From NCBI GenBank assembly GCA_003567725.1, contig PWYU01000052.1, positions 3,095-67,094 on the forward strand: a stretch of DNA of 64,000 nt, in the 5' to 3' direction. Below the pieces are notes generated by a model, which saw only the letters and a list, made by a program, of their open reading frames with translations, did not search any database and was not told where the DNA came from. The DNA comes from Syntrophomonadaceae bacterium (GTDB taxonomy: Bacteria; Bacillota; Dethiobacteria; DTU022). Shown here in pieces: positions 1 to 64,000 of this stretch. The stretch's first letter is position 1. Each line of letters starts with the position of its first letter. The translations under genes and the position numbers were made by a program.

Positions 1-1
1 T

Positions 2-262
2 TACGAGGGAGGTACATATTCCGGTCAAATTAAAGACGGCAAACCTCATGGCACAGGAACCTGGAACCATCCAAGCGGGCGCCGGTATGAAGGGAATTTT
101 TACGAGGGTAACGCAACTGGTTACGGAACCCTGACTTTTCCAACTGGTGAAAGGTATGTAGGTAACCTGGTAAACGGTGTAGCACATGGAGAAGGAACCA
201 TGTACCACCCGGACGGCAGGAGAGCTAGCGGAAACTGGGTTAGAGGTGAACTGGTTGATTAA
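2..262 (+). CDS. MORN-repeat protein, C-terminal part (5' end outside window)
   Basis: Frame is open from the window edge to TAA at 260-262. Translation YEGGTYSGQIKDGKPHGTGTW...GERYVGNLVNGVAHGEGTMYHPDGR shows repeated YxGxxxxGxxHGxG MORN-type units. It is paralogous to the C-terminus of 432..1499. Confidence 0.6.
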   Translation, partial: YEGGTYSGQIKDGKPHGTGTWNHPSGRRYEGNFYEGNATGYGTLTFPTGERYVGNLVNGVAHGEGTMYHPDGRRASGNWVRGELVD

Positions 263-431
263 TGACCGGTTATTTATGGTTTTTAAACCTGCGCTGCGGC
301 CATAATTAAGCAGAAAGGGTAATACAAGTGGCAACTTTTTAATTATCACCGCGGCAAAGTAAAAATTTGGCAGGAAAGAATATGAATATCTCCCCATGTC
401 AAAATGATTTTTTTAAGGGGGCCTTAATGAA

Positions 432-1499
432 ATGGAAGTCCAATGGTACGCCTATAAAGATTATCAGATAGAAGGCCCTTATAGCTTTGAAGAACTAAAA
501 CAGGAAGTGGAAACCGGCCGGATAAACCCGGAAGTTTTAATCTGGAATCATACCATGAGAGAGTGGATTGAAGCCAGCCAGATGTCAGAACTTGAAAATT
601 CTGCGGTGCCGGAAGTAATCTCTTTACCACCGGATCGTGAAGAGAAAAAATCGTTTTTAAGCAATTTAAATTATGGCCGTGTTGCCATTATCCTGATTGC
701 TACTTTCCTGTTATCACTTAGCGCCACCTCTTTTTATTTAATCCTCACCCGTGATAATGAAACTACTGAAGACGATAGTGATGAGAATTTTGCCTATAAC
801 ACTATATTTGAAGATCTTGATGCAGAAGAAAACGACATTGAAGCAACCCTGGATCAGGAAGATGATGTCTATGAATCTGAAGAAAATGATTTGGATGAGC
901 CTGAACAAACTGATCTGGAAGAAGAACAAATCGAAGCAGGCATTACTGAACTGCCGGCCCAGGGCGGCCAGGAAACCGAACCTCCTCCTGCAGGGGAACA
1001 GCAGAGTGAACCAACACCTGAGCCTGCAAGTGAAGATCCTGTACAACCCGGTGATCAAGGCGAACAGGATTATGCCGAGGAAGAAAAGATAGAATGGCGT
1101 GGAGGCTTATATAAAGGACCACTGCAGGATGGAGAACCACACGGCCAGGGAGCCTGGAGACATCCTGATTTCAGAAGCTACAATGGTGATTTTTGGGAGG
1201 GCGAGATTACCGGCTATGGCACAATGACCTTTCCAAACGGTGAAAGATATACCGGAGGATTCTTGAATGGCAAATCACACGGTGACGGTACTCTAGTTCA
1301 TCCCCGGGGCAGAAAATATGTTGGTGAGTTCAAACATGGGATAATTGAAGGCTATGGCACGATGACCTTTCCTGGCGGTGAAAGGTATGTGGGCTATTTA
1401 AAAAATGGCCTTGGTCACGGCCAGGGCACGATGCACCATCCTGACGGCAGATCTGTTAGCGGAACCTGGGTTAGTGGAAAATTAACTGACAAAAACTAA
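432..1499 (+). CDS. GYF_2(DUF4339)-like N-domain, TM helix, acidic linker, C-terminal MORN repeats
   Basis: 355-aa ORF. N-terminus WYAYKDYQIEGPYSFEELKQEVETGRINPEVLIWNHTMREWIEA resembles the GYF_2 domain. It has a hydrophobic helix (VAIILIATFLLSLSATSFYLIL), about 110 aa of D/E/Q/P-rich linker, then 4-5 MORN-like repeats (YKGPLQDGEPHGQG..., YTGGFLNGKSHGDG...). Confidence 0.7.
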   Translation: MEVQWYAYKDYQIEGPYSFEELKQEVETGRINPEVLIWNHTMREWIEASQMSELENSAVPEVISLPPDREEKKSFLSNLNYGRVAIILIATFLLSLSATSFYLILTRDNETTEDDSDENFAYNTIFEDLDAEENDIEATLDQEDDVYESEENDLDEPEQTDLEEEQIEAGITELPAQGGQETEPPPAGEQQSEPTPEPASEDPVQPGDQGEQDYAEEEKIEWRGGLYKGPLQDGEPHGQGAWRHPDFRSYNGDFWEGEITGYGTMTFPNGERYTGGFLNGKSHGDGTLVHPRGRKYVGEFKHGIIEGYGTMTFPGGERYVGYLKNGLGHGQGTMHHPDGRSVSGTWVSGKLTDKN

Positions 1500-1772
1500 T
1501 CTAAATGCGCTTTTACGCTCAAATATTTAATGTTTATTAAACAATAGCTTAATCCGAAGTGCTTTTGAAGCTTAACCTGGCCTGCCTTTTTACTTGATTA
1601 TTCATCTGTGTATATTTCACTACCTTTAACAAGCCTTCTCTTAATACTTAACCTGTCCTATCAGCGCATCTTTTTTGACTGTTCATTAGATCTAGATTAA
1701 AACTATTATTATAATGTCTATCACTTTAAGGACTATAATCTTAATAATTATCTTAAAGGAGGTTGGTATTAA

Positions 1773-3506
1773 GTGGAAGTTCATGACTATTCAGTGAAAG
1801 TCGGCGGAGAAGCCGGGCAGGGCATAAATACGATTGCTTCTATACTGTCACGCTCTTTTGCTGATCAGGGGCTATATTTATTTGCTTACCAGGATTATTA
1901 CTCCCGGGTTCGGGGTGGCCATAATTTTTACCAGGTGCGTACCGCCAGTTTCCCTGTTTATTCTTTCAGCGATAAGTTAGAAGTTCTGGTAGCTTTGGAT
2001 AAAGCTTCCCTTGACTTACACGCAGGGGAACTGAACCCCGGCGGAGTTGTAATCTATGATCAGAAAATCGAAGCAGCTAATTCTCTTCCAAACGCTCTTC
2101 CCCTGCCTATGGAGGAATTAGGTAAAGAACACGGTGGTAAAGCGGTAATGGGTAATACAGTAGCCGCAGGAGCAGCCTGGCAGGTGCTTGATGGCGACCA
2201 CAAGATCCTGGAAAATAGCCTTAAGAGGTTATTCCAAAAAAAAGGAAGCGCCATTGCAGAGGCTAACATCAGGGCAGCCCGTGCCGGCGCTGAGTATGCC
2301 AGAGACAATTTTTCCGGGCGCTGCAGCTGTCAATTACAAAAGGGCAGCCTAAACAAAAGCCTGGTTTTAACCGGCAATGAAGCACTGGCACTGGGTTCCC
2401 TTGCAGCCGGATGCCGCTTTATAAGTTCATATCCCATGACCCCGGCCAGTGGAGTAATGCAGTACATGGCCAGGCAAATTGACCGCCTTCCTCTTGCTTT
2501 CGAACAGGCCGAAGATGAAATTGCTGCTATCCATATGTCTATTGGTGCGGCAAACGCTGGGGCCAGGGCCATGATAGCCACTTCAGGTGGAGGTTTTTCC
2601 CTGATGGTGGAAGGGCTTTCATTGGCCGGAATGAACGAAACCCCTTTAGTAATTGTGCTGGGACAGAGACCCGGCCCGGCTACGGGTATGGCTACAAGAA
2701 CCGAACAGGGTGACCTTTTATTCGCGCTTCATGCTGGAAGCGGTGAATTCCCCAGGGCTATTTTCGCTCCAAGAACAGTTGAAGAGGCCTTCTGGACAGC
2801 AGCGCATGCTTTTAATGTAGCTGAAAAATATCAAGTCCCGGTTTTCATCTTAAGCGATCAACATCTTGCTGATTCTTATTACACGGTAGAACCGTTTAAT
2901 TTAAATAAGGTAGTTATTGATCGGGGCGAAATTCTACCCGAAGAATTATTGGAGCAAATGGAAACATACCATCGCTATAAAATTACAGACTCCGGGATAT
3001 CGCCACGGGCCTTTCCAGGGCAAAGCAGAAAATGCGTGATGGTTCCTGGGAACGAGCATACGGAAAATGGATACTCAACCGAAGATCCTGAACTAAGAAC
3101 CCGGATGCAGGATAAAAGAATGCGCAAGCATAAAACTCTGGCAGGCAAAATTAAACCACCTGAAAGTTACGGCGATAATAACCCCCATACTATACTTTTG
3201 ACCTGGGGTTCTTCATTTGGAGCCTGCCGGGAAGCTGTGGATAAGGTAAACCGGCAGGGGGAAAAATGGCAGGTCCTCTCTTTTCCCCAGTTATGGCCTT
3301 TCCCAGGCGAAGAGGCTATGGAAATGTTTGGAAAAGCAACCAGGATTGTTTCGGTAGAAATGAATTCTACCGGCCAGCTGGGACGCCTGCTCCGGGTTGA
3401 AACCGGGAAGCAACCCGATATGGCCGTCCTGAAATATGACGGCCGTCCCATGAATGCTACATACGTGCTAACAGAGATTGAAAACGGAGGTGTTTTCCCA
3501 TGGTAG
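1773..3506 (+). CDS. 2-oxoacid:ferredoxin oxidoreductase, fused gamma-alpha subunit (KorA-like)
   Basis: 577 aa with a GTG start after AAGGAGG. The N-terminal gamma-type motif GGEAGQGINT is followed by the alpha domain (GNEALALG..., SSYPMTPAS). It overlaps the beta subunit gene by 7 nt. Confidence 0.85.
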   Translation: MEVHDYSVKVGGEAGQGINTIASILSRSFADQGLYLFAYQDYYSRVRGGHNFYQVRTASFPVYSFSDKLEVLVALDKASLDLHAGELNPGGVVIYDQKIEAANSLPNALPLPMEELGKEHGGKAVMGNTVAAGAAWQVLDGDHKILENSLKRLFQKKGSAIAEANIRAARAGAEYARDNFSGRCSCQLQKGSLNKSLVLTGNEALALGSLAAGCRFISSYPMTPASGVMQYMARQIDRLPLAFEQAEDEIAAIHMSIGAANAGARAMIATSGGGFSLMVEGLSLAGMNETPLVIVLGQRPGPATGMATRTEQGDLLFALHAGSGEFPRAIFAPRTVEEAFWTAAHAFNVAEKYQVPVFILSDQHLADSYYTVEPFNLNKVVIDRGEILPEELLEQMETYHRYKITDSGISPRAFPGQSRKCVMVPGNEHTENGYSTEDPELRTRMQDKRMRKHKTLAGKIKPPESYGDNNPHTILLTWGSSFGACREAVDKVNRQGEKWQVLSFPQLWPFPGEEAMEMFGKATRIVSVEMNSTGQLGRLLRVETGKQPDMAVLKYDGRPMNATYVLTEIENGGVFPW

Positions 3507-4366
3507 TAAATGTAAAGGAATATAACCTGGATCGGGAAATTACCTGGTGCCCTGGCTGCGGCAACTTCGCCATCATGGATGTGCTGAAAAAAACGCTGGC
3601 CGGAATGGATCTTTCTCCTGAACAAATTTTGGTGGTGGCCGGAATTGGACAGGCTGGAAAAATGGGACAGCATATGAAGGCCAACACTCTCCATGTCCTG
3701 CACGGCCGCCTGCTGCCGGTTGCTACCGGGGCCGGCCTGGTTAATAAGAACTTGGAAATTCTGGCCATTGGCGGAGACGGTGACGGTTATGCAGAAGGAG
3801 GCAACCATTTAATTCATGCTGCCAGGCGCAATGTTGATCTAACCTATATGGTCCATAATAACATGATCTACGGCCTGACCAAGGGACAGGCATCCCCAAC
3901 CAGCGAAGAGGCGATCAAGACCCCTACCACACCAAGAGGCAATCCACTGCAAGGGTTGAATCCAATTAGCCTGCTCCTGGGCTTAAAAGCAAACTTTGTA
4001 GCCCGCTCCTTTGCCGGAGATAATGAGCAGCTAAGGACTATCCTGGAGCAGGCCATAAAAAAACCGGGCTTTGCTTTCATTGATATCCTGCAGCAATGCC
4101 CGAGCTTTAACAAGATCAATACCTTCAAATGGTTCAAAGAGAGGGTTTATGATATCAACACCGCAGGGCATGACCCGTCCGATTTGCAGCAGGCTTTTAA
4201 CCTGGCCCAGGAATGGGGAGAAAAAATCCCCACCGGTATTTTTTATAACAACCCGGATCCTCGTCCCACTTTCAGAGAAGCTGTTCTGGGCGGCAAAAAC
4301 AAATCAGTGACAGGTTCCCCGATCAATCCACTCGACATAAAAGACATCATGGAAGCACATCTTTAA
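3500..4366 (+). CDS. 2-oxoacid:ferredoxin oxidoreductase beta subunit (TPP-binding, KorB-like)
   Basis: 288 aa with WCPGCGNF and GGDGDGYAEGGNH (TPP-binding) motifs. Translationally coupled to the upstream alpha gene. Confidence 0.88.
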   Translation: MVVNVKEYNLDREITWCPGCGNFAIMDVLKKTLAGMDLSPEQILVVAGIGQAGKMGQHMKANTLHVLHGRLLPVATGAGLVNKNLEILAIGGDGDGYAEGGNHLIHAARRNVDLTYMVHNNMIYGLTKGQASPTSEEAIKTPTTPRGNPLQGLNPISLLLGLKANFVARSFAGDNEQLRTILEQAIKKPGFAFIDILQQCPSFNKINTFKWFKERVYDINTAGHDPSDLQQAFNLAQEWGEKIPTGIFYNNPDPRPTFREAVLGGKNKSVTGSPINPLDIKDIMEAHL

Positions 4367-4387
4367 AATATCAGGATGTTTCGATCT

Positions 4388-4419
4388 AACCGGGAGTGAA
4401 AAGTTGCTCCCGGTTTTTT
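4388..4419 (+). terminator. Rho-independent terminator after the oxidoreductase genes
   Basis: AACCGGGAG-N10-CTCCCGGTT stem followed by a T6 run. Confidence 0.75.
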
Positions 4420-4502
4420 ATTGGATCTAAACTGAAGGAGGCTGTTTAAAGACTTATTCATGCTAAGATCTGATCTATTTAAGCAATAATCTTATTAACA
4501 CT

Positions 4503-4874
4503 TTATGTAATCTTTTCTTCTTCGGCTTCTTCCAGGGTGGACCAGGTTTCATAAACGGGTTTATTTTTATCATCCAGTTCCCTAATTAAAATTTTGCTGG
4601 CTCGCCCTTTTTTTACAATCCGGTTATTGTCATCAACATAACAGATAGCTGTTTTTACTCCACCTTTAGGAGTTTCTCCATAAACCACATCGCATTGTTC
4701 GTATTCATCTTCGCTTTTATCAAGCTTATTTTGATAATACTTACGGCAGTATTCACTATTGGGATTTTTAGCGCAAACCCTTTCAGTCATCATTTTATGG
4801 TTAAAATACCTGATTAGGAAAGCACTTGAAACGAAGATTAACCCTATTACAATTAATGGAATTAAAGTAGACAT
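4503..4874 (-). CDS. hypothetical N-terminally membrane-anchored protein
   Basis: 123-aa ORF with an N-terminal TM helix (LIPLIVIGLIFVSSAFLI) and a GGAGG-like RBS (GAGGAGGGC) upstream. No recognisable family. Confidence 0.5.
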   Translation of the reverse strand: MSTLIPLIVIGLIFVSSAFLIRYFNHKMMTERVCAKNPNSEYCRKYYQNKLDKSEDEYEQCDVVYGETPKGGVKTAICYVDDNNRIVKKGRASKILIRELDDKNKPVYETWSTLEEAEEEKIT

Positions 4875-5583
4875 TAAAAAAAGCCCTCCTCAAAACATAT
4901 TAGTAATATATTATAACTGCTTTTGCCTTTAAAATAAAACCATAATATTAAAATTAGAATCAAAGGTGTCTAAATTAAGGCATCAATAAATAATATACCA
5001 TAAATCTTTAAATCACTATAGAAAAAAATAATAACCAGATCGATGCACATTCTTTCAAATGTTTCATCTTTCCTGTTATAAAAATTTTCATCTAATAGCA
5101 TTAAAACGGCAATTAGAGGCCTAAAAAAATCAGGGCTTACTCTTACTATAGATTAAATAAAGGCAGGATTTTTTCATTAAAATATCGAATTATTAATAAT
5201 TATTGGAGCTTCTTTTGATTTATCAGCCGGGCTTTTTCTGGTTGCCCTGAGGTTTGTATTTTTCATCCTTATGATGATGGTTAATAGAAAGATTAAAGCG
5301 CTTAATAAACATTAAACATTCTTTTAGTTTTTCAGTGAAAAGGCGCGGTTAATGGTATAAAGCTGTCTTTATAATGTATTTCTGATGATCTTTTCATCAA
5401 AAACAAAAAAAGTTGTTCATGCAAATAGGAAATCAGACATTTTTGGATAATATAATAGTAGAGGAATATTGACTTAGGAGAAACGCCCGGATCCATAAGC
5501 AAGGATCGCGCAGGCATTATTACAATCCCATCGAAGTATTCCGTAAAGTTTTTATAATCTCACAATCAAAGGAGGAAAAATGA

Positions 5584-6468
5584 ATGCCCGCAGTAGTAAT
5601 TTCAGGTAAGGAAGTAGCAAGTGAAATCAGGCAGGAGTTAAAAAAGAAGGTTGAAGAGTTAAAAGGTAAAGATATCCATCCCGGCCTGGGAGTAATCCTG
5701 GTGGGAGAAGATCCAGCTTCAGTTTCCTATGTTACCAGCAAGGCCAAAGGTTGCGAAGAAATTGGCATCCATGAAGAAACCATCAGGCTCCAGGCTGATG
5801 CTTCAGAAGAAGAAGTATTAAACTTAATCGAAAAAATGAACAACGACAAAAAGTTTAGCGGCATCCTGGTTCAGCTTCCCCTGCCCAAACACATTGACGA
5901 AGAAAAAATAGTTAACGCCATCACCCCTGAAAAAGATGTTGACGGTTTCCACCCGGTCAACCAGGGCCTGTTATTGAGAGGGGAAAAGTGCCCCTTACCC
6001 TGCACCGCACATGGCGCTCAGCAGATGCTGATGCGTTCCGGCAATGATCCCGCCGGTAAACATGTGGTAATCTGCGGCAGAAGCAACATCGTCGGCAAGC
6101 CACTGGCAGCAATGCTGATGCAGAAAAAAGAAGGCGCCAATGCTACTGTAACCGTGGTCCATACCGGTACAAAAGATGCTGCACAGTACACCAGGCAGGC
6201 TGATATCCTGGTTGCAGCAATGGGCAAGCCGCAGGCCATTACCGCAGATATGGTCAAAGATGGCGCTGTTGTTATCGATGTTGGAGTAAACAGAATTGAA
6301 GATTCCACCAAGAAAAAAGGATTCCGTCTTGTGGGAGACGTAGATTATGATCCAATCTCCGAAAAAGCTTCCTATATCACACCGGTACCCGGTGGTGTGG
6401 GACCAATGACAGTAACAATGCTGCTTTATAATACCGTCGAATCTGCCGAGTTAATAGCTAAAAAATAA
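5584..6468 (+). CDS. folD: bifunctional methylenetetrahydrofolate dehydrogenase/methenyl-THF cyclohydrolase
   Basis: 294 aa. Motifs PGLGVILVGEDPASVSYV, VQLPLP, GRSNIVGKP and TPVPGGVGPMT are typical of FolD. AGGAGG RBS. Confidence 0.93.
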   Translation: MPAVVISGKEVASEIRQELKKKVEELKGKDIHPGLGVILVGEDPASVSYVTSKAKGCEEIGIHEETIRLQADASEEEVLNLIEKMNNDKKFSGILVQLPLPKHIDEEKIVNAITPEKDVDGFHPVNQGLLLRGEKCPLPCTAHGAQQMLMRSGNDPAGKHVVICGRSNIVGKPLAAMLMQKKEGANATVTVVHTGTKDAAQYTRQADILVAAMGKPQAITADMVKDGAVVIDVGVNRIEDSTKKKGFRLVGDVDYDPISEKASYITPVPGGVGPMTVTMLLYNTVESAELIAKK

Positions 6469-6509
6469 GCTCTTACTAAATGAAAAGCGATCATTTACGA
6501 TGGTTTGAT

Positions 6510-6549
6510 AAGGGGCTGGAAGCACTTTTCCTGCCCCTTCTCATTTTTT
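6510..6549 (+). terminator. Rho-independent terminator after folD
   Basis: AAGGGGCTGG...CCTGCCCCTT stem with one mismatch, followed by CTCATTTTTT. Confidence 0.6.
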
Positions 6550-6709
6550 ATGCCTTTATTTTCAACAACCCATAATTATAGTATGATGTTGTTAAGGAAT
6601 AATAACCTTAAAGTTTAAACACAGTCTTTATAACAATATTTTACAAGCCCGGCGCTTGAGCTTTGATGCGTAAGTTTTTATATTTAACCTGCCTTGAGGA
6701 GCTGATCTG

Positions 6710-7234
6710 ATGACTGTATATGATAAAGTAAGACCTTTTAGCTTGCTGCTCGGTATAGCTTTAACGGTCATAGGAATTATTTTCTTAGCTGCACCGGACC
6801 GGGTAACCGAATTTCTGGCCATATTTGTCGGAGCAGTTATCACTGTTATCGGTGTCTTCAGGATCATTACGGTGGCATTAGGCTGGAAAACAATTCTAAA
6901 CCGGGGCCTGCTTTTAGCTTTCGGAATTATCATGACCGGCATCGGTGTTTTTATGCTCTTTAACCCTGAGGCAACGATTGCTATGGTTGGTGCTATTATC
7001 GGTATTCTTGCCATTATGCTGGCTATCGACCGCTTCATAACTGCCAACCGACTTAAAAAAACTACTAATGTCACCCCCACTATTATATCCGGTTTGATCC
7101 ACCTCGCTTTCGGGATGGGCATGATTTATTCAGCAATTGTTGTCTTTTCTATCATTATTGTGCTAATTGGCATTTATCTATTGATTTCAGGAGTTATGTT
7201 TGCTTTATCTGCTTTATTTTTCCAAGATTTTTAA
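6710..7234 (+). CDS. HdeD/DUF308-family small multi-pass membrane protein
   Basis: 174 aa with six hydrophobic helices and repeated GxxxxxxGxxxI(F) patterns typical of DUF308. GAGGAG RBS. Confidence 0.6.
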   Translation: MTVYDKVRPFSLLLGIALTVIGIIFLAAPDRVTEFLAIFVGAVITVIGVFRIITVALGWKTILNRGLLLAFGIIMTGIGVFMLFNPEATIAMVGAIIGILAIMLAIDRFITANRLKKTTNVTPTIISGLIHLAFGMGMIYSAIVVFSIIIVLIGIYLLISGVMFALSALFFQDF

Positions 7235-7278
7235 GGTACAACTTTTACCAATAATCCGTAACCGGAGGTGTGTTTAAA

Positions 7279-7581
7279 ATGGCTGTAGTTGAAATTTCTA
7301 TAGTGCCCCTTGGGACCGGCACTACCAGTTTAAGCCCTTATGTTGCCGCCTGTGAAAAAGAGTTAAGGGAGAATAGCGAAGGGCTTAATTATGAGTTAAC
7401 CGCCATGGGTACCATCATAGAAGGCGATCTCAACCAAATTTTAAAACTGGTCCGGCGCCTGCACGAAATCCCCTTTAAAAACGGCGCCCACCGGGTCAGT
7501 ACCATGATCAAAATCGATGACCGGCGGGATAAAGAAGGCACCATCGATCAAAAAGTGAAGTCGGTGGAAGACAAGCTTTAA
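7279..7581 (+). CDS. MTH1187/YkoF (DUF77) family thiamine-binding-like protein
   Basis: The MAVVEISIVPLGTGTTSLSPYVA... N-terminus is typical of the family. I prefer ATG 7279 over the track's GTG 7270 because GGAGG lies at 7264-7268. Confidence 0.7.
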   Translation: MAVVEISIVPLGTGTTSLSPYVAACEKELRENSEGLNYELTAMGTIIEGDLNQILKLVRRLHEIPFKNGAHRVSTMIKIDDRRDKEGTIDQKVKSVEDKL

Positions 7582-7600
7582 AACTATAATAAGAAAGTTT

Positions 7601-7699
7601 GTAACTACTCAGGCATAGCCCGCTAAGCCACAGGGGAAGGTTCCACCGTCCTCATGGCGCCGCTTATCATTCAACAAAGATAATAGGCTGAGTAGTTAC
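7601..7699 (-). mobile_element. MITE-like palindromic repeat, copy 1 (short variant, complete)
   Basis: GTAACTACTCAG...CTGAGTAGTTAC terminal inverted repeats. The perfect 8-bp direct repeat GAAAGTTT occurs at 7593-7600 and 7700-7707. The core has an imperfect hairpin (GGGGAAGGT-TCC-ACCGTCCTC). Confidence 0.8.
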
Positions 7700-7737
7700 G
7701 AAAGTTTTTTAGTTTATAAAAGGGGATAAAAGCAGCT

Positions 7738-8790
7738 GTGAAAATTGTCCTAAAACTAGTAATTGGTCTAGTGGCCCTGTTCTTCCTGGCTGTTTTCTAT
7801 ATTGATTTTACTTCAGGTAAAACCAGCCAAATCAGAGATGAAAGTGGTCATATTATCCCTGAAAGTATCGCCGTACTGGAAAAGGTAGAGCTTGGCGGAA
7901 TGGAACAATGGATTTTAATACGGGGCAAAGATAAAAACAACCCCGTTTTGATCTGGTTACATGGTGGCCCGGGTTCAACTCAGATGCCCCTGGCCCATCA
8001 TCTGGACCATGAGCTGGAAAAAGAATTCGTTGTTGTACACTGGGACCAGCGGGGTGCCGGCAAATCAAATCCCGGGGGATTTGATGAAGGCACCATGAGC
8101 TTAGAACAATTTAAAGCTGATGGACTTGAACTAATTGAATATATATTAAAGCGGCTGGACAAGGAAAAAGTATATCTCCTGGGGCACTCCTGGGGAACCT
8201 GTCTTGGAATCGAACTGGCAGCAGAAAACCCCCATTACCTTCACGCTTACATCGGTGTTAGCCAGGTTGTGAACGATCGAAAGGCTGTGCAAATCGCCTA
8301 CGATTGGCTGATGGAAAAGGCAAGAGAGAAAAACGAGCGTGAAAGGATAGAGTTTCTGGAGGAACTGGGTGAACCGCCATATAGCCACAGCGAATACAGG
8401 CAGCTGGCCAGCCTGGTAAGCGAATATGGCGGGAACTTCGACCAGGAAATATGGCGTATAGCTTTGATTGTTTTTGATGCGCCGGAGTACCGGGTCATAG
8501 ATTATTACCGTCTTCTGGGCGGTATGAACAGGGGCGGCGGCCCCATGCATGAAGAGAAAATGCTGCATTTTAACTATATTGAAAAAATCCCGGTGCTGGA
8601 AGTGCCCATCTTTTTCCTGGTCGGGGCAAAAGATTTTAACACCCCGGCGGAACTGGCGAAAGAATATTATCAGCTGATCGAAGCCCCTCAAAAAGAACTG
8701 ATCATTTTCGAAGATTCCGCCCACACGCCTTTTTTAAAAGAACCGGAACGTTTTTACCAGGCCCTCACCGGGATTAAAGCAAAGGATTAA
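7738..8790 (+). CDS. alpha/beta hydrolase (proline iminopeptidase-like) with N-terminal membrane anchor
   Basis: 350 aa with an HGGPG oxyanion motif, a GHSWG nucleophile elbow and a C-terminal DSAHTPF (His). GTG start and N-terminal TM helix. Confidence 0.8.
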   Translation: MKIVLKLVIGLVALFFLAVFYIDFTSGKTSQIRDESGHIIPESIAVLEKVELGGMEQWILIRGKDKNNPVLIWLHGGPGSTQMPLAHHLDHELEKEFVVVHWDQRGAGKSNPGGFDEGTMSLEQFKADGLELIEYILKRLDKEKVYLLGHSWGTCLGIELAAENPHYLHAYIGVSQVVNDRKAVQIAYDWLMEKAREKNERERIEFLEELGEPPYSHSEYRQLASLVSEYGGNFDQEIWRIALIVFDAPEYRVIDYYRLLGGMNRGGGPMHEEKMLHFNYIEKIPVLEVPIFFLVGAKDFNTPAELAKEYYQLIEAPQKELIIFEDSAHTPFLKEPERFYQALTGIKAKD

Positions 8791-8817
8791 GTAAAATGGA
8801 TACAAAAAAACGAGCAG

Positions 8818-9210
8818 GTGACAGAAAACATCATTAAGCAGGGCGATAAATACAGATGGGTTTATATTGTTAATCTATGGACGGATACATTTGTCCCCGT
8901 TATGGTTCTCAAGATATTTTTACTGGCTCCACTCGCCCCCGCGCTAATAGTTTTTCTGGTTACTGCTTTTGAAGGTTAGCCCGGTGAAGGGTTGCGTGCT
9001 TTTATAATAGTTTATGGTATATCTGTCGGAATAGTAATGGCCCTTCTTATCATTGTCTACCCGATCTTTGTGCTCGCCAAGGGCGGCAGGAATTCAATCC
9101 TCTTTGAAATGGATGACCAGGGGATTAACCACATTGAAATCCCCCCAACAGTAAAACATTATGACCTGATGAGATGGGCAGGCTTTCTTGCTGATCTATC
9201 CAACTATTAG
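8818..9210 (+). pseudogene. small 2-TM membrane protein ORF interrupted by one in-frame TAG
   Basis: The frame opening at GTG 8818 (MTENIIKQGDKYRWVYIVNLW...VTAFEG) hits TAG at 8977-8979. It continues in the same frame as the 72-aa track ORF 8992..9210. Both halves look like one coherent protein. Confidence 0.45.
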
Positions 9211-10736
9211 CAGGAGTCAATTTGGGCAAGAAAAACCTCGGCCTGCTGCTTAATCATGTATTTTTGCTCGTCGCTCATACGATCCAGATTTCGGTATGGA
9301 AGCCCCATACGAGGATTTGGTCTAAGCCGGTCTTCGTTAATAATCAAAAAATACCAGTACAGATAATTGAAAGGGCAGGCTCCGGCGCCCAGTTTCAGCC
9401 GAGGGTTATAGACGCACTCTGAGCAGTAGTCGGACATCCTGTTGATATAGGCGCCGGAGGCGGCATAGGGTTTTGAACTAAGCAGGCCGCCATCAGCATA
9501 GAGAGCCATGCTATGGGTATTCGGCAGTTCAACCCAATCATAGGCGTCGGCATAGACAATCAAATACCATTCTTCCACCTGGGACGGTTCAATACCGGCC
9601 AGAAGTGCAAAATTGCCGGTAATCATTAGACGCTGGATATGATGGGCATAGGCGTTTCGGCTGGTAACTTCGATAGTTTCACGCAAGCAGTTTAATTCTG
9701 TATCGCCCGACCAGTAAAAGGAAGGAAGTGAACGGGTAGCTGCAAAATAATTGGTTTTTTTATAGGCGGGCATATACATCCAGTAAAAACCCCGGATATA
9801 TTCACGCCAGCCGATAATCTGCCTTAAGAAGCCTTCAGCCGAGTTAAGCGGGACTGATCCCTGGTTGTAGGCTTGCATAACTGCTGAGCAGACTTCCCCG
9901 GGAATGAGCAGGCCTAAGTTAAGATAAGGTGAAATGGCTGCATGAAAAATAAATTCCTCACCGCTCTTCATAGCATCCTGGTAATCTCCAAACCACGGCA
10001 ATCCATGCTCGATGAAATCCTGGAGAGCTTCCAGCGCTTCAGCCCGGGTTACCGCCCAGCCAAAAGATTCCAGGTCACCAAAGTGATGAGAAAACATTTT
10101 TTCAACCAGGTTCACAACCTCCACCGTAATAGCATCCAGCTTGAATCTCTTTCGAGGCGGTATAACCAGCTTTTTAGTCAATGCCCTGCGGTTTGAAGAG
10201 TCATAGTTCCAGCTACCCCCTTCCGGTTCACTACCATTCATGAGGAAACCGGTCCGGCGGCGCATCCAGCGGTAAAAGTACTCCATGCGCAGAGTTTTTC
10301 GTCCGGCAGACCAGCGGGTAAATTCTGCCTGTGAACAGAGAAAACGGTTATCATCTCGAATTTCAACCTGGAGGCCCGGTGTAGTTTTAAAACCTTCTAT
10401 TATCTCCCGCACCCGCCACTCGCCGGGTTCGGTAATAATTACTTTTTCAACCTGGTGGCGTTTAATTGCTCGTTTTAGTTCACCGCTGAAAGAGCCCGTA
10501 TTGTTCTTTTCATCAAGATAGATATAGTCTACCCTGATGCTTTCATTGCGCAGTGATTCGGCAAAATGGCGCATGGCGGAAAGAACCAGGACAAGCTTCT
10601 GCTGGTGGTGGCGAACAGAAGTGGCTTCGTCCCAGACTTCTGTCATCAAAACCAAATCATGATCGGGATCTATACCATGCAGGGCGCTAATATTCCTACT
10701 AAGTTGATCACCCATAATTAGACGCAAAGTTTTCAA
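9207..10736 (-). CDS. Fe-S bacterial cryptochrome/photolyase family protein (FeS-BCP, (6-4) photolyase PhrB-like, COG3046)
   Basis: 509 aa with an N-terminal LRLIMGDQLS. The C-terminus carries the Cys pattern C-x2-C-x12-C (CSECVYNPRLKLGAGAC) plus the upstream Cys in ELNCLRE. This matches the 4Fe-4S ligands of the PhrB/CryB class. Confidence 0.8.
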   Translation of the reverse strand: MKTLRLIMGDQLSRNISALHGIDPDHDLVLMTEVWDEATSVRHHQQKLVLVLSAMRHFAESLRNESIRVDYIYLDEKNNTGSFSGELKRAIKRHQVEKVIITEPGEWRVREIIEGFKTTPGLQVEIRDDNRFLCSQAEFTRWSAGRKTLRMEYFYRWMRRRTGFLMNGSEPEGGSWNYDSSNRRALTKKLVIPPRKRFKLDAITVEVVNLVEKMFSHHFGDLESFGWAVTRAEALEALQDFIEHGLPWFGDYQDAMKSGEEFIFHAAISPYLNLGLLIPGEVCSAVMQAYNQGSVPLNSAEGFLRQIIGWREYIRGFYWMYMPAYKKTNYFAATRSLPSFYWSGDTELNCLRETIEVTSRNAYAHHIQRLMITGNFALLAGIEPSQVEEWYLIVYADAYDWVELPNTHSMALYADGGLLSSKPYAASGAYINRMSDYCSECVYNPRLKLGAGACPFNYLYWYFLIINEDRLRPNPRMGLPYRNLDRMSDEQKYMIKQQAEVFLAQIDSC

Positions 10737-10773
10737 AGACCCGAAAGCCTCCTTTGCAAATATTTAATAACTA

Positions 10774-10850
10774 GTAACTACTCATTCTATTGTCTTTGCT
10801 TAATGATAAGCGGCGCCATGGGGACGGTTCCACCGTCCCCTGTGGCTTAT
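10774..10850 (+). repeat. MITE-like repeat, copy 2 (short variant, distal end diverged)
   Basis: GTAACTACTCATTCTATTGTCTTTGCTTAATGATAAGCGGCGCCATGGGGACGGTTCCACCGTCCCCTGTGGCTTATAG. No second terminal repeat is present. Confidence 0.75.
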
Positions 10851-11085
10851 AGTATAATGCATGCTCTACTATTACAAGCTGTATAGAAGGTGAAAATAAT
10901 AATGTTCTTAAACCATCATAACAATAATTTTGCTGTTAATGCCATTCGCTTTTAAAAAGGAGATAGAACTTTTATAAAAACAGCGCCGTTTTTCTTTATT
11001 CCAGGTCAGACTAGGTGTATAGTATAGATAAAGACATCACCTCATATTGCGTAGAGTATGATCAATAATAGGAGCTGAAACCCTA

Positions 11086-12159
11086 ATGAAAGAAAATACC
11101 TTAAAGAAGATTTTACCGATCCTTTTGGCCCTAATAATATTGTCCTCCTTAGCCGGCTGTGCCCCTGAGGAAATAACAGATGAAGAAGAAGTAATGGAAA
11201 TAAAATTCAGCACCTGGCATGTGCCAGCCAGTGCTGAATGCACAGCTGTTTGGGATCCCATGCTTGAGGAGCTGGAAAAACAAAGCGAAGGTAGGATAGA
11301 AACAACCACCTATTACGGTGGAGCACTGGGAGCTGGTGAAGATCATTACGACATTGTAGCCGACGGCCTTTCAGATATGGGCTATTTTACCGCTACCTGG
11401 ACACCCGGCCGGTTTCCCTTAAGCGATGTCCTCTCTATGCCGGTTTTTGTTTACGGAAAAGATGTAGCCGTAGAAATAGGAAATGCTATGTATGAAAAAA
11501 TACTTTACCAGGAATTTGAAGAAGTAAAAATATTAAACTTAAATGGCTGCATTCAATCTTACTTTTGGACGACTGAACCGGTGGAAACTCTAGAAGAGGT
11601 CCGGGGATTAAGAATGAGATCACCGGGGGGTTTGCAAACTTACATGATTGAAGCATTGGGCGCAGAACCCGTCTTTATGCCCCTGGGAGATGTTTACATG
11701 GCCATGGAGCTGGGCGACATCGACGGCATTGTAACCTGCCCCCAGCTTTATTATGCTTTTAGTCTTTATGAAGCAGCCAACCATGCCGTGGTTGCATCTT
11801 TCGGCTGTGTTACAGAAGGAGTGGCCATGAACCTGGATACTTACGAGCAAGCTCCGGAAGATCTAAAGTCGATTATCGATGAAGTAACAGATAACCCCTT
11901 TAAATTAACAGGAGGTTTAACAGTTGATGCCATTGACGAAATCATGCAAAACCTGGTTGAAGAAGGAGTAGAGTTTTACGAGCTGCCTGATGAAGAAGCA
12001 CAGCGCTGGAACGACTTGTTTTCGGAAAAAGTTGTGCTCCGGTGGGTCAAACAAATGGAAGCCCAGGGTTTGCCTGGTGAAGAGGCCTTAAAGCTATACA
12101 AAGAAGAGCTCGACAAGCATGGAGTTGAATTCCCTGCTTACCCGGAAGATTGGAACTGA
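11086..12159 (+). CDS. TRAP transporter substrate-binding lipoprotein (DctP family)
   Basis: 357 aa with a lipobox (LSSLAGC) and DctP-like length. Sits directly upstream of the small and large TRAP permease genes. Confidence 0.8.
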   Translation: MKENTLKKILPILLALIILSSLAGCAPEEITDEEEVMEIKFSTWHVPASAECTAVWDPMLEELEKQSEGRIETTTYYGGALGAGEDHYDIVADGLSDMGYFTATWTPGRFPLSDVLSMPVFVYGKDVAVEIGNAMYEKILYQEFEEVKILNLNGCIQSYFWTTEPVETLEEVRGLRMRSPGGLQTYMIEALGAEPVFMPLGDVYMAMELGDIDGIVTCPQLYYAFSLYEAANHAVVASFGCVTEGVAMNLDTYEQAPEDLKSIIDEVTDNPFKLTGGLTVDAIDEIMQNLVEEGVEFYELPDEEAQRWNDLFSEKVVLRWVKQMEAQGLPGEEALKLYKEELDKHGVEFPAYPEDWN

Positions 12160-12194
12160 TAAATCCGCCATTACTGTGAAAGGATACTATATTA

Positions 12195-12734
12195 ATGCAG
12201 CGGCTGAAAGCAATAAAAAAAGCCATCCAAAAAACAACCTATTATTTTTGTGCCGTTAGCATGTTTGCGCTTATCCCCATGATGTTTCTTACAACCATAG
12301 ATGTTATAGGCCGCTCCGTTTTTTCCTGGCCCATCAGCGGTGCTGTCGAACTGTCCCGCTATATGCTGGTTATAGTTATCCTGTTAGGTTTGGCCTATAC
12401 TCAGCAAACCAAGGGGCATCCCCGGGTTACCCTTTTAGTTTCACGGTTTCCTCTGAAAATCCAGCTGGTTATTGAAATGCTGATTAACCTGTTAAATATG
12501 TTTATTGTTGTTATCCTGATATGGCAGGGCTGGGTTGTCGCCCACGGAGGAGCAGCTGCCATAGTCTCTGACGTTCTGCGTATTTCTCAATACCCTTTCA
12601 GGCTGCTGGTCTCTCTGGGCGGGACATTGCTTTTTTTAGAGCTGCTGGTTGACTTTATAACAGCGGCCAGTCGGCTTCTCGGCAAGAAATCAATAAAAAC
12701 CGGGTATGATAAAACAGCCTCACCAGTTAAATAA
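12195..12734 (+). CDS. TRAP transporter small permease (DctQ family)
   Basis: 179 aa with 4 TM helices, positioned between the DctP-like and DctM-like genes. Confidence 0.8.
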   Translation: MQRLKAIKKAIQKTTYYFCAVSMFALIPMMFLTTIDVIGRSVFSWPISGAVELSRYMLVIVILLGLAYTQQTKGHPRVTLLVSRFPLKIQLVIEMLINLLNMFIVVILIWQGWVVAHGGAAAIVSDVLRISQYPFRLLVSLGGTLLFLELLVDFITAASRLLGKKSIKTGYDKTASPVK

Positions 12735-12746
12735 GGAGGAACAATC

Positions 12747-14060
12747 TTGGATCCTGTTTATGTCGGTATAATCGGCACAATCATCGCCTTCCTTCTGCTC
12801 TTCCTGGGTATGCCCATTGCCCTGGCTCTGATGCTGGTCGGTTTTGCAGGCATCTGGCATTTGTCGTCACTTGGAGCAGCGCTTCCGGTAGCATCACGAA
12901 CAATCTATGATGTGGCCAGCAATTATTCTTATATTGTTATCCCCCTTTTTCTCCTTATGGGCGCTTTTGCGACCAGCAGCAAATTGATTGAAAACCTCTA
13001 CAGCACCTTTGATAAATGGCTGCGCCGTTTTCCCGGCGGCCTTGGCGCAGCAACTATTGCTGCCTGCGCCGGCTTTTCAGCCGTTTCGGGCTCTTCTGTA
13101 GCTACCGCTGCTGCAATGGGAGCTATAGCTTACCCAGAAATGAAAAAACATCATTACTCTCCACGTCTGGCCACAGGGACCATTGCCGCCGGAGGAACCC
13201 TGGGCTTTTTAATCCCGCCCAGTATCGGATTTGTAGTCTATGGGATGCTGGTTGAACAATCCATAGGGCGGCTGCTGATGGCAGGGGTTGTGCCCGGCCT
13301 GGTCCTGGCTGCCACCTTTGTGCTTATTATTATAATCCAGGTTAAAATAAACCCTGCATTGGCCCCCGGCAAACCGGAACCGGTTAGCTTCACAGAAAAA
13401 ATCAGAGCATTAAAAGGTGTATGGGAAATCCTGCTGGTGTTTTTAATCGTCATGGGAGGCATTTATAGAGGGTGGTTCAGCCCGACGGAAGCAGGAGCTA
13501 CCGGCGCTACGCTGCTCTTTTTTATAGCTCTGGCGAAAAGAAAACTAAATTTTAAAAGCCTGTTTCAGGCCATGCAGGAAACAATTCGAGTTTCTGTAAT
13601 GGTTTTGTTTATGATAGCCGGAGCAACAGTTTTTAGCTATTTCCTGGCTATATCAACCATACCGGCCCAGCTGGCCGGTTGGGTCATACAGCTTGACGTT
13701 TCGCCCTTCGCGATTTTGGCAATAATTCTAATGATCTATTTTTTCCTTGGCTGTTTTATTGATGCAGTATCAATGATGGTCCTCACTTTGCCGGTTATCT
13801 ACCCTTTAATTTTAGCCCTGGGTTTTGATCCCATCTTTTTTGGGGTTGTATGTGTTTTGATGATGCAAGTGGGCTTGATTACACCACCCATGGGCCTTAA
13901 CTTATACACTATTGCGGGCACCATAAGAGAGGTTCCGCTGGAAGAAATATTTATGGGAGCCCTGCCCTTTGTAATCCCTATTTTTGTAATAGTAATCTTA
14001 ATAACCATCTTTCCCCAAATTGCCCTTTTTTTACCGGAAGCAATGCTCGGCAGACAGTAA
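12747..14060 (+). CDS. TRAP transporter large permease (DctM family)
   Basis: 437 aa, polytopic. TTG start 7 nt after AAGGAGG. Typical DctM length and composition. Confidence 0.85.
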   Translation: MDPVYVGIIGTIIAFLLLFLGMPIALALMLVGFAGIWHLSSLGAALPVASRTIYDVASNYSYIVIPLFLLMGAFATSSKLIENLYSTFDKWLRRFPGGLGAATIAACAGFSAVSGSSVATAAAMGAIAYPEMKKHHYSPRLATGTIAAGGTLGFLIPPSIGFVVYGMLVEQSIGRLLMAGVVPGLVLAATFVLIIIIQVKINPALAPGKPEPVSFTEKIRALKGVWEILLVFLIVMGGIYRGWFSPTEAGATGATLLFFIALAKRKLNFKSLFQAMQETIRVSVMVLFMIAGATVFSYFLAISTIPAQLAGWVIQLDVSPFAILAIILMIYFFLGCFIDAVSMMVLTLPVIYPLILALGFDPIFFGVVCVLMMQVGLITPPMGLNLYTIAGTIREVPLEEIFMGALPFVIPIFVIVILITIFPQIALFLPEAMLGRQ

Positions 14061-14202
14061 GACAGGGAGTAAAAATTATGAACTATAAAATGCAGGTTTT
14101 AGCAACTTCTTACTGGCTATTATCATAACGATAATCTTTACTATTGTTGTCCTTTCCCATCGGTAAAGCCCGGCCAGATTACAAGAAAGGGCGGTCTTAA
14201 AT

Positions 14203-15696
14203 ATGACAAGAGTGATAGTTTTTATTACAGCATGCACAGCATTGGTTCTTATAGCCATAGCAGACCCATTTTATGCTGCTTCTGTTGAAAATCTCGATAC
14301 CGGTGCGGTAGATGCCTATATCGAAAAGGAAATGCGCGCTTCCCGCATCCCCGGGCTTGCCCTTGGAATCGTTCAAGATGGTGAAATCATCTATCTAAAG
14401 GGATACGGAAGCGCGGGAAGCGGGAGAGAGGTTGCGCCCGAAACCCCTTTCATAATTGGCTCCTTGAGCAAATCGTTTACTGCAGCAGCCGCCATGCAAC
14501 TGGTTGAAACCGGCAAACTTGAACTTGACGAGCCGGTAAAAACATACCTGCCCTGGTTCAGCATGGCTGGCGAATATGATGCGGATGAAATAACTGTACG
14601 CCATCTTCTGGTACAGACCAGCGGCATTCCCAACCTGGCCGGAGTTACCAGCCTGGCCGAAAGCAGCACCAAACGCCTGGAAGAAGAAGTAAGAGGTTTA
14701 AGCAATACCTCCCTGGAACACAGACCGGGTGAAGCCTATATATATTCCAACGCCAATTATCTTATTTTAGGCCTGCTCATTGAAGCAGTAACCGGGCAGG
14801 ATTATTCCGAATATGTCCATTCCAGTTTATTTGAATCCCTGGCAATGGAAAACAGTTACCTTTCCAAACATGAAGGTGAAACCGGCAGTATGGCTTCCGG
14901 GCACGTTCGCTGGTTCGGGACTGCCATAGAATCCGATGTCCAGTACCTGGACAACTCTTTAGCCGCCGGGTTTATTATATCGAGCGCAGAGGATATGTGC
15001 CGCTATATGTTAATGCATATAAACCAGGGCAGCTATAAGGGGATTGATGTGCTTTCCACAGGCAGCGTCAATGAAATCCACCGGCCGGGAATAGTCACAG
15101 AGGACGGCGGCGGTTATGCCATGGGCCTTTTGAAAAGAATAGAAAATGACACCGTGATCATGAACCATGATGGATCCACTCAGGGCTTTAATGCCGCAAT
15201 GGCCTTTTCTCCTGAAGATCAGTGGGCGGTAGTGGTCCTAACCAACACCAGCGGCCAGATTGAAATACCGGCCGGCTCCATAACCATGGGTGTGGCAGAG
15301 TTTTTGATGGGAAGGGAACCGGTAAACAGCTCCAGGGTACCATTTTTTATATACCTGACCCTGCTAATATTAATACTCATGCTCATATCTTTAGTGATCA
15401 GATCTATCATTATCCTTCCCCGTAAATGGGGAAATAACATTAAAGCCAAACGCCCCCGGGGAATTCCCAGCCTGCTCAGAAAAGTAATCCTGCCTCTGCT
15501 GCTGGAACTTTTCGTACCATTTATCATTTTGTATTACATTCCTGCCGGTGCCGGTTTTTCAGTCTGGCAGCTGCTGGCCCTGTTTCACCCGGACCTGGTT
15601 TATGGGATCATCCTGCTATCCTTACTGATGCTGGCTAAAGCTTTATGGCGCGCTTTCATCGCTATTAAAATTCTATCAGCCCCGGGCCGAGCCTGA
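14203..15696 (+). CDS. serine hydrolase (beta-lactamase/PBP4*-like) with C-terminal multi-TM extension
   Basis: 497 aa with a signal/anchor and an SxxK motif (GSLSKSF). The YSNANY motif is typical of class-C-related hydrolases. The last ~130 aa form 3-4 TM helices. Confidence 0.8.
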   Translation: MTRVIVFITACTALVLIAIADPFYAASVENLDTGAVDAYIEKEMRASRIPGLALGIVQDGEIIYLKGYGSAGSGREVAPETPFIIGSLSKSFTAAAAMQLVETGKLELDEPVKTYLPWFSMAGEYDADEITVRHLLVQTSGIPNLAGVTSLAESSTKRLEEEVRGLSNTSLEHRPGEAYIYSNANYLILGLLIEAVTGQDYSEYVHSSLFESLAMENSYLSKHEGETGSMASGHVRWFGTAIESDVQYLDNSLAAGFIISSAEDMCRYMLMHINQGSYKGIDVLSTGSVNEIHRPGIVTEDGGGYAMGLLKRIENDTVIMNHDGSTQGFNAAMAFSPEDQWAVVVLTNTSGQIEIPAGSITMGVAEFLMGREPVNSSRVPFFIYLTLLILILMLISLVIRSIIILPRKWGNNIKAKRPRGIPSLLRKVILPLLLELFVPFIILYYIPAGAGFSVWQLLALFHPDLVYGIILLSLLMLAKALWRAFIAIKILSAPGRA

Positions 15697-15825
15697 TCAG
15701 AAAATAGAAATAAGACTGCCCCAAACAACAAAAAGACTTCCACTTATTATTTCCTATATGAAGCGGAAGCCTTTTGGTGATTTGTTTTATATTCCCTGCG
15801 GCATGCAGTGTGAAACCCTTACTCT

Positions 15826-16899
15826 TTACCAGTGGTATTTAAAAAAGTTGGCCTCCTGTTCGTAAGGTTTAACAAGATCTTCCAGGCGCTTAATTTCATC
15901 AGCGGGCAGTTTTTTAAAATCAGCGGCTATGCAGGCATTCTCATCCACCTCATCCTGATTGGAAATACCTACAATGGCTGTACTGATGGGAAATGAAAAT
16001 ACATAATCAAGAGCCTGCTTCATGTTTTGAAGGCCACTTTCTTGGAAAATGCGCCCCCTGGCGGTAACTTTCATTGCTATGATGCCCATGTCCTTATTAA
16101 CCGCTTCCTGGAGCAGTTTTTCCTGAAACGGGACATAATGAATATCTCCGGCATTAAAGCTCATTAAGAGGCAATCAAAGGGGTACTCATTGATACCCTG
16201 CAGCAGGATATCGGGGTCCTTGTGGCTGGTAATTCCCATATAACGTATTACCCCTTCGTCTTTGAGTTTTTCCAGGGCTTTAATGGCACCGCTTTCAGCA
16301 AAGATGCTTTCCAGGTCTCCTGCAGTCCGCACATTGTGGAGCTGATATAGATCAATGTGATCGGTGCGCAGGCGGTTCAAACTTTGTTCAATCAAGCGCA
16401 TGGTACCATCATAGCTGCGGTCGCCGGTTTTAGTGGCTAAAAATACTTCTTCACGGCGGTATTCCATTACCAGACCAATATTGCTTTCACTGCCGCCCCC
16501 GCCGTAAGTCGGAGCGGTATCGATATAGTTGACTCCTTTATCGATAGCCCTGTTGATGATTTCTTCAGCTTCATCAGCCCGGCCTGATTGCTCTACGGTT
16601 GCTTCACCACCCAGGCTAAAAAGAGAAACAGCATAACCGGTTTTGCCCAGTGTCCTGCGGGGGATCATTTTATCACCCTCCTCGGGGCCAGTATCTTTTT
16701 TACCCTCTTCCTTCTCTTTCTTTTCTTCCTTATCATCTGCTCTTTCATTTCCAACAGCAATGTCATGCTCTTCCGCTTTTTCAGAAGCAGTCTCTTCCTC
16801 TTCATCCCATAAGCGGTAAGCAAGGCCGCCTAAACCGACAAACACTAAGATCGCAGCCAGCCAACCAATCATTTTCTTTATGAAAATCCGGCGTTTCAT
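15826..16899 (-). CDS. aldo/keto reductase with N-terminal RR-containing anchor and charged linker
   Basis: 357 aa. The AKR core (LGKTGYAVSLFSLGG..., IDTAPTYGGGGSE, IDLYQLHN) is preceded by MKRRIFIKK + TM helix + ~55 aa of E/K/D-rich linker. Confidence 0.8.
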   Translation of the reverse strand: MKRRIFIKKMIGWLAAILVFVGLGGLAYRLWDEEEETASEKAEEHDIAVGNERADDKEEKKEKEEGKKDTGPEEGDKMIPRRTLGKTGYAVSLFSLGGEATVEQSGRADEAEEIINRAIDKGVNYIDTAPTYGGGGSESNIGLVMEYRREEVFLATKTGDRSYDGTMRLIEQSLNRLRTDHIDLYQLHNVRTAGDLESIFAESGAIKALEKLKDEGVIRYMGITSHKDPDILLQGINEYPFDCLLMSFNAGDIHYVPFQEKLLQEAVNKDMGIIAMKVTARGRIFQESGLQNMKQALDYVFSFPISTAIVGISNQDEVDENACIAADFKKLPADEIKRLEDLVKPYEQEANFFKYHW

Positions 16900-17198
16900 G
16901 TTACAACCCTCCCGGTAATCTTACAATTACTTGATCAATACTATAACATGTATGGCTGCACATTTCACATCATCGCTGCGGCAGCTGCTGGCCAGACCAA
17001 CCTTTCTACCTGCAAAGCTATAGTGGGGTATAGATCTTAATATGATCATTCAATTGCAAAAGTTCATTTTCCTTTTGGATTTGAGTTAAAAGATCTATAG
17101 CGTCTGATTGAAAACAGGATACCAGGCGGATTATGAAGAAATACTTAGCAATTGAAAAACAATGTAAGAACCCTATTATACTTACAGGAGAGATGATC

Positions 17199-18362
17199 AT
17201 GTTAAATAGCTATGGCTTTCACCTACCCACCAGGATCAAAATCGGAACAGGAATACTAAAGGAAGCCGGTAAACTGGCGGCTGAAATAACAACTGGCAGG
17301 AGAGCTTTTATTGTAACCGATCCCGGGGTAAAAGCAGCCGGGATTGCCGGCAGGGTAAAATCCTCCCTGACTGACGCGGGATTTGATTGTTATTTGTATG
17401 AAGAAGTTAAACCCAATCCCAAAGATAAAGACTGTGAAAGAGGCGGTAAAGAAGCCCGGAACTTTGAAGCCGATCTTATAGTGGCCGTGGGAGGTGGCTC
17501 GGTTATAGATTCAGCCAAGGCCATTGCCCTGCTGCAAACCTTTGGCGGTTCGCTGGCTGCTTATGAAGGCCGGGGCACTGTACCTGGAGCATTAACTCCG
17601 GTTATTGCCATACCGACTACGGCGGGAACCGGCTCGGAAGTTACCAGGTCAGCGGTAATCAATGATACAAAGCGCAGCATCAAAATATCAGTTAAAGACA
17701 TAAAGCTCACCCCAAAGCTGGCCGTAGTAGATCCCGAAACCACCTATACTCTGCCTGTAGGGTTGACTGCTTCTACCGGTATGGATGCCCTAATCCATGC
17801 CATCGAAGCTTATACCTGCCGTAAAGCCAATCCCTTTTCAGACGCTATGGCTCTGGCCGCCATGGAAAAGCTGTATCCTGCACTACCGGTAGTAGTAGAT
17901 AATGGCAGCAACAAGGCAGCCCGCACCGATATGATGATCGGCTCTGTCATGGCCGGTATCGCTTTTTCTCATGCCGATGTGGGCGCCGTCCACTGTCTGG
18001 CTGAAGCTGTGGGCGGCCTGTATGATACAGCACACGGCATCGCCAACTCCATCTTTTTACCTTCAGTTACCGCCTTCAATGCCGAAGCAGCCCCGGTGCG
18101 CCATGCCCGCGCAGCGTCAGCCTGTGGATTGGATATAACAAACTTAAGGCCAGAAGAAGCTTCCAGGAGGCTGGCGCAAGAACTGGCTCATATTTCATCA
18201 GAAATTGGCATCCCAAAGTTCAGCGAACTGGAGAAAATTAATCCTCAAGATTTTGAATACCTGGCCGAAATATCTGAACAAAACGGCTCATCTGAAAGTA
18301 ACTGCCGCTCTATAAGAAAAAACGACTATCTGAAAATATTGCAGGACTGTTATAACAACTGA
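17199..18362 (+). CDS. iron-containing (group III) alcohol dehydrogenase
   Basis: GGGSVIDSAK and the histidine-rich metal-site region (HAIEAY..., HADVGAVHCLAE). Start moved to ATG 17199 because of GGAG at 17187-17190; the track ORF begins at 17133. Confidence 0.85.
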   Translation: MLNSYGFHLPTRIKIGTGILKEAGKLAAEITTGRRAFIVTDPGVKAAGIAGRVKSSLTDAGFDCYLYEEVKPNPKDKDCERGGKEARNFEADLIVAVGGGSVIDSAKAIALLQTFGGSLAAYEGRGTVPGALTPVIAIPTTAGTGSEVTRSAVINDTKRSIKISVKDIKLTPKLAVVDPETTYTLPVGLTASTGMDALIHAIEAYTCRKANPFSDAMALAAMEKLYPALPVVVDNGSNKAARTDMMIGSVMAGIAFSHADVGAVHCLAEAVGGLYDTAHGIANSIFLPSVTAFNAEAAPVRHARAASACGLDITNLRPEEASRRLAQELAHISSEIGIPKFSELEKINPQDFEYLAEISEQNGSSESNCRSIRKNDYLKILQDCYNN

Positions 18363-18512
18363 AAAATAAAAAAGCAGAGTCAATATCCAGTAATTAAGGC
18401 AGAGACCAGGATGCGGGTAGGCGCAGGGCAGGAAAATCAAGATCAGATATAACCTGCAGAGCCCCGCCTTCGGCCATTGCAAAGTTAACAATTACTAAAT
18501 TGACAGAACGCC

Positions 18513-19004
18513 TTAATCTATGAGCATATACCGAAGGAAACAAACATCAAACGGCAAATGGTCAAATGTTTTTCGACCCGATTCAACAAACCCGAGGCTT
18601 TTATACCAGTTTTTAAGGATTTCATGTTCATCAATAATTGCTATAGAAATATTTGTCCCGCCTTCTTCTTTGACCCTCCTTAAAGAATCAAGCACCAGTC
18701 TCCTGCCGAAACCCTGCTGTCTTTTCTCGGGGACAACAGCAAGCCTTTCCAGGTAATAGGTTTGCTGCCAGGCTTTTTCAAGAGCGTAACAGCCAATTAT
18801 AATTTCCTGTTCATAACAGCCATAGTAATTAATATCCTTTTTTTCTGCGCTTTTCAACAATGCCTCTTTATTGATAAAAGCAGGATTGCTTGGGGCGTTA
18901 TCAGGAGTAATATTGAAATCATCGGCCACCGTAATAAAAGATTTCCTGATTACTGCTACCAATTGTTCTATCTCTGTATTTAAATCTATTTTTCTTATAA
19001 TCAA
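18513..19004 (-). CDS. GNAT family N-acetyltransferase
   Basis: 163 aa with the acetyl-CoA motif RQQGFGRRL. TTG start after GGGGAGTGA. Confidence 0.8.
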   Translation of the reverse strand: MIIRKIDLNTEIEQLVAVIRKSFITVADDFNITPDNAPSNPAFINKEALLKSAEKKDINYYGCYEQEIIIGCYALEKAWQQTYYLERLAVVPEKRQQGFGRRLVLDSLRRVKEEGGTNISIAIIDEHEILKNWYKSLGFVESGRKTFDHLPFDVCFLRYMLID

Positions 19005-19167
19005 AAAGCTTCACTCCCCGTATAAATTAATCAAGAAGGCTATAACCAGTTGACAGACACTGTAAAGTGTTACCTTACAATTTAGCGTTTAGGTTCTAAG
19101 CGCTAAATTTACGCGCAAATTTGGCAAGGCTTTTTTAGCAATCCCTTATGCATCCTTTTAATAATAC

Positions 19168-19276
19168 GGGGACGGTTCCATCGTCTTCCCTTCGACCTAC
19201 GCTGCGCTCCGGGACGCTCGAATCGTCCCCTTGGTGCCGCTTATCATTCAACAAGGGCCATAGGCTGAGTAGTTAC
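19168..19276 (-). repeat. MITE-like repeat, copy 3 (long variant B, one arm missing)
   Basis: GGGGACGGTTCCATCGTCTTCCCTTCGACCTACGCTGCGCTCCGGGACGCTCGAATCGTCCCC...GCTTATCATTCAACAAGGGCCATAGGCTGAGTAGTTAC. It lacks the GTAACTACTCAGGC...GCTAAGCCACA arm. Confidence 0.75.
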
Positions 19277-19288
19277 AAGAAACTTTAA

Positions 19289-20686
19289 TCAGCTGCCATA
19301 AAGTTTTTCTTCTTCCAGCAGGGCTTCCTGAACTTCTTTTTCCGGGTAGCCGCGGAAAGTTATAAAAGCCCCAAAGCTGGCCAGGGCAACCAACAATAAA
19401 GTAAGCTGCACTCCCAGCGGATCTGCAATATCCCGCCCAAAAACCGATAGCAGGAACCCAAAGACTGCACCGGCGATGGCAATAGTTATTTTCAAAGGAA
19501 CCGCCCGCGCTCCGAAAAATATCGCTTCCCGGCGGCCGCCGGTCTGGATAGCCTGTGAACGGGCTATCTCAGCAATAGTAGGATTTACCAGGATGCTGAA
19601 AGCAGCTGTCGGAACCCCGGCCAGAGTGAATAAAGCCACCCCAATGTAAAAAGCAATACCTGACATGTTAAAGCTGAGTAAGAATATGCCCAGGGTACAT
19701 AAAGCCAGAACAAGCGCAGAGATGCTCAAGATTTTACCTTTTCCATGCTTTTTGGCAGCAGCATTAATCAGGGGAAAGGCTAAGAGGGCCGTCCCAAAAA
19801 CAAGCACGGCCAAAACGGTCATAAACCTCTGTTCCTGCCGGAATATGACCACAGTGTAATAAAGCATGCCCAGGGTGACCAGGTTCATGGAAAACTGCAT
19901 GAAAACTTCACCAAGGACAAAACGGCGGAAGGGAAGTACTTTTAAGGTTTGAAGCATTGATTGTCGAAGCCCCAACCGTTCAGAAGTAACCGGGCAGCAA
20001 TGCTTTGTTTCATTAAAACTCAAAGCAGCAGCAAGCAATAAAAGCATTGCGGGAAAAGCTCCCAGGGTAACAGCAAAGCGATATGATGCACGCAGCTCCA
20101 TTCCGGCATCCTGGAGGCGGCTAACCAGCTCAGGAAATATGACGGTAACAAGAATCATACCCATCAGGCCGAAAAGGGCAACAAAAGTTGAAAGGTTAAT
20201 CCGAATGGCATCTGTATGACCCAGCTCAGATAGCAATGATAAATAAGGGTTAACATAGGCTGTAAAAGCCAGATAGAATAAGCCCATCATTAAAGCCAGC
20301 CAAATACCATTGACAATATGTTCCTGACCGGGATAGGGTGGGTTAAAAATAAGAATGGTAAAAGCAGCCAAAGGCACAGCACTGAATAATAAAAAGGGTT
20401 TGCGCCTGCCCATACCCAATCGCAAATTATCGCTAATGGTAGCAACAACCGGATCTGCTGCTGCATCGACAATTCTGCCCAGTGCCAGAGCAGCTCCCAG
20501 AACTGTGACCAGCCCCATAAAAGTCTCTTCAGGAACCAGGTTTGGCAGGTTGTACTCCCTGGGAGGCAAGAAATAGAAAGGAACGTAGAGCAAAATCAAC
20601 CTTTCCAGCATGGTAAAAGCAGCGCTCCCCCCGGCATAGATTAACCGTGCAGTCCTTGTCAAACTGATGGCAAGATGATTAGCCAC
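19289..20686 (-). CDS. MFS transporter, glycoside-pentoside-hexuronide (MelB/GPH)-like
   Basis: 465 aa with about 12 TM helices. The N-terminal loop motif GRIVDAAADPVVATISD is typical of GPH-family symporters. GTG start after GGTGGAGG. Confidence 0.7.
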   Translation of the reverse strand: MANHLAISLTRTARLIYAGGSAAFTMLERLILLYVPFYFLPPREYNLPNLVPEETFMGLVTVLGAALALGRIVDAAADPVVATISDNLRLGMGRRKPFLLFSAVPLAAFTILIFNPPYPGQEHIVNGIWLALMMGLFYLAFTAYVNPYLSLLSELGHTDAIRINLSTFVALFGLMGMILVTVIFPELVSRLQDAGMELRASYRFAVTLGAFPAMLLLLAAALSFNETKHCCPVTSERLGLRQSMLQTLKVLPFRRFVLGEVFMQFSMNLVTLGMLYYTVVIFRQEQRFMTVLAVLVFGTALLAFPLINAAAKKHGKGKILSISALVLALCTLGIFLLSFNMSGIAFYIGVALFTLAGVPTAAFSILVNPTIAEIARSQAIQTGGRREAIFFGARAVPLKITIAIAGAVFGFLLSVFGRDIADPLGVQLTLLLVALASFGAFITFRGYPEKEVQEALLEEEKLYGS

Positions 20687-20740
20687 TTAATACCTCCACC
20701 TGGATTCTTATTCATGCTGCTCGGCACATTAATGACAGTA

Positions 20741-20860
20741 TAAGCCACAGGGGACGGTTCCACCGTCTCCCTTTCGGCCTTAAAGCTATGCTTTAAGGGA
20801 CTTTCGAACCGTCCGCATGGCGCCGCTTATCATTAAGCAAAGACAATAGGCTGAGTAGTT
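20741..20860 (-). repeat. MITE-like repeat, copy 4 (long variant A, one arm missing)
   Basis: TAAGCCACAGGGGACGGTTCCACCGTC...GGCCTTAAAGCTATGCTTTAAGGGA...CGCCGCTTATCATTAAGCAAAGACAATAGGCTGAGTAGTT. Same orientation as copy 3. Confidence 0.75.
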
Positions 20861-21039
20861 TAGATAAATAAAAAGAAGCAATACCTGTTATTTAAAGCCT
20901 ATTATCCTGATCTAAAGGTCCTCTTATGGCATGACGGTAAAGGCCTTTGCCATTTTGTCAACTGTATTATAACAAAAGGCAGCTCAAACTAGCATTGAAC
21001 TGCCCGGACCAGGTTTGCTCAAAAATATTAATGCCTGGA

Positions 21040-21231
21040 TTATTCAATAATCATAGAATCGTTGCTTTCATCCCAGCTTAGCCCTTTATCGATGGCGAAC
21101 TCCTGCGGCTCTTTAAGCATGGGATATACTTTAATTTTTTTCGCTTCCAAATCAAGGGTATATTTAGTAATATTGTCTGCAATTTTATTTTCTTCTTCTG
21201 CGCTGCCTTTGTATAAAGTGATCATGCACAT
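21040..21231 (-). CDS. hypothetical small protein
   Basis: 63-aa ORF in an otherwise non-coding AT-rich region. GGGAGG lies upstream. No family recognised. Confidence 0.3.
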   Translation of the reverse strand: MCMITLYKGSAEEENKIADNITKYTLDLEAKKIKVYPMLKEPQEFAIDKGLSWDESNDSMIIE

Positions 21232-21692
21232 AGCTTATTAAACCTCCCAATTTTGGCATTATGCCGTTTTAACTGCTGCAGCTTTATTAAAAAATATCTT
21301 TAAGCTCTATATTATAATTATAGATCTTTTTATCAGCGGAGGAAAGCATAAAATCATTATTCGGCGACTCCTAAACAAAGCAGCTCCTGTTCCTTTCTGG
21401 GAATTCAGTTTTAACACCTTAAGCGGGTCTCGTTCTATTTCTAATCCCTGTAATTTATTTAAACCGATCTAAAGTCTCCACGGCCAATGATTGTTAGCAT
21501 TTTTATGAAAATATCTCAGCTTTAACGGCCTTGTTTTTATGCTTTAGCCAGGTTATTGTTATAAACCATATTAAGAAGGCTATTCTTTTGTTATAATAAA
21601 AGCAAATATGAATTATGACTTGCCTGATAATTATACAACCTGTTTAAAGGCGGTATTTTTACCTCCCTTAGATAAACTAAGGAGTGTTTCTG

Positions 21693-22424
21693 TTGAATAG
21701 CGATTTGATTGGAACCATAATTTTAATGACCTATTATGTGTTTGTGGTGGCTTTATTGCCGGTATTGTTTAAATACTGGTTTAAAATTCCCACTGAATAC
21801 GTACGAAAAATGCACCATGTGGGATACAGCCTTTCCATATTTATACTACTTCAATTGTTCAGCACCTGGTATATGGCTGTTGGAGCTGCCTTTTTACTGG
21901 TAATTCTCGGCTATCCAGCCCTTTTATTGCTTGAAAAAACAGCTGTTTATAAAAGATTGTTTGTCGATCGATCCAAAAACAAGGGTGAGCTTCGCAAACA
22001 ACTCATCTATGTACAGCTCAGTTTTGCCCTGCTCATTTATATTTTCTGGGGCTTGCTGGGAACCAGCTGGCACTATATTGCCGCTGTGGCTGTAATGGCC
22101 TGGGGATTTGGTGATGCTGCTGCCGCCCTGGTAGGTACAAGCATTGGTCGACGTAGATTAATCCACCGCTATATAGAAAGAGCAAAAACCATTGAAGGAA
22201 CCGCTGCCATGATCGCCACCGCCTCTGTTGCCCTCTTTTTAACCCTGGTTTTTTATGCCGGGTTATCATGGCTGCCCAGTTTACTCATAACCATTGTAGC
22301 CGCTCCCGTATGTGGGATACTAGAGCTATTCTCCAAGAAAGGGCTGGATACACTCACGGTTCCGCTTGGCACTTCATTTATCATTCTACCTTTAGCCTAT
22401 TTGTTTATGTTCCTGGGGTGGTAG
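21693..22424 (+). CDS. polyprenol/phytol kinase-like membrane protein (CTP-dependent kinase / CdsA superfamily)
   Basis: Polytopic. GDAAAALVGTSIGRRRL...KTIEGTAAM resembles the dolichol/phytol kinase motif. TTG 21693 is preferred because GGAG lies at 21681-21684; the track start is 21684. Confidence 0.55.
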   Translation: MNSDLIGTIILMTYYVFVVALLPVLFKYWFKIPTEYVRKMHHVGYSLSIFILLQLFSTWYMAVGAAFLLVILGYPALLLLEKTAVYKRLFVDRSKNKGELRKQLIYVQLSFALLIYIFWGLLGTSWHYIAAVAVMAWGFGDAAAALVGTSIGRRRLIHRYIERAKTIEGTAAMIATASVALFLTLVFYAGLSWLPSLLITIVAAPVCGILELFSKKGLDTLTVPLGTSFIILPLAYLFMFLGW

Positions 22425-22425
22425 A

Positions 22426-23082
22426 ATGACCCCGCTATCAGAAGAGCAAATTGCCAGCCGCGAAAAAACTTTGATCACAGCCTTGCTTCTTAGTATGTGG
22501 GCCCCTCTGACAACAGGTATAGCTGTAATTTTAAGCCAATCCACTACCCAACTGGCAGACTTTATCCGCCGCAGTGTTGAGTTAATCGCCCTGTTTATAT
22601 CCTGGAGGGTCTTCCGCTCCGTGGAAAAAGGACAGAAAGTAAGTTTCGAAAAAAAAGCACGTCTGGAGAAAATAGCCGGGCTGAGCGTAGCCATAGCTTT
22701 ATGCACCTCCGGGTTGATCATGTTTATGATCACCCTGGTCCGGATGGATACTTTTGAACCGGGAGGAAATGTCTACCCCGGCTTGGCCATCGCCACACTG
22801 GGCTTAATCACAAACTCCTGGTTCTGGCGTCGATACACCAAAATGACAGCCGAGCAATACAACCCGGTCATCGATTCGCAGCGCATGATGTACCGGGCTA
22901 AAACCGTAGTCGATTTTTGCGTTATCGCTGCCCTTTCTGCTGTGGTGATTGATCCTGCTTCGCCAGCTACCCGTTATATAGATGCCCTGGGATCATTAGC
23001 AGTTTCCATTTACCTGGTTTGGAGCGGTATTGGAACCTTAAAAACAAACCTGAAATTAAAACTCAGGCGAGCCATCAGGTGA
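22426..23082 (+). CDS. cation-diffusion-facilitator-like membrane protein (TM domain only)
   Basis: 218 aa with 6 TM helices. The TM1-TM2 region SQSTTQLADFIRRSVELIALFISW loosely resembles the CDF signature. ATG lies 1 nt after the upstream stop. Assignment is tentative. Confidence 0.4.
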   Translation: MTPLSEEQIASREKTLITALLLSMWAPLTTGIAVILSQSTTQLADFIRRSVELIALFISWRVFRSVEKGQKVSFEKKARLEKIAGLSVAIALCTSGLIMFMITLVRMDTFEPGGNVYPGLAIATLGLITNSWFWRRYTKMTAEQYNPVIDSQRMMYRAKTVVDFCVIAALSAVVIDPASPATRYIDALGSLAVSIYLVWSGIGTLKTNLKLKLRRAIR

Positions 23083-23161
23083 AGGCTCGGAATTGCCGGT
23101 AAAGCGAGCTCTGAAGCGAACAACCTGGCAGGGCCTGGTGCTTCATGGTTTAAAAGCCGGC

Positions 23162-24184
23162 TTATAACGGCAATATTCTGCCCATACCTTTATCCAGGGC
23201 CCGTCTGAAGACTTCCTTGCCAACCACTACGTCACATACCGCCATACCGATATTACTGCATACTATCAGTTCATCAGGGTTTTCTCGACCCGGACTTGCG
23301 TTTGCTAACATTTCACCTGTTTCGCAGGAAATATCAGGCAGTCCACCAGGGAAATATCCCATTTCAGCAAAAAGTTGATGCTCTTCAGCGCTGTCAACAA
23401 TATACTTATCCGCTCTTTTCGATATGGCAGGATCCCAGAAGGTATTAAGATCACAGGGCAAGATAGTTTGCCCCCCCGATACCCATTCATCTTTGACAAC
23501 AGATAACTGCTCCAGCAGAATAACTGTTGCAGAGCTCATAACTTCGCAATTCCTGGCTACTGTTTCGGGATCTTGAGCACAAATTATTTCAGCATTAATT
23601 TCCGGCTGCACTGTTTTAACCAGATTATCCATGACCTCTTCCTTGATGTCGTATACATATACTTTTTTCAAGTTTGGCAGGGTGTGGACTATAAAACGGC
23701 AGTGTTCAACCCCCTGTACGCCGCAGCCATACATCCCAAAAGTTTCGGCATCAGGATGAAGGACTTTAGCAGCCAGGCTGGTAACAGCCGGGGTACGCAT
23801 GGCCGTTACCCAGGTTGCGTCCATCAAAGCCAGCGGGCAACCCGATTCCACATCGTTTATGATCAAAAGTCCGGTGGTCTGGGGCAAGTTAAATTTTGAA
23901 GGGTTGGAAGGATAACATTCAATCCACTTCAAACCCACCACATTCCTGGAAGGAACATAGGCCGGCATGGCATGGTAAAAAACCTCTTCATAGGGATGCA
24001 CCCCTATTTTAGCCGGCATCTCATATTCTTTTTTGCCGTGAGCAATTAAGGCACTTTGAGTCAAAGCGAGAATGTCTTCAATTGAAGGCCCGGCTTTTTT
24101 TACATCTTCGAGAGTTAAATAAAGCATTTCCTTACCAATATTCAGCTTTTCCATAATCCAGTCACGCTCATTTGCTGGATCCAT
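23162..24184 (-). CDS. ornithine cyclodeaminase/mu-crystallin family protein
   Basis: 340 aa. It has the family N-terminus (LYLTLEDVKK), the Rossmann motif GMYGCGVQG and the WVSGGQTILP segment typical of OCD/mu-crystallin enzymes. Confidence 0.7.
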   Translation of the reverse strand: MDPANERDWIMEKLNIGKEMLYLTLEDVKKAGPSIEDILALTQSALIAHGKKEYEMPAKIGVHPYEEVFYHAMPAYVPSRNVVGLKWIECYPSNPSKFNLPQTTGLLIINDVESGCPLALMDATWVTAMRTPAVTSLAAKVLHPDAETFGMYGCGVQGVEHCRFIVHTLPNLKKVYVYDIKEEVMDNLVKTVQPEINAEIICAQDPETVARNCEVMSSATVILLEQLSVVKDEWVSGGQTILPCDLNTFWDPAISKRADKYIVDSAEEHQLFAEMGYFPGGLPDISCETGEMLANASPGRENPDELIVCSNIGMAVCDVVVGKEVFRRALDKGMGRILPL

Positions 24185-24248
24185 ACTGATACCCCCCTTA
24201 TTTAATTTTTACCTGAAAAAGGAGTCACCTTAGATTTATTGCTCATCA

Positions 24249-24290
24249 TCGGCCTTAAAGCTGCGCTTTAAGGGACGTTCGGAACGCTGC
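24249..24290 (-). repeat. fragment of the MITE-like repeat (inner hairpin, variant A)
   Basis: TCGGCCTTAAAGCTGCGCTTTAAGGGACGTTCGGAACG closely matches the inner part of copy 4 (TCGGCCTTAAAGCTATGCTTTAAGGGACTTTCGAACCG). No terminal repeats are present. Confidence 0.55.
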
Positions 24291-24302
24291 TGTTAAGCGG
24301 GT

Positions 24303-25697
24303 TTAAAATTCACAGGAATTGACTGTTCGGGGAAAGGGGATTACGTCCCTGATGTTACTCACTCCAGTTAAATACATCAGGATCCTTTCAAACCCCAGTC
24401 CAAACCCGGCATGCTTCACTCCACCATATTTTCGCAGTTCCATGTACCACCAAAGGTCATTTTTGTTGATCTTAAAATGAGCCATATTTTGCTCCAAAAC
24501 ATGGGCCCGCTCTTCTCTCTGGCTGCCGCCGATTATTTCCCCCACTCCGGGGACCAGTAAATCCATGGCAGCAACCGTATTTTGATCATCATTCACCCGC
24601 ATGTAAAAAGCTTTAATATCTCTGGGATAACCGGTCACGAAAACCGGCTTTTGATAGATTGTTTCGGTCAGGCATCTTTCATGTTCGGTTTGCAAATCTT
24701 TACCCCATTCTACGGGGTATTCAAATTTTTGCTTTATTTTTTTCAAGGCTTCAATCGCTTCTGCATAGGTAATACGGGCAAATTCAGCATTCGCGATCTG
24801 TTTTAGCTTTTCTTTCAATCCCTTATCAACAAACTGATTAAAAAAGTCCATTTCTGTTACTGCCTTGTCGAGCAGGTAGTTGATCAGGTACTTAACCATC
24901 TCTTCAGCCAGATCCATATTATCTTTTAAATCAGCAAAGGCAATCTCCGGTTCAATCATCCAAAACTCGGCCGCATGGCGGGGAGTGTTGGAGTTTTCAG
25001 CCCGGAAGGTCGGCCCAAAAGTATAAACATCCTTAAATGCCAGGGCAAATATTTCTGCTTCCAGCTGGCCGCTGACAGTAAGGTTGGTTTTTTTACCGAA
25101 AAAGTCGCTGGAATAATCAACCTTCCCACTGTCTTTAAGAGGGGGATCTTTGGGATCGAGGGTAGTAACCCGGAAAAGTTCACCTGCCCCTTCAGCGTCA
25201 TTGGCAGTAATAATAGGAGAATGTAAATAAACAAACCCTCGTTCCTGAAAAAATTGATGGACGGCATAAGCCAGCAGAGATCGGACCCTGAAAACGGCAT
25301 TGAACAGGTTGGTCCGGGGGCGCAGGTGGGCCATCTCTCTTAAGAATTCCCGGCTGTGCCTTTTGGGCTGAATCGGATAATCGGAAGGAGAGTCGCCTTC
25401 TAACTGTACCTCGGTCGCTTTAATTTCAAAGAGCTGTCTTGCTTCGGGTGTGAGCACCAGTTTCCCGGTGGCCTGAATAGCAGAACCAACCCTCATTGCC
25501 GCAATCTGATCGTAGTTTGGCAGTAATTCTCTTTCATAAACAATCTGGATTGTATTAAAGTGGGTTCCGTCATTGAGGGCTATAAACCCGAAAGATTTTT
25601 GATCCCGGTTATTTCTGACCCAGCCGTTCACCGTTACTTCTTTTTCCGCAAATTCTTCTGCATCGGCAACCAGCTGCCTGACTGTTACTTTATCCAT
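24303..25697 (-). CDS. asnS: asparagine--tRNA ligase
   Basis: 464 aa with class II motifs, including the AsnRS-specific [21 protein letters not shown] and a C-terminal GFGLGFERI. Confidence 0.93.
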
Positions 25698-25854
25698 CCT
25701 TATCCCCCTTAATCTTTGCGATCATCCTAAGCCATCATTCACAATTTACGTCGAAGAATCAAAGTTTAGCGGCTGCAACAATTACAAAAACCACAGCGAT
25801 TATTATTAGTGTTTCAGCAAACCTTTCCTGGTTATTTTTCCACTTTCCTCTACC

Positions 25855-27564
25855 CTACTTTTTCTTGATCTTAGCCCAGCTGTCTTTAAGGGGAACGATG
25901 CGATTAAAAACCAGTTTATCATCTTTTGTAGCTACAGGATCATAGTAAAAGTAGCCTTTGCGCAGGAATTGAAAACGAGAACCCGGATCCGCTGCAGCGA
26001 CGGCCGGTTCGGATGGAACATTTTCACAAACCAGAAGCGACCGCGGATTAATATTATCAGTAAAATCTACATCTTTTTCTTCCTCAGGGTTTTCAATACT
26101 AAAAAGGTTATCGTATAGATTTACCTTGATCCAGGCAGCATGTACAACAGAAACCCAGTGGATAACCCCTTTAACTTTCTTGCCGCTGGTATCGGCTCCA
26201 CTTTTGGTCTGAGGATCGTAACTGCAGCGCAGCTCGACAACATTACCCTCGCTGTCTTTAATCACTTCTTCACATTGGATGATATATGCTCCCTTGAGGC
26301 GGACTTCCCTGCCCGGAGCCAGCCGGAAAAATTTTTTCGGCGGGTCTTCCATAAAATCGTCCCGCTCGATATAGAGGGTCCTGCTGAAAGGTACTTTCCT
26401 GGTTCCGGCACTTTCATCGCCGGGGATATTTTCCATTTCGGTCATTTCAGTATTACCTTCCGGCCAGTTTGTAATAACCAGCTTGATCGGATCGAGCACA
26501 GCCATCAAACGCGGTGCAGAAGTTTCAAGTTCTTCACGGATACAGTGTTCAAGCAAAGCCAGGTCGGCTGTGCTGTCGGCCCGTGAAACTCCCACCCGTT
26601 CCTGGAAGTCGGCGATGGAAGTAGGAGAAAAACCTCTCCTGCGCATACCGGCAATGGTCGGCATGCGGGGATCATCCCAGCTCTCTACATATTTTTCCTC
26701 CACCAAGCGGCGCAGTTTACGCTTGCTCATAACAGTATAGGTCAGGTTTAAACGGGCAAATTCAGTCTGCCGGGATCGAAACGCGATTGCTTCAGGATAG
26801 AGTGCCACTGCATTATCGACAATCCAATCATATAGCGGGCGGTGATCAGTATATTCTATTGAACAAAGCGAATGAGTGATGCCCTCGTGAGCGTCGGAAA
26901 AAGGATGATCAAAATCATACATAGGATAAATACACCATTTATCACCGGTCCGGTGATGAGCCGAATGCAAGATCCGGTAAAGAACAGGGTCACGCATGTT
27001 CAGGTTACCCGCAGCCATGTCAATCCTGGCCCGAAGCACCCGGCTGCCGTCTGGAAACTCACCACTGCGCATCCGCTTGAAAAGATCGAGATTCTCTTCC
27101 ACAGAACGGTTGCGGTAAGGGCTTTCTTTTCCCGGTTCAGTTAAAGTTCCCCGGTACTCTCTGATCTGCTCCTGGTCCAAATCACAGACATAAGCCTTTC
27201 CGGCTTTGATCAGACGCAGGGCAAATTCATATTTTGCTTCAAAATAGTCTGAGCTGAAAAAAAGACGTTCTTGCCAGTCTGCACCCAACCAGCGCAGATC
27301 TTCCATAATCGAATCGACAAATTCCTGCTCTTCTTTGATCGGGTTGGTATCATCAAAACGAAGGTTAAACTTGCCGCCAAAAATCTTAGCCAGCCTATAG
27401 TTGAGCAGAACTGCCCGGGCATGGCCGATATGCAGGTATCCATTAGGTTCAGGGGGGAAACGGGTATGCACGCATTTATCACCGAGCACTCCTTTTTCCA
27501 AATCTTCTTTGATCATGTTGTAAATAAAATTAGTCATAACTGCGGTTTCGGTTTCTTTAGCCAT
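25855..27564 (-). CDS. glnS: glutamine--tRNA ligase
   Basis: [16 protein letters not shown] (HIGH) and VMSKR (KMSKS) motifs with a GlnRS-type C-terminal anticodon domain. ATG 27564 is preferred because the track's GTG 27573 lies inside the AAGGTGA RBS. Confidence 0.9.
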
Positions 27565-27709
27565 ATCAATCACCTTTTTAATCTTTCGGAACCGGCACTG
27601 CGGCCCTTATTATTATCTCTTAAGCATCCCCACAAGTTGAAGCTGAATATATTTTAATTCAACGACCAGGCTTAAAAACCTTCCTTACCGGTCATATTAG
27701 CTTATTCAA

Positions 27710-27871
27710 TTAGCGCTTTATAACTGGAAGCAGGAAAATGGCAACAGCCATGATAAAACACAATGTCCCTGCAATCATTAACAGATCGCCATCGCGAATA
27801 GATGCTATGAGATAAATGATCCCGCATAGCAGAAACAACAGCCAGCCAGTTAAATGCAAACGGGGGTTCAT
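27710..27871 (-). CDS. possible 53-aa two-TM small protein (below ORF-track cut-off)
   Basis: Hand translation gives MNPRLHLTGWLLFLLCGIIYLIASIRDGDLLMIAGTLCFIMAVAIFLLPVIKR. ATG lies 3 nt downstream of the glmS stop. Confidence 0.35.
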   Translation of the reverse strand: MNPRLHLTGWLLFLLCGIIYLIASIRDGDLLMIAGTLCFIMAVAIFLLPVIKR

Positions 27872-27874
27872 TGT

Positions 27875-29713
27875 TTATTCCACCGTCACGCTTTTCGCCA
27901 GATTACGGGGCTTATCAACTGAACAGTCCCTGGTGACAGCAGTGTAATAGGCAATCAACTGAGTAGGAACTACACTTAAAACCGGGGTCAAAACATCTAT
28001 TACTGCCGGTAAGTAAAAAACAGATTCGACCTGCCTGGAAACATCGTCAAAGTCTTCCCGGGTTATGGCAAAAACTGCTCCACCCCGGGCATTGACTACC
28101 TGAATATTGCTCAGGGTTTTATCAAGAATTGCTTCCTGGGTAGCCAGGGCAACTACCGGCATTCCTTCTTCAATCAAGGCCAACGGGCCATGTTTAAGTT
28201 CACCGGCGGCACATGCCTCGGCGTGAATGTAGGATATTTCTTTAAGCTTTAAAGCTCCCTCCATGGCTACAGGATAATCCAGGTTGCGGCCTATAAAAAA
28301 AGCATTGTTCCATTTAACAAGGTGTTCACAGTAAGTTTTTATTGCTGCCCTGCTCTCTTCAGATAAAATCTGTTTTAACTGTCCCGGAATAGCCAGTAAC
28401 CCTTGAACCAGCTCAGCGGCTTGCCGCGGTTCAATATTTTTTCGAGCTTGACCAAAAAAGGCGGCAACCAGGTACAACGCTATCAACTGCGTTACATAAG
28501 CCTTAGTGGAAGCAACCGCTATTTCAGGTCCGGCCCAGGTATACAGGACCCGGTCTGCTTCCCGAGAAACGCTGCTTCCAACCACATTGGTTATGGCCAG
28601 AACTTTAAGCCCTTTAGATCGGGCCATCCGCAAACCGGCCAGGGTATCGGCAGTTTCGCCAGACTGGCTGATCACAATGGCCAACTGGTTGGGATTAAGA
28701 AGCGGATCGCGATAGCGAAACTCTGAGGCAACATCAACTTCTACAGGTATGCCGGCAATTTTTTCAATAGCCATTTTACCGATCAATCCGGCATGATAAG
28801 CGGTGCCGCAGGCAATAATAAAGATCTTTTCTATTTTAGATAGCTCTTGAGCTGAAAACTCTAATTCCGTCAGATCAACTTTGTTGGCTTCTAAATCCAC
28901 CCTTTGACGTAAAGTCTCTCGCACGGCATCGGGCTGCTCCATGATTTCTTTGAGCATAAAATGATCATAGCCGCCTTTTTCAGCGGCCTCCTGATCCCAG
29001 GTTACTTCAAAAATATCCTTTTCAACAGGCAAACCCTCTTTATCGAAAAGCTCAACCTTTTCAGAAGTAATCGAGGCAAATTCACCGTCGTCCATAATAC
29101 AGGTTTTACGGGTATGCGCAAGCAGGGCCGGGATATCAGAAGCAACATAGTTTTCTCCCTCGCCAAGCCCGATAATCAAAGGGCTGTCTTGACGGGCGCA
29201 TACCAGCAAATCAGGCTCTTTAGAGCAAGCCACTACAAGAGCGTAAGAACCTTCAACTTCAGACATTGCCCTGCGTACCGTTTTTAGCAAATCACCATCA
29301 TAATAATATTCAATTAAATGAGCCAGTACTTCACTGTCAGTTTCAGAACGGAATTTGATACCGGCCTCTTCACTTAAACGCTTGCGTAAAACGCGGTGAT
29401 TTTCAATAATACCATTGTGGACGACTACAATTTCACCGGAAGCGCTGCTGTGAGGATGGGCATTCATATCGGTTGGCGGGCCGTGGGTGGCCCAGCGGGT
29501 ATGCCCCACACCTGCCCTGAAAGTTTTATGTTTATCTTCGAGCAATTTTTCCAGGTCAGCAACTGAACCGGCCGCCTTAGTGATAATTAACTGCCCGTTT
29601 TCATGGAAGGCTACACCGGCAGAATCATACCCACGGTATTCCAACTTCTTCAAACCTTCAATCAAAACCAGGCCTGCAGCCCTGGTTCCGATATAGCCGA
29701 CTATACCGCACAT
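27875..29713 (-). CDS. glmS: glutamine--fructose-6-phosphate aminotransferase
   Basis: 612 aa with an MCGIVGY N-terminal nucleophile, two SIS domains and a C-terminal KSVTVE. Confidence 0.95.
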   Translation of the reverse strand: MCGIVGYIGTRAAGLVLIEGLKKLEYRGYDSAGVAFHENGQLIITKAAGSVADLEKLLEDKHKTFRAGVGHTRWATHGPPTDMNAHPHSSASGEIVVVHNGIIENHRVLRKRLSEEAGIKFRSETDSEVLAHLIEYYYDGDLLKTVRRAMSEVEGSYALVVACSKEPDLLVCARQDSPLIIGLGEGENYVASDIPALLAHTRKTCIMDDGEFASITSEKVELFDKEGLPVEKDIFEVTWDQEAAEKGGYDHFMLKEIMEQPDAVRETLRQRVDLEANKVDLTELEFSAQELSKIEKIFIIACGTAYHAGLIGKMAIEKIAGIPVEVDVASEFRYRDPLLNPNQLAIVISQSGETADTLAGLRMARSKGLKVLAITNVVGSSVSREADRVLYTWAGPEIAVASTKAYVTQLIALYLVAAFFGQARKNIEPRQAAELVQGLLAIPGQLKQILSEESRAAIKTYCEHLVKWNNAFFIGRNLDYPVAMEGALKLKEISYIHAEACAAGELKHGPLALIEEGMPVVALATQEAILDKTLSNIQVVNARGGAVFAITREDFDDVSRQVESVFYLPAVIDVLTPVLSVVPTQLIAYYTAVTRDCSVDKPRNLAKSVTVE

Positions 29714-29788
29714 ATATTGTCCCCCCGTATTTTTTTAAGATTGGTTTCAGTCTGCATCACTGGCCGTTGTTTAACTTAACAGACTGCA

Positions 29789-29933
29789 TTAACTGCTCAG
29801 GCGTAGTCCGCCAAGCCACAGTGGATGTTTCCATCGTTTGCCCTTCGGCTTTAAAGCTAAGCTTAAAGGGACGCTCAAACCACTCCCATAGCGCCGCTTA
29901 TCATTCAACAAGGGCAATAGGCTGAGTAGCTAC
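29789..29933 (-). mobile_element. MITE-like repeat, copy 6 (long variant A, full length but degenerate)
   Basis: TTAACTGCTCAGGCGTAGTCCGCCAAGCCACAG...GGCTTTAAAGCTAAGCTTAAAGGG...GCGCCGCTTATCATTCAACAAGGGCAATAGGCTGAGTAGCTAC. It fills most of the glmM-glmS spacer. Confidence 0.75.
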
Positions 29934-29959
29934 CAGGTTGCTAATAAATATGTTCACCT

Positions 29960-31300
29960 TCAGGACTGCTCTTTGCTAATAATATCAGCCAGTTCATTGG
30001 CATACTCTTTAAGTTTATCTTCATCAAGAGAAGCTTCTACCATAACTCTGATTTTTGTTTCGGTGCCGGAAGGCCGAACCAGGATCCGTCCCCGTTTTCC
30101 CAGCTCTTGTTCAATTTTTTTTATGGCATCTGTTATACGTTTATTCTCATGAAACCCTTTTTTGGTAGCCACCTTTTGATTGACTAAAACCTGCGGCAGC
30201 CGCTCCAGGCGAGAAGCAAGTTTGGAAAGCGGTTGGGATTGATCTTTAATTACATTTAGTAATTTAAGTGCTGTAAGGAGGCCATCGCCGGTAGTGGCAT
30301 GGTCGGAAAAAATGATATGACCGGATTGCTCACCGCCGAGGTTATAACCATCTTCGATCATTTTTTCTAAAACATAACGGTCTCCCACTTTTGTGCGTAT
30401 TACTTTCAGGCCGTGCTTTTCAGCTAAAATATCTAATCCACCATTACTCATAACTGTAGCCACCAGGGTGTTTTGCTTGAGGCCGTTTTTTTGAGCCATA
30501 TCAATGGCACAGATAATCATAACAGCATCGCCATCAACAATATGACCTTTTTCATCAACAGCTATAAGGCGATCGGCATCGCCATCGAAAGCCAGCCCCA
30601 GGGACGCACCGGTATTAAGTACTTCTTGCTGCAGGTCGGCGGTATCGGTAGCACCGCAGGCAACATTTATCCTGCTGCCATCAGGTTCGTTATGAATCGT
30701 TATAACTTCAGCCCCAAGCTGCTGCAACAATTCCCCGGCCACTCTGCTGGCAGCGCCATGCGCGCAATCAATTACCAGTTTCAAGCCTTCAAGGGAAGCA
30801 GAATTTGTTTTCAAATGATCAAAATATTCTTGAACGGCCTGGCCATCATAAAATGCCTGACCGAGTGCGAACCCTTCCGGACGGGGCAAATTATCATTTT
30901 TCTGCCAGTAATATTTTTCAATTTCAACTTCCTGGGAGTCTGGCAACTTAAAACCGCTATTAGAAAATATTTTCAAGCCATTATCTTCAATTGGATTATG
31001 GGAAGCCGAGATCATTATCCCAGCTGATGCCTCTAAAGATTTAGTAAGATAAGCTACTGCCGGGGTGGAAATAACGCCGAGCTGGCGCACTTCACCTCCA
31101 ACAGAATTAATACCCGCAGTAAGGGCGCCTTCAAGCATAGTCCCTGATAAGCGGGTATCCCGGCCAATAACAAATAATTGATTTTCATTATTTTGGCCCA
31201 GCATCCAGGCCGTAATTCTACCAATTCTATAAGCGAGTTCAGGGGTTAAATCCCGATTGGCCACCCCTCTAATACCATCTGTTCCAAATAGTTTTTCCAA
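29960..31300 (-). CDS. glmM: phosphoglucosamine mutase
   Basis: 446 aa. FGTDGIRG plus the active-site SASHNP motif. TTG start after CAGGAGGG. Confidence 0.93.
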   Translation of the reverse strand: MEKLFGTDGIRGVANRDLTPELAYRIGRITAWMLGQNNENQLFVIGRDTRLSGTMLEGALTAGINSVGGEVRQLGVISTPAVAYLTKSLEASAGIMISASHNPIEDNGLKIFSNSGFKLPDSQEVEIEKYYWQKNDNLPRPEGFALGQAFYDGQAVQEYFDHLKTNSASLEGLKLVIDCAHGAASRVAGELLQQLGAEVITIHNEPDGSRINVACGATDTADLQQEVLNTGASLGLAFDGDADRLIAVDEKGHIVDGDAVMIICAIDMAQKNGLKQNTLVATVMSNGGLDILAEKHGLKVIRTKVGDRYVLEKMIEDGYNLGGEQSGHIIFSDHATTGDGLLTALKLLNVIKDQSQPLSKLASRLERLPQVLVNQKVATKKGFHENKRITDAIKKIEQELGKRGRILVRPSGTETKIRVMVEASLDEDKLKEYANELADIISKEQS

Positions 31301-31339
31301 TAGCAGCCCTCCTGTGCAGGTTCAATATAAATTCTCAAA

Positions 31340-31456
31340 GTAACTACTCAGCCTATTGCCCTTGTTGAATGATAGGCGGCACCATGGGGACGGTTCGAGC
31401 GTCCCGAAGCGCAGCGCAGGCCGCAGTGAAGACAATGGAACCGTCCCCGCGGCTTT
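31340..31456 (+). repeat. MITE-like repeat, copy 7 (long variant B, distal end degraded)
   Basis: GTAACTACTCAGCCTATTGCCCTTGTTGAATGATAGGCGGCACCATGGGGACGGTTCGAGCGTCCCGAAGCGCAGCGCAGGCCGCAGTGAAGACAATGGAACCGTCCCCGCGGCTT. Confidence 0.75.
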
Positions 31457-31505
31457 GAAATCCAACCTTTCATGGCACCGGCCTGTAGGGGTTAAGATTA
31501 CAAGT

Positions 31506-32246
31506 TTAAGCTTCCTCTTCTTCCTCTTCTTGCCCGTTTTCAGCTTCTTCCTCTTCATCAGGTTCTTCTTCCGGCTCAGGTTCTTCAATCCGTTCGAATT
31601 CTACCCTGATGATAACGGATTCAGGATCAATTAAAACATTGGCCATCGGTGTTTCTGCATCATCGTAAGCGGTTGGTTGCAGTTCAATTCTCTCCACATA
31701 TTTCATCCCGTTAAGATCGATGATAACCATAGCCCGCTCTATCTGCTCAAATATTGATTCAGGCGCGCCGATGAGCACCTCTTCGGGTTCAACTGTATAG
31801 TCAACGAGCTGCCATCCTTCAGCCGGTTCGCCAACAATTTCTATTTCCACCGAGAAATTGTCTGAAAGGTATTCCTCAATAACGACCCTGACCTGCTCCG
31901 GTTCAAAAGAGACTACGCTTAACCCGCGCGGAGAGCGACCCTGTACCCTGACCAGATGACTGCCGGATTCTTTACCGGAAAGATCGACGAATGCATCAAG
32001 ATCCTGAATTGTAAGATCCTCAAAGCTCTCAGGCAGTCCTTCCAGAATCAAATCAACTGAAGAAGGCATATCTGTAATTATATAGTCCGGGTCTAAGTTT
32101 TCTGCCCGCAGTGGGACATCCTGCCAGGGTTGGCGGGCAGGAGTAGTCCGGGTTATTTTATCTCCCGCTACAAAAAGCCACAGGATAATAGCTATAAAGA
32201 TGGCTATCAGACGGGCAAAATTATTACTGCGCAAGAACTTATCCAT
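31506..32246 (-). CDS. cdaR: YbbR-domain protein, CdaA regulator (CdaR-like) with poly-Glu tail
   Basis: 246 aa with an N-terminal TM anchor and YbbR-like repeats. Conserved position between cdaA and glmM. The C-terminal ~35 aa are E/P/D-rich. Confidence 0.75.
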   Translation of the reverse strand: MDKFLRSNNFARLIAIFIAIILWLFVAGDKITRTTPARQPWQDVPLRAENLDPDYIITDMPSSVDLILEGLPESFEDLTIQDLDAFVDLSGKESGSHLVRVQGRSPRGLSVVSFEPEQVRVVIEEYLSDNFSVEIEIVGEPAEGWQLVDYTVEPEEVLIGAPESIFEQIERAMVIIDLNGMKYVERIELQPTAYDDAETPMANVLIDPESVIIRVEFERIEEPEPEEEPDEEEEAENGQEEEEEEA

Positions 32247-32248
32247 GA

Positions 32249-33082
32249 TTATTTATTACTCCTCCATGACCACAGGCTGAAGCTGTCGCCGCGCTCAGGC
32301 TTACACAAATCGGTCAATATTTTACGTAATTTTTTCTCATCTAAATAGCGAGTCAAGACACCATCATGAGCGACCGATATAATACCCGTTTCTTCTGAAA
32401 CAATGATAGCTACCGCATCAGAATTTTCAGTGATTCCTATACCTGCCCGGTGCCTGGTCCCCAATTCTTTACTTAAACCGGGATCTTCAGTTAAGGGCAG
32501 GTAACAACCGGCAGCAACGATCTGATCACCACGGATGATCACTGCACCATCATGGAGAGGGCTGCGCGGGAAAAAAATGTTAACCAGTAATTCTGCGGTT
32601 ACCAGCCCATTAACAGCAATTCCGGTTTCAACCCAATCTTTGAGGCCAGTTGAGCGCTCCATTACAATTAAAGCGCCGATCCGCCTTTTGACCAGGACCG
32701 GAATAGCTTTAGTCAGTTCATCAAGCATGCTTTCAAAATCCTGCGTGCTCCAGCTCCAATATGTGCTTTTAAATATTTTGCCCCGGCCAAGTTGTTCTAA
32801 AGCTCGCCGCAGTTCTGGTTGGAATACAATCGGTATGGCAATTAAACCAACTGTCATAGTCTGGCGAAGGGTCCAGTTGAGGGTATCAAGTCCGGTTTGG
32901 TCGCTAATGATCATGGCCAGAAGAAGAACTATTAAACCTTTGACCAGCTGTTCAGCCCGGGTGCCGCGAATGATCAGGATAATCCGGTAAAACAAATAAG
33001 CCATGATAATGATATCAATTATATCACGCCACTCTAAATTAAGCTGAAGAATTGCTGCTAAGATCCGATCTAAAATAGCCAC
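32249..33082 (-). CDS. cdaA: diadenylate cyclase (c-di-AMP synthase)
   Basis: 277 aa with three N-terminal TM helices. The DAC domain carries the DGA (PLHDGAVII) and RHRA (GTRHRAG) motifs. GTG start. Confidence 0.92.
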   Translation of the reverse strand: MAILDRILAAILQLNLEWRDIIDIIIMAYLFYRIILIIRGTRAEQLVKGLIVLLLAMIISDQTGLDTLNWTLRQTMTVGLIAIPIVFQPELRRALEQLGRGKIFKSTYWSWSTQDFESMLDELTKAIPVLVKRRIGALIVMERSTGLKDWVETGIAVNGLVTAELLVNIFFPRSPLHDGAVIIRGDQIVAAGCYLPLTEDPGLSKELGTRHRAGIGITENSDAVAIIVSEETGIISVAHDGVLTRYLDEKKLRKILTDLCKPERGDSFSLWSWRSNK

Positions 33083-33530
33083 TTTTTGTTAATCCCTCTT
33101 TAAATCTTCCTGGTGGGTTGTTGAAGTTATGTCACCTTATATTTTATTCTATAACTCTCATAAAAATACCTGCAGTTAGACAAAAAGTTATGTGCTATAT
33201 ATTTTAACATCATCTTATTGCTTTTGACCAACTTTTTTATGCTTCTTATCAGCTATTACCGGGTTGTTGATTTAATTGCCTGCTTTGCCTGATCTTCTAA
33301 CCACACCCGAGCGTTTGGGAGGCAGCTTCTGTTTAGCTTTCAAAATTTCCCTTGCCTGGGGGGTAAAGCGTTTCAGTTTGGCTTTTTTCCTCAAATGATT
33401 GCTGTAGTCAGCGATCCAGAGCCGAGCGAGTAAGTCATAGTAAGAGGCAACAGCGAGTGCATAATCTGCATCAAACCCGCAAAGATCAAAAAGCAGCGGA
33501 TAAAACCTTCGGAGTTTTCGAATGCGTACT

Positions 33531-34532
33531 TTAAGATCTTATGATGTTAATATGACTGTGACAATTGTTACAGCAATTTCCTTCCAGGCCGGAGATCTTA
33601 ATACGGTAACCGCTGCGATTTATGAGTAAATTACCACAGTGCGGGCAATGAGTATCAGCAGCACCAGGCAAGTCTATATTGCCTAAAAAAACATAATGTA
33701 AATACTGACGTGCTATATCTCTAGCTTTTTCCATTACAGAAACCGGAGTAGGAGGTTTATCAAGCTTATACTGCGGAAAATATCGAGAATAATGCAACAC
33801 CAGATCTGGGCTTAAGCTGCCAAGCCACCGGGCCATGTTTTCCTGTTCACCCGGATCATCATTAACGGTTGGAATAAGTAAACATGTAACTTCAACATGG
33901 CATTCCTTTACAGCTTGCTCTACTGTTTCAATAACCGGGCTCCTTGAACCCCGGCAGTACTCTTTATAAAAATCATCATTGAATGCTTTTACGTCTATAT
34001 TCATGGCATCGATATAAGGAAGGATCTCTTCCAGCGGTTCGCGGTTTATATAACCATTGGTAACTAAAACATTTTTATAACCATTTTTATGCAGCAAGCG
34101 GGACGTATCGTATACAAATTCATACCAAATAAAAGGCTCATTATAAGTATAAGCTACCCCGGGTATATTTTCCGGGCCGCCTTCATTTTCCAGCATCTTG
34201 AGGACATCTTCAGGGTTGATAACCTGGGCTGCTTGTTCCGGATTTCCCCTCGCCAGGGTCCAGTTCTGACAGAAGGAGCACAAAAGGTTACACCCAAAAG
34301 TCCCCAGTGACAATATTGTTTTACCGGGATAAAAGTGATAGAGAGGTTTTTTTTCGATAGGATCCCGGTTTACTGCTGCCAGGCAGCCATAATTAGTGGA
34401 AAACAAATCACCATCCAGTACCTGGCGTACTCCGCAGGTACCAATCTGCCCCTCGCTTAAACGGCAATTGCGAGGGCAAAGCAAACAATCAATTGAATCC
34501 TTTTTTTTCTGGTAATATTTTGCTTTATGCAT
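33531..34532 (-). CDS. AmmeMemoRadiSam-system radical SAM enzyme (AmrS-like)
   Basis: 333 aa with the CNLLCSFCQNW radical-SAM CxxxCxxC motif. It also has the N-terminal Cys motif CLLCPRNCRLSEGQIGTCGVR and a C-terminal CPHCG...CCNNCH. Adjacent to the AMMECR1 gene. Confidence 0.8.
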   Translation of the reverse strand: MHKAKYYQKKKDSIDCLLCPRNCRLSEGQIGTCGVRQVLDGDLFSTNYGCLAAVNRDPIEKKPLYHFYPGKTILSLGTFGCNLLCSFCQNWTLARGNPEQAAQVINPEDVLKMLENEGGPENIPGVAYTYNEPFIWYEFVYDTSRLLHKNGYKNVLVTNGYINREPLEEILPYIDAMNIDVKAFNDDFYKEYCRGSRSPVIETVEQAVKECHVEVTCLLIPTVNDDPGEQENMARWLGSLSPDLVLHYSRYFPQYKLDKPPTPVSVMEKARDIARQYLHYVFLGNIDLPGAADTHCPHCGNLLINRSGYRIKISGLEGNCCNNCHSHINIIRS

Positions 34533-34574
34533 TCTAAACCGCTCCTTAAATCATTCCTGCAGCTGCTATATTAT

Positions 34575-35111
34575 TTAATTTCGTTGTTCCGGGTAACGGG
34601 TTACTTTAAAGCGATACAGTTCGGCTTTTTCATGTTGTGCTATTCCGGCTTTCCGAAAAGCAATATCAAGCTGTTGTTCAACTGTGTCTACACCCTCTAA
34701 ATCTGGCAACAACAGCCCGGAACGAGATCCTTTGTGGACCATAATCCCGTATTGCCGGGGATCCAGATCTTCTTTGCTTTCTACTTTTTCAACAGGGCCC
34801 AGAATATCTACCGATAAATCCAAATCAGGCAGTTCGGTTTTACTCACGGGCGGAAACCGAGGGTCCCTGACTGCAGCACTGACCGCATTAACTGCTATTT
34901 CTTCGGCCAGATTATCGCGAGCCGGTTCAAAAGTCCCTATACAACCACGCAACTCCCCTGCTTTTTTTAGAGAAACAAACACTCCGGCCCTGGTCTCATA
35001 TTCAGGCGGCAGGGGATCGGGCAGTTCAGGCATTCTCCCATTAGTAAGGTAATAATTCAAAACTTTGCGGGCCAGCTCAGCAGGGTGAAGTTTTAAATGA
35101 TGATCAGTCAA
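34575..35111 (-). CDS. AMMECR1 domain protein (AmrA-like)
   Basis: 178 aa. GVFVSLKKAGELRGCIGTFEP and RDPRFPPV are hallmark AMMECR1 motifs. TTG start 1 nt after the upstream stop. Confidence 0.85.
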   Translation of the reverse strand: MTDHHLKLHPAELARKVLNYYLTNGRMPELPDPLPPEYETRAGVFVSLKKAGELRGCIGTFEPARDNLAEEIAVNAVSAAVRDPRFPPVSKTELPDLDLSVDILGPVEKVESKEDLDPRQYGIMVHKGSRSGLLLPDLEGVDTVEQQLDIAFRKAGIAQHEKAELYRFKVTRYPEQRN

Positions 35112-35114
35112 AAG

Positions 35115-35963
35115 CTATACCCCCTTTCCCGGGATTTTAATAATTTTGTCCTGAGGATATAAAGCTGAAACCAGGTAGCCAACCCCAAAAGGCCCTTCAT
35201 ATGATATTATCTCGGGGTTGAAGCCAGATTGAGCAAGCATGCCCAGAGCAACAATAATTGGCCGCAGACCACACTCTCCGGCTTCTTCTACCAGGTGCTG
35301 ATCCATATTAAGCAAATCATCAACCTTTTTTTGTTTAATCAAGCTTACTAATTGTTGATCAAACTCTTTACCTTTCGGGCTATAACCGGCAGGAGCCCCA
35401 GGCTTCAGGCGATGCGACAAATCTCCACTGGCAATAACAGCTGTGGGGACTCCTCTCTTATCAATGGCTTTTTTCACATCCTGCCCAAACTGGTAGAGAT
35501 CATGGTATGAATCGAGGCTGATTGTAATATGCAGACCCGGCAGGTCCAGACCGGCTTCCTGCAAGTAGTAAAGAGGAACCATAGCCCCGTGATCAAGGGT
35601 TTTACCGCTATCATTTTTTTGGTTCTGTTTTCCTAACAAAACCGGTTTAACAGGTGAAGACGATGCTTCTTCTACCAGGAGATCGATCAGCTCCCGATCT
35701 GTTTTCATCTCAACAGTGGTATCCGGAAAACCAAACTGGCCAAAATTTCCGGTCAATTGGTCTGCGGCCATAATAGCAGGGCCATTGCTAACCACCTGAC
35801 CGTGTGGCGTGATAACAACTATCAGTTCAGGTTGGACATTTTTAACCCTTTTACTCAATTCTTTCATACCATGTACGGTATTTCGGGCTTCATCAAGCCT
35901 GCCGCGGCCAATTTCAGGAATAATAATCGGAGGATGCGGCGCTATTCCTACGATTGAAAGCAT
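35115..35963 (-). CDS. class III extradiol dioxygenase (LigB/Memo-like) family protein associated with AMMECR1
   Basis: MLSIVGIAPHPPIIIPE..., ITPHG, LDHGAMVPL and SGDLSHRL His-containing motifs of the LigB fold. ATG 35963 is preferred; the track's GTG is at 35972. Confidence 0.7.
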   Translation of the reverse strand: MLSIVGIAPHPPIIIPEIGRGRLDEARNTVHGMKELSKRVKNVQPELIVVITPHGQVVSNGPAIMAADQLTGNFGQFGFPDTTVEMKTDRELIDLLVEEASSSPVKPVLLGKQNQKNDSGKTLDHGAMVPLYYLQEAGLDLPGLHITISLDSYHDLYQFGQDVKKAIDKRGVPTAVIASGDLSHRLKPGAPAGYSPKGKEFDQQLVSLIKQKKVDDLLNMDQHLVEEAGECGLRPIIVALGMLAQSGFNPEIISYEGPFGVGYLVSALYPQDKIIKIPGKGV

Positions 35964-36128
35964 TTTATCCACCTGCCTTTAGTCCGGGATTTTTTCATAT
36001 TATCAGTCAAAAATTTCTTAGCAGAAGTTTTAATTTTGGATCAAGTTTATCTCCTGTTTGCTAGTGCAGCGAATTCCTCAGTTCAAGTATACCAAATCCT
36101 TTTGCAGCGAACAATTGCTTAAAACAGG

Positions 36129-36269
36129 ATAACTACACAGCCTATTGTTCTTGTTTAATGATAAACGGCGCCATGGGGACGGTTCGAGCGTCCCGAAGCG
36201 CAGCGTAGGCCGAAGGGAAGACGATGGAACCGCCCCCTGTGGCTTAGCGGGCCAGGCCTGAGTAGTTAC
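36129..36269 (+). mobile_element. MITE-like repeat, copy 8 (long variant B, complete)
   Basis: ATAACTACACAGCC...GGCCTGAGTAGTTAC. Flanking 8-mers are AAAACAGG (36121-36128) and AAAACAAG (36270-36277), a 7/8 match. It overlaps the last 8 codons and the stop of the mnhF-like ORF. Confidence 0.8.
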
Positions 36270-36546
36270 AAAACAAGATATGAAGCAGTTTCAACACCCC
36301 GGTGGTGGCTATAAAAGCCCCCAGCACAAATACCAGGGCTACATCGATATAAAGGGCGATGTCGTGCCGGGGAGAGCTGACCAGTGTGAACAGGATCACC
36401 TGTCCCGCAATAAAATTTATGGCCACCAGGCGGTCCGCTGCTGTTGGGTCGGCAAAGGCCCTGATCATGGCCAGGATGATTGTGAAATCAAGGGCGGGTA
36501 TTGAAATCACCTTCTTCCGGTTCAAGCTGTTCCTCTTTTTGCTCAA
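36244..36546 (-). CDS. MnhF/MrpF-like cation:proton antiporter subunit, 3' end remodelled by repeat insertion
   Basis: ILAMIRAFADPTAADRLVAINFIAGQVILF...YIDVALVFVLGAFIATTGV resembles the MrpF/PhaF family. The C-terminal CNYSGLAR and the stop are encoded by repeat copy 8. Confidence 0.55.
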   Translation of the reverse strand: MSKKRNSLNRKKVISIPALDFTIILAMIRAFADPTAADRLVAINFIAGQVILFTLVSSPRHDIALYIDVALVFVLGAFIATTGVLKLLHILFCNYSGLAR

Positions 36547-36564
36547 GGAGCAGGTAAAATATTG

Positions 36565-36923
36565 TTAACAAAGAACTTCCCACCAGCAAATCATGGCCAG
36601 GCTCATTACCGAGATCAGTCCGATGCCGAAAAGCTCATCCGGTGAAGTGGGAGCGGTAGTATGGGGCATGAAGAACTTGATTCCCTCAATGGTTCCCCAA
36701 CCCCGATAATGAAAAGGGCATAGTGGAGCGGCAGGCGTTTTGTTCCCGTTTCCAGGCCGAATATCAAAGCATAAAGGACCAGGCCCAGGCCGAGCACTAT
36801 TCCTCCTGCAAAGCCTCCTCCGGGTGAGATATGGCCGTGCAGGATGACATAGAAGGTATATACCTGGATAAATAGAAGGACATAGCGAAAAACCACACGC
36901 ATTAAAAAATCGTTCTGCATCAA
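36565..36923 (-). pseudogene. MnhB/MrpB-domain gene with apparent frameshift
   Basis: N-terminal frame (36923 down): ...LHGHISPGGGFAGGIVLGLG, the MnhB signature. The plausible C-terminus (GTIEGIKFF...LFGIGLISVMSLAMI) continues in the -1 frame, which ends at 36565. The switch is at the CCCCAACCCC run, 36695-36704. Confidence 0.5.
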
Positions 36924-37070
36924 GCATTCTCCTGTTTTAACCAGGCTCTGTTAATTATTTCACAAGCCACTATTATGTTCTTTCGACACTTGTAAATGTT
37001 CTCCTGCGCCCGGAATTATATTGCAATATTGTGACTAATTTGTCTATGCAGTTCTAATAATCCTCCAGGC

Positions 37071-37099
37071 TTGACAGATTTATGTAAATACCATAATCT
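37071..37099 (+). promoter_or_regulatory. candidate sigma-A promoter for the MarR-family gene
   Basis: TTGACA (37071-37076), a 17-nt spacer, then TAATCT (37094-37099). Confidence 0.4.
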
Positions 37100-37183
37100 A
37101 TGAATATATTGGCGCTACTTTTATAAAAACAGTTAGACATATTTTTAAGATATCCTGTAGGTTTAATATTTAGGAGCACAAAA

Positions 37184-37681
37184 ATGGTTGAAGAATACAG
37201 AAACGTAGAAAAATTCACCTCTGCTATTCAGGCGATATTTCCCAAGCTGATGCATTACCTGAATGCTGAAGAAAACCGTGAATTAACAGGGCTGGGCATC
37301 ACCCCCAGCCAGATCAATGCCCTCTTGGTGCTTTATTTTCATGAGAATCTAACCATGGGTGAACTTAGCTCCGAGATTTATCTGGCTGAAAGCGCAGCAA
37401 CCCGACTTGTCAACCGCCTCGTCAATCTCAATTTGGTCAAACGCCAGGGAGACGAAAAAGATCGGCGTATAGTACGGGTCACTCTTACTTCTTACGGCCG
37501 CCAGCTGTCACGCCTTGTTTTTGAAAGGCGTTCTTATCGTTTCAACAACCTGGCTCAAAACCTTAAGCCGGCAGATCGACAGGGCCTGATAGTCTCCCTG
37601 CAGGCGGTGATGCGGGTTTTTGAAGGAAGAGAAGACAAGGTACTACCCAATGAGCATGAAGTTGATCCTCTTAGCAGGTAA
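37184..37681 (+). CDS. MarR family transcriptional regulator
   Basis: 165 aa with a winged-HTH region: LTPSQINALLVLYFHENLTMGELSSEIYLAESAATRLVNRLVNLNLVKRQGDEKDRR. Confidence 0.85.
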   Translation: MVEEYRNVEKFTSAIQAIFPKLMHYLNAEENRELTGLGITPSQINALLVLYFHENLTMGELSSEIYLAESAATRLVNRLVNLNLVKRQGDEKDRRIVRVTLTSYGRQLSRLVFERRSYRFNNLAQNLKPADRQGLIVSLQAVMRVFEGREDKVLPNEHEVDPLSR

Positions 37682-37839
37682 TTACCGGAATTTATGCTTT
37701 TAAAAAACCTTTCTTCAAGGATCTCTTTTAATAAATCGCCTGCCGCTGGACACTGGTTTCTTTTCCTCAAGAACAAAACCCCCAATTAAGGAGGCAGAGG
37801 TTCCTCAAGGATCGTGATATTCCCGTACTTTAATCATTA

Positions 37840-37848
37840 TGCTATAAT
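37840..37848 (+). promoter_or_regulatory. extended -10 promoter element (TGCTATAAT) upstream of the Moco leader
   Basis: TGnTATAAT lies about 20 nt upstream of the conserved riboswitch core. No good -35 element. Confidence 0.45.
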
Positions 37849-37865
37849 GGAAATGAAAGCAACAT

Positions 37866-37968
37866 AACAACTCCGAGCCTTTTCACCTTCAGTTGGCTAA
37901 AACTATGGTGCAAGGCCTGGGTCGGGGGAGAAATCCCCCTGCCTCCCGTATTTGGAAAGGAGACTATG
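37866..37968 (+). promoter_or_regulatory. molybdenum cofactor (Moco) riboswitch candidate
   Basis: It contains the blocks I recall as Moco-motif signatures in order: AACTCCGAGCC ... GGCCTGGG ... GCCTCCC ... TTGGAAAGGAG. It sits directly upstream of the moeA-moaA operon and is followed by a terminator. Confidence 0.7.
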
Positions 37969-37974
37969 CCCAAA

Positions 37975-38018
37975 AAGGCCGCGTTTTCTTCTAGGAGGCG
38001 CGGCTTTATTTATGTTTT
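37975..38018 (+). terminator. leader terminator (expression platform of the Moco riboswitch)
   Basis: AAGGCCGCG-N15-CGCGGCTTT stem followed by ATTTATGTTTT. Located 20 nt before the moeA RBS. Confidence 0.6.
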
Positions 38019-38039
38019 GCCTGCAAATGAGGTGCTTAA

Positions 38040-39266
38040 ATGAAATTAATGCGGGTCACAGACCCTGAAAAAGTATTACAAATAATCACTGCCCAGTTTG
38101 AACCGTTAGAAAAAGCGGTCATATGCCTTGAAAAAGCAGGAGGTTACTGCCTGGCATATGAGATCAATGCGCCTGAAAATATTCCCGGTTTTAATCGATC
38201 CACAGTTGATGGCTATGCAGTGACAGCTAAAGAGACCTTTGGCGCCAGCGAGGGCATTCCTGCCATCTTTGATAACGCCGGTGAAGTTTTAATGGGCCAA
38301 ACTGCCCCTTCTATCAAGCCCGGCCAGTGCTGCCTGGTCCACACCGGAGGCATGCTTCCCAAAGAAGCTGATGCGGTTATTATGATTGAAGATACCGAGG
38401 TTACCGGCACCACGGTGCAAAGCTTCAACCAGGTAGCCCCCGGCGAAAATGTTATTCACCGGGGGGAAGATTTAAAACAAGGCGATTCAGCTTTAAAACA
38501 AGGGCATCGCCTGCGCGCTCCTGAAATTGGCCTGCTGGCATCACTTGGCATTACTGAAATTGAAGTAAACCGCCGGCCCAGGGTAGGTTTCTTTTCCACG
38601 GGTGATGAACTGGTAAATTATAACCAGCCCAATCTCAAACCCGGCCAGATCAGGGACAGCAATGCCCCGGCTTTGCTGCACCTGGCCAGGCAAGCAGGAT
38701 CGGAAGCACAATATGGTGGGATCTTGCCTGATCAGTTTGCTATCTTTGTGGAAAAAAGCCGCGCCATGTTAGAAGAGGTTGACTTACTGGTTTTTTCAGG
38801 AGGCAGCTCGGTGGGAACCCGCGATTTTACAGCCCGGACCATGCAGGAACTGGGCCGACCCGGCCTGCTGGTAGAAGGGATCTCCATACAACCCGGAAAA
38901 CCGACCCTGCTTGCCAATTGTGACGGAAAACCCGTTCTCGGTTTGCCAGGCCACCCGGTTTCTGCCTTAAACATTTTTAAGATCTTCGGAAAAGCCATAA
39001 TCGATCGCTTGAGCGGTCATAAAGAAAAATTACCCCTCCCTACTATCAAGGCCACTTTGAACCGCAATATAGCTTCTCGTTCCGGACGAACTGATTACGT
39101 GCGAGTCAAAGTGGAAAACAGTGAAGAGGGATTAAAAGCTCTCCCAATTTTCGGCCGCTCTGGAATGCTGCGGACCCTGGCTGAAGCAGATGGTCTTCTG
39201 GTTATTCCTGCTGAAAAAGAAGGACTGAGCGCAGAAGAAACAGTGGAAATAATTCCATGGGATTGA
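38040..39266 (+). CDS. moeA: molybdopterin molybdenumtransferase
   Basis: 408 aa with the MoeA N/central/C domain pattern: STVDGYAV, SGGSSVGTRDF, QPGKPT, GLPGHPVSA. Confidence 0.9.
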   Translation: MKLMRVTDPEKVLQIITAQFEPLEKAVICLEKAGGYCLAYEINAPENIPGFNRSTVDGYAVTAKETFGASEGIPAIFDNAGEVLMGQTAPSIKPGQCCLVHTGGMLPKEADAVIMIEDTEVTGTTVQSFNQVAPGENVIHRGEDLKQGDSALKQGHRLRAPEIGLLASLGITEIEVNRRPRVGFFSTGDELVNYNQPNLKPGQIRDSNAPALLHLARQAGSEAQYGGILPDQFAIFVEKSRAMLEEVDLLVFSGGSSVGTRDFTARTMQELGRPGLLVEGISIQPGKPTLLANCDGKPVLGLPGHPVSALNIFKIFGKAIIDRLSGHKEKLPLPTIKATLNRNIASRSGRTDYVRVKVENSEEGLKALPIFGRSGMLRTLAEADGLLVIPAEKEGLSAEETVEIIPWD

Positions 39267-39312
39267 TAAAGACTAACCTTTTAATGTTTGGTTATAATAA
39301 CGGAGGTGCCCT

Positions 39313-41220
39313 GTGCGCAAAATTTATTTAAGCAATCTTCCCAGGCTGGAAGCTCTAAAAAAGTTTCTGGCGGAAGTAGAGCTTCCGCATCATACTGAAA
39401 ATATTGCCACAGGCAAAGCCCTGGACCGGGTAACGGCTGAAGCTGTTTTTGCCCGGTACTCCATGCCCGGTTATCACGCTGCTGCAATGGATGGTATTGC
39501 AGTAGTAGCTGAGCAAACTTTTAGCGCATCCGATCAGTCCCCGCTCCAGCTTGAACCGGAACATAATTATCGCAACATAAACACCGGTGAACCACTTCCT
39601 TCCGGTTTTGATGCGGTTATCAAAGTAGAAGAGGTCCATTTTAATACCGACGGCAAGGCTGAGATAATCGCTCCGGCCACACCCTGGCAGCACATCCGGG
39701 CCGTAGGCGAAGATGTAGTAGCCGGGGAATTGATTGTTCCCGGGCGACACCGCCTGCGCCCTCAAGATCTGGGAGCTCTTTTGGCCGGAGGAATAACAGA
39801 AATTGAAATTTTACAGGCGCCCCGGGTGGCAATTATACCCAGTGGATCTGAAATTATAGATCCGGGTGAAGAACGCAAAAAAGGAAGCATCCCCGACTTT
39901 AACAGCACCGTGATTTTCTCTTATTTAAAACAATGGGGAGCAGATCCTGAAATTAAATCAAGGGTTCCCGATGATCCTGACAGGATCCGGAAAGCATTAT
40001 TGGAAGCGATAAATGAATTTGATGTGGTGATCATTAATGCCGGTTCATCGGCAGGAGATAAAGATTATACCTTTGCAGCCATTGAAGAGCTGGGAGAAGT
40101 GTTTTTGCATGGTGTAGCTACCAGGCCCGGCAAACCGACCATCCTCGGGCAGATCCGTAAAAAACCGGTGATTGGCCTCCCCGGCTATCCCGTTTCTGCC
40201 TACATGAGCCTGGAATGGTTTACCCGGCCCTTAATCTACCGCTATTTTGGGCTTCCCCTGCCGGAGAGACAAAAAATGCCTGTTACCCTGGGACGCAGGG
40301 TGGTTTCAGAGTTGGGGGTAGAGGAATTTGTCCGGATGACGATAGGCTATATAGATGGCCGTTTTATCGCCAATCCTCTAACCAGAGGGGCCGGCGTAAC
40401 CATGTCTTTAGTGCGGGCCGATGGCTTGCTGGTTATTCCAGCCAACTCGCTCGGTTACGAGCAGGATCAAATGGTTGACATCGAACTTTACCGGCCCGAC
40501 TATGAGCTTAATCATAATTTAATGGCCGCCGGCAGCCACGACTTAATTCTCGATTTATTGGCTACATCTTTAAAAGAGCGTGATCCGTACTTAAGCTTAT
40601 CTTCCGCCCATTTAGGCAGCATGGGTGGCATCGCTGCCATAGGAAAAAGACAGGCTCACCTGGCCGGGGTCCATTTGTTCGATCCAGATAAAAACGATTA
40701 CAACTGGCCCTACATCGATAAAATGCTAACTCTTAAAGACCTCAGGCTGGTCAACCTGGCTTATCGAATGCAGGGCTGGATCGTTCCAACGGGTAACCCC
40801 GATAATATTAAAACCATCGATGATCTGGCCAAATCAGGGGTTAGCTTTATTAATCGTCAGAAAGGCGCAGGGACCCGCATCTTATTCGACCATTTACTGC
40901 GGGAAGCAGGGCTGTCCCCGGATCAGATTTACGGTTATGAAAGAGAAGAGTTTACGCATTTAAACGTAGCGGCTTCCGTAGCGGCAGGGACTGCCCGGGC
41001 GGGCCTCGGCATCTTACCCGCCGCTAAAGCATTTGACTTAGATTTTGTACCTTTGGCAGAAGAACGCTATGACCTCTTGATGAGCAATTCTTTCTATAGC
41101 AGCAAGGAGGCAGAACCTATCTTTGAAATTATTACTGATCCCGCTTTTCAAAAAAAAGTTGAAGATATGGGCGGTTACAGCATGAGAGATGCCGGGAAGC
41201 TTATGAGCAGGAAAGAGTAG
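39313..41220 (+). CDS. MoeA paralogue fused to a C-terminal periplasmic-binding-protein-like (molybdate/tungstate-binding type) domain
   Basis: 635 aa. Residues 1-~405 are MoeA-like (AAMDGIAV, AGSSAGDKDY, RPGKPT, GLPGYPVSA). The C-terminal ~230 aa (GSHDLILDLL...INRQKGAGTR) are PBP-like. Confidence 0.8.
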   Translation: MRKIYLSNLPRLEALKKFLAEVELPHHTENIATGKALDRVTAEAVFARYSMPGYHAAAMDGIAVVAEQTFSASDQSPLQLEPEHNYRNINTGEPLPSGFDAVIKVEEVHFNTDGKAEIIAPATPWQHIRAVGEDVVAGELIVPGRHRLRPQDLGALLAGGITEIEILQAPRVAIIPSGSEIIDPGEERKKGSIPDFNSTVIFSYLKQWGADPEIKSRVPDDPDRIRKALLEAINEFDVVIINAGSSAGDKDYTFAAIEELGEVFLHGVATRPGKPTILGQIRKKPVIGLPGYPVSAYMSLEWFTRPLIYRYFGLPLPERQKMPVTLGRRVVSELGVEEFVRMTIGYIDGRFIANPLTRGAGVTMSLVRADGLLVIPANSLGYEQDQMVDIELYRPDYELNHNLMAAGSHDLILDLLATSLKERDPYLSLSSAHLGSMGGIAAIGKRQAHLAGVHLFDPDKNDYNWPYIDKMLTLKDLRLVNLAYRMQGWIVPTGNPDNIKTIDDLAKSGVSFINRQKGAGTRILFDHLLREAGLSPDQIYGYEREEFTHLNVAASVAAGTARAGLGILPAAKAFDLDFVPLAEERYDLLMSNSFYSSKEAEPIFEIITDPAFQKKVEDMGGYSMRDAGKLMSRKE

Positions 41221-41289
41221 ACTTGAAATGAATCAATTGCCCGGGAAATAATTTTGAACATGTACTTTTGTATAAAAGGAGCCCTGAAC

Positions 41290-42285
41290 ATGATATTACT
41301 GGACGGACAAGGAAGAAAGCATGACTATTTGAGAATATCTGTTACCGACCGCTGTAATTTGCGCTGTATATATTGCATGGGTAATGACGGCATTGAGCAG
41401 ACTTCACATGATCAAATTTTAAGCTATGAAGATATTTTGAAGGTTGTTTCTGCTGCTGCTGAACTGGGCATTAGTAAGATCAGAATTACCGGAGGAGAAC
41501 CATTGGTCCGAAAAGATCTGGTCGATTTAATCAAAATGATAGCGGCAGTTCCCGGTATTAAGGACCTGGCTATGACTACCAATGGTACTCTTCTGCCCCG
41601 CTATGTTGAAGCTTTGAAAAAGGCAGGTTTAAACCGGGTTAATATCAGTCTTGATACTCTTAATGCTGATAAATACCATAAGATAACCCGCTGCGGCAAG
41701 TTTGAGGATGTGATTAAAGGTATCGATGCCTCCCTGCATTATGACCTAAACCCGGTTAAACTAAATACCGTTTTGATGAAAGGGATAAATGATGACGAAG
41801 TGCTCGCCTTTTTAAACCTGGCCATGGAAAAACCATTACATATACGCTTTATAGAGTACATGCAAATTGGCGATCATGATCAGGGTTACAGCAACCATTA
41901 CCTGCCGCTTAGCTTTGTAGAAAAGACAGCTAAAAAAGCCGGACTGCCTTTGAAACCGGTTCCCCTGCCAGGAGGGGCCGGCCCGGCTGAATCATATAGC
42001 ATCCCCGGCGCTAAAGGAACAATTGGCCTGATTCACCCGATTAGCAAACACTTTTGTGACAGCTGTAACCGGCTGCGCCTAACTTCTGAAGGGTCGCTTA
42101 AAGCATGTCTTTACTGGCAGGATGAAAAACCGGTCCAGCCTTTTCTAAGCGACAAAGAGGCCCTGAAAAACTTGATCAGGGAAGTTCTCTGCGGAAAGCC
42201 GGTTGAGCACAAAATGACAGCAGACGGCAAATATGGATCAATTAACCCCGGGACCATGCGGGGCATGTCCAAAACCGGGGGTTAA
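41290..42285 (+). CDS. moaA: GTP 3',8-cyclase (radical SAM)
   Basis: LRISVTDRCNLRCIYC radical-SAM motif and a C-terminal CxxC...C (CDSCNRLRLTSEGSLKAC). ATG 41290 follows AAGGAG; the track ORF starts at 41254. Confidence 0.92.
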   Translation: MILLDGQGRKHDYLRISVTDRCNLRCIYCMGNDGIEQTSHDQILSYEDILKVVSAAAELGISKIRITGGEPLVRKDLVDLIKMIAAVPGIKDLAMTTNGTLLPRYVEALKKAGLNRVNISLDTLNADKYHKITRCGKFEDVIKGIDASLHYDLNPVKLNTVLMKGINDDEVLAFLNLAMEKPLHIRFIEYMQIGDHDQGYSNHYLPLSFVEKTAKKAGLPLKPVPLPGGAGPAESYSIPGAKGTIGLIHPISKHFCDSCNRLRLTSEGSLKACLYWQDEKPVQPFLSDKEALKNLIREVLCGKPVEHKMTADGKYGSINPGTMRGMSKTGG

Positions 42286-42298
42286 ATCAATAGCAAAC

Positions 42299-42440
42299 CT
42301 AACTACTCAGGCTTATGCCCTTGTTGAATCAGCGGCGCCATGGGGACGGTTCGAGCGTCCCTTAAAGCATAGCTTTAAGGCCGAAGGGAAGACGCTCGAA
42401 CCGTCCCCTGTGGCTTAGCGGACTAAGCCTGAGTAGTTAC
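42299..42440 (+). mobile_element. MITE-like repeat, copy 9 (long variant A, complete, best preserved)
   Basis: CTAACTACTCAGGC...GCCTGAGTAGTTAC. Flanking 8-mers are TAGCAAAC (42291-42298) and TAGCAAAT (42441-42448). A perfect 18-bp stem joins 42342-42359 and 42391-42408, enclosing the 8-bp hairpin CTTAAAGC-ATA-GCTTTAAG. Confidence 0.85.
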
Positions 42441-42479
42441 TAGCAAATCCTAATTATTATTTTAAGGGGGGATTGAGGC

Positions 42480-43517
42480 TTGCCACCAGCAATTATTCAC
42501 CTGATCGCATCCCGCTCCAAGACGGGAAAAACAACAATCCTGGAGAATACGCTTCCAATCCTGAAACAACGCGGCCTCAGGGTAGCCGCCTTAAAAGGCA
42601 ACCTGAGCCACTATGAGTTAGATTTGCCCCGCAAGGACAGCTGGCGCTTTGCCAAAGCAGGAGCTGAAATCGCCGGTTTGACTACCGAAGATAGTTTTAT
42701 TCTAATCAGTTCAAATTTAGCAATAAACGGAAGTGAAGCCGCAGCTGGTTTATTAAAAGACCTGGACTTAATAATTATCGAGGGTAATAAAAGAACCGCA
42801 AACCCAAAGATTGAAGTGGTCCGCAGCGACCTCAACCCGGAACCGCTTTTACTGCCCAACACTATTGCCGTTATCACCGACCGCGAAGACTTAAATATTG
42901 CGGTACCGGTTATTAATATTAACAACCCGGCTGCCCTGGTAGATTTTATATGCACAACGGTTGTAAAACAGGCAGGGCAGGCTGAGCTTGCAGCAGAAAA
43001 CCGTAGTGAGAACAATCAAGACCTGCATTCAAAAAGCGGTTTAACTCACTTCGATCAATCTGGCAGGCCTAAAATGGTCGATGTTTCTGCTAAAAACCAG
43101 ACCATCCGGGAAGCCTATGCCCGCGGTGAAATCTTTATGCTTCCGGAAACTTTACAACAGGTTATGGCCGGAACCATGGCTAAGGGAGACGTCCTCGGGG
43201 TAGCCCAGGTGGCTGCCGTAATGGCAGTTAAAGAAACCGGCCGTTTAATTCCTATGGCCCACCCTTTAGGCATTTCCGGTGTGGAAGTTGACTTTAATCC
43301 CCAAAAAAGCGATCCGGCTAAAATAGAAATTGGGGTCAGGGTTAAACTGGCAGGGCAGACCGGGGTGGAGATGGAAGCGCTGACCGGCGTCAGTATTGCC
43401 GCCCTGACTATTTACGATATGTGTAAAGCTATCGATAAAAACATGACTATAACAAATATCCGCCTCATTGAGAAGAAAGGAGGGCGTTCCGGCCACTATC
43501 GCCGTGAACAAAACTAA
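42480..43517 (+). CDS. MobB-MoaC fusion (MGD synthesis adaptor + cyclic pyranopterin monophosphate synthase)
   Basis: 345 aa. The N-terminal ~165 aa have a P-loop (SRSKTGKTT), MobB-like. The C-terminal ~155 aa (LTHFDQSGRPKMVDVSAK...TREAYA...MAHPLGISGV...TGVEMEALTG) are MoaC. TTG start after AAGGGGGGA. Confidence 0.85.
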   Translation: MPPAIIHLIASRSKTGKTTILENTLPILKQRGLRVAALKGNLSHYELDLPRKDSWRFAKAGAEIAGLTTEDSFILISSNLAINGSEAAAGLLKDLDLIIIEGNKRTANPKIEVVRSDLNPEPLLLPNTIAVITDREDLNIAVPVININNPAALVDFICTTVVKQAGQAELAAENRSENNQDLHSKSGLTHFDQSGRPKMVDVSAKNQTIREAYARGEIFMLPETLQQVMAGTMAKGDVLGVAQVAAVMAVKETGRLIPMAHPLGISGVEVDFNPQKSDPAKIEIGVRVKLAGQTGVEMEALTGVSIAALTIYDMCKAIDKNMTITNIRLIEKKGGRSGHYRREQN

Positions 43518-44431
43518 TGCCTGAAATAATCGCAGTTTGTACCAGCCCTAACAAAGGGCAGCGCAAAAAAAATATCGGCAACAGTTTATTAATTAAAGAC
43601 AGGGGCCTTGAAGGCGATGCCCATGCCGGTTTCGAGCATCGTCAGGTTAGCCTTCTGGCTGAAGAAAGCATAGCAAAAATGACCGCTCAGGGTCTGGATG
43701 TCGGCCCGGGTGATTTCGCTGAAAACCTGACTACGCGAGGCATTGAGCTGGCCAGTCTGCCTGTCGGTACCAGGTTAAAGGCCGGTTATGAAGCATTTTT
43801 ACGGGTCACCCAGATCGGTAAAGAATGCCATGACCGCTGTGCCATCTACTATCAAGCCGGCGATTGCGTCATGCCTCGTGAAGGAATTTTTGCTGAAGTC
43901 CTAAGAGAGGGCGCTATCAAAACAGGAGATAAACTGGAGATTATCCCTTCATACCGTTTTGGAGTAATCACCGCCAGCGACAAAGGAGCCGGCGGGGAAC
44001 GTGAAGACAAAAGTGGCCCGGTAATTAGCGAAACGCTGTTACCCTGGGGCGATGTAGTTGAAACTGCCATCGTTCCCGATGAACAGGCAGCCTTAAGTAC
44101 CAAGATGCAGGAAATGATTGCAAAAGGAGTTGAGGCAATCTTTACTACAGGCGGAACCGGGTTGAGCCCACGGGATGTAACACCTGAGGCCACCCTGGCA
44201 GTAATTGATCGGGAAGTACCCGGTATTGCTGAAGCTATTAGGCGGGAAACAGCGGCAGCTACAGCCAAAGCCATGCTATCCAGAGCTGTAGCAGGAATAA
44301 GCGGTTCAACTTTGATCATTAACCTTCCTGGCAGTCCAAAAGCAGTGGCGGAATGCCTGGCCGTTATTACGCCAGTGCTTGATCATGCCCTGGAAACAGT
44401 AACCGGCCGCGGTGGAGATTGTGCCCGTTAA
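43517..44431 (+). CDS. MOSC domain fused to MogA/MoaB-type molybdopterin adenylyltransferase domain
   Basis: 304 aa. The N-terminal ~140 aa are MOSC-like (GLEGDAHAG...RQVSLL). The C-terminal ~160 aa carry TTGGTGLSPRDVTPEA and INLPGSPKA (MogA/MoaB). TAATG start/stop overlap with the upstream gene. Confidence 0.8.
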   Translation: MPEIIAVCTSPNKGQRKKNIGNSLLIKDRGLEGDAHAGFEHRQVSLLAEESIAKMTAQGLDVGPGDFAENLTTRGIELASLPVGTRLKAGYEAFLRVTQIGKECHDRCAIYYQAGDCVMPREGIFAEVLREGAIKTGDKLEIIPSYRFGVITASDKGAGGEREDKSGPVISETLLPWGDVVETAIVPDEQAALSTKMQEMIAKGVEAIFTTGGTGLSPRDVTPEATLAVIDREVPGIAEAIRRETAAATAKAMLSRAVAGISGSTLIINLPGSPKAVAECLAVITPVLDHALETVTGRGGDCAR

Positions 44432-44537
44432 AATTCAAAACATCATCATTACCAGGCTCTAAATTAGTTGGCTTTTGGTGGCATTTGCCCCAGGTTTAGA
44501 ATACAAATCGATCAGGTTTATAACATTTCTAAAGATA

Positions 44538-45278
44538 CTATTCTTTAAGGGCACTCAAAATTGAGCGCAGCCTTTCTCTGTAGCCTGCTGTTTCAATAAC
44601 CGTACCCGTAACCACAATATCGGCACCTGCCTGTCGAACCCTGCGCGCATCTATGGCGGTACGAATACCACCACCAACTATTAAAGGTACGGTTAGTTCT
44701 CTTTTAACCGCCCTGATCATGCCAGCTGGAACCGGTTGAGCAGCGCCGTTGCCGGCTTCGAGAAAGACATAACTCATCCCCATGAATTGAGCGGTTAGGG
44801 CATAACCGATGGCTTGCCAGAAATTATCACGGGCAACCAGGTCTGCTTCGCCGATTTCGCCAAGCTTCATACCCGGTTCCACCAGAATATAGCCAATTGA
44901 TAAAACTTCAACCTCCAAGCGCTTCAAAACTGAAGAAACTTTAGATTGAGTGCCACTGACAAACTTAGAATTACGAGAATTTAAAAGGCTAAGCATCAAA
45001 AAAGCATCCAGGTTTAGGCAAATAGACTCAGTGCCGGTAGGAAAAAACAAAACCGGTATAGAGGTTCTATCTTTAACCACTTCTGCAGTTTCTGTAAGAG
45101 CCCTTTGGGTAACCCCGGAAGATCCGCCTACAAATATCAAATCGCTTCCGACCTCCTGGGCAGTCACAGCCAGCCTGCCCGCTGCCTCAGGAACCTGCCG
45201 GGAAGGATCAATCAAGGTGATATGAACAGCACCCTGTTCAAGTTTTTGCTCAATGTATTTTTGAACTTTCATCGCCAT
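44538..45278 (-). CDS. (hepta/geranylgeranyl)prenylglyceryl phosphate synthase family protein (PcrB/GGGPS)
   Basis: 246 aa TIM-barrel pattern: LIDPS..., GSDLIFVGGS, PVLFFP, GGGIRT...GADIVVTG. Confidence 0.7.
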   Translation of the reverse strand: MAMKVQKYIEQKLEQGAVHITLIDPSRQVPEAAGRLAVTAQEVGSDLIFVGGSSGVTQRALTETAEVVKDRTSIPVLFFPTGTESICLNLDAFLMLSLLNSRNSKFVSGTQSKVSSVLKRLEVEVLSIGYILVEPGMKLGEIGEADLVARDNFWQAIGYALTAQFMGMSYVFLEAGNGAAQPVPAGMIRAVKRELTVPLIVGGGIRTAIDARRVRQAGADIVVTGTVIETAGYRERLRSILSALKE

Positions 45279-45777
45279 TACCTTCTTCTTAGATAGAGTT
45301 CCACCAGTTACTCCGGCTTTAAAATAGCCAGCTTCTTTTTTATAGATTATAAAATTTTTAGCTAAGCTTATTATAATTTAGATCTGCCGGTTTGACAACT
45401 TATTAAGAACACTGCATAACACCGTTCCTGGCCATAATCCCGATTATTGCAGCGTTTTAAAGGCTTTTTCTACTTAAATATGCCTTTCTAATTCAAATTT
45501 TTTACTTCTTCATATCTATTCTGGTGTATTGCAAATGCCAGCGATGGCGAAAGGGCAGATTTTCAGAGAACGAACAGAGACATGTCCTCAAGAAAGTGAT
45601 GGCAGTGCCGTTTGATCCAGGCTGGCTTTTTAAAGATAAATTGGGACCCGACTTAAGAGTTAATTATTATCAAGGTCTTTTGTTTGTGCTATTATTAGAT
45701 CACGGCTTAAATGGAATCCGAAACCGTTTACTTTAAAGAGTGTTGTACTGAATAAATCCACAGGGGAGGGATCTTTC

Positions 45778-46302
45778 TTGAATCTTGTTGAATATAATGG
45801 CAAGAAACCGGTTTTTGGAAATAGGGTTTATGTAGATCCAATGGCCATCCTGATCGGTGATATCGTCATAAATGATGGAGTAGGTGTCTGGCCCGGTGCA
45901 GTGATCAGGGCAGATGAAGGGCAGGTTATCCTGGAGCAAGGGGTTATGGTTTTGGAGCATGCTCTTATTGAACCCGGCAAAGGCGGAGCTTTATCGGTAG
46001 GCAGCGGAACGATCATCAGTCATGGCGCTATCATTCATGGAGCATCTATAGGCAAAAATTGCGTTATAGGGATTGGCGCACGGGTGCTTGACAATGCGGT
46101 GATTAAAGACCATTCTATTGTCGGAGCAGGAGCCCTTGTTGCTCCCAATAAAGAAATTCCTTCAAAAAAGATGGTCCTGGGCCTGCCCGGAAAAATCATC
46201 AAGGATCTCGATCAAACTAGCCTGGAAACCACTAAAAAAGAATGGGACATGCTTAACAATAAGCTTGATTATTACATCAAAGTAAGAGGCATAAAGCCTT
46301 AA
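45778..46302 (+). CDS. gamma-carbonic-anhydrase-like left-handed beta-helix (hexapeptide repeat) protein
   Basis: 174 aa with hexapeptide repeats (IGDIVINDGVGVWPGAVIRAD...IGKNCVIGIGARVLDNAVI). TTG start 7 nt after GGGGAGGG. Confidence 0.8.
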   Translation: MNLVEYNGKKPVFGNRVYVDPMAILIGDIVINDGVGVWPGAVIRADEGQVILEQGVMVLEHALIEPGKGGALSVGSGTIISHGAIIHGASIGKNCVIGIGARVLDNAVIKDHSIVGAGALVAPNKEIPSKKMVLGLPGKIIKDLDQTSLETTKKEWDMLNNKLDYYIKVRGIKP

Positions 46303-46373
46303 ATTAAGGACAGGGATGGCTACCAGACTGCAGATAATATAATTGCTGAACGTTGAGGCCCACTAACTTAAAG

Positions 46374-46394
46374 GACCGCCCAAATTGGGCGGTC
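46374..46394. terminator. bidirectional hairpin between convergent genes
   Basis: GACCGCCCA-AAT-TGGGCGGTC perfect 9-bp stem between the LbH gene (+) and rpsI (-). Confidence 0.6.
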
Positions 46395-46428
46395 TCTTAA
46401 TATATAATGATATATTGCTCTTAAGAAC

Positions 46429-46821
46429 TTATCTTTTGGAGAATTGTGGCGCGCGGCGGGCTTTTTTCAAGCCGTACTTCTTGCGTTCTATCATCCGTGG
46501 ATCACGGGTTAGGAAACCACTTTTCTTTAAAACCGGCCTGTAATCATCATCTGCCTGTAAAAGAGCACGGGCTATTCCATGCCTGATTGCGCCGGCCTGA
46601 CCGGAAAATCCCCCGCCTTCGACTTTAGAGATTACGTCAAATGAGCCTTCGGTTTCAGTAGCCACGAGCGGCTGCTTGACAATTAGCTTAAGGGTTTCCA
46701 ATCCAAAGTAGTCGTCCATTTCTTTACCGTTAATTACAATTTTACCATTACCCGGCATTAAACGGACTCTTGCAACAGATTTTTTACGGCGTCCCGTTCC
46801 CATATATTGTACTTCGCTCAA
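46429..46821 (-). CDS. rpsI: 30S ribosomal protein S9
   Basis: [12 protein letters not shown]... and a C-terminal [12 protein letters not shown]. Confidence 0.95.
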
Positions 46822-47285
46822 GAGTTAGGGCCCCCTTCCTTCTTATCTTCCGGCCCTTCTCCCAGGACTTGCGGCTGCTGTGCCTGGTGAGGGTGCTGGT
46901 CATCCCTGTAGACTCGTAGTTTTTTCAACATAGCCCTTCCCAGCCGGTTGTGGGGGAGCATGCCCCGAACAGCATAGTACATCGCTTTGTCCGGATTCTT
47001 ATCCATCAAGGTAGCATAGTCGGTTTTTTTTAGGCCCCCGGGATACCCTGAATGGCGGTAATGAAACTTTTGCTCCGCCTTACGCCCGGTTAAAACCATC
47101 TTTTCTGCATTGAGGATAATGACATGGTCACCGGTATCCAGATGGGGAGTATATTCCGGTTTATGTTTGCCTTTTAACAAACTTGCCGCTTCAGTTGCCA
47201 CTCTACCCATGGGGCGCCCGGCAGCGTTAATAATGTACCAGCTGCGTTTAATTTCGCTTGGTTTAGCCATATACGTAGTGCGCAT
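46818..47285 (-). CDS. rplM: 50S ribosomal protein L13
   Basis: [21 protein letters not shown]... ATG 47285 follows AAGGAGAGA. It has a short acidic C-terminal extension. Confidence 0.93.
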
Positions 47286-47442
47286 TTCCACTCTCTCCTT
47301 TTAACTCTTCCAGTAAAGCCACAACCTACATTTTAATATACCGACCCTGCTATGTCAAGCTAAAACCGCGCTCTTTTAACGATTATCAGGTAAATTATTT
47401 TCGGCTATAACCAAACCGGGGCTTTTATTCAATTAAGATTTT

Positions 47443-47735
47443 GTAACTACTGATATGGAAGTGCATGTCAACCCCCATTTTGCAACGGTTGTTTTATGCT
47501 TTTCCAGTCTACCAGTTACTTTTCAGCGCCCAGCTTATCATCAGAAAACCAAAATGATGCCGAGCAGGAGCCCCGGTGCGCCCCTTAAAAGGCGCGGAAG
47601 ACAAGGCTCCTACCCCAATAAGCGGCGCCAGTGGGACAGTTCGAACGTCCTTTAAAGCATAAGCTTTAAGGGCCTGATGGGGAGACGGTGGAACTGTCCC
47701 CTGTGGCTTAGCGGGCTATGCCTGAGAGTAGTTAC
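47443..47735 (+). mobile_element. MITE-like repeat, copy 10 (long variant A carrying ~165 bp of extra internal sequence)
   Basis: GTAACTACTGA...[insert]...AATAAGCGGCGCCAGTGGGACAGTTCGAACGTCCTTTAAAGCATAAGCTTTAAGGG...CCTGTGGCTTAGCGGGCTATGCCTGAGAGTAGTTAC. Flanking 8-mers are AAGATTTT (47435-47442) and AAGAGTTT (47736-47743), a 7/8 match. Confidence 0.7.
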
Positions 47736-47741
47736 AAGAGT

Positions 47742-48485
47742 TTAATGGTAAAATATTTTCCCCAAACAGAGGCCCGCAGCCGGAGCAGTTGGTCCAGCTG
47801 CTGAGGGGTCATTGCCTTTTATGGCTTCATTTATAGCCGTCAGGCTTAGTTTGCCCAAACCGGCCCTGACCAGCGAACCGGTAATCAGGCGAACCATCCG
47901 GTATAAAAAACCGCTTCCCTCAAAGGTTATTATAAGCAACTGTTCCTCTATCCGGTTTTCCAGTTTTACTTTAAAGAGGCTTCGCTTCGTATCCATTACT
48001 CCGCTTCCTGAAACCTGAAACAATTTAAAGTCATGGTTCCCTTCAAACAAAGCAGCAGCCTTGCTCATCACTTCAAGATCTAACCGATCCGGTAGATGCC
48101 AGCAGTAAAGGCGCTTTAGAACTTGAGGATAAGGTGCCCTGTCAATAGAGTAACTGTAGATTTTTCGCCGGGCATCATAACGGGCATGGAAGTGGTTATT
48201 GACCACTTCCGCCCCGGTAACTACTATATCAGGCGGAAGAAGGGTATTGATAGCGCTGGGCAATTTTTCCTTTTCTATATTAAAAGGCGCTTTAAAGGAT
48301 GCTGTCTGGCCAAGAGCATGAACCCCGGCATCGGTTCTTCCAGCCCCGGTTATACGTACCGGCTGTTTGTAAATGATCCTCAAAGCCCGTTCTACTGCCT
48401 CTTGAACAGTAGGTGCGTTCTCCTGGATCTGAAAACCACTGTAGTTGGTGCCATCATATGACAGGTGTAATAAAATATTTACCAA
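47742..48485 (-). CDS. truA: tRNA pseudouridine(38-40) synthase
   Basis: LSYDGTNYSGFQIQ and GAGRTDAGVHA (catalytic Asp) motifs. Confidence 0.93.
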   Translation of the reverse strand: MVNILLHLSYDGTNYSGFQIQENAPTVQEAVERALRIIYKQPVRITGAGRTDAGVHALGQTASFKAPFNIEKEKLPSAINTLLPPDIVVTGAEVVNNHFHARYDARRKIYSYSIDRAPYPQVLKRLYCWHLPDRLDLEVMSKAAALFEGNHDFKLFQVSGSGVMDTKRSLFKVKLENRIEEQLLIITFEGSGFLYRMVRLITGSLVRAGLGKLSLTAINEAIKGNDPSAAGPTAPAAGLCLGKIFYH

Positions 48486-48519
48486 TCTCTACAGCTCCTT
48501 TTAAGCTGCTGCTGGCTGT

Positions 48520-49317
48520 TTAAAGATTAAAGATCAAGACAAGAACAATCAAGGCCAGGGTAATGACCAGGGCAGCCCAATCTTTAAAGGTTATGAGATC
48601 ATCCTGCATCCGGGTCCTCTTAGCGCCGATCCTGAATCCCCTTGCTTCCATTGCTATAGCCAGCTCGTCCGCTCGTCTAAAAGCGCTGACAAAAAGGGGG
48701 ACAATTAAAGGGACGAGGTTCCGGGCTCTTTTAAAGATCGAGCCAGTTTCAAAATCAGCTCCCCGCGCCAGTTGAGCCCGCATTAATCTCTGGCTTTCTT
48801 CCATCAGGGTAGGGATAAACCGCAAGGCCACCGCCATAATCATAGCTACCTCTTCCGTAGGAAGACCCAGGCGCTGCAGCGGTGATAGGAAGTAAGCCAT
48901 GCCATGGGTTAATGATAACGGTGTCGTGGTTAAAGTAACTAAAAGCGAAAACAGGACCAGCACTACCAAACGGGCGATGATAAATATTCCCTGCTCCCCC
49001 CCTTCAGATTCAACAGTTAGAAATCCAATACGAAACAGGACGACTCCACCCGAGGTGAAAAAGAAATATATAATCAGGGCGAAAATTGAAATGTACAAAA
49101 CAGGCCGCAAGCCCCGTAAAAGATATTTAAAGGGAACACCGGCCATGGCAAAAAGGGCAAGGGCCATACCAAGAGAAACAACCAGGGCGCCGAATGTTTC
49201 CAACAAAAACAGTAAGGCTAAAATCAGGACCAGGGTTAATAATTTAAAACGCGGATTAAGCTGATGAATAATGCTAACTCCGGGAATATATTGCCCCATA
49301 GTTATACTGCGAGCCAT
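48520..49317 (-). CDS. ecfT: ECF transporter transmembrane (T) component
   Basis: MARSITMGQYIPGVSIIHQLNPRFKL... is a typical EcfT N-terminus, with an ARG...RG motif region. ATG 49317 abuts the ecfA2 stop; the track ORF starts at 49380. Confidence 0.88.
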   Translation of the reverse strand: MARSITMGQYIPGVSIIHQLNPRFKLLTLVLILALLFLLETFGALVVSLGMALALFAMAGVPFKYLLRGLRPVLYISIFALIIYFFFTSGGVVLFRIGFLTVESEGGEQGIFIIARLVVLVLFSLLVTLTTTPLSLTHGMAYFLSPLQRLGLPTEEVAMIMAVALRFIPTLMEESQRLMRAQLARGADFETGSIFKRARNLVPLIVPLFVSAFRRADELAIAMEARGFRIGAKRTRMQDDLITFKDWAALVITLALIVLVLIFNL

Positions 49318-49319
49318 TA

Positions 49320-50174
49320 CTACCCTCTTTTCTTTGCGGCTAGTATCTCTTGTTTTGCCTTTTGCATTGTATAAACGCATGTGCTTACCGGAAGACCTCT
49401 TTCAGCAAGGCTGTGCATTATTTCTGTTACAGCCGGTAAAGACAATCCCATTTCATATAATGCTTTACGTCTGCTAAATACTTCATCTAAAGAACCCGCA
49501 AGCATTAACTGCCCCTGTTTTAATACCAGGGCGGTATCCGCCAGAGCAGCCACATGATCCAGGTGATGGGTCGATATAATTATAGTCAGGCCTTCTTCCT
49601 GGTTTAGCTGCGCCAGGAGGTTGAACAAGTGATCCCTGCTGTCCAGATCCAGGGCAACAGTGGGTTCATCAAGAATCAGAACTTCGGGGTTTAAAGATAG
49701 AACAGCTGCTATGGCAACCAGCCTTTTCTGACCGGCACTGAGTTGAAAAGGATGACGCTTTAATAAACTTGCTGATTGCAAACCTGTTTTTTCAAAAGCA
49801 TTGTTCACCCTTTCCTCCACTTCATTTTCAGTCAGTCCCTGGTTTCTGGGTGCAAAGGCAATTTCATCATATACCGTTTCGGCAAAAAACTGCTCCTCGG
49901 GCATCTGGAAAACAAGCCCAATTTTTTTTCTGAGGCCAAGCAAAGCCTGTTTATCGCTGCCTATACTTTGACCTGCAAAAAAAACCCGCCCCGCAGTCGG
50001 CTTTAACAGGCCGTTTAAATGTTGAATCAAGGTGGATTTGCCCGAGCCTGATGGTCCGATAATCAACGCAAAGCAACCTTGCTGTAGGCTGAAGGTTATA
50101 TCCTGCAAAGCTTTAGTAGCAAAGGGGGTGCCGGGCATATAGGTGTGCGTCAGTTGTTCTGTGCCAATGTACAT
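49320..50174 (-). CDS. ecfA2: ECF transporter ATPase component A2
   Basis: Walker A (GPSGSGKST), signature (LSAGQKRL) and Walker B (LILDEPT). Located between ecfA1 and ecfT. Confidence 0.9.
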   Translation of the reverse strand: MYIGTEQLTHTYMPGTPFATKALQDITFSLQQGCFALIIGPSGSGKSTLIQHLNGLLKPTAGRVFFAGQSIGSDKQALLGLRKKIGLVFQMPEEQFFAETVYDEIAFAPRNQGLTENEVEERVNNAFEKTGLQSASLLKRHPFQLSAGQKRLVAIAAVLSLNPEVLILDEPTVALDLDSRDHLFNLLAQLNQEEGLTIIISTHHLDHVAALADTALVLKQGQLMLAGSLDEVFSRRKALYEMGLSLPAVTEIMHSLAERGLPVSTCVYTMQKAKQEILAAKKRG

Positions 50175-51007
50175 ATATTATCAACCAACTCCCGGTTGTT
50201 TAAAATATGCGAAGGCAACGGGCATCCGCCCAGGCGCAGTAAGGCGGCCAGTTCTCCGGCAGTGGTTCCCTGTAATCCAATTTTATGCAGTAGATCCAGG
50301 TCAGTTAAAACTTTCTTAGCAGCACCATCGGCGACAACACGCCCTTCATTTAAAGCCAAAACTCTGCCGGCAAGAGCTGCTTCCTCTGGAAAATGAGTCA
50401 CATGGATTACAGCTATACCCCGATTACGGTTTAATGCATGGACTGTATTTAAAACACTGTGCCGGCCGGCAGGATCAAGCATGGCTGTCGGTTCATCCAT
50501 GAGGATACAATCTGGTTCCATGGCCAAAACCCCGGCAATGGCTACCCGCTGTTTTTCTCCACCCGAAAGCAAGTGGGGCGGTTGTTTAAGTAGCATTTCC
50601 AGGCCAAGCAGGGCAGCGGTAGCTTTAACTCTTTTGCGTATCACACTGACTGGAAGTGCCAGGTTTTCCAGGCCAAAAGCCAGATCTTCCTCAACCGTGG
50701 TTGCTACCAGTTGATTATCTGGATTTTGAAAGATCATCCCACAGGACCGTCGCACCTCCGGCAATTTATCTTCTTCAGTTGTAGAAATGCCCTTTACCAG
50801 GACCTCTCCATTGGAAGGTATCAAAAGGGCATTAAATAATTTCAATAAAGTTGTTTTTCCGGAACCATTGGGGCCAATTAAGGCTACATATTCTCCCCGT
50901 TTTACAGAAAAATTAATTCCAGATAATGCGGGCGATGGTTCTCCATCGCCTGAGTAACTAAAATATGCATCTTTTGACTCTATAATAGCTGCAGATTGAC
51001 CGGCCAT
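50150..51007 (-). CDS. ecfA1: ECF transporter ATPase component A1
   Basis: Walker A (GPNGSGKTT), signature (LSGGEKQRV) and Walker B (ILMDEPT). Confidence 0.9.
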   Translation of the reverse strand: MAGQSAAIIESKDAYFSYSGDGEPSPALSGINFSVKRGEYVALIGPNGSGKTTLLKLFNALLIPSNGEVLVKGISTTEEDKLPEVRRSCGMIFQNPDNQLVATTVEEDLAFGLENLALPVSVIRKRVKATAALLGLEMLLKQPPHLLSGGEKQRVAIAGVLAMEPDCILMDEPTAMLDPAGRHSVLNTVHALNRNRGIAVIHVTHFPEEAALAGRVLALNEGRVVADGAAKKVLTDLDLLHKIGLQGTTAGELAALLRLGGCPLPSHILNNRELVDNICTLAQNN

Positions 51008-51012
51008 ATTAA

Positions 51013-51357
51013 TTAATCAGTTATGAGCTCCAAAATAACCATCTGGGCTCCGTCTCCCCGCCTGGACCCTTTTGGGATCACCCGCGTGTATCCGCCATCG
51101 CGGCCTTCCATTTTAGGCCCGGTTTTTTCAAACAGGCTGGTAACCACATCTTCATCAAGCAAATAAGCAAGGGTCTGGCGACGGGCATGCATATCTCCTC
51201 TTTTGGCGAGGGTAATCATTTTTTCAGCCAGCGGTCTTACTGCAGACGCTTTAGCAGCAGTAGTTTCCATGCTGCCATTTCGCAAGAATGAAGTCACCAG
51301 GCCGCGCAATAAAGCTCTTCTGGGGCCGCTTTTCCGACTCAATTTCTGGTATGACAT
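51013..51357 (-). CDS. rplQ: 50S ribosomal protein L17
   Basis: KLSRKSGPRRALLRGL...ETT..KA pattern. Position after rpoA. Confidence 0.93.
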   Translation of the reverse strand: MSYQKLSRKSGPRRALLRGLVTSFLRNGSMETTAAKASAVRPLAEKMITLAKRGDMHARRQTLAYLLDEDVVTSLFEKTGPKMEGRDGGYTRVIPKGSRRGDGAQMVILELITD

Positions 51358-51391
51358 TCTTTAGATCCTCCTTGAAAACTTGCTCAAACAA

Positions 51392-52339
51392 TTATTCTCC
51401 GCTTTCTTGAAAGCCCAAGCCAAGCTCTTTCAGCTTCTGCTCAACTTCTTCCAGCGATTTTTTACCCAGGTTACGAACTTTCATCATCTCTTCTTCCGGC
51501 TTTCTAACAAGCTCACCCACGGTATTAATTCCTGCCCGTTTCAGGCAGTTATAAGAGCGCACTGATAGGTCGAGCTCTTCGATGGTCATCTCAAAGATCC
51601 GCTCCAAATCTTCTTCTTTACGATCAGAAGTAATTTCAACTTCGTCTACCTGTTCGGTAAGATTGACGAAAAGAGAAATATGAGTATTTAATATTTTTGC
51701 AGCCAGGCTGATGGCTTCATCAGGCCTGATGCTGCCGTCAGTCCACACTTCCAGGGTTAATTTGTCATAATCTGTAACCTGCCCCACCCTGGTATCCTCC
51801 ACCTTATAATTAACTTTACGGATAGGAGAAAATAGTGAATCAACAGGTATAACCCCGATAGGTTGCTGGGGAAGCTTATTCCTTTCCGCCGGAACATAAC
51901 CCCTTCCATTTACAGCGGTCATTTCCATATACAGCCTGGCGTTTTCTTCCAGGGTGCAAATATGATGTTCTTCATTTAGGATATCAACATCAGAAGGTGC
52001 TTTTATATTTTTTGCCTGAACTACACCACTCTGATCGGTGTCAATAACCAGTGTCTGCGGTTCTTCCGAATGAATCTTCAAAGAAACAGCTTTTAAATTT
52101 AAGATGATCTCTATAGTGTCTTCCAATACACCAGGCAGGGTTGAAAAATCATGCAACGCCCCGTCAAATTTTACATTGGTTATCGCTGCACCAGGTAAAG
52201 AAGATAAGAGAATTCTCCTCAGAGCATTACCAAGGGTAATGCCATATCCTCTTTCCAGGGGTTCAACCACAAACTGGCCGTAATTATTCTGATCATCTTT
52301 TTCCACATTGTCAATTTTTGGTTTTTCAATTTCGATCAT
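51392..52339 (-). CDS. rpoA: DNA-directed RNA polymerase alpha subunit
   Basis: 315 aa. [22 protein letters not shown] and the C-terminal domain motif [14 protein letters not shown]. Confidence 0.96.
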
Positions 52340-52389
52340 AATTTTCCTGTTTACCCTCCTCGTTTAATATATTGAGGGTGCATATTTAA

Positions 52390-53016
52390 TTACCGGGAGT
52401 AAAGCTCCACAATCAGGTGCTCAGTTACCGGTACGTCAATTTCATCCCGTTGGGGTATTCTTAAAAATTGGCCCTGGAGTTTCTCATGATCAACCTCCAG
52501 CCAATCTACCGGTTCCTGCTGTCCTCTTGTCTCGATAATTTCTTTAAAAACAGCTTTATTTTTCCTGATATCCCTGACTGCAACCTGATCTCCCGGTTTA
52601 ATCAAATAAGAAGGAATATCGACTTTACGGCCGTTTACTTCAAAATGGCCGTGATTAATCAACTGCCTTGCTTCATTGCGGGAGCGGGCTAATCCCAGGC
52701 GGAAAACAGTATTATCCAGCCGGCTTTCCAAAAGCTGGAGCAACAATTCACCGGTAACCCCCCTGCGACGATCAGCTTCTTTAAAATATCTGCGAAACTG
52801 CTTTTCCATTACCCCGTAAATACGGCGGGCTTTTTGTTTCTCACGCAACTGCTGGCCAAATTCAGAAAACTTTTGCCGGGCTTGCCCGTGCTCCCCTGGT
52901 GCATAACCATGGCGGACAACTGCGCATTTATCGGAGTAGCAGCGATCTCCTTTTAAATAAAGTTTATCTTTTTCTCTGCGGCACAAACGACAAACTGCTC
53001 CTGTATAACGTCCCAT
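52390..53016 (-). CDS. rpsD: 30S ribosomal protein S4
   Basis: [15 protein letters not shown]...; 208 aa. Confidence 0.95.
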
Positions 53017-53049
53017 TTAGGTAATATTACACCTCCTTCTTGATAGTAA

Positions 53050-53442
53050 CTATACTCTCCGCCTCTTCGGTGGACGACATCCATTATGAGGAATCGGAGT
53101 CACATCTTTAATAGCGTTAACTTCCAAACCTGCCGCCTGCAGGGAGCGAATAGCTGCTTCCCTTCCGGCGCCCGGCCCTTTAACGAATACTTCGACCTGT
53201 CTCATGCCGTGATCCATCGCAACTTTAGCCGCTGTCTCTGCAGCCAGTTGAGCAGCAAAGGGAGTCGATTTACGCGATCCTTTAAATCCTACATTACCGG
53301 CGCTGGACCAGGATATACCGTTGCCATCAATATCTGTGATACTGATAAAAGTATTGTTGAAGGTTGACTTGATATGAGCAACCCCGCGTTCAATATTCTT
53401 TTTCTCGCGGCGCTTGCTACGAGTAGTCTTTTTCTTCACCAA
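53050..53442 (-). CDS. rpsK: 30S ribosomal protein S11
   Basis: [18 protein letters not shown]..., C-terminal [12 protein letters not shown]. Confidence 0.95.
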
Positions 53443-53476
53443 GGTTTCTTAATTCCTCCCTTCTACAAAAAATCAC

Positions 53477-53848
53477 TTATTTTTTACGGCGTATTCCCAC
53501 AGTTTTACGCGGGCCTTTTCGTCCCCGGGCATTATTCTTGGTTTTCTGACCCCTAACGGGAAGGCCGCGCCGATGCCTGATCCCGCGGTAGCAGCCGATT
53601 TCTACAAGTCTTTTAATATTTAATGCTACTTCCCGGCGCAAATCGCCTTCGACATTGTAGTTTTTATCAATAAATTCACGCAGCCGACCTAATTCATCTT
53701 CAGTCAGGTCCCTAACCCTGGTATCAGAATTGATTCCTGTATGCGACAAGACATCAGCCGCCCTGTTCCTCCCAATTCCATAAATATAGCTTAGCGCAAT
53801 TACTACCCTTTTATCACGCGGTAAATCTACTCCTGCAATTCTGGCCAA
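53477..53848 (-). CDS. rpsM: 30S ribosomal protein S13
   Basis: [15 protein letters not shown]... Confidence 0.95.
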
Positions 53849-53916
53849 TCCATTACACCTCCTTGAACATGGTTCATCCTGGCTAAAAAATCACTAAATA
53901 ATAGTTTAATGAAAAC

Positions 53917-54030
53917 TTAACCCTGTCTTTGTTTATGCTTAGGATTTTGACAAATCACTACAACCCTGCCCTTGCGCCGGATTATTTTACATTTTTCACA
54001 CATCTTTTTCACTGAGGGCCTCACCTTCAT
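53917..54030 (-). CDS. rpmJ: 50S ribosomal protein L36 (Zn-binding type)
   Basis: Hand translation gives [37 protein letters not shown] (37 aa). It is below the ORF-track cut-off. Canonical position between infA and rpsM. Confidence 0.92.
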
Positions 54031-54044
54031 GATAGCGAACCTCC

Positions 54045-54266
54045 TTACTTATAACGGTAGGTAATTCGTCCCCGAGTCAGGTCGTAAGGCGATAACTCTA
54101 CTAAAACCCGGTCGCCCGGCAAAATACGAATAAAGTTCATCCGGATCTTGCCCGATACATGGGCCAGAATTTTGTGCCCGTTTTTCAACTCAACTCGGAA
54201 CATGGCATTTGGCAGCGGTTCAACTACTGTGCCTTCTACCTCAACAATATCTTTTTTCTTGCTCAT
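54045..54266 (-). CDS. infA: translation initiation factor IF-1
   Basis: 73 aa: ...[47 protein letters not shown]... Confidence 0.96.
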
Positions 54267-54274
54267 GTTACCAG

Positions 54275-54562
54275 CTAAACCTCCTCTTCGGAACCCCCGG
54301 TTATCGGCACCAGTTTTTTTAAAAAATCAATTACCTGGTTATCTGTTAACTTATCGGGATCAAACGGTACTTCAAACTCTGCCCTGCGTTCATAATGCTG
54401 AAGATGAACTTTATTCTTTTTCTTTGGCCGGGTAACTGACCGTCTTCGCCCATCCACCAGCAGCACATATTTATCATCAAGCTCTTTTAGCACCAGATAA
54501 TGTTTCCCTTTGTCGCGGCCGGCCAATGAACGAACCAGCTGTCCGGGCTTTAGATCAGTCAT
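54275..54562 (-). CDS. KOW-domain small RNA-binding protein
   Basis: 95 aa with a KOW-like [22 protein letters not shown]. It occupies the map-infA slot, as in many Clostridia. Confidence 0.7.
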
Positions 54563-54574
54563 TACTCTTCCCCC

Positions 54575-55330
54575 CTATGGAAGGCTGGAAAAAGTCAGGA
54601 TCTCAGGGCCGTTTTCGCCAAGCGCAACCGTATGCTCAAAATGAGCAGAAAGGCTGCCATCGCTGGTTACTACAGTCCATTGATCATCAAGCACTTTTAC
54701 CTCCCAGTTGCCGGTATTAACCATCGGTTCAATGGCCAAAACAATTCCCGGCTGCAAAAGAGGTCCTCGCCCCGGCAATCCAAAGTTTGGCACCTGTGGT
54801 TCTTCATGCATTTGTTCGCCAATGCCATGGCCGACATAATTGCGCACAACAGACATCGATTTTTTTTCAACATAGGCTTGTACCGCATGAGATAAATCGG
54901 AAAGCCTGTTTTTATTTTGCATTTGATCTACAGCTTTCTGCAAAGATGTCCGTGTTACATCAATCAGGTTTTGCGCTTCAGGCGAAATTGTTCCAACCGC
55001 GAAAGTGGCAGCGGCATCACCATAATAACCTTTCCGGTAAGCACCAACATCAATGCTGATTATATCGCCCTCTTTTAATCTGCGCAAGCTTGGAATGCCA
55101 TGCACAACTTCATTGTTTATCGAGGCACAAATCGATGCGGGAAAATTATTATAGCCGAGAAAAGCCGGTTCAGCCCCATGCTTTCTAATCTGTTTTTCTG
55201 CCAAACTATCCAGTTTAGCAGTGGTAACACCGGGTTTTACCGTTTTTGCCATTAGCTCTAGAACTTCGGCAACAATTTTGCCTGCTTCCCGCATCAACTG
55301 AATTTCTTTAGACGACTTAAGTTTAATCAT
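54575..55330 (-). CDS. map: type I methionine aminopeptidase
   Basis: 251 aa. Metal ligand context: VHGIP, DIISIDVG, GHGIG, IEP, FEHT. Confidence 0.95.
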   Translation of the reverse strand: MIKLKSSKEIQLMREAGKIVAEVLELMAKTVKPGVTTAKLDSLAEKQIRKHGAEPAFLGYNNFPASICASINNEVVHGIPSLRRLKEGDIISIDVGAYRKGYYGDAAATFAVGTISPEAQNLIDVTRTSLQKAVDQMQNKNRLSDLSHAVQAYVEKKSMSVVRNYVGHGIGEQMHEEPQVPNFGLPGRGPLLQPGIVLAIEPMVNTGNWEVKVLDDQWTVVTSDGSLSAHFEHTVALGENGPEILTFSSLP

Positions 55331-55339
55331 AAATCTTCT

Positions 55340-56596
55340 CTATTTCATGAATCCACGATAACTGCGCATTAACATGTGGCTTTCTATTTGTTTAAATGTT
55401 TCCAGGGTTACACCGACCACAATAATTAAACCGGTTCCTCCGAAAATTATATTCATTCCCGTCATACGTTCCAACAGTATTGGGAAAACAGCAATAAACG
55501 CCAGTGAACAGGCTCCAACTGTAGTTAAACGGGAAGTGATCCTGGCCAGGTAATCAGCTGTGGGCCGCCCCGGCCTCAAGCCGGGAATAAAACCGCCGTA
55601 TTTTTTGATATTTCCTGCCACCTGAAAGGGATCAAACTGTACTGCAGTATAAAAGAAAGTAAATAATATAATTAAGGTTACATATAATATCAAGTTCAGG
55701 TTAGAACCCCAGCCTAAGCTTGCGGCAATACTCTGAGCAATAGGATGCTGGATAAAACTGACCAGCGTTTGTGGAAAGCTCAAAATTACCGAGGCAAAGA
55801 TAACCGGAATAACTCCTGCTTGATTTACTTTCATCGGAATATGTGTGGCCTGACCGCCATACATCTTACGGCCTACCACCCGTTTGCTGTACTGCACGTT
55901 TACCCGTCTTTGTCCCTGGTCAAGAGCGATTATGCCAACGACCAGTATTAGTAAAACCAAAGCAACCAGGACAATAAGCAGCATATTGATTTCGCCAAAC
56001 CGATACTGTTCGGCAATCATGGCTACACCCATTGGGAAACCGGCTACAATACCGGCAAAAATAATCAGGGAAATCCCATTACCAATTCCTCTTTCAGTAA
56101 TCAGTTCACCCATCCACATCAGAAAAGCAGTACCAGTTGTCAATGATATAATAATTGTTATATAAGATAGTGTAGTTCTGTCCACTACTGCTTCTCCGGC
56201 TATTATCGTCGACAATCCAAAAGCCTGGATCAGGGCAATGACAATCGTCCCATAACGGGTAATCTGAGTCATTTTCTTTCGCCCTTCAGGTCCTTCCTGG
56301 CTCCACTCTTTCAACTTGGGAATAACAATCGTTAAAAGGTTCATTATAATGGAAGCGTTAATATATGGCATAATGCCCAGGGCAAATATGGTAAAATTAG
56401 CCAGGTTTCCACCGCCGATGATATTAACAAAACCAAAAATGGTGTCTTCCTGGAAAAATGCAGCCAAACGGGTTGCATCTACTCCGGGCACCGGGATCAC
56501 CGAACCAACCCTAAAAATCACAAACATGGCCAGGGTGAAAAGTATTCTTTCCCTTAGTTCTTTTATTCGCCAGGCTGTCCGAATTGTTTCCAGCAC
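55340..56596 (-). CDS. secY: preprotein translocase subunit SecY
   Basis: 418 aa with 10 TM helices. GIMPYINASII and the other SecY signatures. Confidence 0.96.
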   Translation of the reverse strand: MLETIRTAWRIKELRERILFTLAMFVIFRVGSVIPVPGVDATRLAAFFQEDTIFGFVNIIGGGNLANFTIFALGIMPYINASIIMNLLTIVIPKLKEWSQEGPEGRKKMTQITRYGTIVIALIQAFGLSTIIAGEAVVDRTTLSYITIIISLTTGTAFLMWMGELITERGIGNGISLIIFAGIVAGFPMGVAMIAEQYRFGEINMLLIVLVALVLLILVVGIIALDQGQRRVNVQYSKRVVGRKMYGGQATHIPMKVNQAGVIPVIFASVILSFPQTLVSFIQHPIAQSIAASLGWGSNLNLILYVTLIILFTFFYTAVQFDPFQVAGNIKKYGGFIPGLRPGRPTADYLARITSRLTTVGACSLAFIAVFPILLERMTGMNIIFGGTGLIIVVGVTLETFKQIESHMLMRSYRGFMK

Positions 56597-56597
56597 T

Positions 56598-57038
56598 TTA
56601 AATCACCTCTACTTTCCCACCGGCCGCCTCAATTTTTGCCTGGGCCTGCTTGCTAAAGCGGTGAGCCCGGACTTCCAACTTACGATCCAGTTCTCCGTTG
56701 CCAAGTACTTTTAGTGGATCACCCTGGTTATTCAGCATGCCGGCTTCCAGTAAAAGATCCGGTGTTACTACTGTCCCTTCCTCAAAACTGTTCAAATCAT
56801 TTAAGTTAATGATATTCCAACTTTTTTTATGAATATTTTTAAAACCGCGCTTCGGTAAACGCTGGAAATATGGCATTTGCCCACCTTCAAAACCGGGACG
56901 GATCCCGGATCCTGATCGTGACTTCTGCCCTTTTTGGCCCCGGCCGGAAGTTTTACCCAGGCCGGAAGCCATCCCTCTTCCTTTACGTTTAGCCGCTTTC
57001 CTGGCTCCCTCAGGAGGCCTTAATTCGTGTAAACGCAT
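56598..57038 (-). CDS. rplO: 50S ribosomal protein L15
   Basis: [33 protein letters not shown]. Confidence 0.95.
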
Positions 57039-57070
57039 CGGCTACACCTCCCTGTCTAACGCTTCTCCAG

Positions 57071-57256
57071 TTACTTGCTTTCTTCAACATTAATTAAATA
57101 ACCTACTGTATTGGCCATACCCCTGATCACCGGTGTGTCTTTATGTTCCACCGTCTGGCCGATCTTTTTCAAACCCAACGCCCGTACAGTGCCTCGATGC
57201 CTTGGTTTACGGGCCAGTGGGCTCTTAATTAGGGTGATTAGCAGTTTTTTTGCCAT
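57071..57256 (-). CDS. rpmD: 50S ribosomal protein L30
   Basis: [29 protein letters not shown]... I use ATG 57256; the track's TTG 57265 is too close to the RBS. Confidence 0.92.
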
Positions 57257-57271
57257 AACTGTCAACTCTCC

Positions 57272-57769
57272 TTACCCTAGCAGCTTTTCAACTTCAATTC
57301 CGCGCAAAGAGCTTACTTCCTCAGCCCGCTTTAACGATTTCAAACCTTCCATGGTGGCATTGACAATATTAATTGCATTATCGGAGCCGAGGGATTTAGT
57401 CAAAATATCTCTCACTCCGGCCAACTCCAAAACCGCACGGACAGGCCCTCCGGCGATCACACCGGTACCTTCAGAAGCAGGCTTCAATAAAACTTTTCCA
57501 GCCCCGAAGCGGCCGGTAATTTCATGAGTTATAGTAGTCCCGACCATGGGGACCAAAATCAAATTCTTTTTGGCATTTTCAATACCTTTTCGTATTGCTT
57601 CCGGAACCTCACCGGCTTTTCCCATACCAGCGCCAACCACGCCGTTATAATCACCAACAACCACCAGCGTGCTGAAGCTAAAACGGCGGCCTCCTTTTAC
57701 CACTTTGGCCACACGGTTGACCTGAACTACCTTTTCTACCAGTTCCTGTGATGGTTCTATCTTTGACAC
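57272..57769 (-). CDS. rpsE: 30S ribosomal protein S5
   Basis: [24 protein letters not shown]... Confidence 0.95.
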
Positions 57770-57787
57770 CCGTGCAATTCCCCCTTT

Positions 57788-58156
57788 CTAAAATTTTAAC
57801 CCGGCTTCGCGGGCCCCATCGGCCAGTTCTTTGACTCTGCCGTGATAGAGGTAGCCGCCCCGGTCGAAAACTACATCTTTAATGCCCTTATCCACAGCCC
57901 TTTTAGCAAGCAATTCTCCAACCTTACGGGCTGCTTCGCGATTACCGCCATGTTTAAGTTCAGAACGCATTTGCGAATCAATGCTTGAAGCGGCAACCAT
58001 GGTTTCTCCCGCTTGATCATCAATCACCTGGGCATAAATATGTTTGCTGCTGCGGAAAACATTTAACCGGGGGCGCTCCGCTGTGCCACTGACCTTTGTC
58101 CGGACCCTGCGGTGGCGTTTTTTCCGGTTGACCTGACGTAATTTTGTTTGAACCAC
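57788..58156 (-). CDS. rplR: 50S ribosomal protein L18
   Basis: [20 protein letters not shown]...[26 protein letters not shown]. Confidence 0.95.
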
Positions 58157-58176
58157 TATTATACACCTCCAGGCGA

Positions 58177-58713
58177 CTATTTGCCCGCTTTACCCGCTTT
58201 CTGGCGGACTTGTTCATTCTCATAACGAATGCCCTTACCTTTATAAGGCTCAGGCGGATAGGTCCTGCGAATTACCGCGGCCATATTTCCAACCTGCTGT
58301 TTATCAATACCTTTTACGGTTATTTTAGTAGGGCTGGGCACTTCAATTTCCATATCATCACCGGGAGCAAAAATAACCGGATGGGCAAAACCCATGTTTA
58401 AGACCAGTTTTTTGCCTTCCAAAGCTGCTCTGTAACCTACACCTACCAGCTCCAGGTTGCGGCTATAGCCTTCAGTTACCCCTAGGACCATATTGTCAAT
58501 CAGGGTCCTGGTCAAACCATGCAGCGACCTATGTTCCGGATTTTCAGAAGGGCGCTTGACATGAACCAAATTGCCTTCCTGTTCAATAATCATTTCCCGG
58601 TGCAGCTCTCTTGATAGTTTCCCTTTCGGTCCTGTAACGGTTATATGGTTGCCGTCAAGCTGTACCTGAACATTATCTGGTACAGCAACAGGTTTTTTAC
58701 CGGTTCGAGACAT
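58177..58713 (-). CDS. rplF: 50S ribosomal protein L6
   Basis: [17 protein letters not shown]...; 178 aa. Confidence 0.95.
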
Positions 58714-58733
58714 CGGTAATCCTCCTCGCTATG

Positions 58734-59129
58734 CTACCAAATATAGCACAATACTTCGCCGCCACTGCCCGTTTCCCGGGCCTGACGATCACTCATTAAT
58801 CCCTGAGAGGTGGAAATAACAGCTATTCCCAGCCCACCCAGGACCTTGGGCAGTTCATCTTTTTTCACATATACCCTTAAACCGGGTTTGCTGATCCTTT
58901 TCAGGCCGCTAATTATTTTCTCCTGGTCTGGACCATATTTTAGATGAACCCGCAAGATACCTTGTTTGTTATCTTTGATAAGCTCAAAATCTTTGATAAA
59001 CCCTTCCTGCTTTAAAATATTGGCGATAGAACGCTTTACATTCGAAGCAGGAATTTCCACAGTTTTATGCCGGACATTATTGGCATTACGCACCCTTGTC
59101 AGCATATCGGCAATCGGATCTGTCATCAT
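58734..59129 (-). CDS. rpsH: 30S ribosomal protein S8
   Basis: [16 protein letters not shown]... ATG 59129 lies 12 nt after GAGGAGG. Confidence 0.94.
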
Positions 59130-59163
59130 AGGCAGTAACAACCTCCTCTCATTCTTTCATCAT

Positions 59164-59349
59164 CTACCAGCTGGCTTTTTTGATTCCTGGAATTTTCCCT
59201 TCGTTGGCCAGATGACGAAAGCAAAGGCGGCACAGGCCGAATTTCCGCAAGTAAGCCCTTGAACGGCCGCAAACATAGCAACGATTGTAAGCACGGACCG
59301 GAAATCTAGGCTTTCTCTTGGCCTTGGCAATTAACGATTTCTTGGCCAT
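59164..59349 (-). CDS. rpsZ: 30S ribosomal protein S14 type Z (Zn-ribbon)
   Basis: 61 aa with CYVCGRS...CRLCFR. Confidence 0.94.
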
Positions 59350-59383
59350 CCTTTCCCTCCTTAAATTAACGCTGCAGCTTTAA

Positions 59384-59926
59384 CTAGGCGGCCCGGAAGG
59401 GCATGCCCATCAAGGTTAATAGCTCGCGTGCTTCTTCATCAGTCTCGGCGGTAGTTACAATAGTTATATCCATGCCGAGCACTCTTTCCACTTGACTGTA
59501 CTCAATCTCGGGGAAAATCAACTGTTCCTTTATACCAATGGTAAAATTACCCCGCCCATCAAAGGAATGTGGCGATATGCCCCTAAAATCCCTGACTCTG
59601 GGTAAGGCAATGCTAAAAAGTTTATCTAAAAAATCATACATCCTAATGCCTCGCAGGGTCAATTTACAACCAATCGGGTTGCCTTCACGAACTTTAAAGC
59701 TTGCCACTGAGCGGCGCGCCCTGGTTATAATCGCCTTTTGACCGGTTATAATCGAAAGATCATTTACCGCTGCATCGAGGATTTTCGGGTTTTCCTTTCC
59801 TTCACCCAGGCCCATGTTGATCACTATTTTTTCGATCCGCGGCGCCTGTAAAGTGTTCTTGTATTCAAAACGTTTTACGAGCGCGGGCCTTACTTCTTCA
59901 AGGTATTTCTGCTTTATCCGTGACAT
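59384..59926 (-). CDS. rplE: 50S ribosomal protein L5
   Basis: 180 aa: ...[14 protein letters not shown]... Confidence 0.95.
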
Positions 59927-59946
59927 ATGCTTAGCTTTAACCCTCC

Positions 59947-60279
59947 TTACTTATCCAGCGATTCGCCGCATTTCCGACAAGCCCGGATCCGGCTGTTATC
60001 AGGAAGAATTTTCTTGGCCACCCGGGTCGCTTTATTGCAGGAAGGACAGAGGGGCAATACTCTGGATGCCGGAAATTCGGCCTCCATCTCCCTGATTCCA
60101 CCCTGGGGAACCCTGCGGGTTGGCTTGGCATGCTTCTTTATAATATTTATTCCTTCCACTTTTACCCTGCCCATACGGGGGGAAGTGGCAATTACTTTGC
60201 CTTTTTTGCCTTTATCCTTACCGGAAAGAACTACTACTTTGTCCCCCCGGCGAACAGTCATTTTTTTCATATCCACCAC
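59947..60279 (-). CDS. rplX: 50S ribosomal protein L24 (four-Cys variant)
   Basis: KOW motif ([20 protein letters not shown]) and a C-terminal CPSC...CRKC. GTG start 9 nt after GGAGGTG. Confidence 0.92.
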
Positions 60280-60305
60280 TTATTCGCCACCTCCGTAATG
60301 AACTG

Positions 60306-60674
60306 CTAAATAACCTCCGGAGCAAGAGAAACAATTTTCATAAAATCTTTCTCCCTTAATTCGCGGGCGACAGGTCCAAAAATCCGGGTGCCCCGCGGAT
60401 TATTCAGTTCATTGATTATCACAGCTGCATTCTCATCGAAGTTTATATGGGACCCGTCCCTGCGGTTTAACCGGCTTCTGGTGCGGACAATAACTGCCCT
60501 GACAACATCGCCTTTTTTTACTACCCCACCGGGGGTAGCTTCCTTTACCGAACCGATAATTATGTCGCCGATCCGGCCCGCTTTACGTTTTGATCCACCC
60601 AGAACCCTGATGCACAGGATCTTTTTCGCTCCCGAGTTGTCAGCTACCTTTAACATACTCTCAGATTGAATCAT
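60306..60674 (-). CDS. rplN: 50S ribosomal protein L14
   Basis: [18 protein letters not shown]... ATG 60674 follows AAAGGAGAGG. Confidence 0.95.
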
Positions 60675-60725
60675 GGTTGCCTCTCCTTTCATCCCCTTTC
60701 CGGCAGGCTATCCGAAAAGAGAATC

Positions 60726-60980
60726 CTACAGCTTCGATTTGCGCATGATCTCCACCAAACGCCATCTTTTATCCTTGCTGATAGGCCTGGTTTCCATCAT
60801 TTTTACTATATCGCCTACTCGGGACTCATTTGTTTCATCATGCATTTTATGTTTTTTAGTCCGTCGAATAATCTTCCCATATAACGGATGGCGGGTTAAC
60901 CTTTCCACTGCTACAACTCTGGTTTTGTCCATTTTATCGCTAACTACCCGGCCGCTCCGTACTTTACCTTTGATTGTCAA
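60726..60980 (-). CDS. rpsQ: 30S ribosomal protein S17
   Basis: [27 protein letters not shown]. Confidence 0.95.
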
Positions 60981-61008
60981 ACCGATGGGCCTCCCTTCTT
61001 ATTCAAAC

Positions 61009-61200
61009 TTAGCTAAGAGCCCGTTCCCGGAGCACGGTTTTAACCCGGGCAATATCACGGCGGACCTCTTTGATGCGCATAACATTATCCAGCTGGCCGG
61101 TGGCTTGCTGGAAACGCAGGTTAAAAAGCTCTTCTTTTAACTCTTTTACTTTATCATCCAGCTCTTGCTCATTAAGCTCATGAACTTCTTTTATTTTCAT
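61009..61200 (-). CDS. rpmC: 50S ribosomal protein L29
   Basis: 63 aa: [18 protein letters not shown]. Confidence 0.94.
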
Positions 61201-61625
61201 TCGGATCCACCACCCGCTTCAGCTCTTTTTACAAACTTAGTTTTGATTGGCAACTTATTGGCTGCCAGGCGCAGGGCTTCCTTGGCCACATCTTCATCCA
61301 CACCGGCCAGTTCGAACATAATCCGGCCAGGCTTGATTACTGCCACCCAGTATTCAGGGGACCCTTTACCTTTACCCATCCGGGTCTCTGCCGGCTTTTC
61401 GGTTACCGGTTTATCAGGAAAGATGTTAATCCATACCTTCCCGCCCCGTTTAATCGATCTGGTCATAGCAATCCGGGCTGCTTCAATCTGCTGGCTTGTA
61501 ATCCAGGAAGGCTCTAAAGCCTGCAACCCATATTCGCCGAACTGGACTATGGTACCGCCTTTAGACCGCCCCTTCATCCGGCCGCGGTGCTGACGGCGGT
61601 ACTTTACCCGCTTAGGCATTAACAT
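61197..61625 (-). CDS. rplP: 50S ribosomal protein L16
   Basis: [19 protein letters not shown]... Confidence 0.95.
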
Positions 61626-62292
61626 TGGCGTCTACCTCCCCTGCAGGTTTTTCTTCACCGGGTTTCGGGGGCAATATTTCACCCTTAAAAATCCAAACTT
61701 TAACCCCGATGCGCCCATAAGTTGTCTTGGCTTCAACAAATCCATAATCTATATCTGCACGCAACGTCTGCAGAGGTACAGTCCCTTCATGGTAAGTTTC
61801 ATTGCGAGCCATTTCAGCTCCGCCTAGCCTACCACTACAAGATATCCTTACTCCTTTGGCTCCATTGCGCATAGTCCGGAAGATAGCCTGCTTCATAGCC
61901 CTTCTGAAAGCAATCCGTCTTTCCAGCTGGGAAGCAATACTTTCAGCTACCAGGGTAGCGTCCATTTCCGGTTTTTTGATTTCAATGATATTCAAATGCA
62001 CTTTTTTATCTGTTAATTTTTCCAATTCCTTGCGCAAACCTTCAACGCCGGCACCTCCCCGGCCTATGACCATCCCCGGTTTTGCGGTATGAATATTAAT
62101 CCGGACATTATTGGCAGCTCTCTCGATCTCAATCCTTGATACTGAAGATCCTTCCAGCTTTTTTTGAATAAAGTCCCTGATCTGCAGATCTTCATGCAGC
62201 TGGCTTTTATAATTTTTACTGGAGAACCATCTTGCGTCCCAGTCACGGATAACTCCAATCCGGAAACCGATGGGGTTAACTTTTTGTCCCAC
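61612..62292 (-). CDS. rpsC: 30S ribosomal protein S3
   Basis: [23 protein letters not shown]... Confidence 0.95.
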
Positions 62293-62294
62293 CT

Positions 62295-62636
62295 TTAAAC
62301 CCCCCTTCTTTCTTTAACTATAACCGTTATATGGCTGGTTCTTTTAAAAATCAGGTTTCGCCTTCCCCTGGCCCGGGGCCGAATTCTCTTCATGGTAGGC
62401 CCTTCATCAACATAAGCCTGATCGATGTACAGCGAGCCCCGTTTCATTTCATGATTAAACTCAGCATTGGCCGCCGCGGATTTTACCACCTTGGCCACAG
62501 GCTCTGCTGCACCTCGCGGGGTATAACGCAGAATGCTTAAGGCTTCGTCAAGATCTTTATCCCTGATCATGTCAATTACAGCCCTTGCTTTGCGCGGCGC
62601 AACGCGTACATGTCGAGCTTTCGCTTTTGCTTCCAT
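62295..62636 (-). CDS. rplV: 50S ribosomal protein L22
   Basis: 113 aa: [19 protein letters not shown]. Confidence 0.95.
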
Positions 62637-62658
62637 AAATCATCCTGCCTCCTCTGCC

Positions 62659-62943
62659 CTACTTAATAGTGGTAGAGCGTTCGGTATGGTGCCCGTGACC
62701 CCGGAAGGTGCGGGTCGGGGCAAATTCGCCCAGCTTATGTCCAACCATGTCTTCGCTGATGAAAATTGGGACATGCCTTCTACCATCATGGACTGCGATT
62801 GTATGTCCAACCATTTCAGGAAATATAGTGGAACGGCGGGACCAGGTCTTAACAACCTTTTTTTCTCCCTTTTCGCTCATCTGTGTAATTTTTTTCATCA
62901 AACTGGCCTCTACATAGGGGCCCTTTTTCAGTGAACGCGACAA
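62659..62943 (-). CDS. rpsS: 30S ribosomal protein S19
   Basis: [12 protein letters not shown]...[23 protein letters not shown]. Confidence 0.95.
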
Positions 62944-63015
62944 TCTAACTTACCTCCCTTTAAGCCGATTACTAAAGGATTTCCGGCCGCAGCAGGCAAC
63001 CCTCTTGCAAAACTA

Positions 63016-63846
63016 TTATTTCTTACGCCGGCGGAGAATATACTTATCAGATTCTTTTCTTTTCCGCCTGGTTTTATATCCCAGGGTCGGCTTGCCCCAG
63101 GGGGTAACCGGGCCGGGTAAACCGATGGGGGCTCTGCCTTCTCCACCCCCATGGGGGTGATCGCAAGGATTCATAACCGAACCCCGGACTGTAGGCCTTC
63201 TACCCATCCATCGTCCACGGCCGGCTTTTCCGATAGTCAGGTTCTCATGCTCTACGTTACCAATCTGGCCCACAGTAGCCCGGCAGTCAAGCGGGACCAG
63301 GCGGACTTCACCTGAAGGCAACCTGATATGGGCCATCTTGCCTTCTTTTGCCGCCAGCTGCGCTGCCGTTCCGGCTGAACGGGCCAGCTGGCCGCCGGCG
63401 CCCTGCTTCATCTCAATATTATGGACAAAGGTGCCCACCGGAATCGAACGCAGCGGCATGGCATTGCCGGGCCTTACTTCAACTTTAAACCCGGATTGAA
63501 CCTTTTGCCCTGTTCGAAGACCCATAGGGGCCAGAATATAGCGCTTTTCTCCATCAACATAGTGCAGTAAAGCTATGTTCGCCGTCCGGTTTGGATCGTA
63601 TTCAATCCCCGCAACTTTTGCCAGGACATTGTCTTTATCGCGTTTAAAATCGATAACCCGGTAATTTCGCTTATGGCCTCCGCCCTGGTGACGAACAGTA
63701 ATCCTGCCGTAGGAATTCCGGCCGGCCTTTTTACTTAAAGGAGCCAGTAAAGATTTTTCAGGCTTTTTTTTGGTTACTTCCTCAAACGTCGATACAGTCG
63801 CAAAACGCCGCCCCGGTGAAGTGGGTTTGAATCTTTTTACAGCCAT
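63016..63846 (-). CDS. rplB: 50S ribosomal protein L2
   Basis: 276 aa: ...GGGHKRNYR...[12 protein letters not shown]... Confidence 0.96.
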
Positions 63847-63864
63847 TGTAATACTCCCTCCTTC

Positions 63865-64000
63865 TTAGCGGCTTTCAAACAGCTCGATCGGTTTGCTGCC
63901 TTCGGCCAGTGTAATAATCGCTTTTTTCCAGGCAGGCTGTTTGCCTTCCGGAAAACGGCCCAAACGCTTCATTTTACCCCTGTAGTTTGCAGTGTTCACT
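63865..64000 (-). CDS. rplW: 50S ribosomal protein L23 (C-terminal part; 5' end outside window)
   Basis: Hand translation of the minus strand gives ...[44 protein letters not shown], with the stop at 63865-63867. Canonical position upstream of rplB. Confidence 0.85.

Follow-up and report, generated by a model that had tools for sequence, protein, structure and literature searches.

The repeats dispersed through the window, the 64-kb stretch of DNA analysed here, are very probably MITEs (miniature non-coding transposons) of the IS66/ISBst12 type and form a family without a previous name. The host is an uncultured soda-lake member of the Bacillota, close to Syntrophomonadaceae MAGs. In our proposed mechanism, a DDE transposase from the IS66 family, belonging to its single-ORF ISBst12 group, would have mobilised the elements in trans. 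This enzyme would recognise their 14–19-bp terminal inverted repeats (TIRs; GTAACTACTCAGSC...) and insert them at a staggered 8-bp cut, the repair of which would leave an 8-bp direct duplication.

Members of the family in the window

A first-pass annotation of the window had listed ten members of one repeat family (c1 to c10), and all ten intervals were borne out: an nhmmer search of the 64 kb with a profile made from the ten members returned exactly these ten and zero others. They measure 99 to 293 bp, and no ORF within them reaches 100 aa. Both ends, expected of complete copies, are present in five of them (starting at 7601, 29789, 36129, 42299 and 47443), while those at 10774, 19168, 20741 and 31340 are one-ended. 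The claim that all members lie between genes holds for nearly all, the exception being c8, whose sequence extends into the 3' end of an mrpF-like ORF.

Among the complete copies, c1 (7601–7699, minus strand) is a short form of 99 bp with two perfect TIRs, lying 19 nt past the stop of a thiamine-binding-protein gene and flanked by GAAAGTTT at 7593–7600 and 7700–7707 (8/8). Complete long forms are c8 (36129–36269, plus strand, 141 bp) and c9 (42299–42440, plus strand, 142 bp). The duplication around c8 reads AAAACAGG (36121–36128) and AAAACAAG (36270–36277), with 7/8 identical bases, and the mrpF-like ORF (36244–36546, minus strand) takes its final 8 codons and its stop from the B-end of this copy. 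Located between moaA and mobB-moaC, c9 is the most perfectly palindromic copy, with a DNA fold as single strand of -50.6 kcal/mol (z = -11.3), and is flanked by TAGCAAAC (42291–42298) and TAGCAAAT (42441–42448), again 7/8. In the 293-bp variant c10 (47443–47735, plus strand), the right ~115 bp (47617–47735) consist of the family core and the B-end. Its left 175 bp are unique sequence, with zero relatives in any locus fetched or elsewhere in the window, yet they open with GTAACTACTG; its duplication, AAGATTTT (47435–47442) and AAGAGTTT (47736–47743), is a 7/8 match and overlaps the truA stop codon. Finally, c6 (29789–29933, minus strand), between glmS and glmM, is complete but decayed (TIRs GTAGCTACTCAGCC and TTAACTGCTCAGGC), and a search of its flanks revealed no recognisable 8-bp duplication (1/8 match).

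Regarding the one-ended copies, c2 (10774–10850, plus strand) is a short form made of the A-end TIR GTAACTACTCATTC and a GGGGACGGTTCCACCGTCCCC hairpin, which terminates at ...CTGTGGCTTA without a B-end TIR or a duplication. The identical terminus is found in c4 (20741–20862, minus strand), where a degenerate A-end (TAAACTACTCAG) is followed by the core with the centre CTTAAAGC-ATA-GCTTTAAG; the common internal stop of both copies is ...GTGGCTTA. The A-end of c3 (19168–19276, minus strand), 12 nt past the stop of an MFS transporter gene, is joined to a core with a GAAGCGCAGCG-type centre and no B-end. Likewise, c7 (31340–31456, plus strand), between glmM and ybbR, retains A-end and core and has lost the B-end; with glmM between them, the A-ends of c6 and c7 face each other. 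The remaining member, c5 (24249–24290, minus strand), is a 42-bp internal core fragment of the TTAAAGC flavour.

Besides the ten window copies, the family occurs in at least eight other soda-lake MAGs or metagenome contigs. Window copies are 63–92% alike (differing by 8–37%), most duplications carry one mismatch and four copies lack one end. In exact-protein look-ups with GlmS and L13, every insertion was present in all the independent assemblies of the host population, which are 99.7–99.96% identical. Because of this divergence and this fixation, the copies in the host genome look like old, trans-mobilised relics, whose movement has probably ended. In two relatives with ~76–80% nucleotide identity (L002 and L003), the element is absent at both glmM spacers, in intergenic DNA too diverged to align; their ybbR-glmM spacer is 83 bp long, whereas that of the window has 205 bp, of which the element makes up 117 bp and other sequence 88 bp.

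Ends, target-site duplications and the link to the ISBst12 group

The five complete window copies carry the 14-nt TIR GTAACTACTCAGSC at both ends. Allowing up to two mismatches, this sequence has 12 matches in the window against 0.46 expected by chance, and none of 100 shuffles reached 12. The four 8-bp flanking repeats quoted in the first-pass annotation were exact as described, one of them 8/8 and three 7/8. We then scored ten complete copies, five from the window and five from other soda-lake genomes, and found duplications of at least 7/8 in seven, against a null rate of 0.0007 at random window positions. Three of these are perfect, at window position 7601, in L009 (CCTGATTC) and in L027 (AAGCAGTA), and a clear 8-bp repeat is absent at one complete window copy (29789) and at two external ones (L012 and L013). 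Throughout, the duplications have a fixed length of 8 bp, vary in sequence and are direct, not inverted. Short, non-coding elements with TIRs, duplications of this kind and many dispersed copies support the MITE reading put forward at first. One TIR-like match, at position 5942 of L013, falls within a coding ORF, and we regard it as a chance match. In the metagenome scan, a strict 31-base A-end pattern proved too strict and gave zero loci, and a looser B-end pattern gave seven; no match to c9 or c10 was obtained by BLAST among 72,556 plasmids.

Ends that begin with GTAA and 8-bp repeats are characteristic of the IS66 family (PMC11946415), and ISDge4, a member of the ISBst12 group for which transposition has been observed, has the TIRs GTGACTACTCAGCA and GTAACTGCTCAGCA and an 8-bp repeat (PMC12898284). 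The initial guess at IS66 is directly supported by our data, since autonomous elements of this family share both their ends and their 8-bp duplications with the window repeats. The sequence GTAACT(A/G)(C/T)TCAGC forms the ends of full-length single-ORF elements of the ISBst12 group in Geobacillus, Bacillus thuringiensis, Deinococcus and a deltaproteobacterial MAG, and the ORFs of these elements contain the IS66 transposase domain DDE_Tnp_IS66 (Pfam). Those on the Geobacillus plasmids pHTA426 (L043) and pLDW-1 (L044) have GTAACTATTCAGCC ends, with 13 of 14 bases common to the window family and the pHTA426 element, and lie in perfect 8-bp duplications (AACTCGTC and ATTTTCAT, respectively). The element of B. 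thuringiensis pBMB0231 (L045) has GTAACTACTCAGCT at both ends, the first 13 bases being identical to those of the window family, and a perfect duplication (AATTTATC); that of Deinococcus wulumuqiensis (L047) has the end GTAACTGCTCAGCA and a perfect duplication (TAAAAATC). The fifth autonomous element read, a 1470-bp IS in a MAG locus (L052), encodes a 455-aa ORF with DDE_Tnp_IS66, zf-IS66 and DUF6444. Its left inverted repeat, GTAACTACTCAGCCTGTTG, is identical to the end of c7 at 18 of 19 terminal bases. Perfect 8-bp duplications were thus read in four of the five, that of L052 not being recognisable, and 8-bp repeats are common to the MITE copies and the autonomous elements.

As reported in the first-pass annotation, the window contains no transposase: none was detected among 43 ORFs compared with Pfam, which are essentially all the long ORFs up to position 48,485. 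For this reason, the identity of the acting enzyme is something that we infer. A tblastn search with five IS66-type transposases found nothing anywhere in the window or in the loci fetched by then; the same search on the 24 loci of the last genome scan found the complete element of L052 and, in L055, a short piece of the C-terminus. Searching all loci for a parent IS near the copies (inverted repeats 0.7–4 kb apart) gave nothing IS-like. The 19-nt end GTAACTACTCAGCCTRTTG is present in MAGs labelled as about a dozen phyla, where it forms the border of four or more unrelated MITE families, and in other phyla such families have perfect 8-bp duplications (L057, L062 and L068). According to this distribution, ISBst12-type transposases appear to be frequent mobilisers.

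The palindromic core and alternative explanations

Between the ends, the core is a nested palindrome that varies by modules, with three flavours of the centre besides the short form; the presence of short and long forms, of two flavours and of the CCCTTCGGCC motif, all described initially, was confirmed. Deletion, inversion of the loop and arm-to-arm conversion, changes expected of long palindromes, look like the source of these variants. In several copies the break falls exactly where the core palindrome has its base, either at ...GTGGCTTA (c2, c4, L024 and L031) or immediately before TGCGGCGCC (L028). Compensatory changes in the arms are few (GGGGAAGG/CCTTCCCC in L009 and GGGACAG/CTGTCCC in c10), and the covariation check suggested earlier gave a weak signal, with an RNAalifold covariation term of about 0 and rare double changes in only 4 of 22 pairs. 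Among viral contigs the core was not found, and the 19-nt end had two matches.

The same nested-palindromic core of ~85 nt, up to 96% identical, is also present inside a second MITE type in related MAGs. The ends of this type (CACTACAGCGAAA...TTTCGCTGTAGTG) are unrelated to those of the first, and its duplications are of 4 bp (YTAR/TTAT). Comparing c8 with a type-2 copy (L034), we observed cores 96% identical and ends only 33–46% alike, and two of the three central flavours are common to both types. Hence, one could argue that the core (GCGGCGCCATGGGGACGG...CCGTCCCCTGTGGCTTAGC) is a selected or self-propagating module that two MITE shells have repeatedly captured, with IS66-type ends as one vehicle of several, and that it may contribute hairpin-aided transposition or a host-level function as DNA or RNA. 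The near-identity of the core within shells that differ in ends and duplication length, the shared flavours, the breaks at the palindrome base and the few compensatory changes would all fit such a module. However, the weak covariation, the unbiased orientation, the absence of an Rfam match and the fact that the elements are not scored as terminators argue against it, and an intact core without shell ends was never found. Moreover, both MITE types occur together in the same MAGs (L024, CSSed162cmB_344 and CSSed165cm_165), so the common flavours could be due to gene conversion between homologous cores. On balance, we consider an independent core module unlikely.

It is still less probable that the repeats are cis-regulatory or small structured RNAs, such as terminators, mRNA stabilisers or sRNA genes, instead of mobile DNA. 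Many copies do lie within 6–50 nt downstream of stop codons, and they form stable hairpins with a C-UUCG-G-like loop in one orientation. Nevertheless, their orientation relative to the flanking transcription units shows no bias (four against four), flanking duplications would be unexpected for RNA genes, covariation is weak and no Rfam family matched at the gathering score (best E-value 0.53). As for intrinsic terminators with a U-tract, only two weak matches overlap elements (31454–31439 and 47576–47560), and the other copies were not called. Individual copies may nonetheless have been exapted secondarily. No tRNA-like call was obtained. Under the MITE reading, insertions survive chiefly within a few bases downstream of stop codons, and one of them has re-written the final codons of a gene.

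We give hardly any credence to the idea that these are REP/REPIN-type or IS200/IS605-type palindromes moved as single-stranded hairpins by an HUH enzyme (RAYT/TnpA): the strong palindromes, best seen in c9, and the mainly intergenic location would suit it, but such systems lack long TIRs and insert without duplicating the target site, and in place of the 20–40-bp palindromes with a GTAG/CGTC head and a RAYT gene that define REP/REPIN we found highly significant 8-bp direct duplications, TIRs matching DDE-type IS66/ISBst12 ends and no Y1/HUH transposase among the window ORFs scanned.

Comparison with known systems

In the literature searched, we found no description of a MITE derived from IS66/ISBst12, and the string GTAACTACTCAG was found in one paper, which is unrelated. 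As junk-DNA parasites of bacteria go, the family is ordinary, apart from one unusual feature in related genomes, the presence of its core in two MITE types. Given that these types differ in their transposition chemistry, the common core offers a natural case in which the exchange of ends or cargo between MITEs could be studied. Annotators of soda-lake Bacillota MAGs can attribute to this family both contig breaks and long spacers between genes of otherwise conserved operons (glmS-glmM-ybbR, truA-rplM and moaA-moaC), as well as at least one altered gene end, that of the mrpF-like ORF.

Other bacterial MITEs, such as Correia, RUP, MITEAba12 and MITEPsy1, share with the window family a small size, the lack of coding sequence, TIRs at the borders, flanking duplications, a mostly intergenic location and mobilisation in trans; they differ from it in their parent IS families, TIRs and duplication lengths. 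REPs and REPINs are likewise extragenic palindromes, occur in large numbers and can fold into long hairpins; however, REPINs have no 8-bp duplications and need RAYT HUH enzymes, whereas the ends of the window family match a DDE transposon family. The classical three-ORF IS66 elements (such as IS66, IS679 and ISPa75) resemble the family in their GTAA-starting ends and 8-bp duplications (PMC11946415, PMC12888890). Unlike the window elements, they carry tnpA, tnpB and tnpC, and their ends read GTAAGCG... or GTAACCGTCC..., compared to GTAACTACTCAG in the window family, so that only GTAA is common and the close match is with the ISBst12 subgroup. Within that subgroup, ISBst12, ISDge4 and the elements of pHTA426/pLDW-1 and pBMB0231 are like the window elements in their TIRs and 8-bp duplication. 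These IS are 1.45–1.64 kb long and encode one DDE_Tnp_IS66 transposase of 449–485 aa, whereas the window elements are far shorter, have no ORF and contain a palindromic core without counterpart inside the IS elements examined. With the window family, the single-ORF ISBst12 group of IS66 elements gains a clear non-autonomous partner.

A family of short elements flanked by 8-bp target-site duplications

The first-pass annotation had assigned ten places in the window, starting at 7601, 10774, 19168, 20741, 24249, 29789, 31340, 36129, 42299 and 47443, to one family of candidate MITEs, and a repeat search indeed paired them in direct and inverted orientation, with 71-100% identity. The terminal motif GTAACTACTCAGSC, with up to two mismatches, was observed 12 times in the window against 0.46 expected, a count reached by none of 100 dinucleotide-preserving shuffles. 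We put the copies in a common orientation, with GTAACTACTCAGCCTATTG..AATGATAAGCGGCGCCATGGGGACGG as the A-end and CCGTCCCCTGTGGCTTAGCGGGCTATGCCTGAGTAGTTAC as the B-end, and built an nhmmer profile from their alignment. Against the 64 kb, it matched exactly the ten known places and no further family member. Both ends are present in five copies (7601, 29789, 36129, 42299 and 47443) and the A-end alone in four (10774, 19168, 20741 and 31340); copy 24249 is an internal fragment of 42 bp. In the 293-bp copy (47443), family sequence is confined to the right ~115 bp, and the left 175 bp are unique, yet start with GTAACTACTG.

The four flanking 8-bp repeats reported at first pass proved to be exactly as stated. 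These 8-mers are direct, not inverted, and their sequence varies among copies, so they are not part of the element and are therefore target-site duplications. The probability of a match of at least 7/8 by chance is 0.0007 (random window positions with equal spacing). Among copies from other genomes, the flanking repeats match at 8/8 positions in loci L009 (CCTGATTC) and L027 (AAGCAGTA) and at 7/8 in L011 (AATATTTT / AATTTTTT); counting window and other genomes together, seven of the ten complete copies have a duplication of at least 7/8. The window repeats are a genuine MITE family, correctly described from the start. As far as we found in the literature searched, this family has no name; the kind of element is well known.

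A palindromic core common to two MITE types

The ends enclose a nested palindrome, whose outer stem is GCCATGGGGACGG / CCGTCCCCTGTGGC and whose inner segment comes in three flavours: CTTAAAGC-ATA-GCTTTAAG, GAAGCGCAGCG and a CTGACTTCTGA repeat, the third of these in other genomes. Short forms have no inner segment and look like deletions between the GACGGT repeats; their loop occurs in both orientations, as TGGAA (copy 7601) and TTCCA (copy 10774 and L027). In copy 42299 the A-arm has been made complementary to the B-arm, giving a fold of -50.6 kcal/mol. We infer that the core variants are rearrangements expected of long palindromes. Folding 15 cores together gave a consensus hairpin of 22 pairs; its covariation term was ~0 and compensatory changes were rare. 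A dedicated RNA function is not supported, since orientation relative to transcription is 4:4, the elements matched no Rfam family and terminator prediction did not call them; individual copies may have been exapted.

The observation worth pursuing is that this core is common to two MITE types. Scanning genomes with the core motif, we found it in several related MAGs between different ends, CACTACAGCGAAA...TTTCGCTGTAGTG, none of which occur in the window. Perfect 4-bp duplications flank this second type in 7/7 cases: TTAT, TTAG, CTAA (three times), TTAA and CTAG (YTAR or TTAT). Copies L020, L022, L025, L030 and L033 belong to MAG binchicken_co32_98, where near-identity among type-2 copies suggests a recent burst of activity; others are L024:1319-1483, L034:1522-1664, L029 and L031:5501-5607. 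Window copy 36129 and L034 share 96% identity in the core and only 33-46% in the ends, and two central flavours are common to both types. Most simply, the two types would have exchanged ends, after which gene conversion acted between cores in genomes with both types; that the core itself is selected or self-propagating seems to us rather improbable.

Several independent one-ended copies, of both types, share an identical internal breakpoint (window 10850 and 20741; L024:2854; L031:5501; L028:477) where the core palindrome has its base, after ...GTGGCTTA or just before TGCGGCGCC. Random truncation seems a less likely cause of this than breakage or recombination that recurs at hairpins. A third, diverged end (ATATAGTCAGTAAGCC / ACATACTCAGTGAACC) was seen on core-containing copies L023:7510-7604 and L021:2142-2197, from one 'Desulfovibrionaceae' co-assembly MAG and one Bacillota MAG; it may mark another subfamily or stem from faulty binning.

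Host population, age and neighbouring genes

According to exact-protein look-ups, the window belongs to a soda-lake sediment population that has been assembled repeatedly (GCA_003560055.1, GCA_007135065.1, GCA_003563265.1, GCA_007117995.1, and ENA, Logan and JGI contigs), with 99.7-99.96% identity to the window and identical insertions in all. Outside this population, the closest genomes are MAGs of Syntrophomonadaceae that come from these lakes too (81% GlmM identity). Core identity is 63-92% among window and sister-genome copies, 3/4 window duplications have a mismatch, and four window copies have lost one end. Because of these features and the concordance of the assemblies on the insertions, the family is probably old and immobile in this genome. 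In relatives at 76-80% nucleotide identity the element is absent from both sides of glmM, and the ybbR-glmM spacer measures 83 bp, versus 205 bp in the window (88 bp plus a 117-bp element). These lengths fit an insertion that postdates the separation of the lineages; a base-by-base alignment of the spacers fails, so the absence is not a formal empty site.

The genes beside the copies are ordinary housekeeping genes: those for a thiamine-binding protein and an alpha/beta hydrolase, the TRAP transporter dctPQM, glmS-glmM-ybbR-cdaA, a Moco biosynthesis operon with a Moco riboswitch ahead of it, truA-rplM-rpsI and a large ribosomal protein cluster. The riboswitch (37861-37974, plus strand; Rfam RF01055, 65.5 bits) is directly followed by a terminator-like hairpin (37975-38007), both upstream of the moeA/moaA/mobB-moaC operon that holds copy 42299. 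An mrpF/phaF-like ORF (36244-36546, minus strand; Pfam MrpF_PhaF, E = 1e-8) terminates inside the copy at 36129-36269, which contributes its stop and the 8 codons before it (CNYSGLAR*); before insertion, the gene as reconstructed ended in ...ILF-TAA, its stop codon straddling the duplicated 8-mer. Two inverted pairs with facing A-ends surround glmM (29789-29933 and 31340-31456; 1.4 kb) and hydrolase and photolyase-related genes (7601-7699 and 10774-10850; 3.1 kb), a likeness to composite transposons that is probably a coincidence. The direct-repeat family D9 has no relation to the MITEs: it is repeated coding DNA of the ORF at 432-1499 (plus strand), which combines MORN repeats with a GYF_2 domain.

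The probable transposase group behind the copies

As first noted, the window encodes no transposase: neither Pfam (43 ORFs) nor whole-window tblastn with IS66-type transposases revealed one. IS66-family elements have ends beginning with GTAA and produce repeats of 8 bp (PMC11946415). On plasmid pHTA426 of Geobacillus kaustophilus, an 'IS66-like' transposase is encoded in a single-ORF element bordered by GTAACTATTCAGCC (IRL) and GTATCTATTCAGCC (IRR), with a perfect 8-bp duplication (AACTCGTC). Using this transposase in tblastn against plasmids and reading the ends directly, we found elements in G. thermoleovorans pLDW-1 (ends GTAACTATTCAGCC, duplication ATTTTCAT), B. thuringiensis pBMB0231 (1630 bp, GTAACTACTCAGCT at each end, duplication AATTTATC) and Deinococcus wulumuqiensis (ends GTAACTGCTCAGCA, duplication TAAAAATC), all duplications being of 8 bp. 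Their ORFs contain Pfam DDE_Tnp_IS66, and the two Bacillota ones also zf-IS66. ISDge4, of the ISBst12 group, has TIRs GTGACTACTCAGCA / GTAACTGCTCAGCA and an 8-bp repeat, and its transposition has been observed (PMC12898284).

A scan of one genome per species with the first 19 MITE bases, GTAACTACTCAGCCTRTTG, found 25 loci; the MAGs that contain them bear the labels of about a dozen phyla. One locus, L052, is a complete IS of 1470 bp with exactly this left end and an IS66-type transposase of 455 aa. Unrelated MITE families with these ends and perfect 8-bp duplications were found at L057 (132 bp), L062 (267 bp) and L068 (173 bp). Across loci L048-L071, the unchanged 19-mer borders four or more families of short MITE-like elements that are unrelated to one another (e.g. 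L057:4403, L062:3458, L068:1701 and L051:3657). In three of these families the 8-bp duplications are perfect. One Ignavibacteriales MAG accounts for nine matches.

Since the ends and 8-bp duplications of autonomous IS agree with those of the MITEs, the IS66 link hypothesized at first pass is supported, for the ISBst12 subgroup in particular; direct comparison of ends identifies this as the parent transposon group. RefSeq labels L043 (NC_006509) 14182-15639 'IS66-like element ISGka4 family transposase', whereas a Geobacillus transposition paper gives ISGka4 as an ISLre2-family element and counts one IS66/ISBst12 copy on the plasmid (PMC8024623), which looks like a naming clash. Classical IS66 ends, GTAAGCG..., have only GTAA in common with the window MITE ends.
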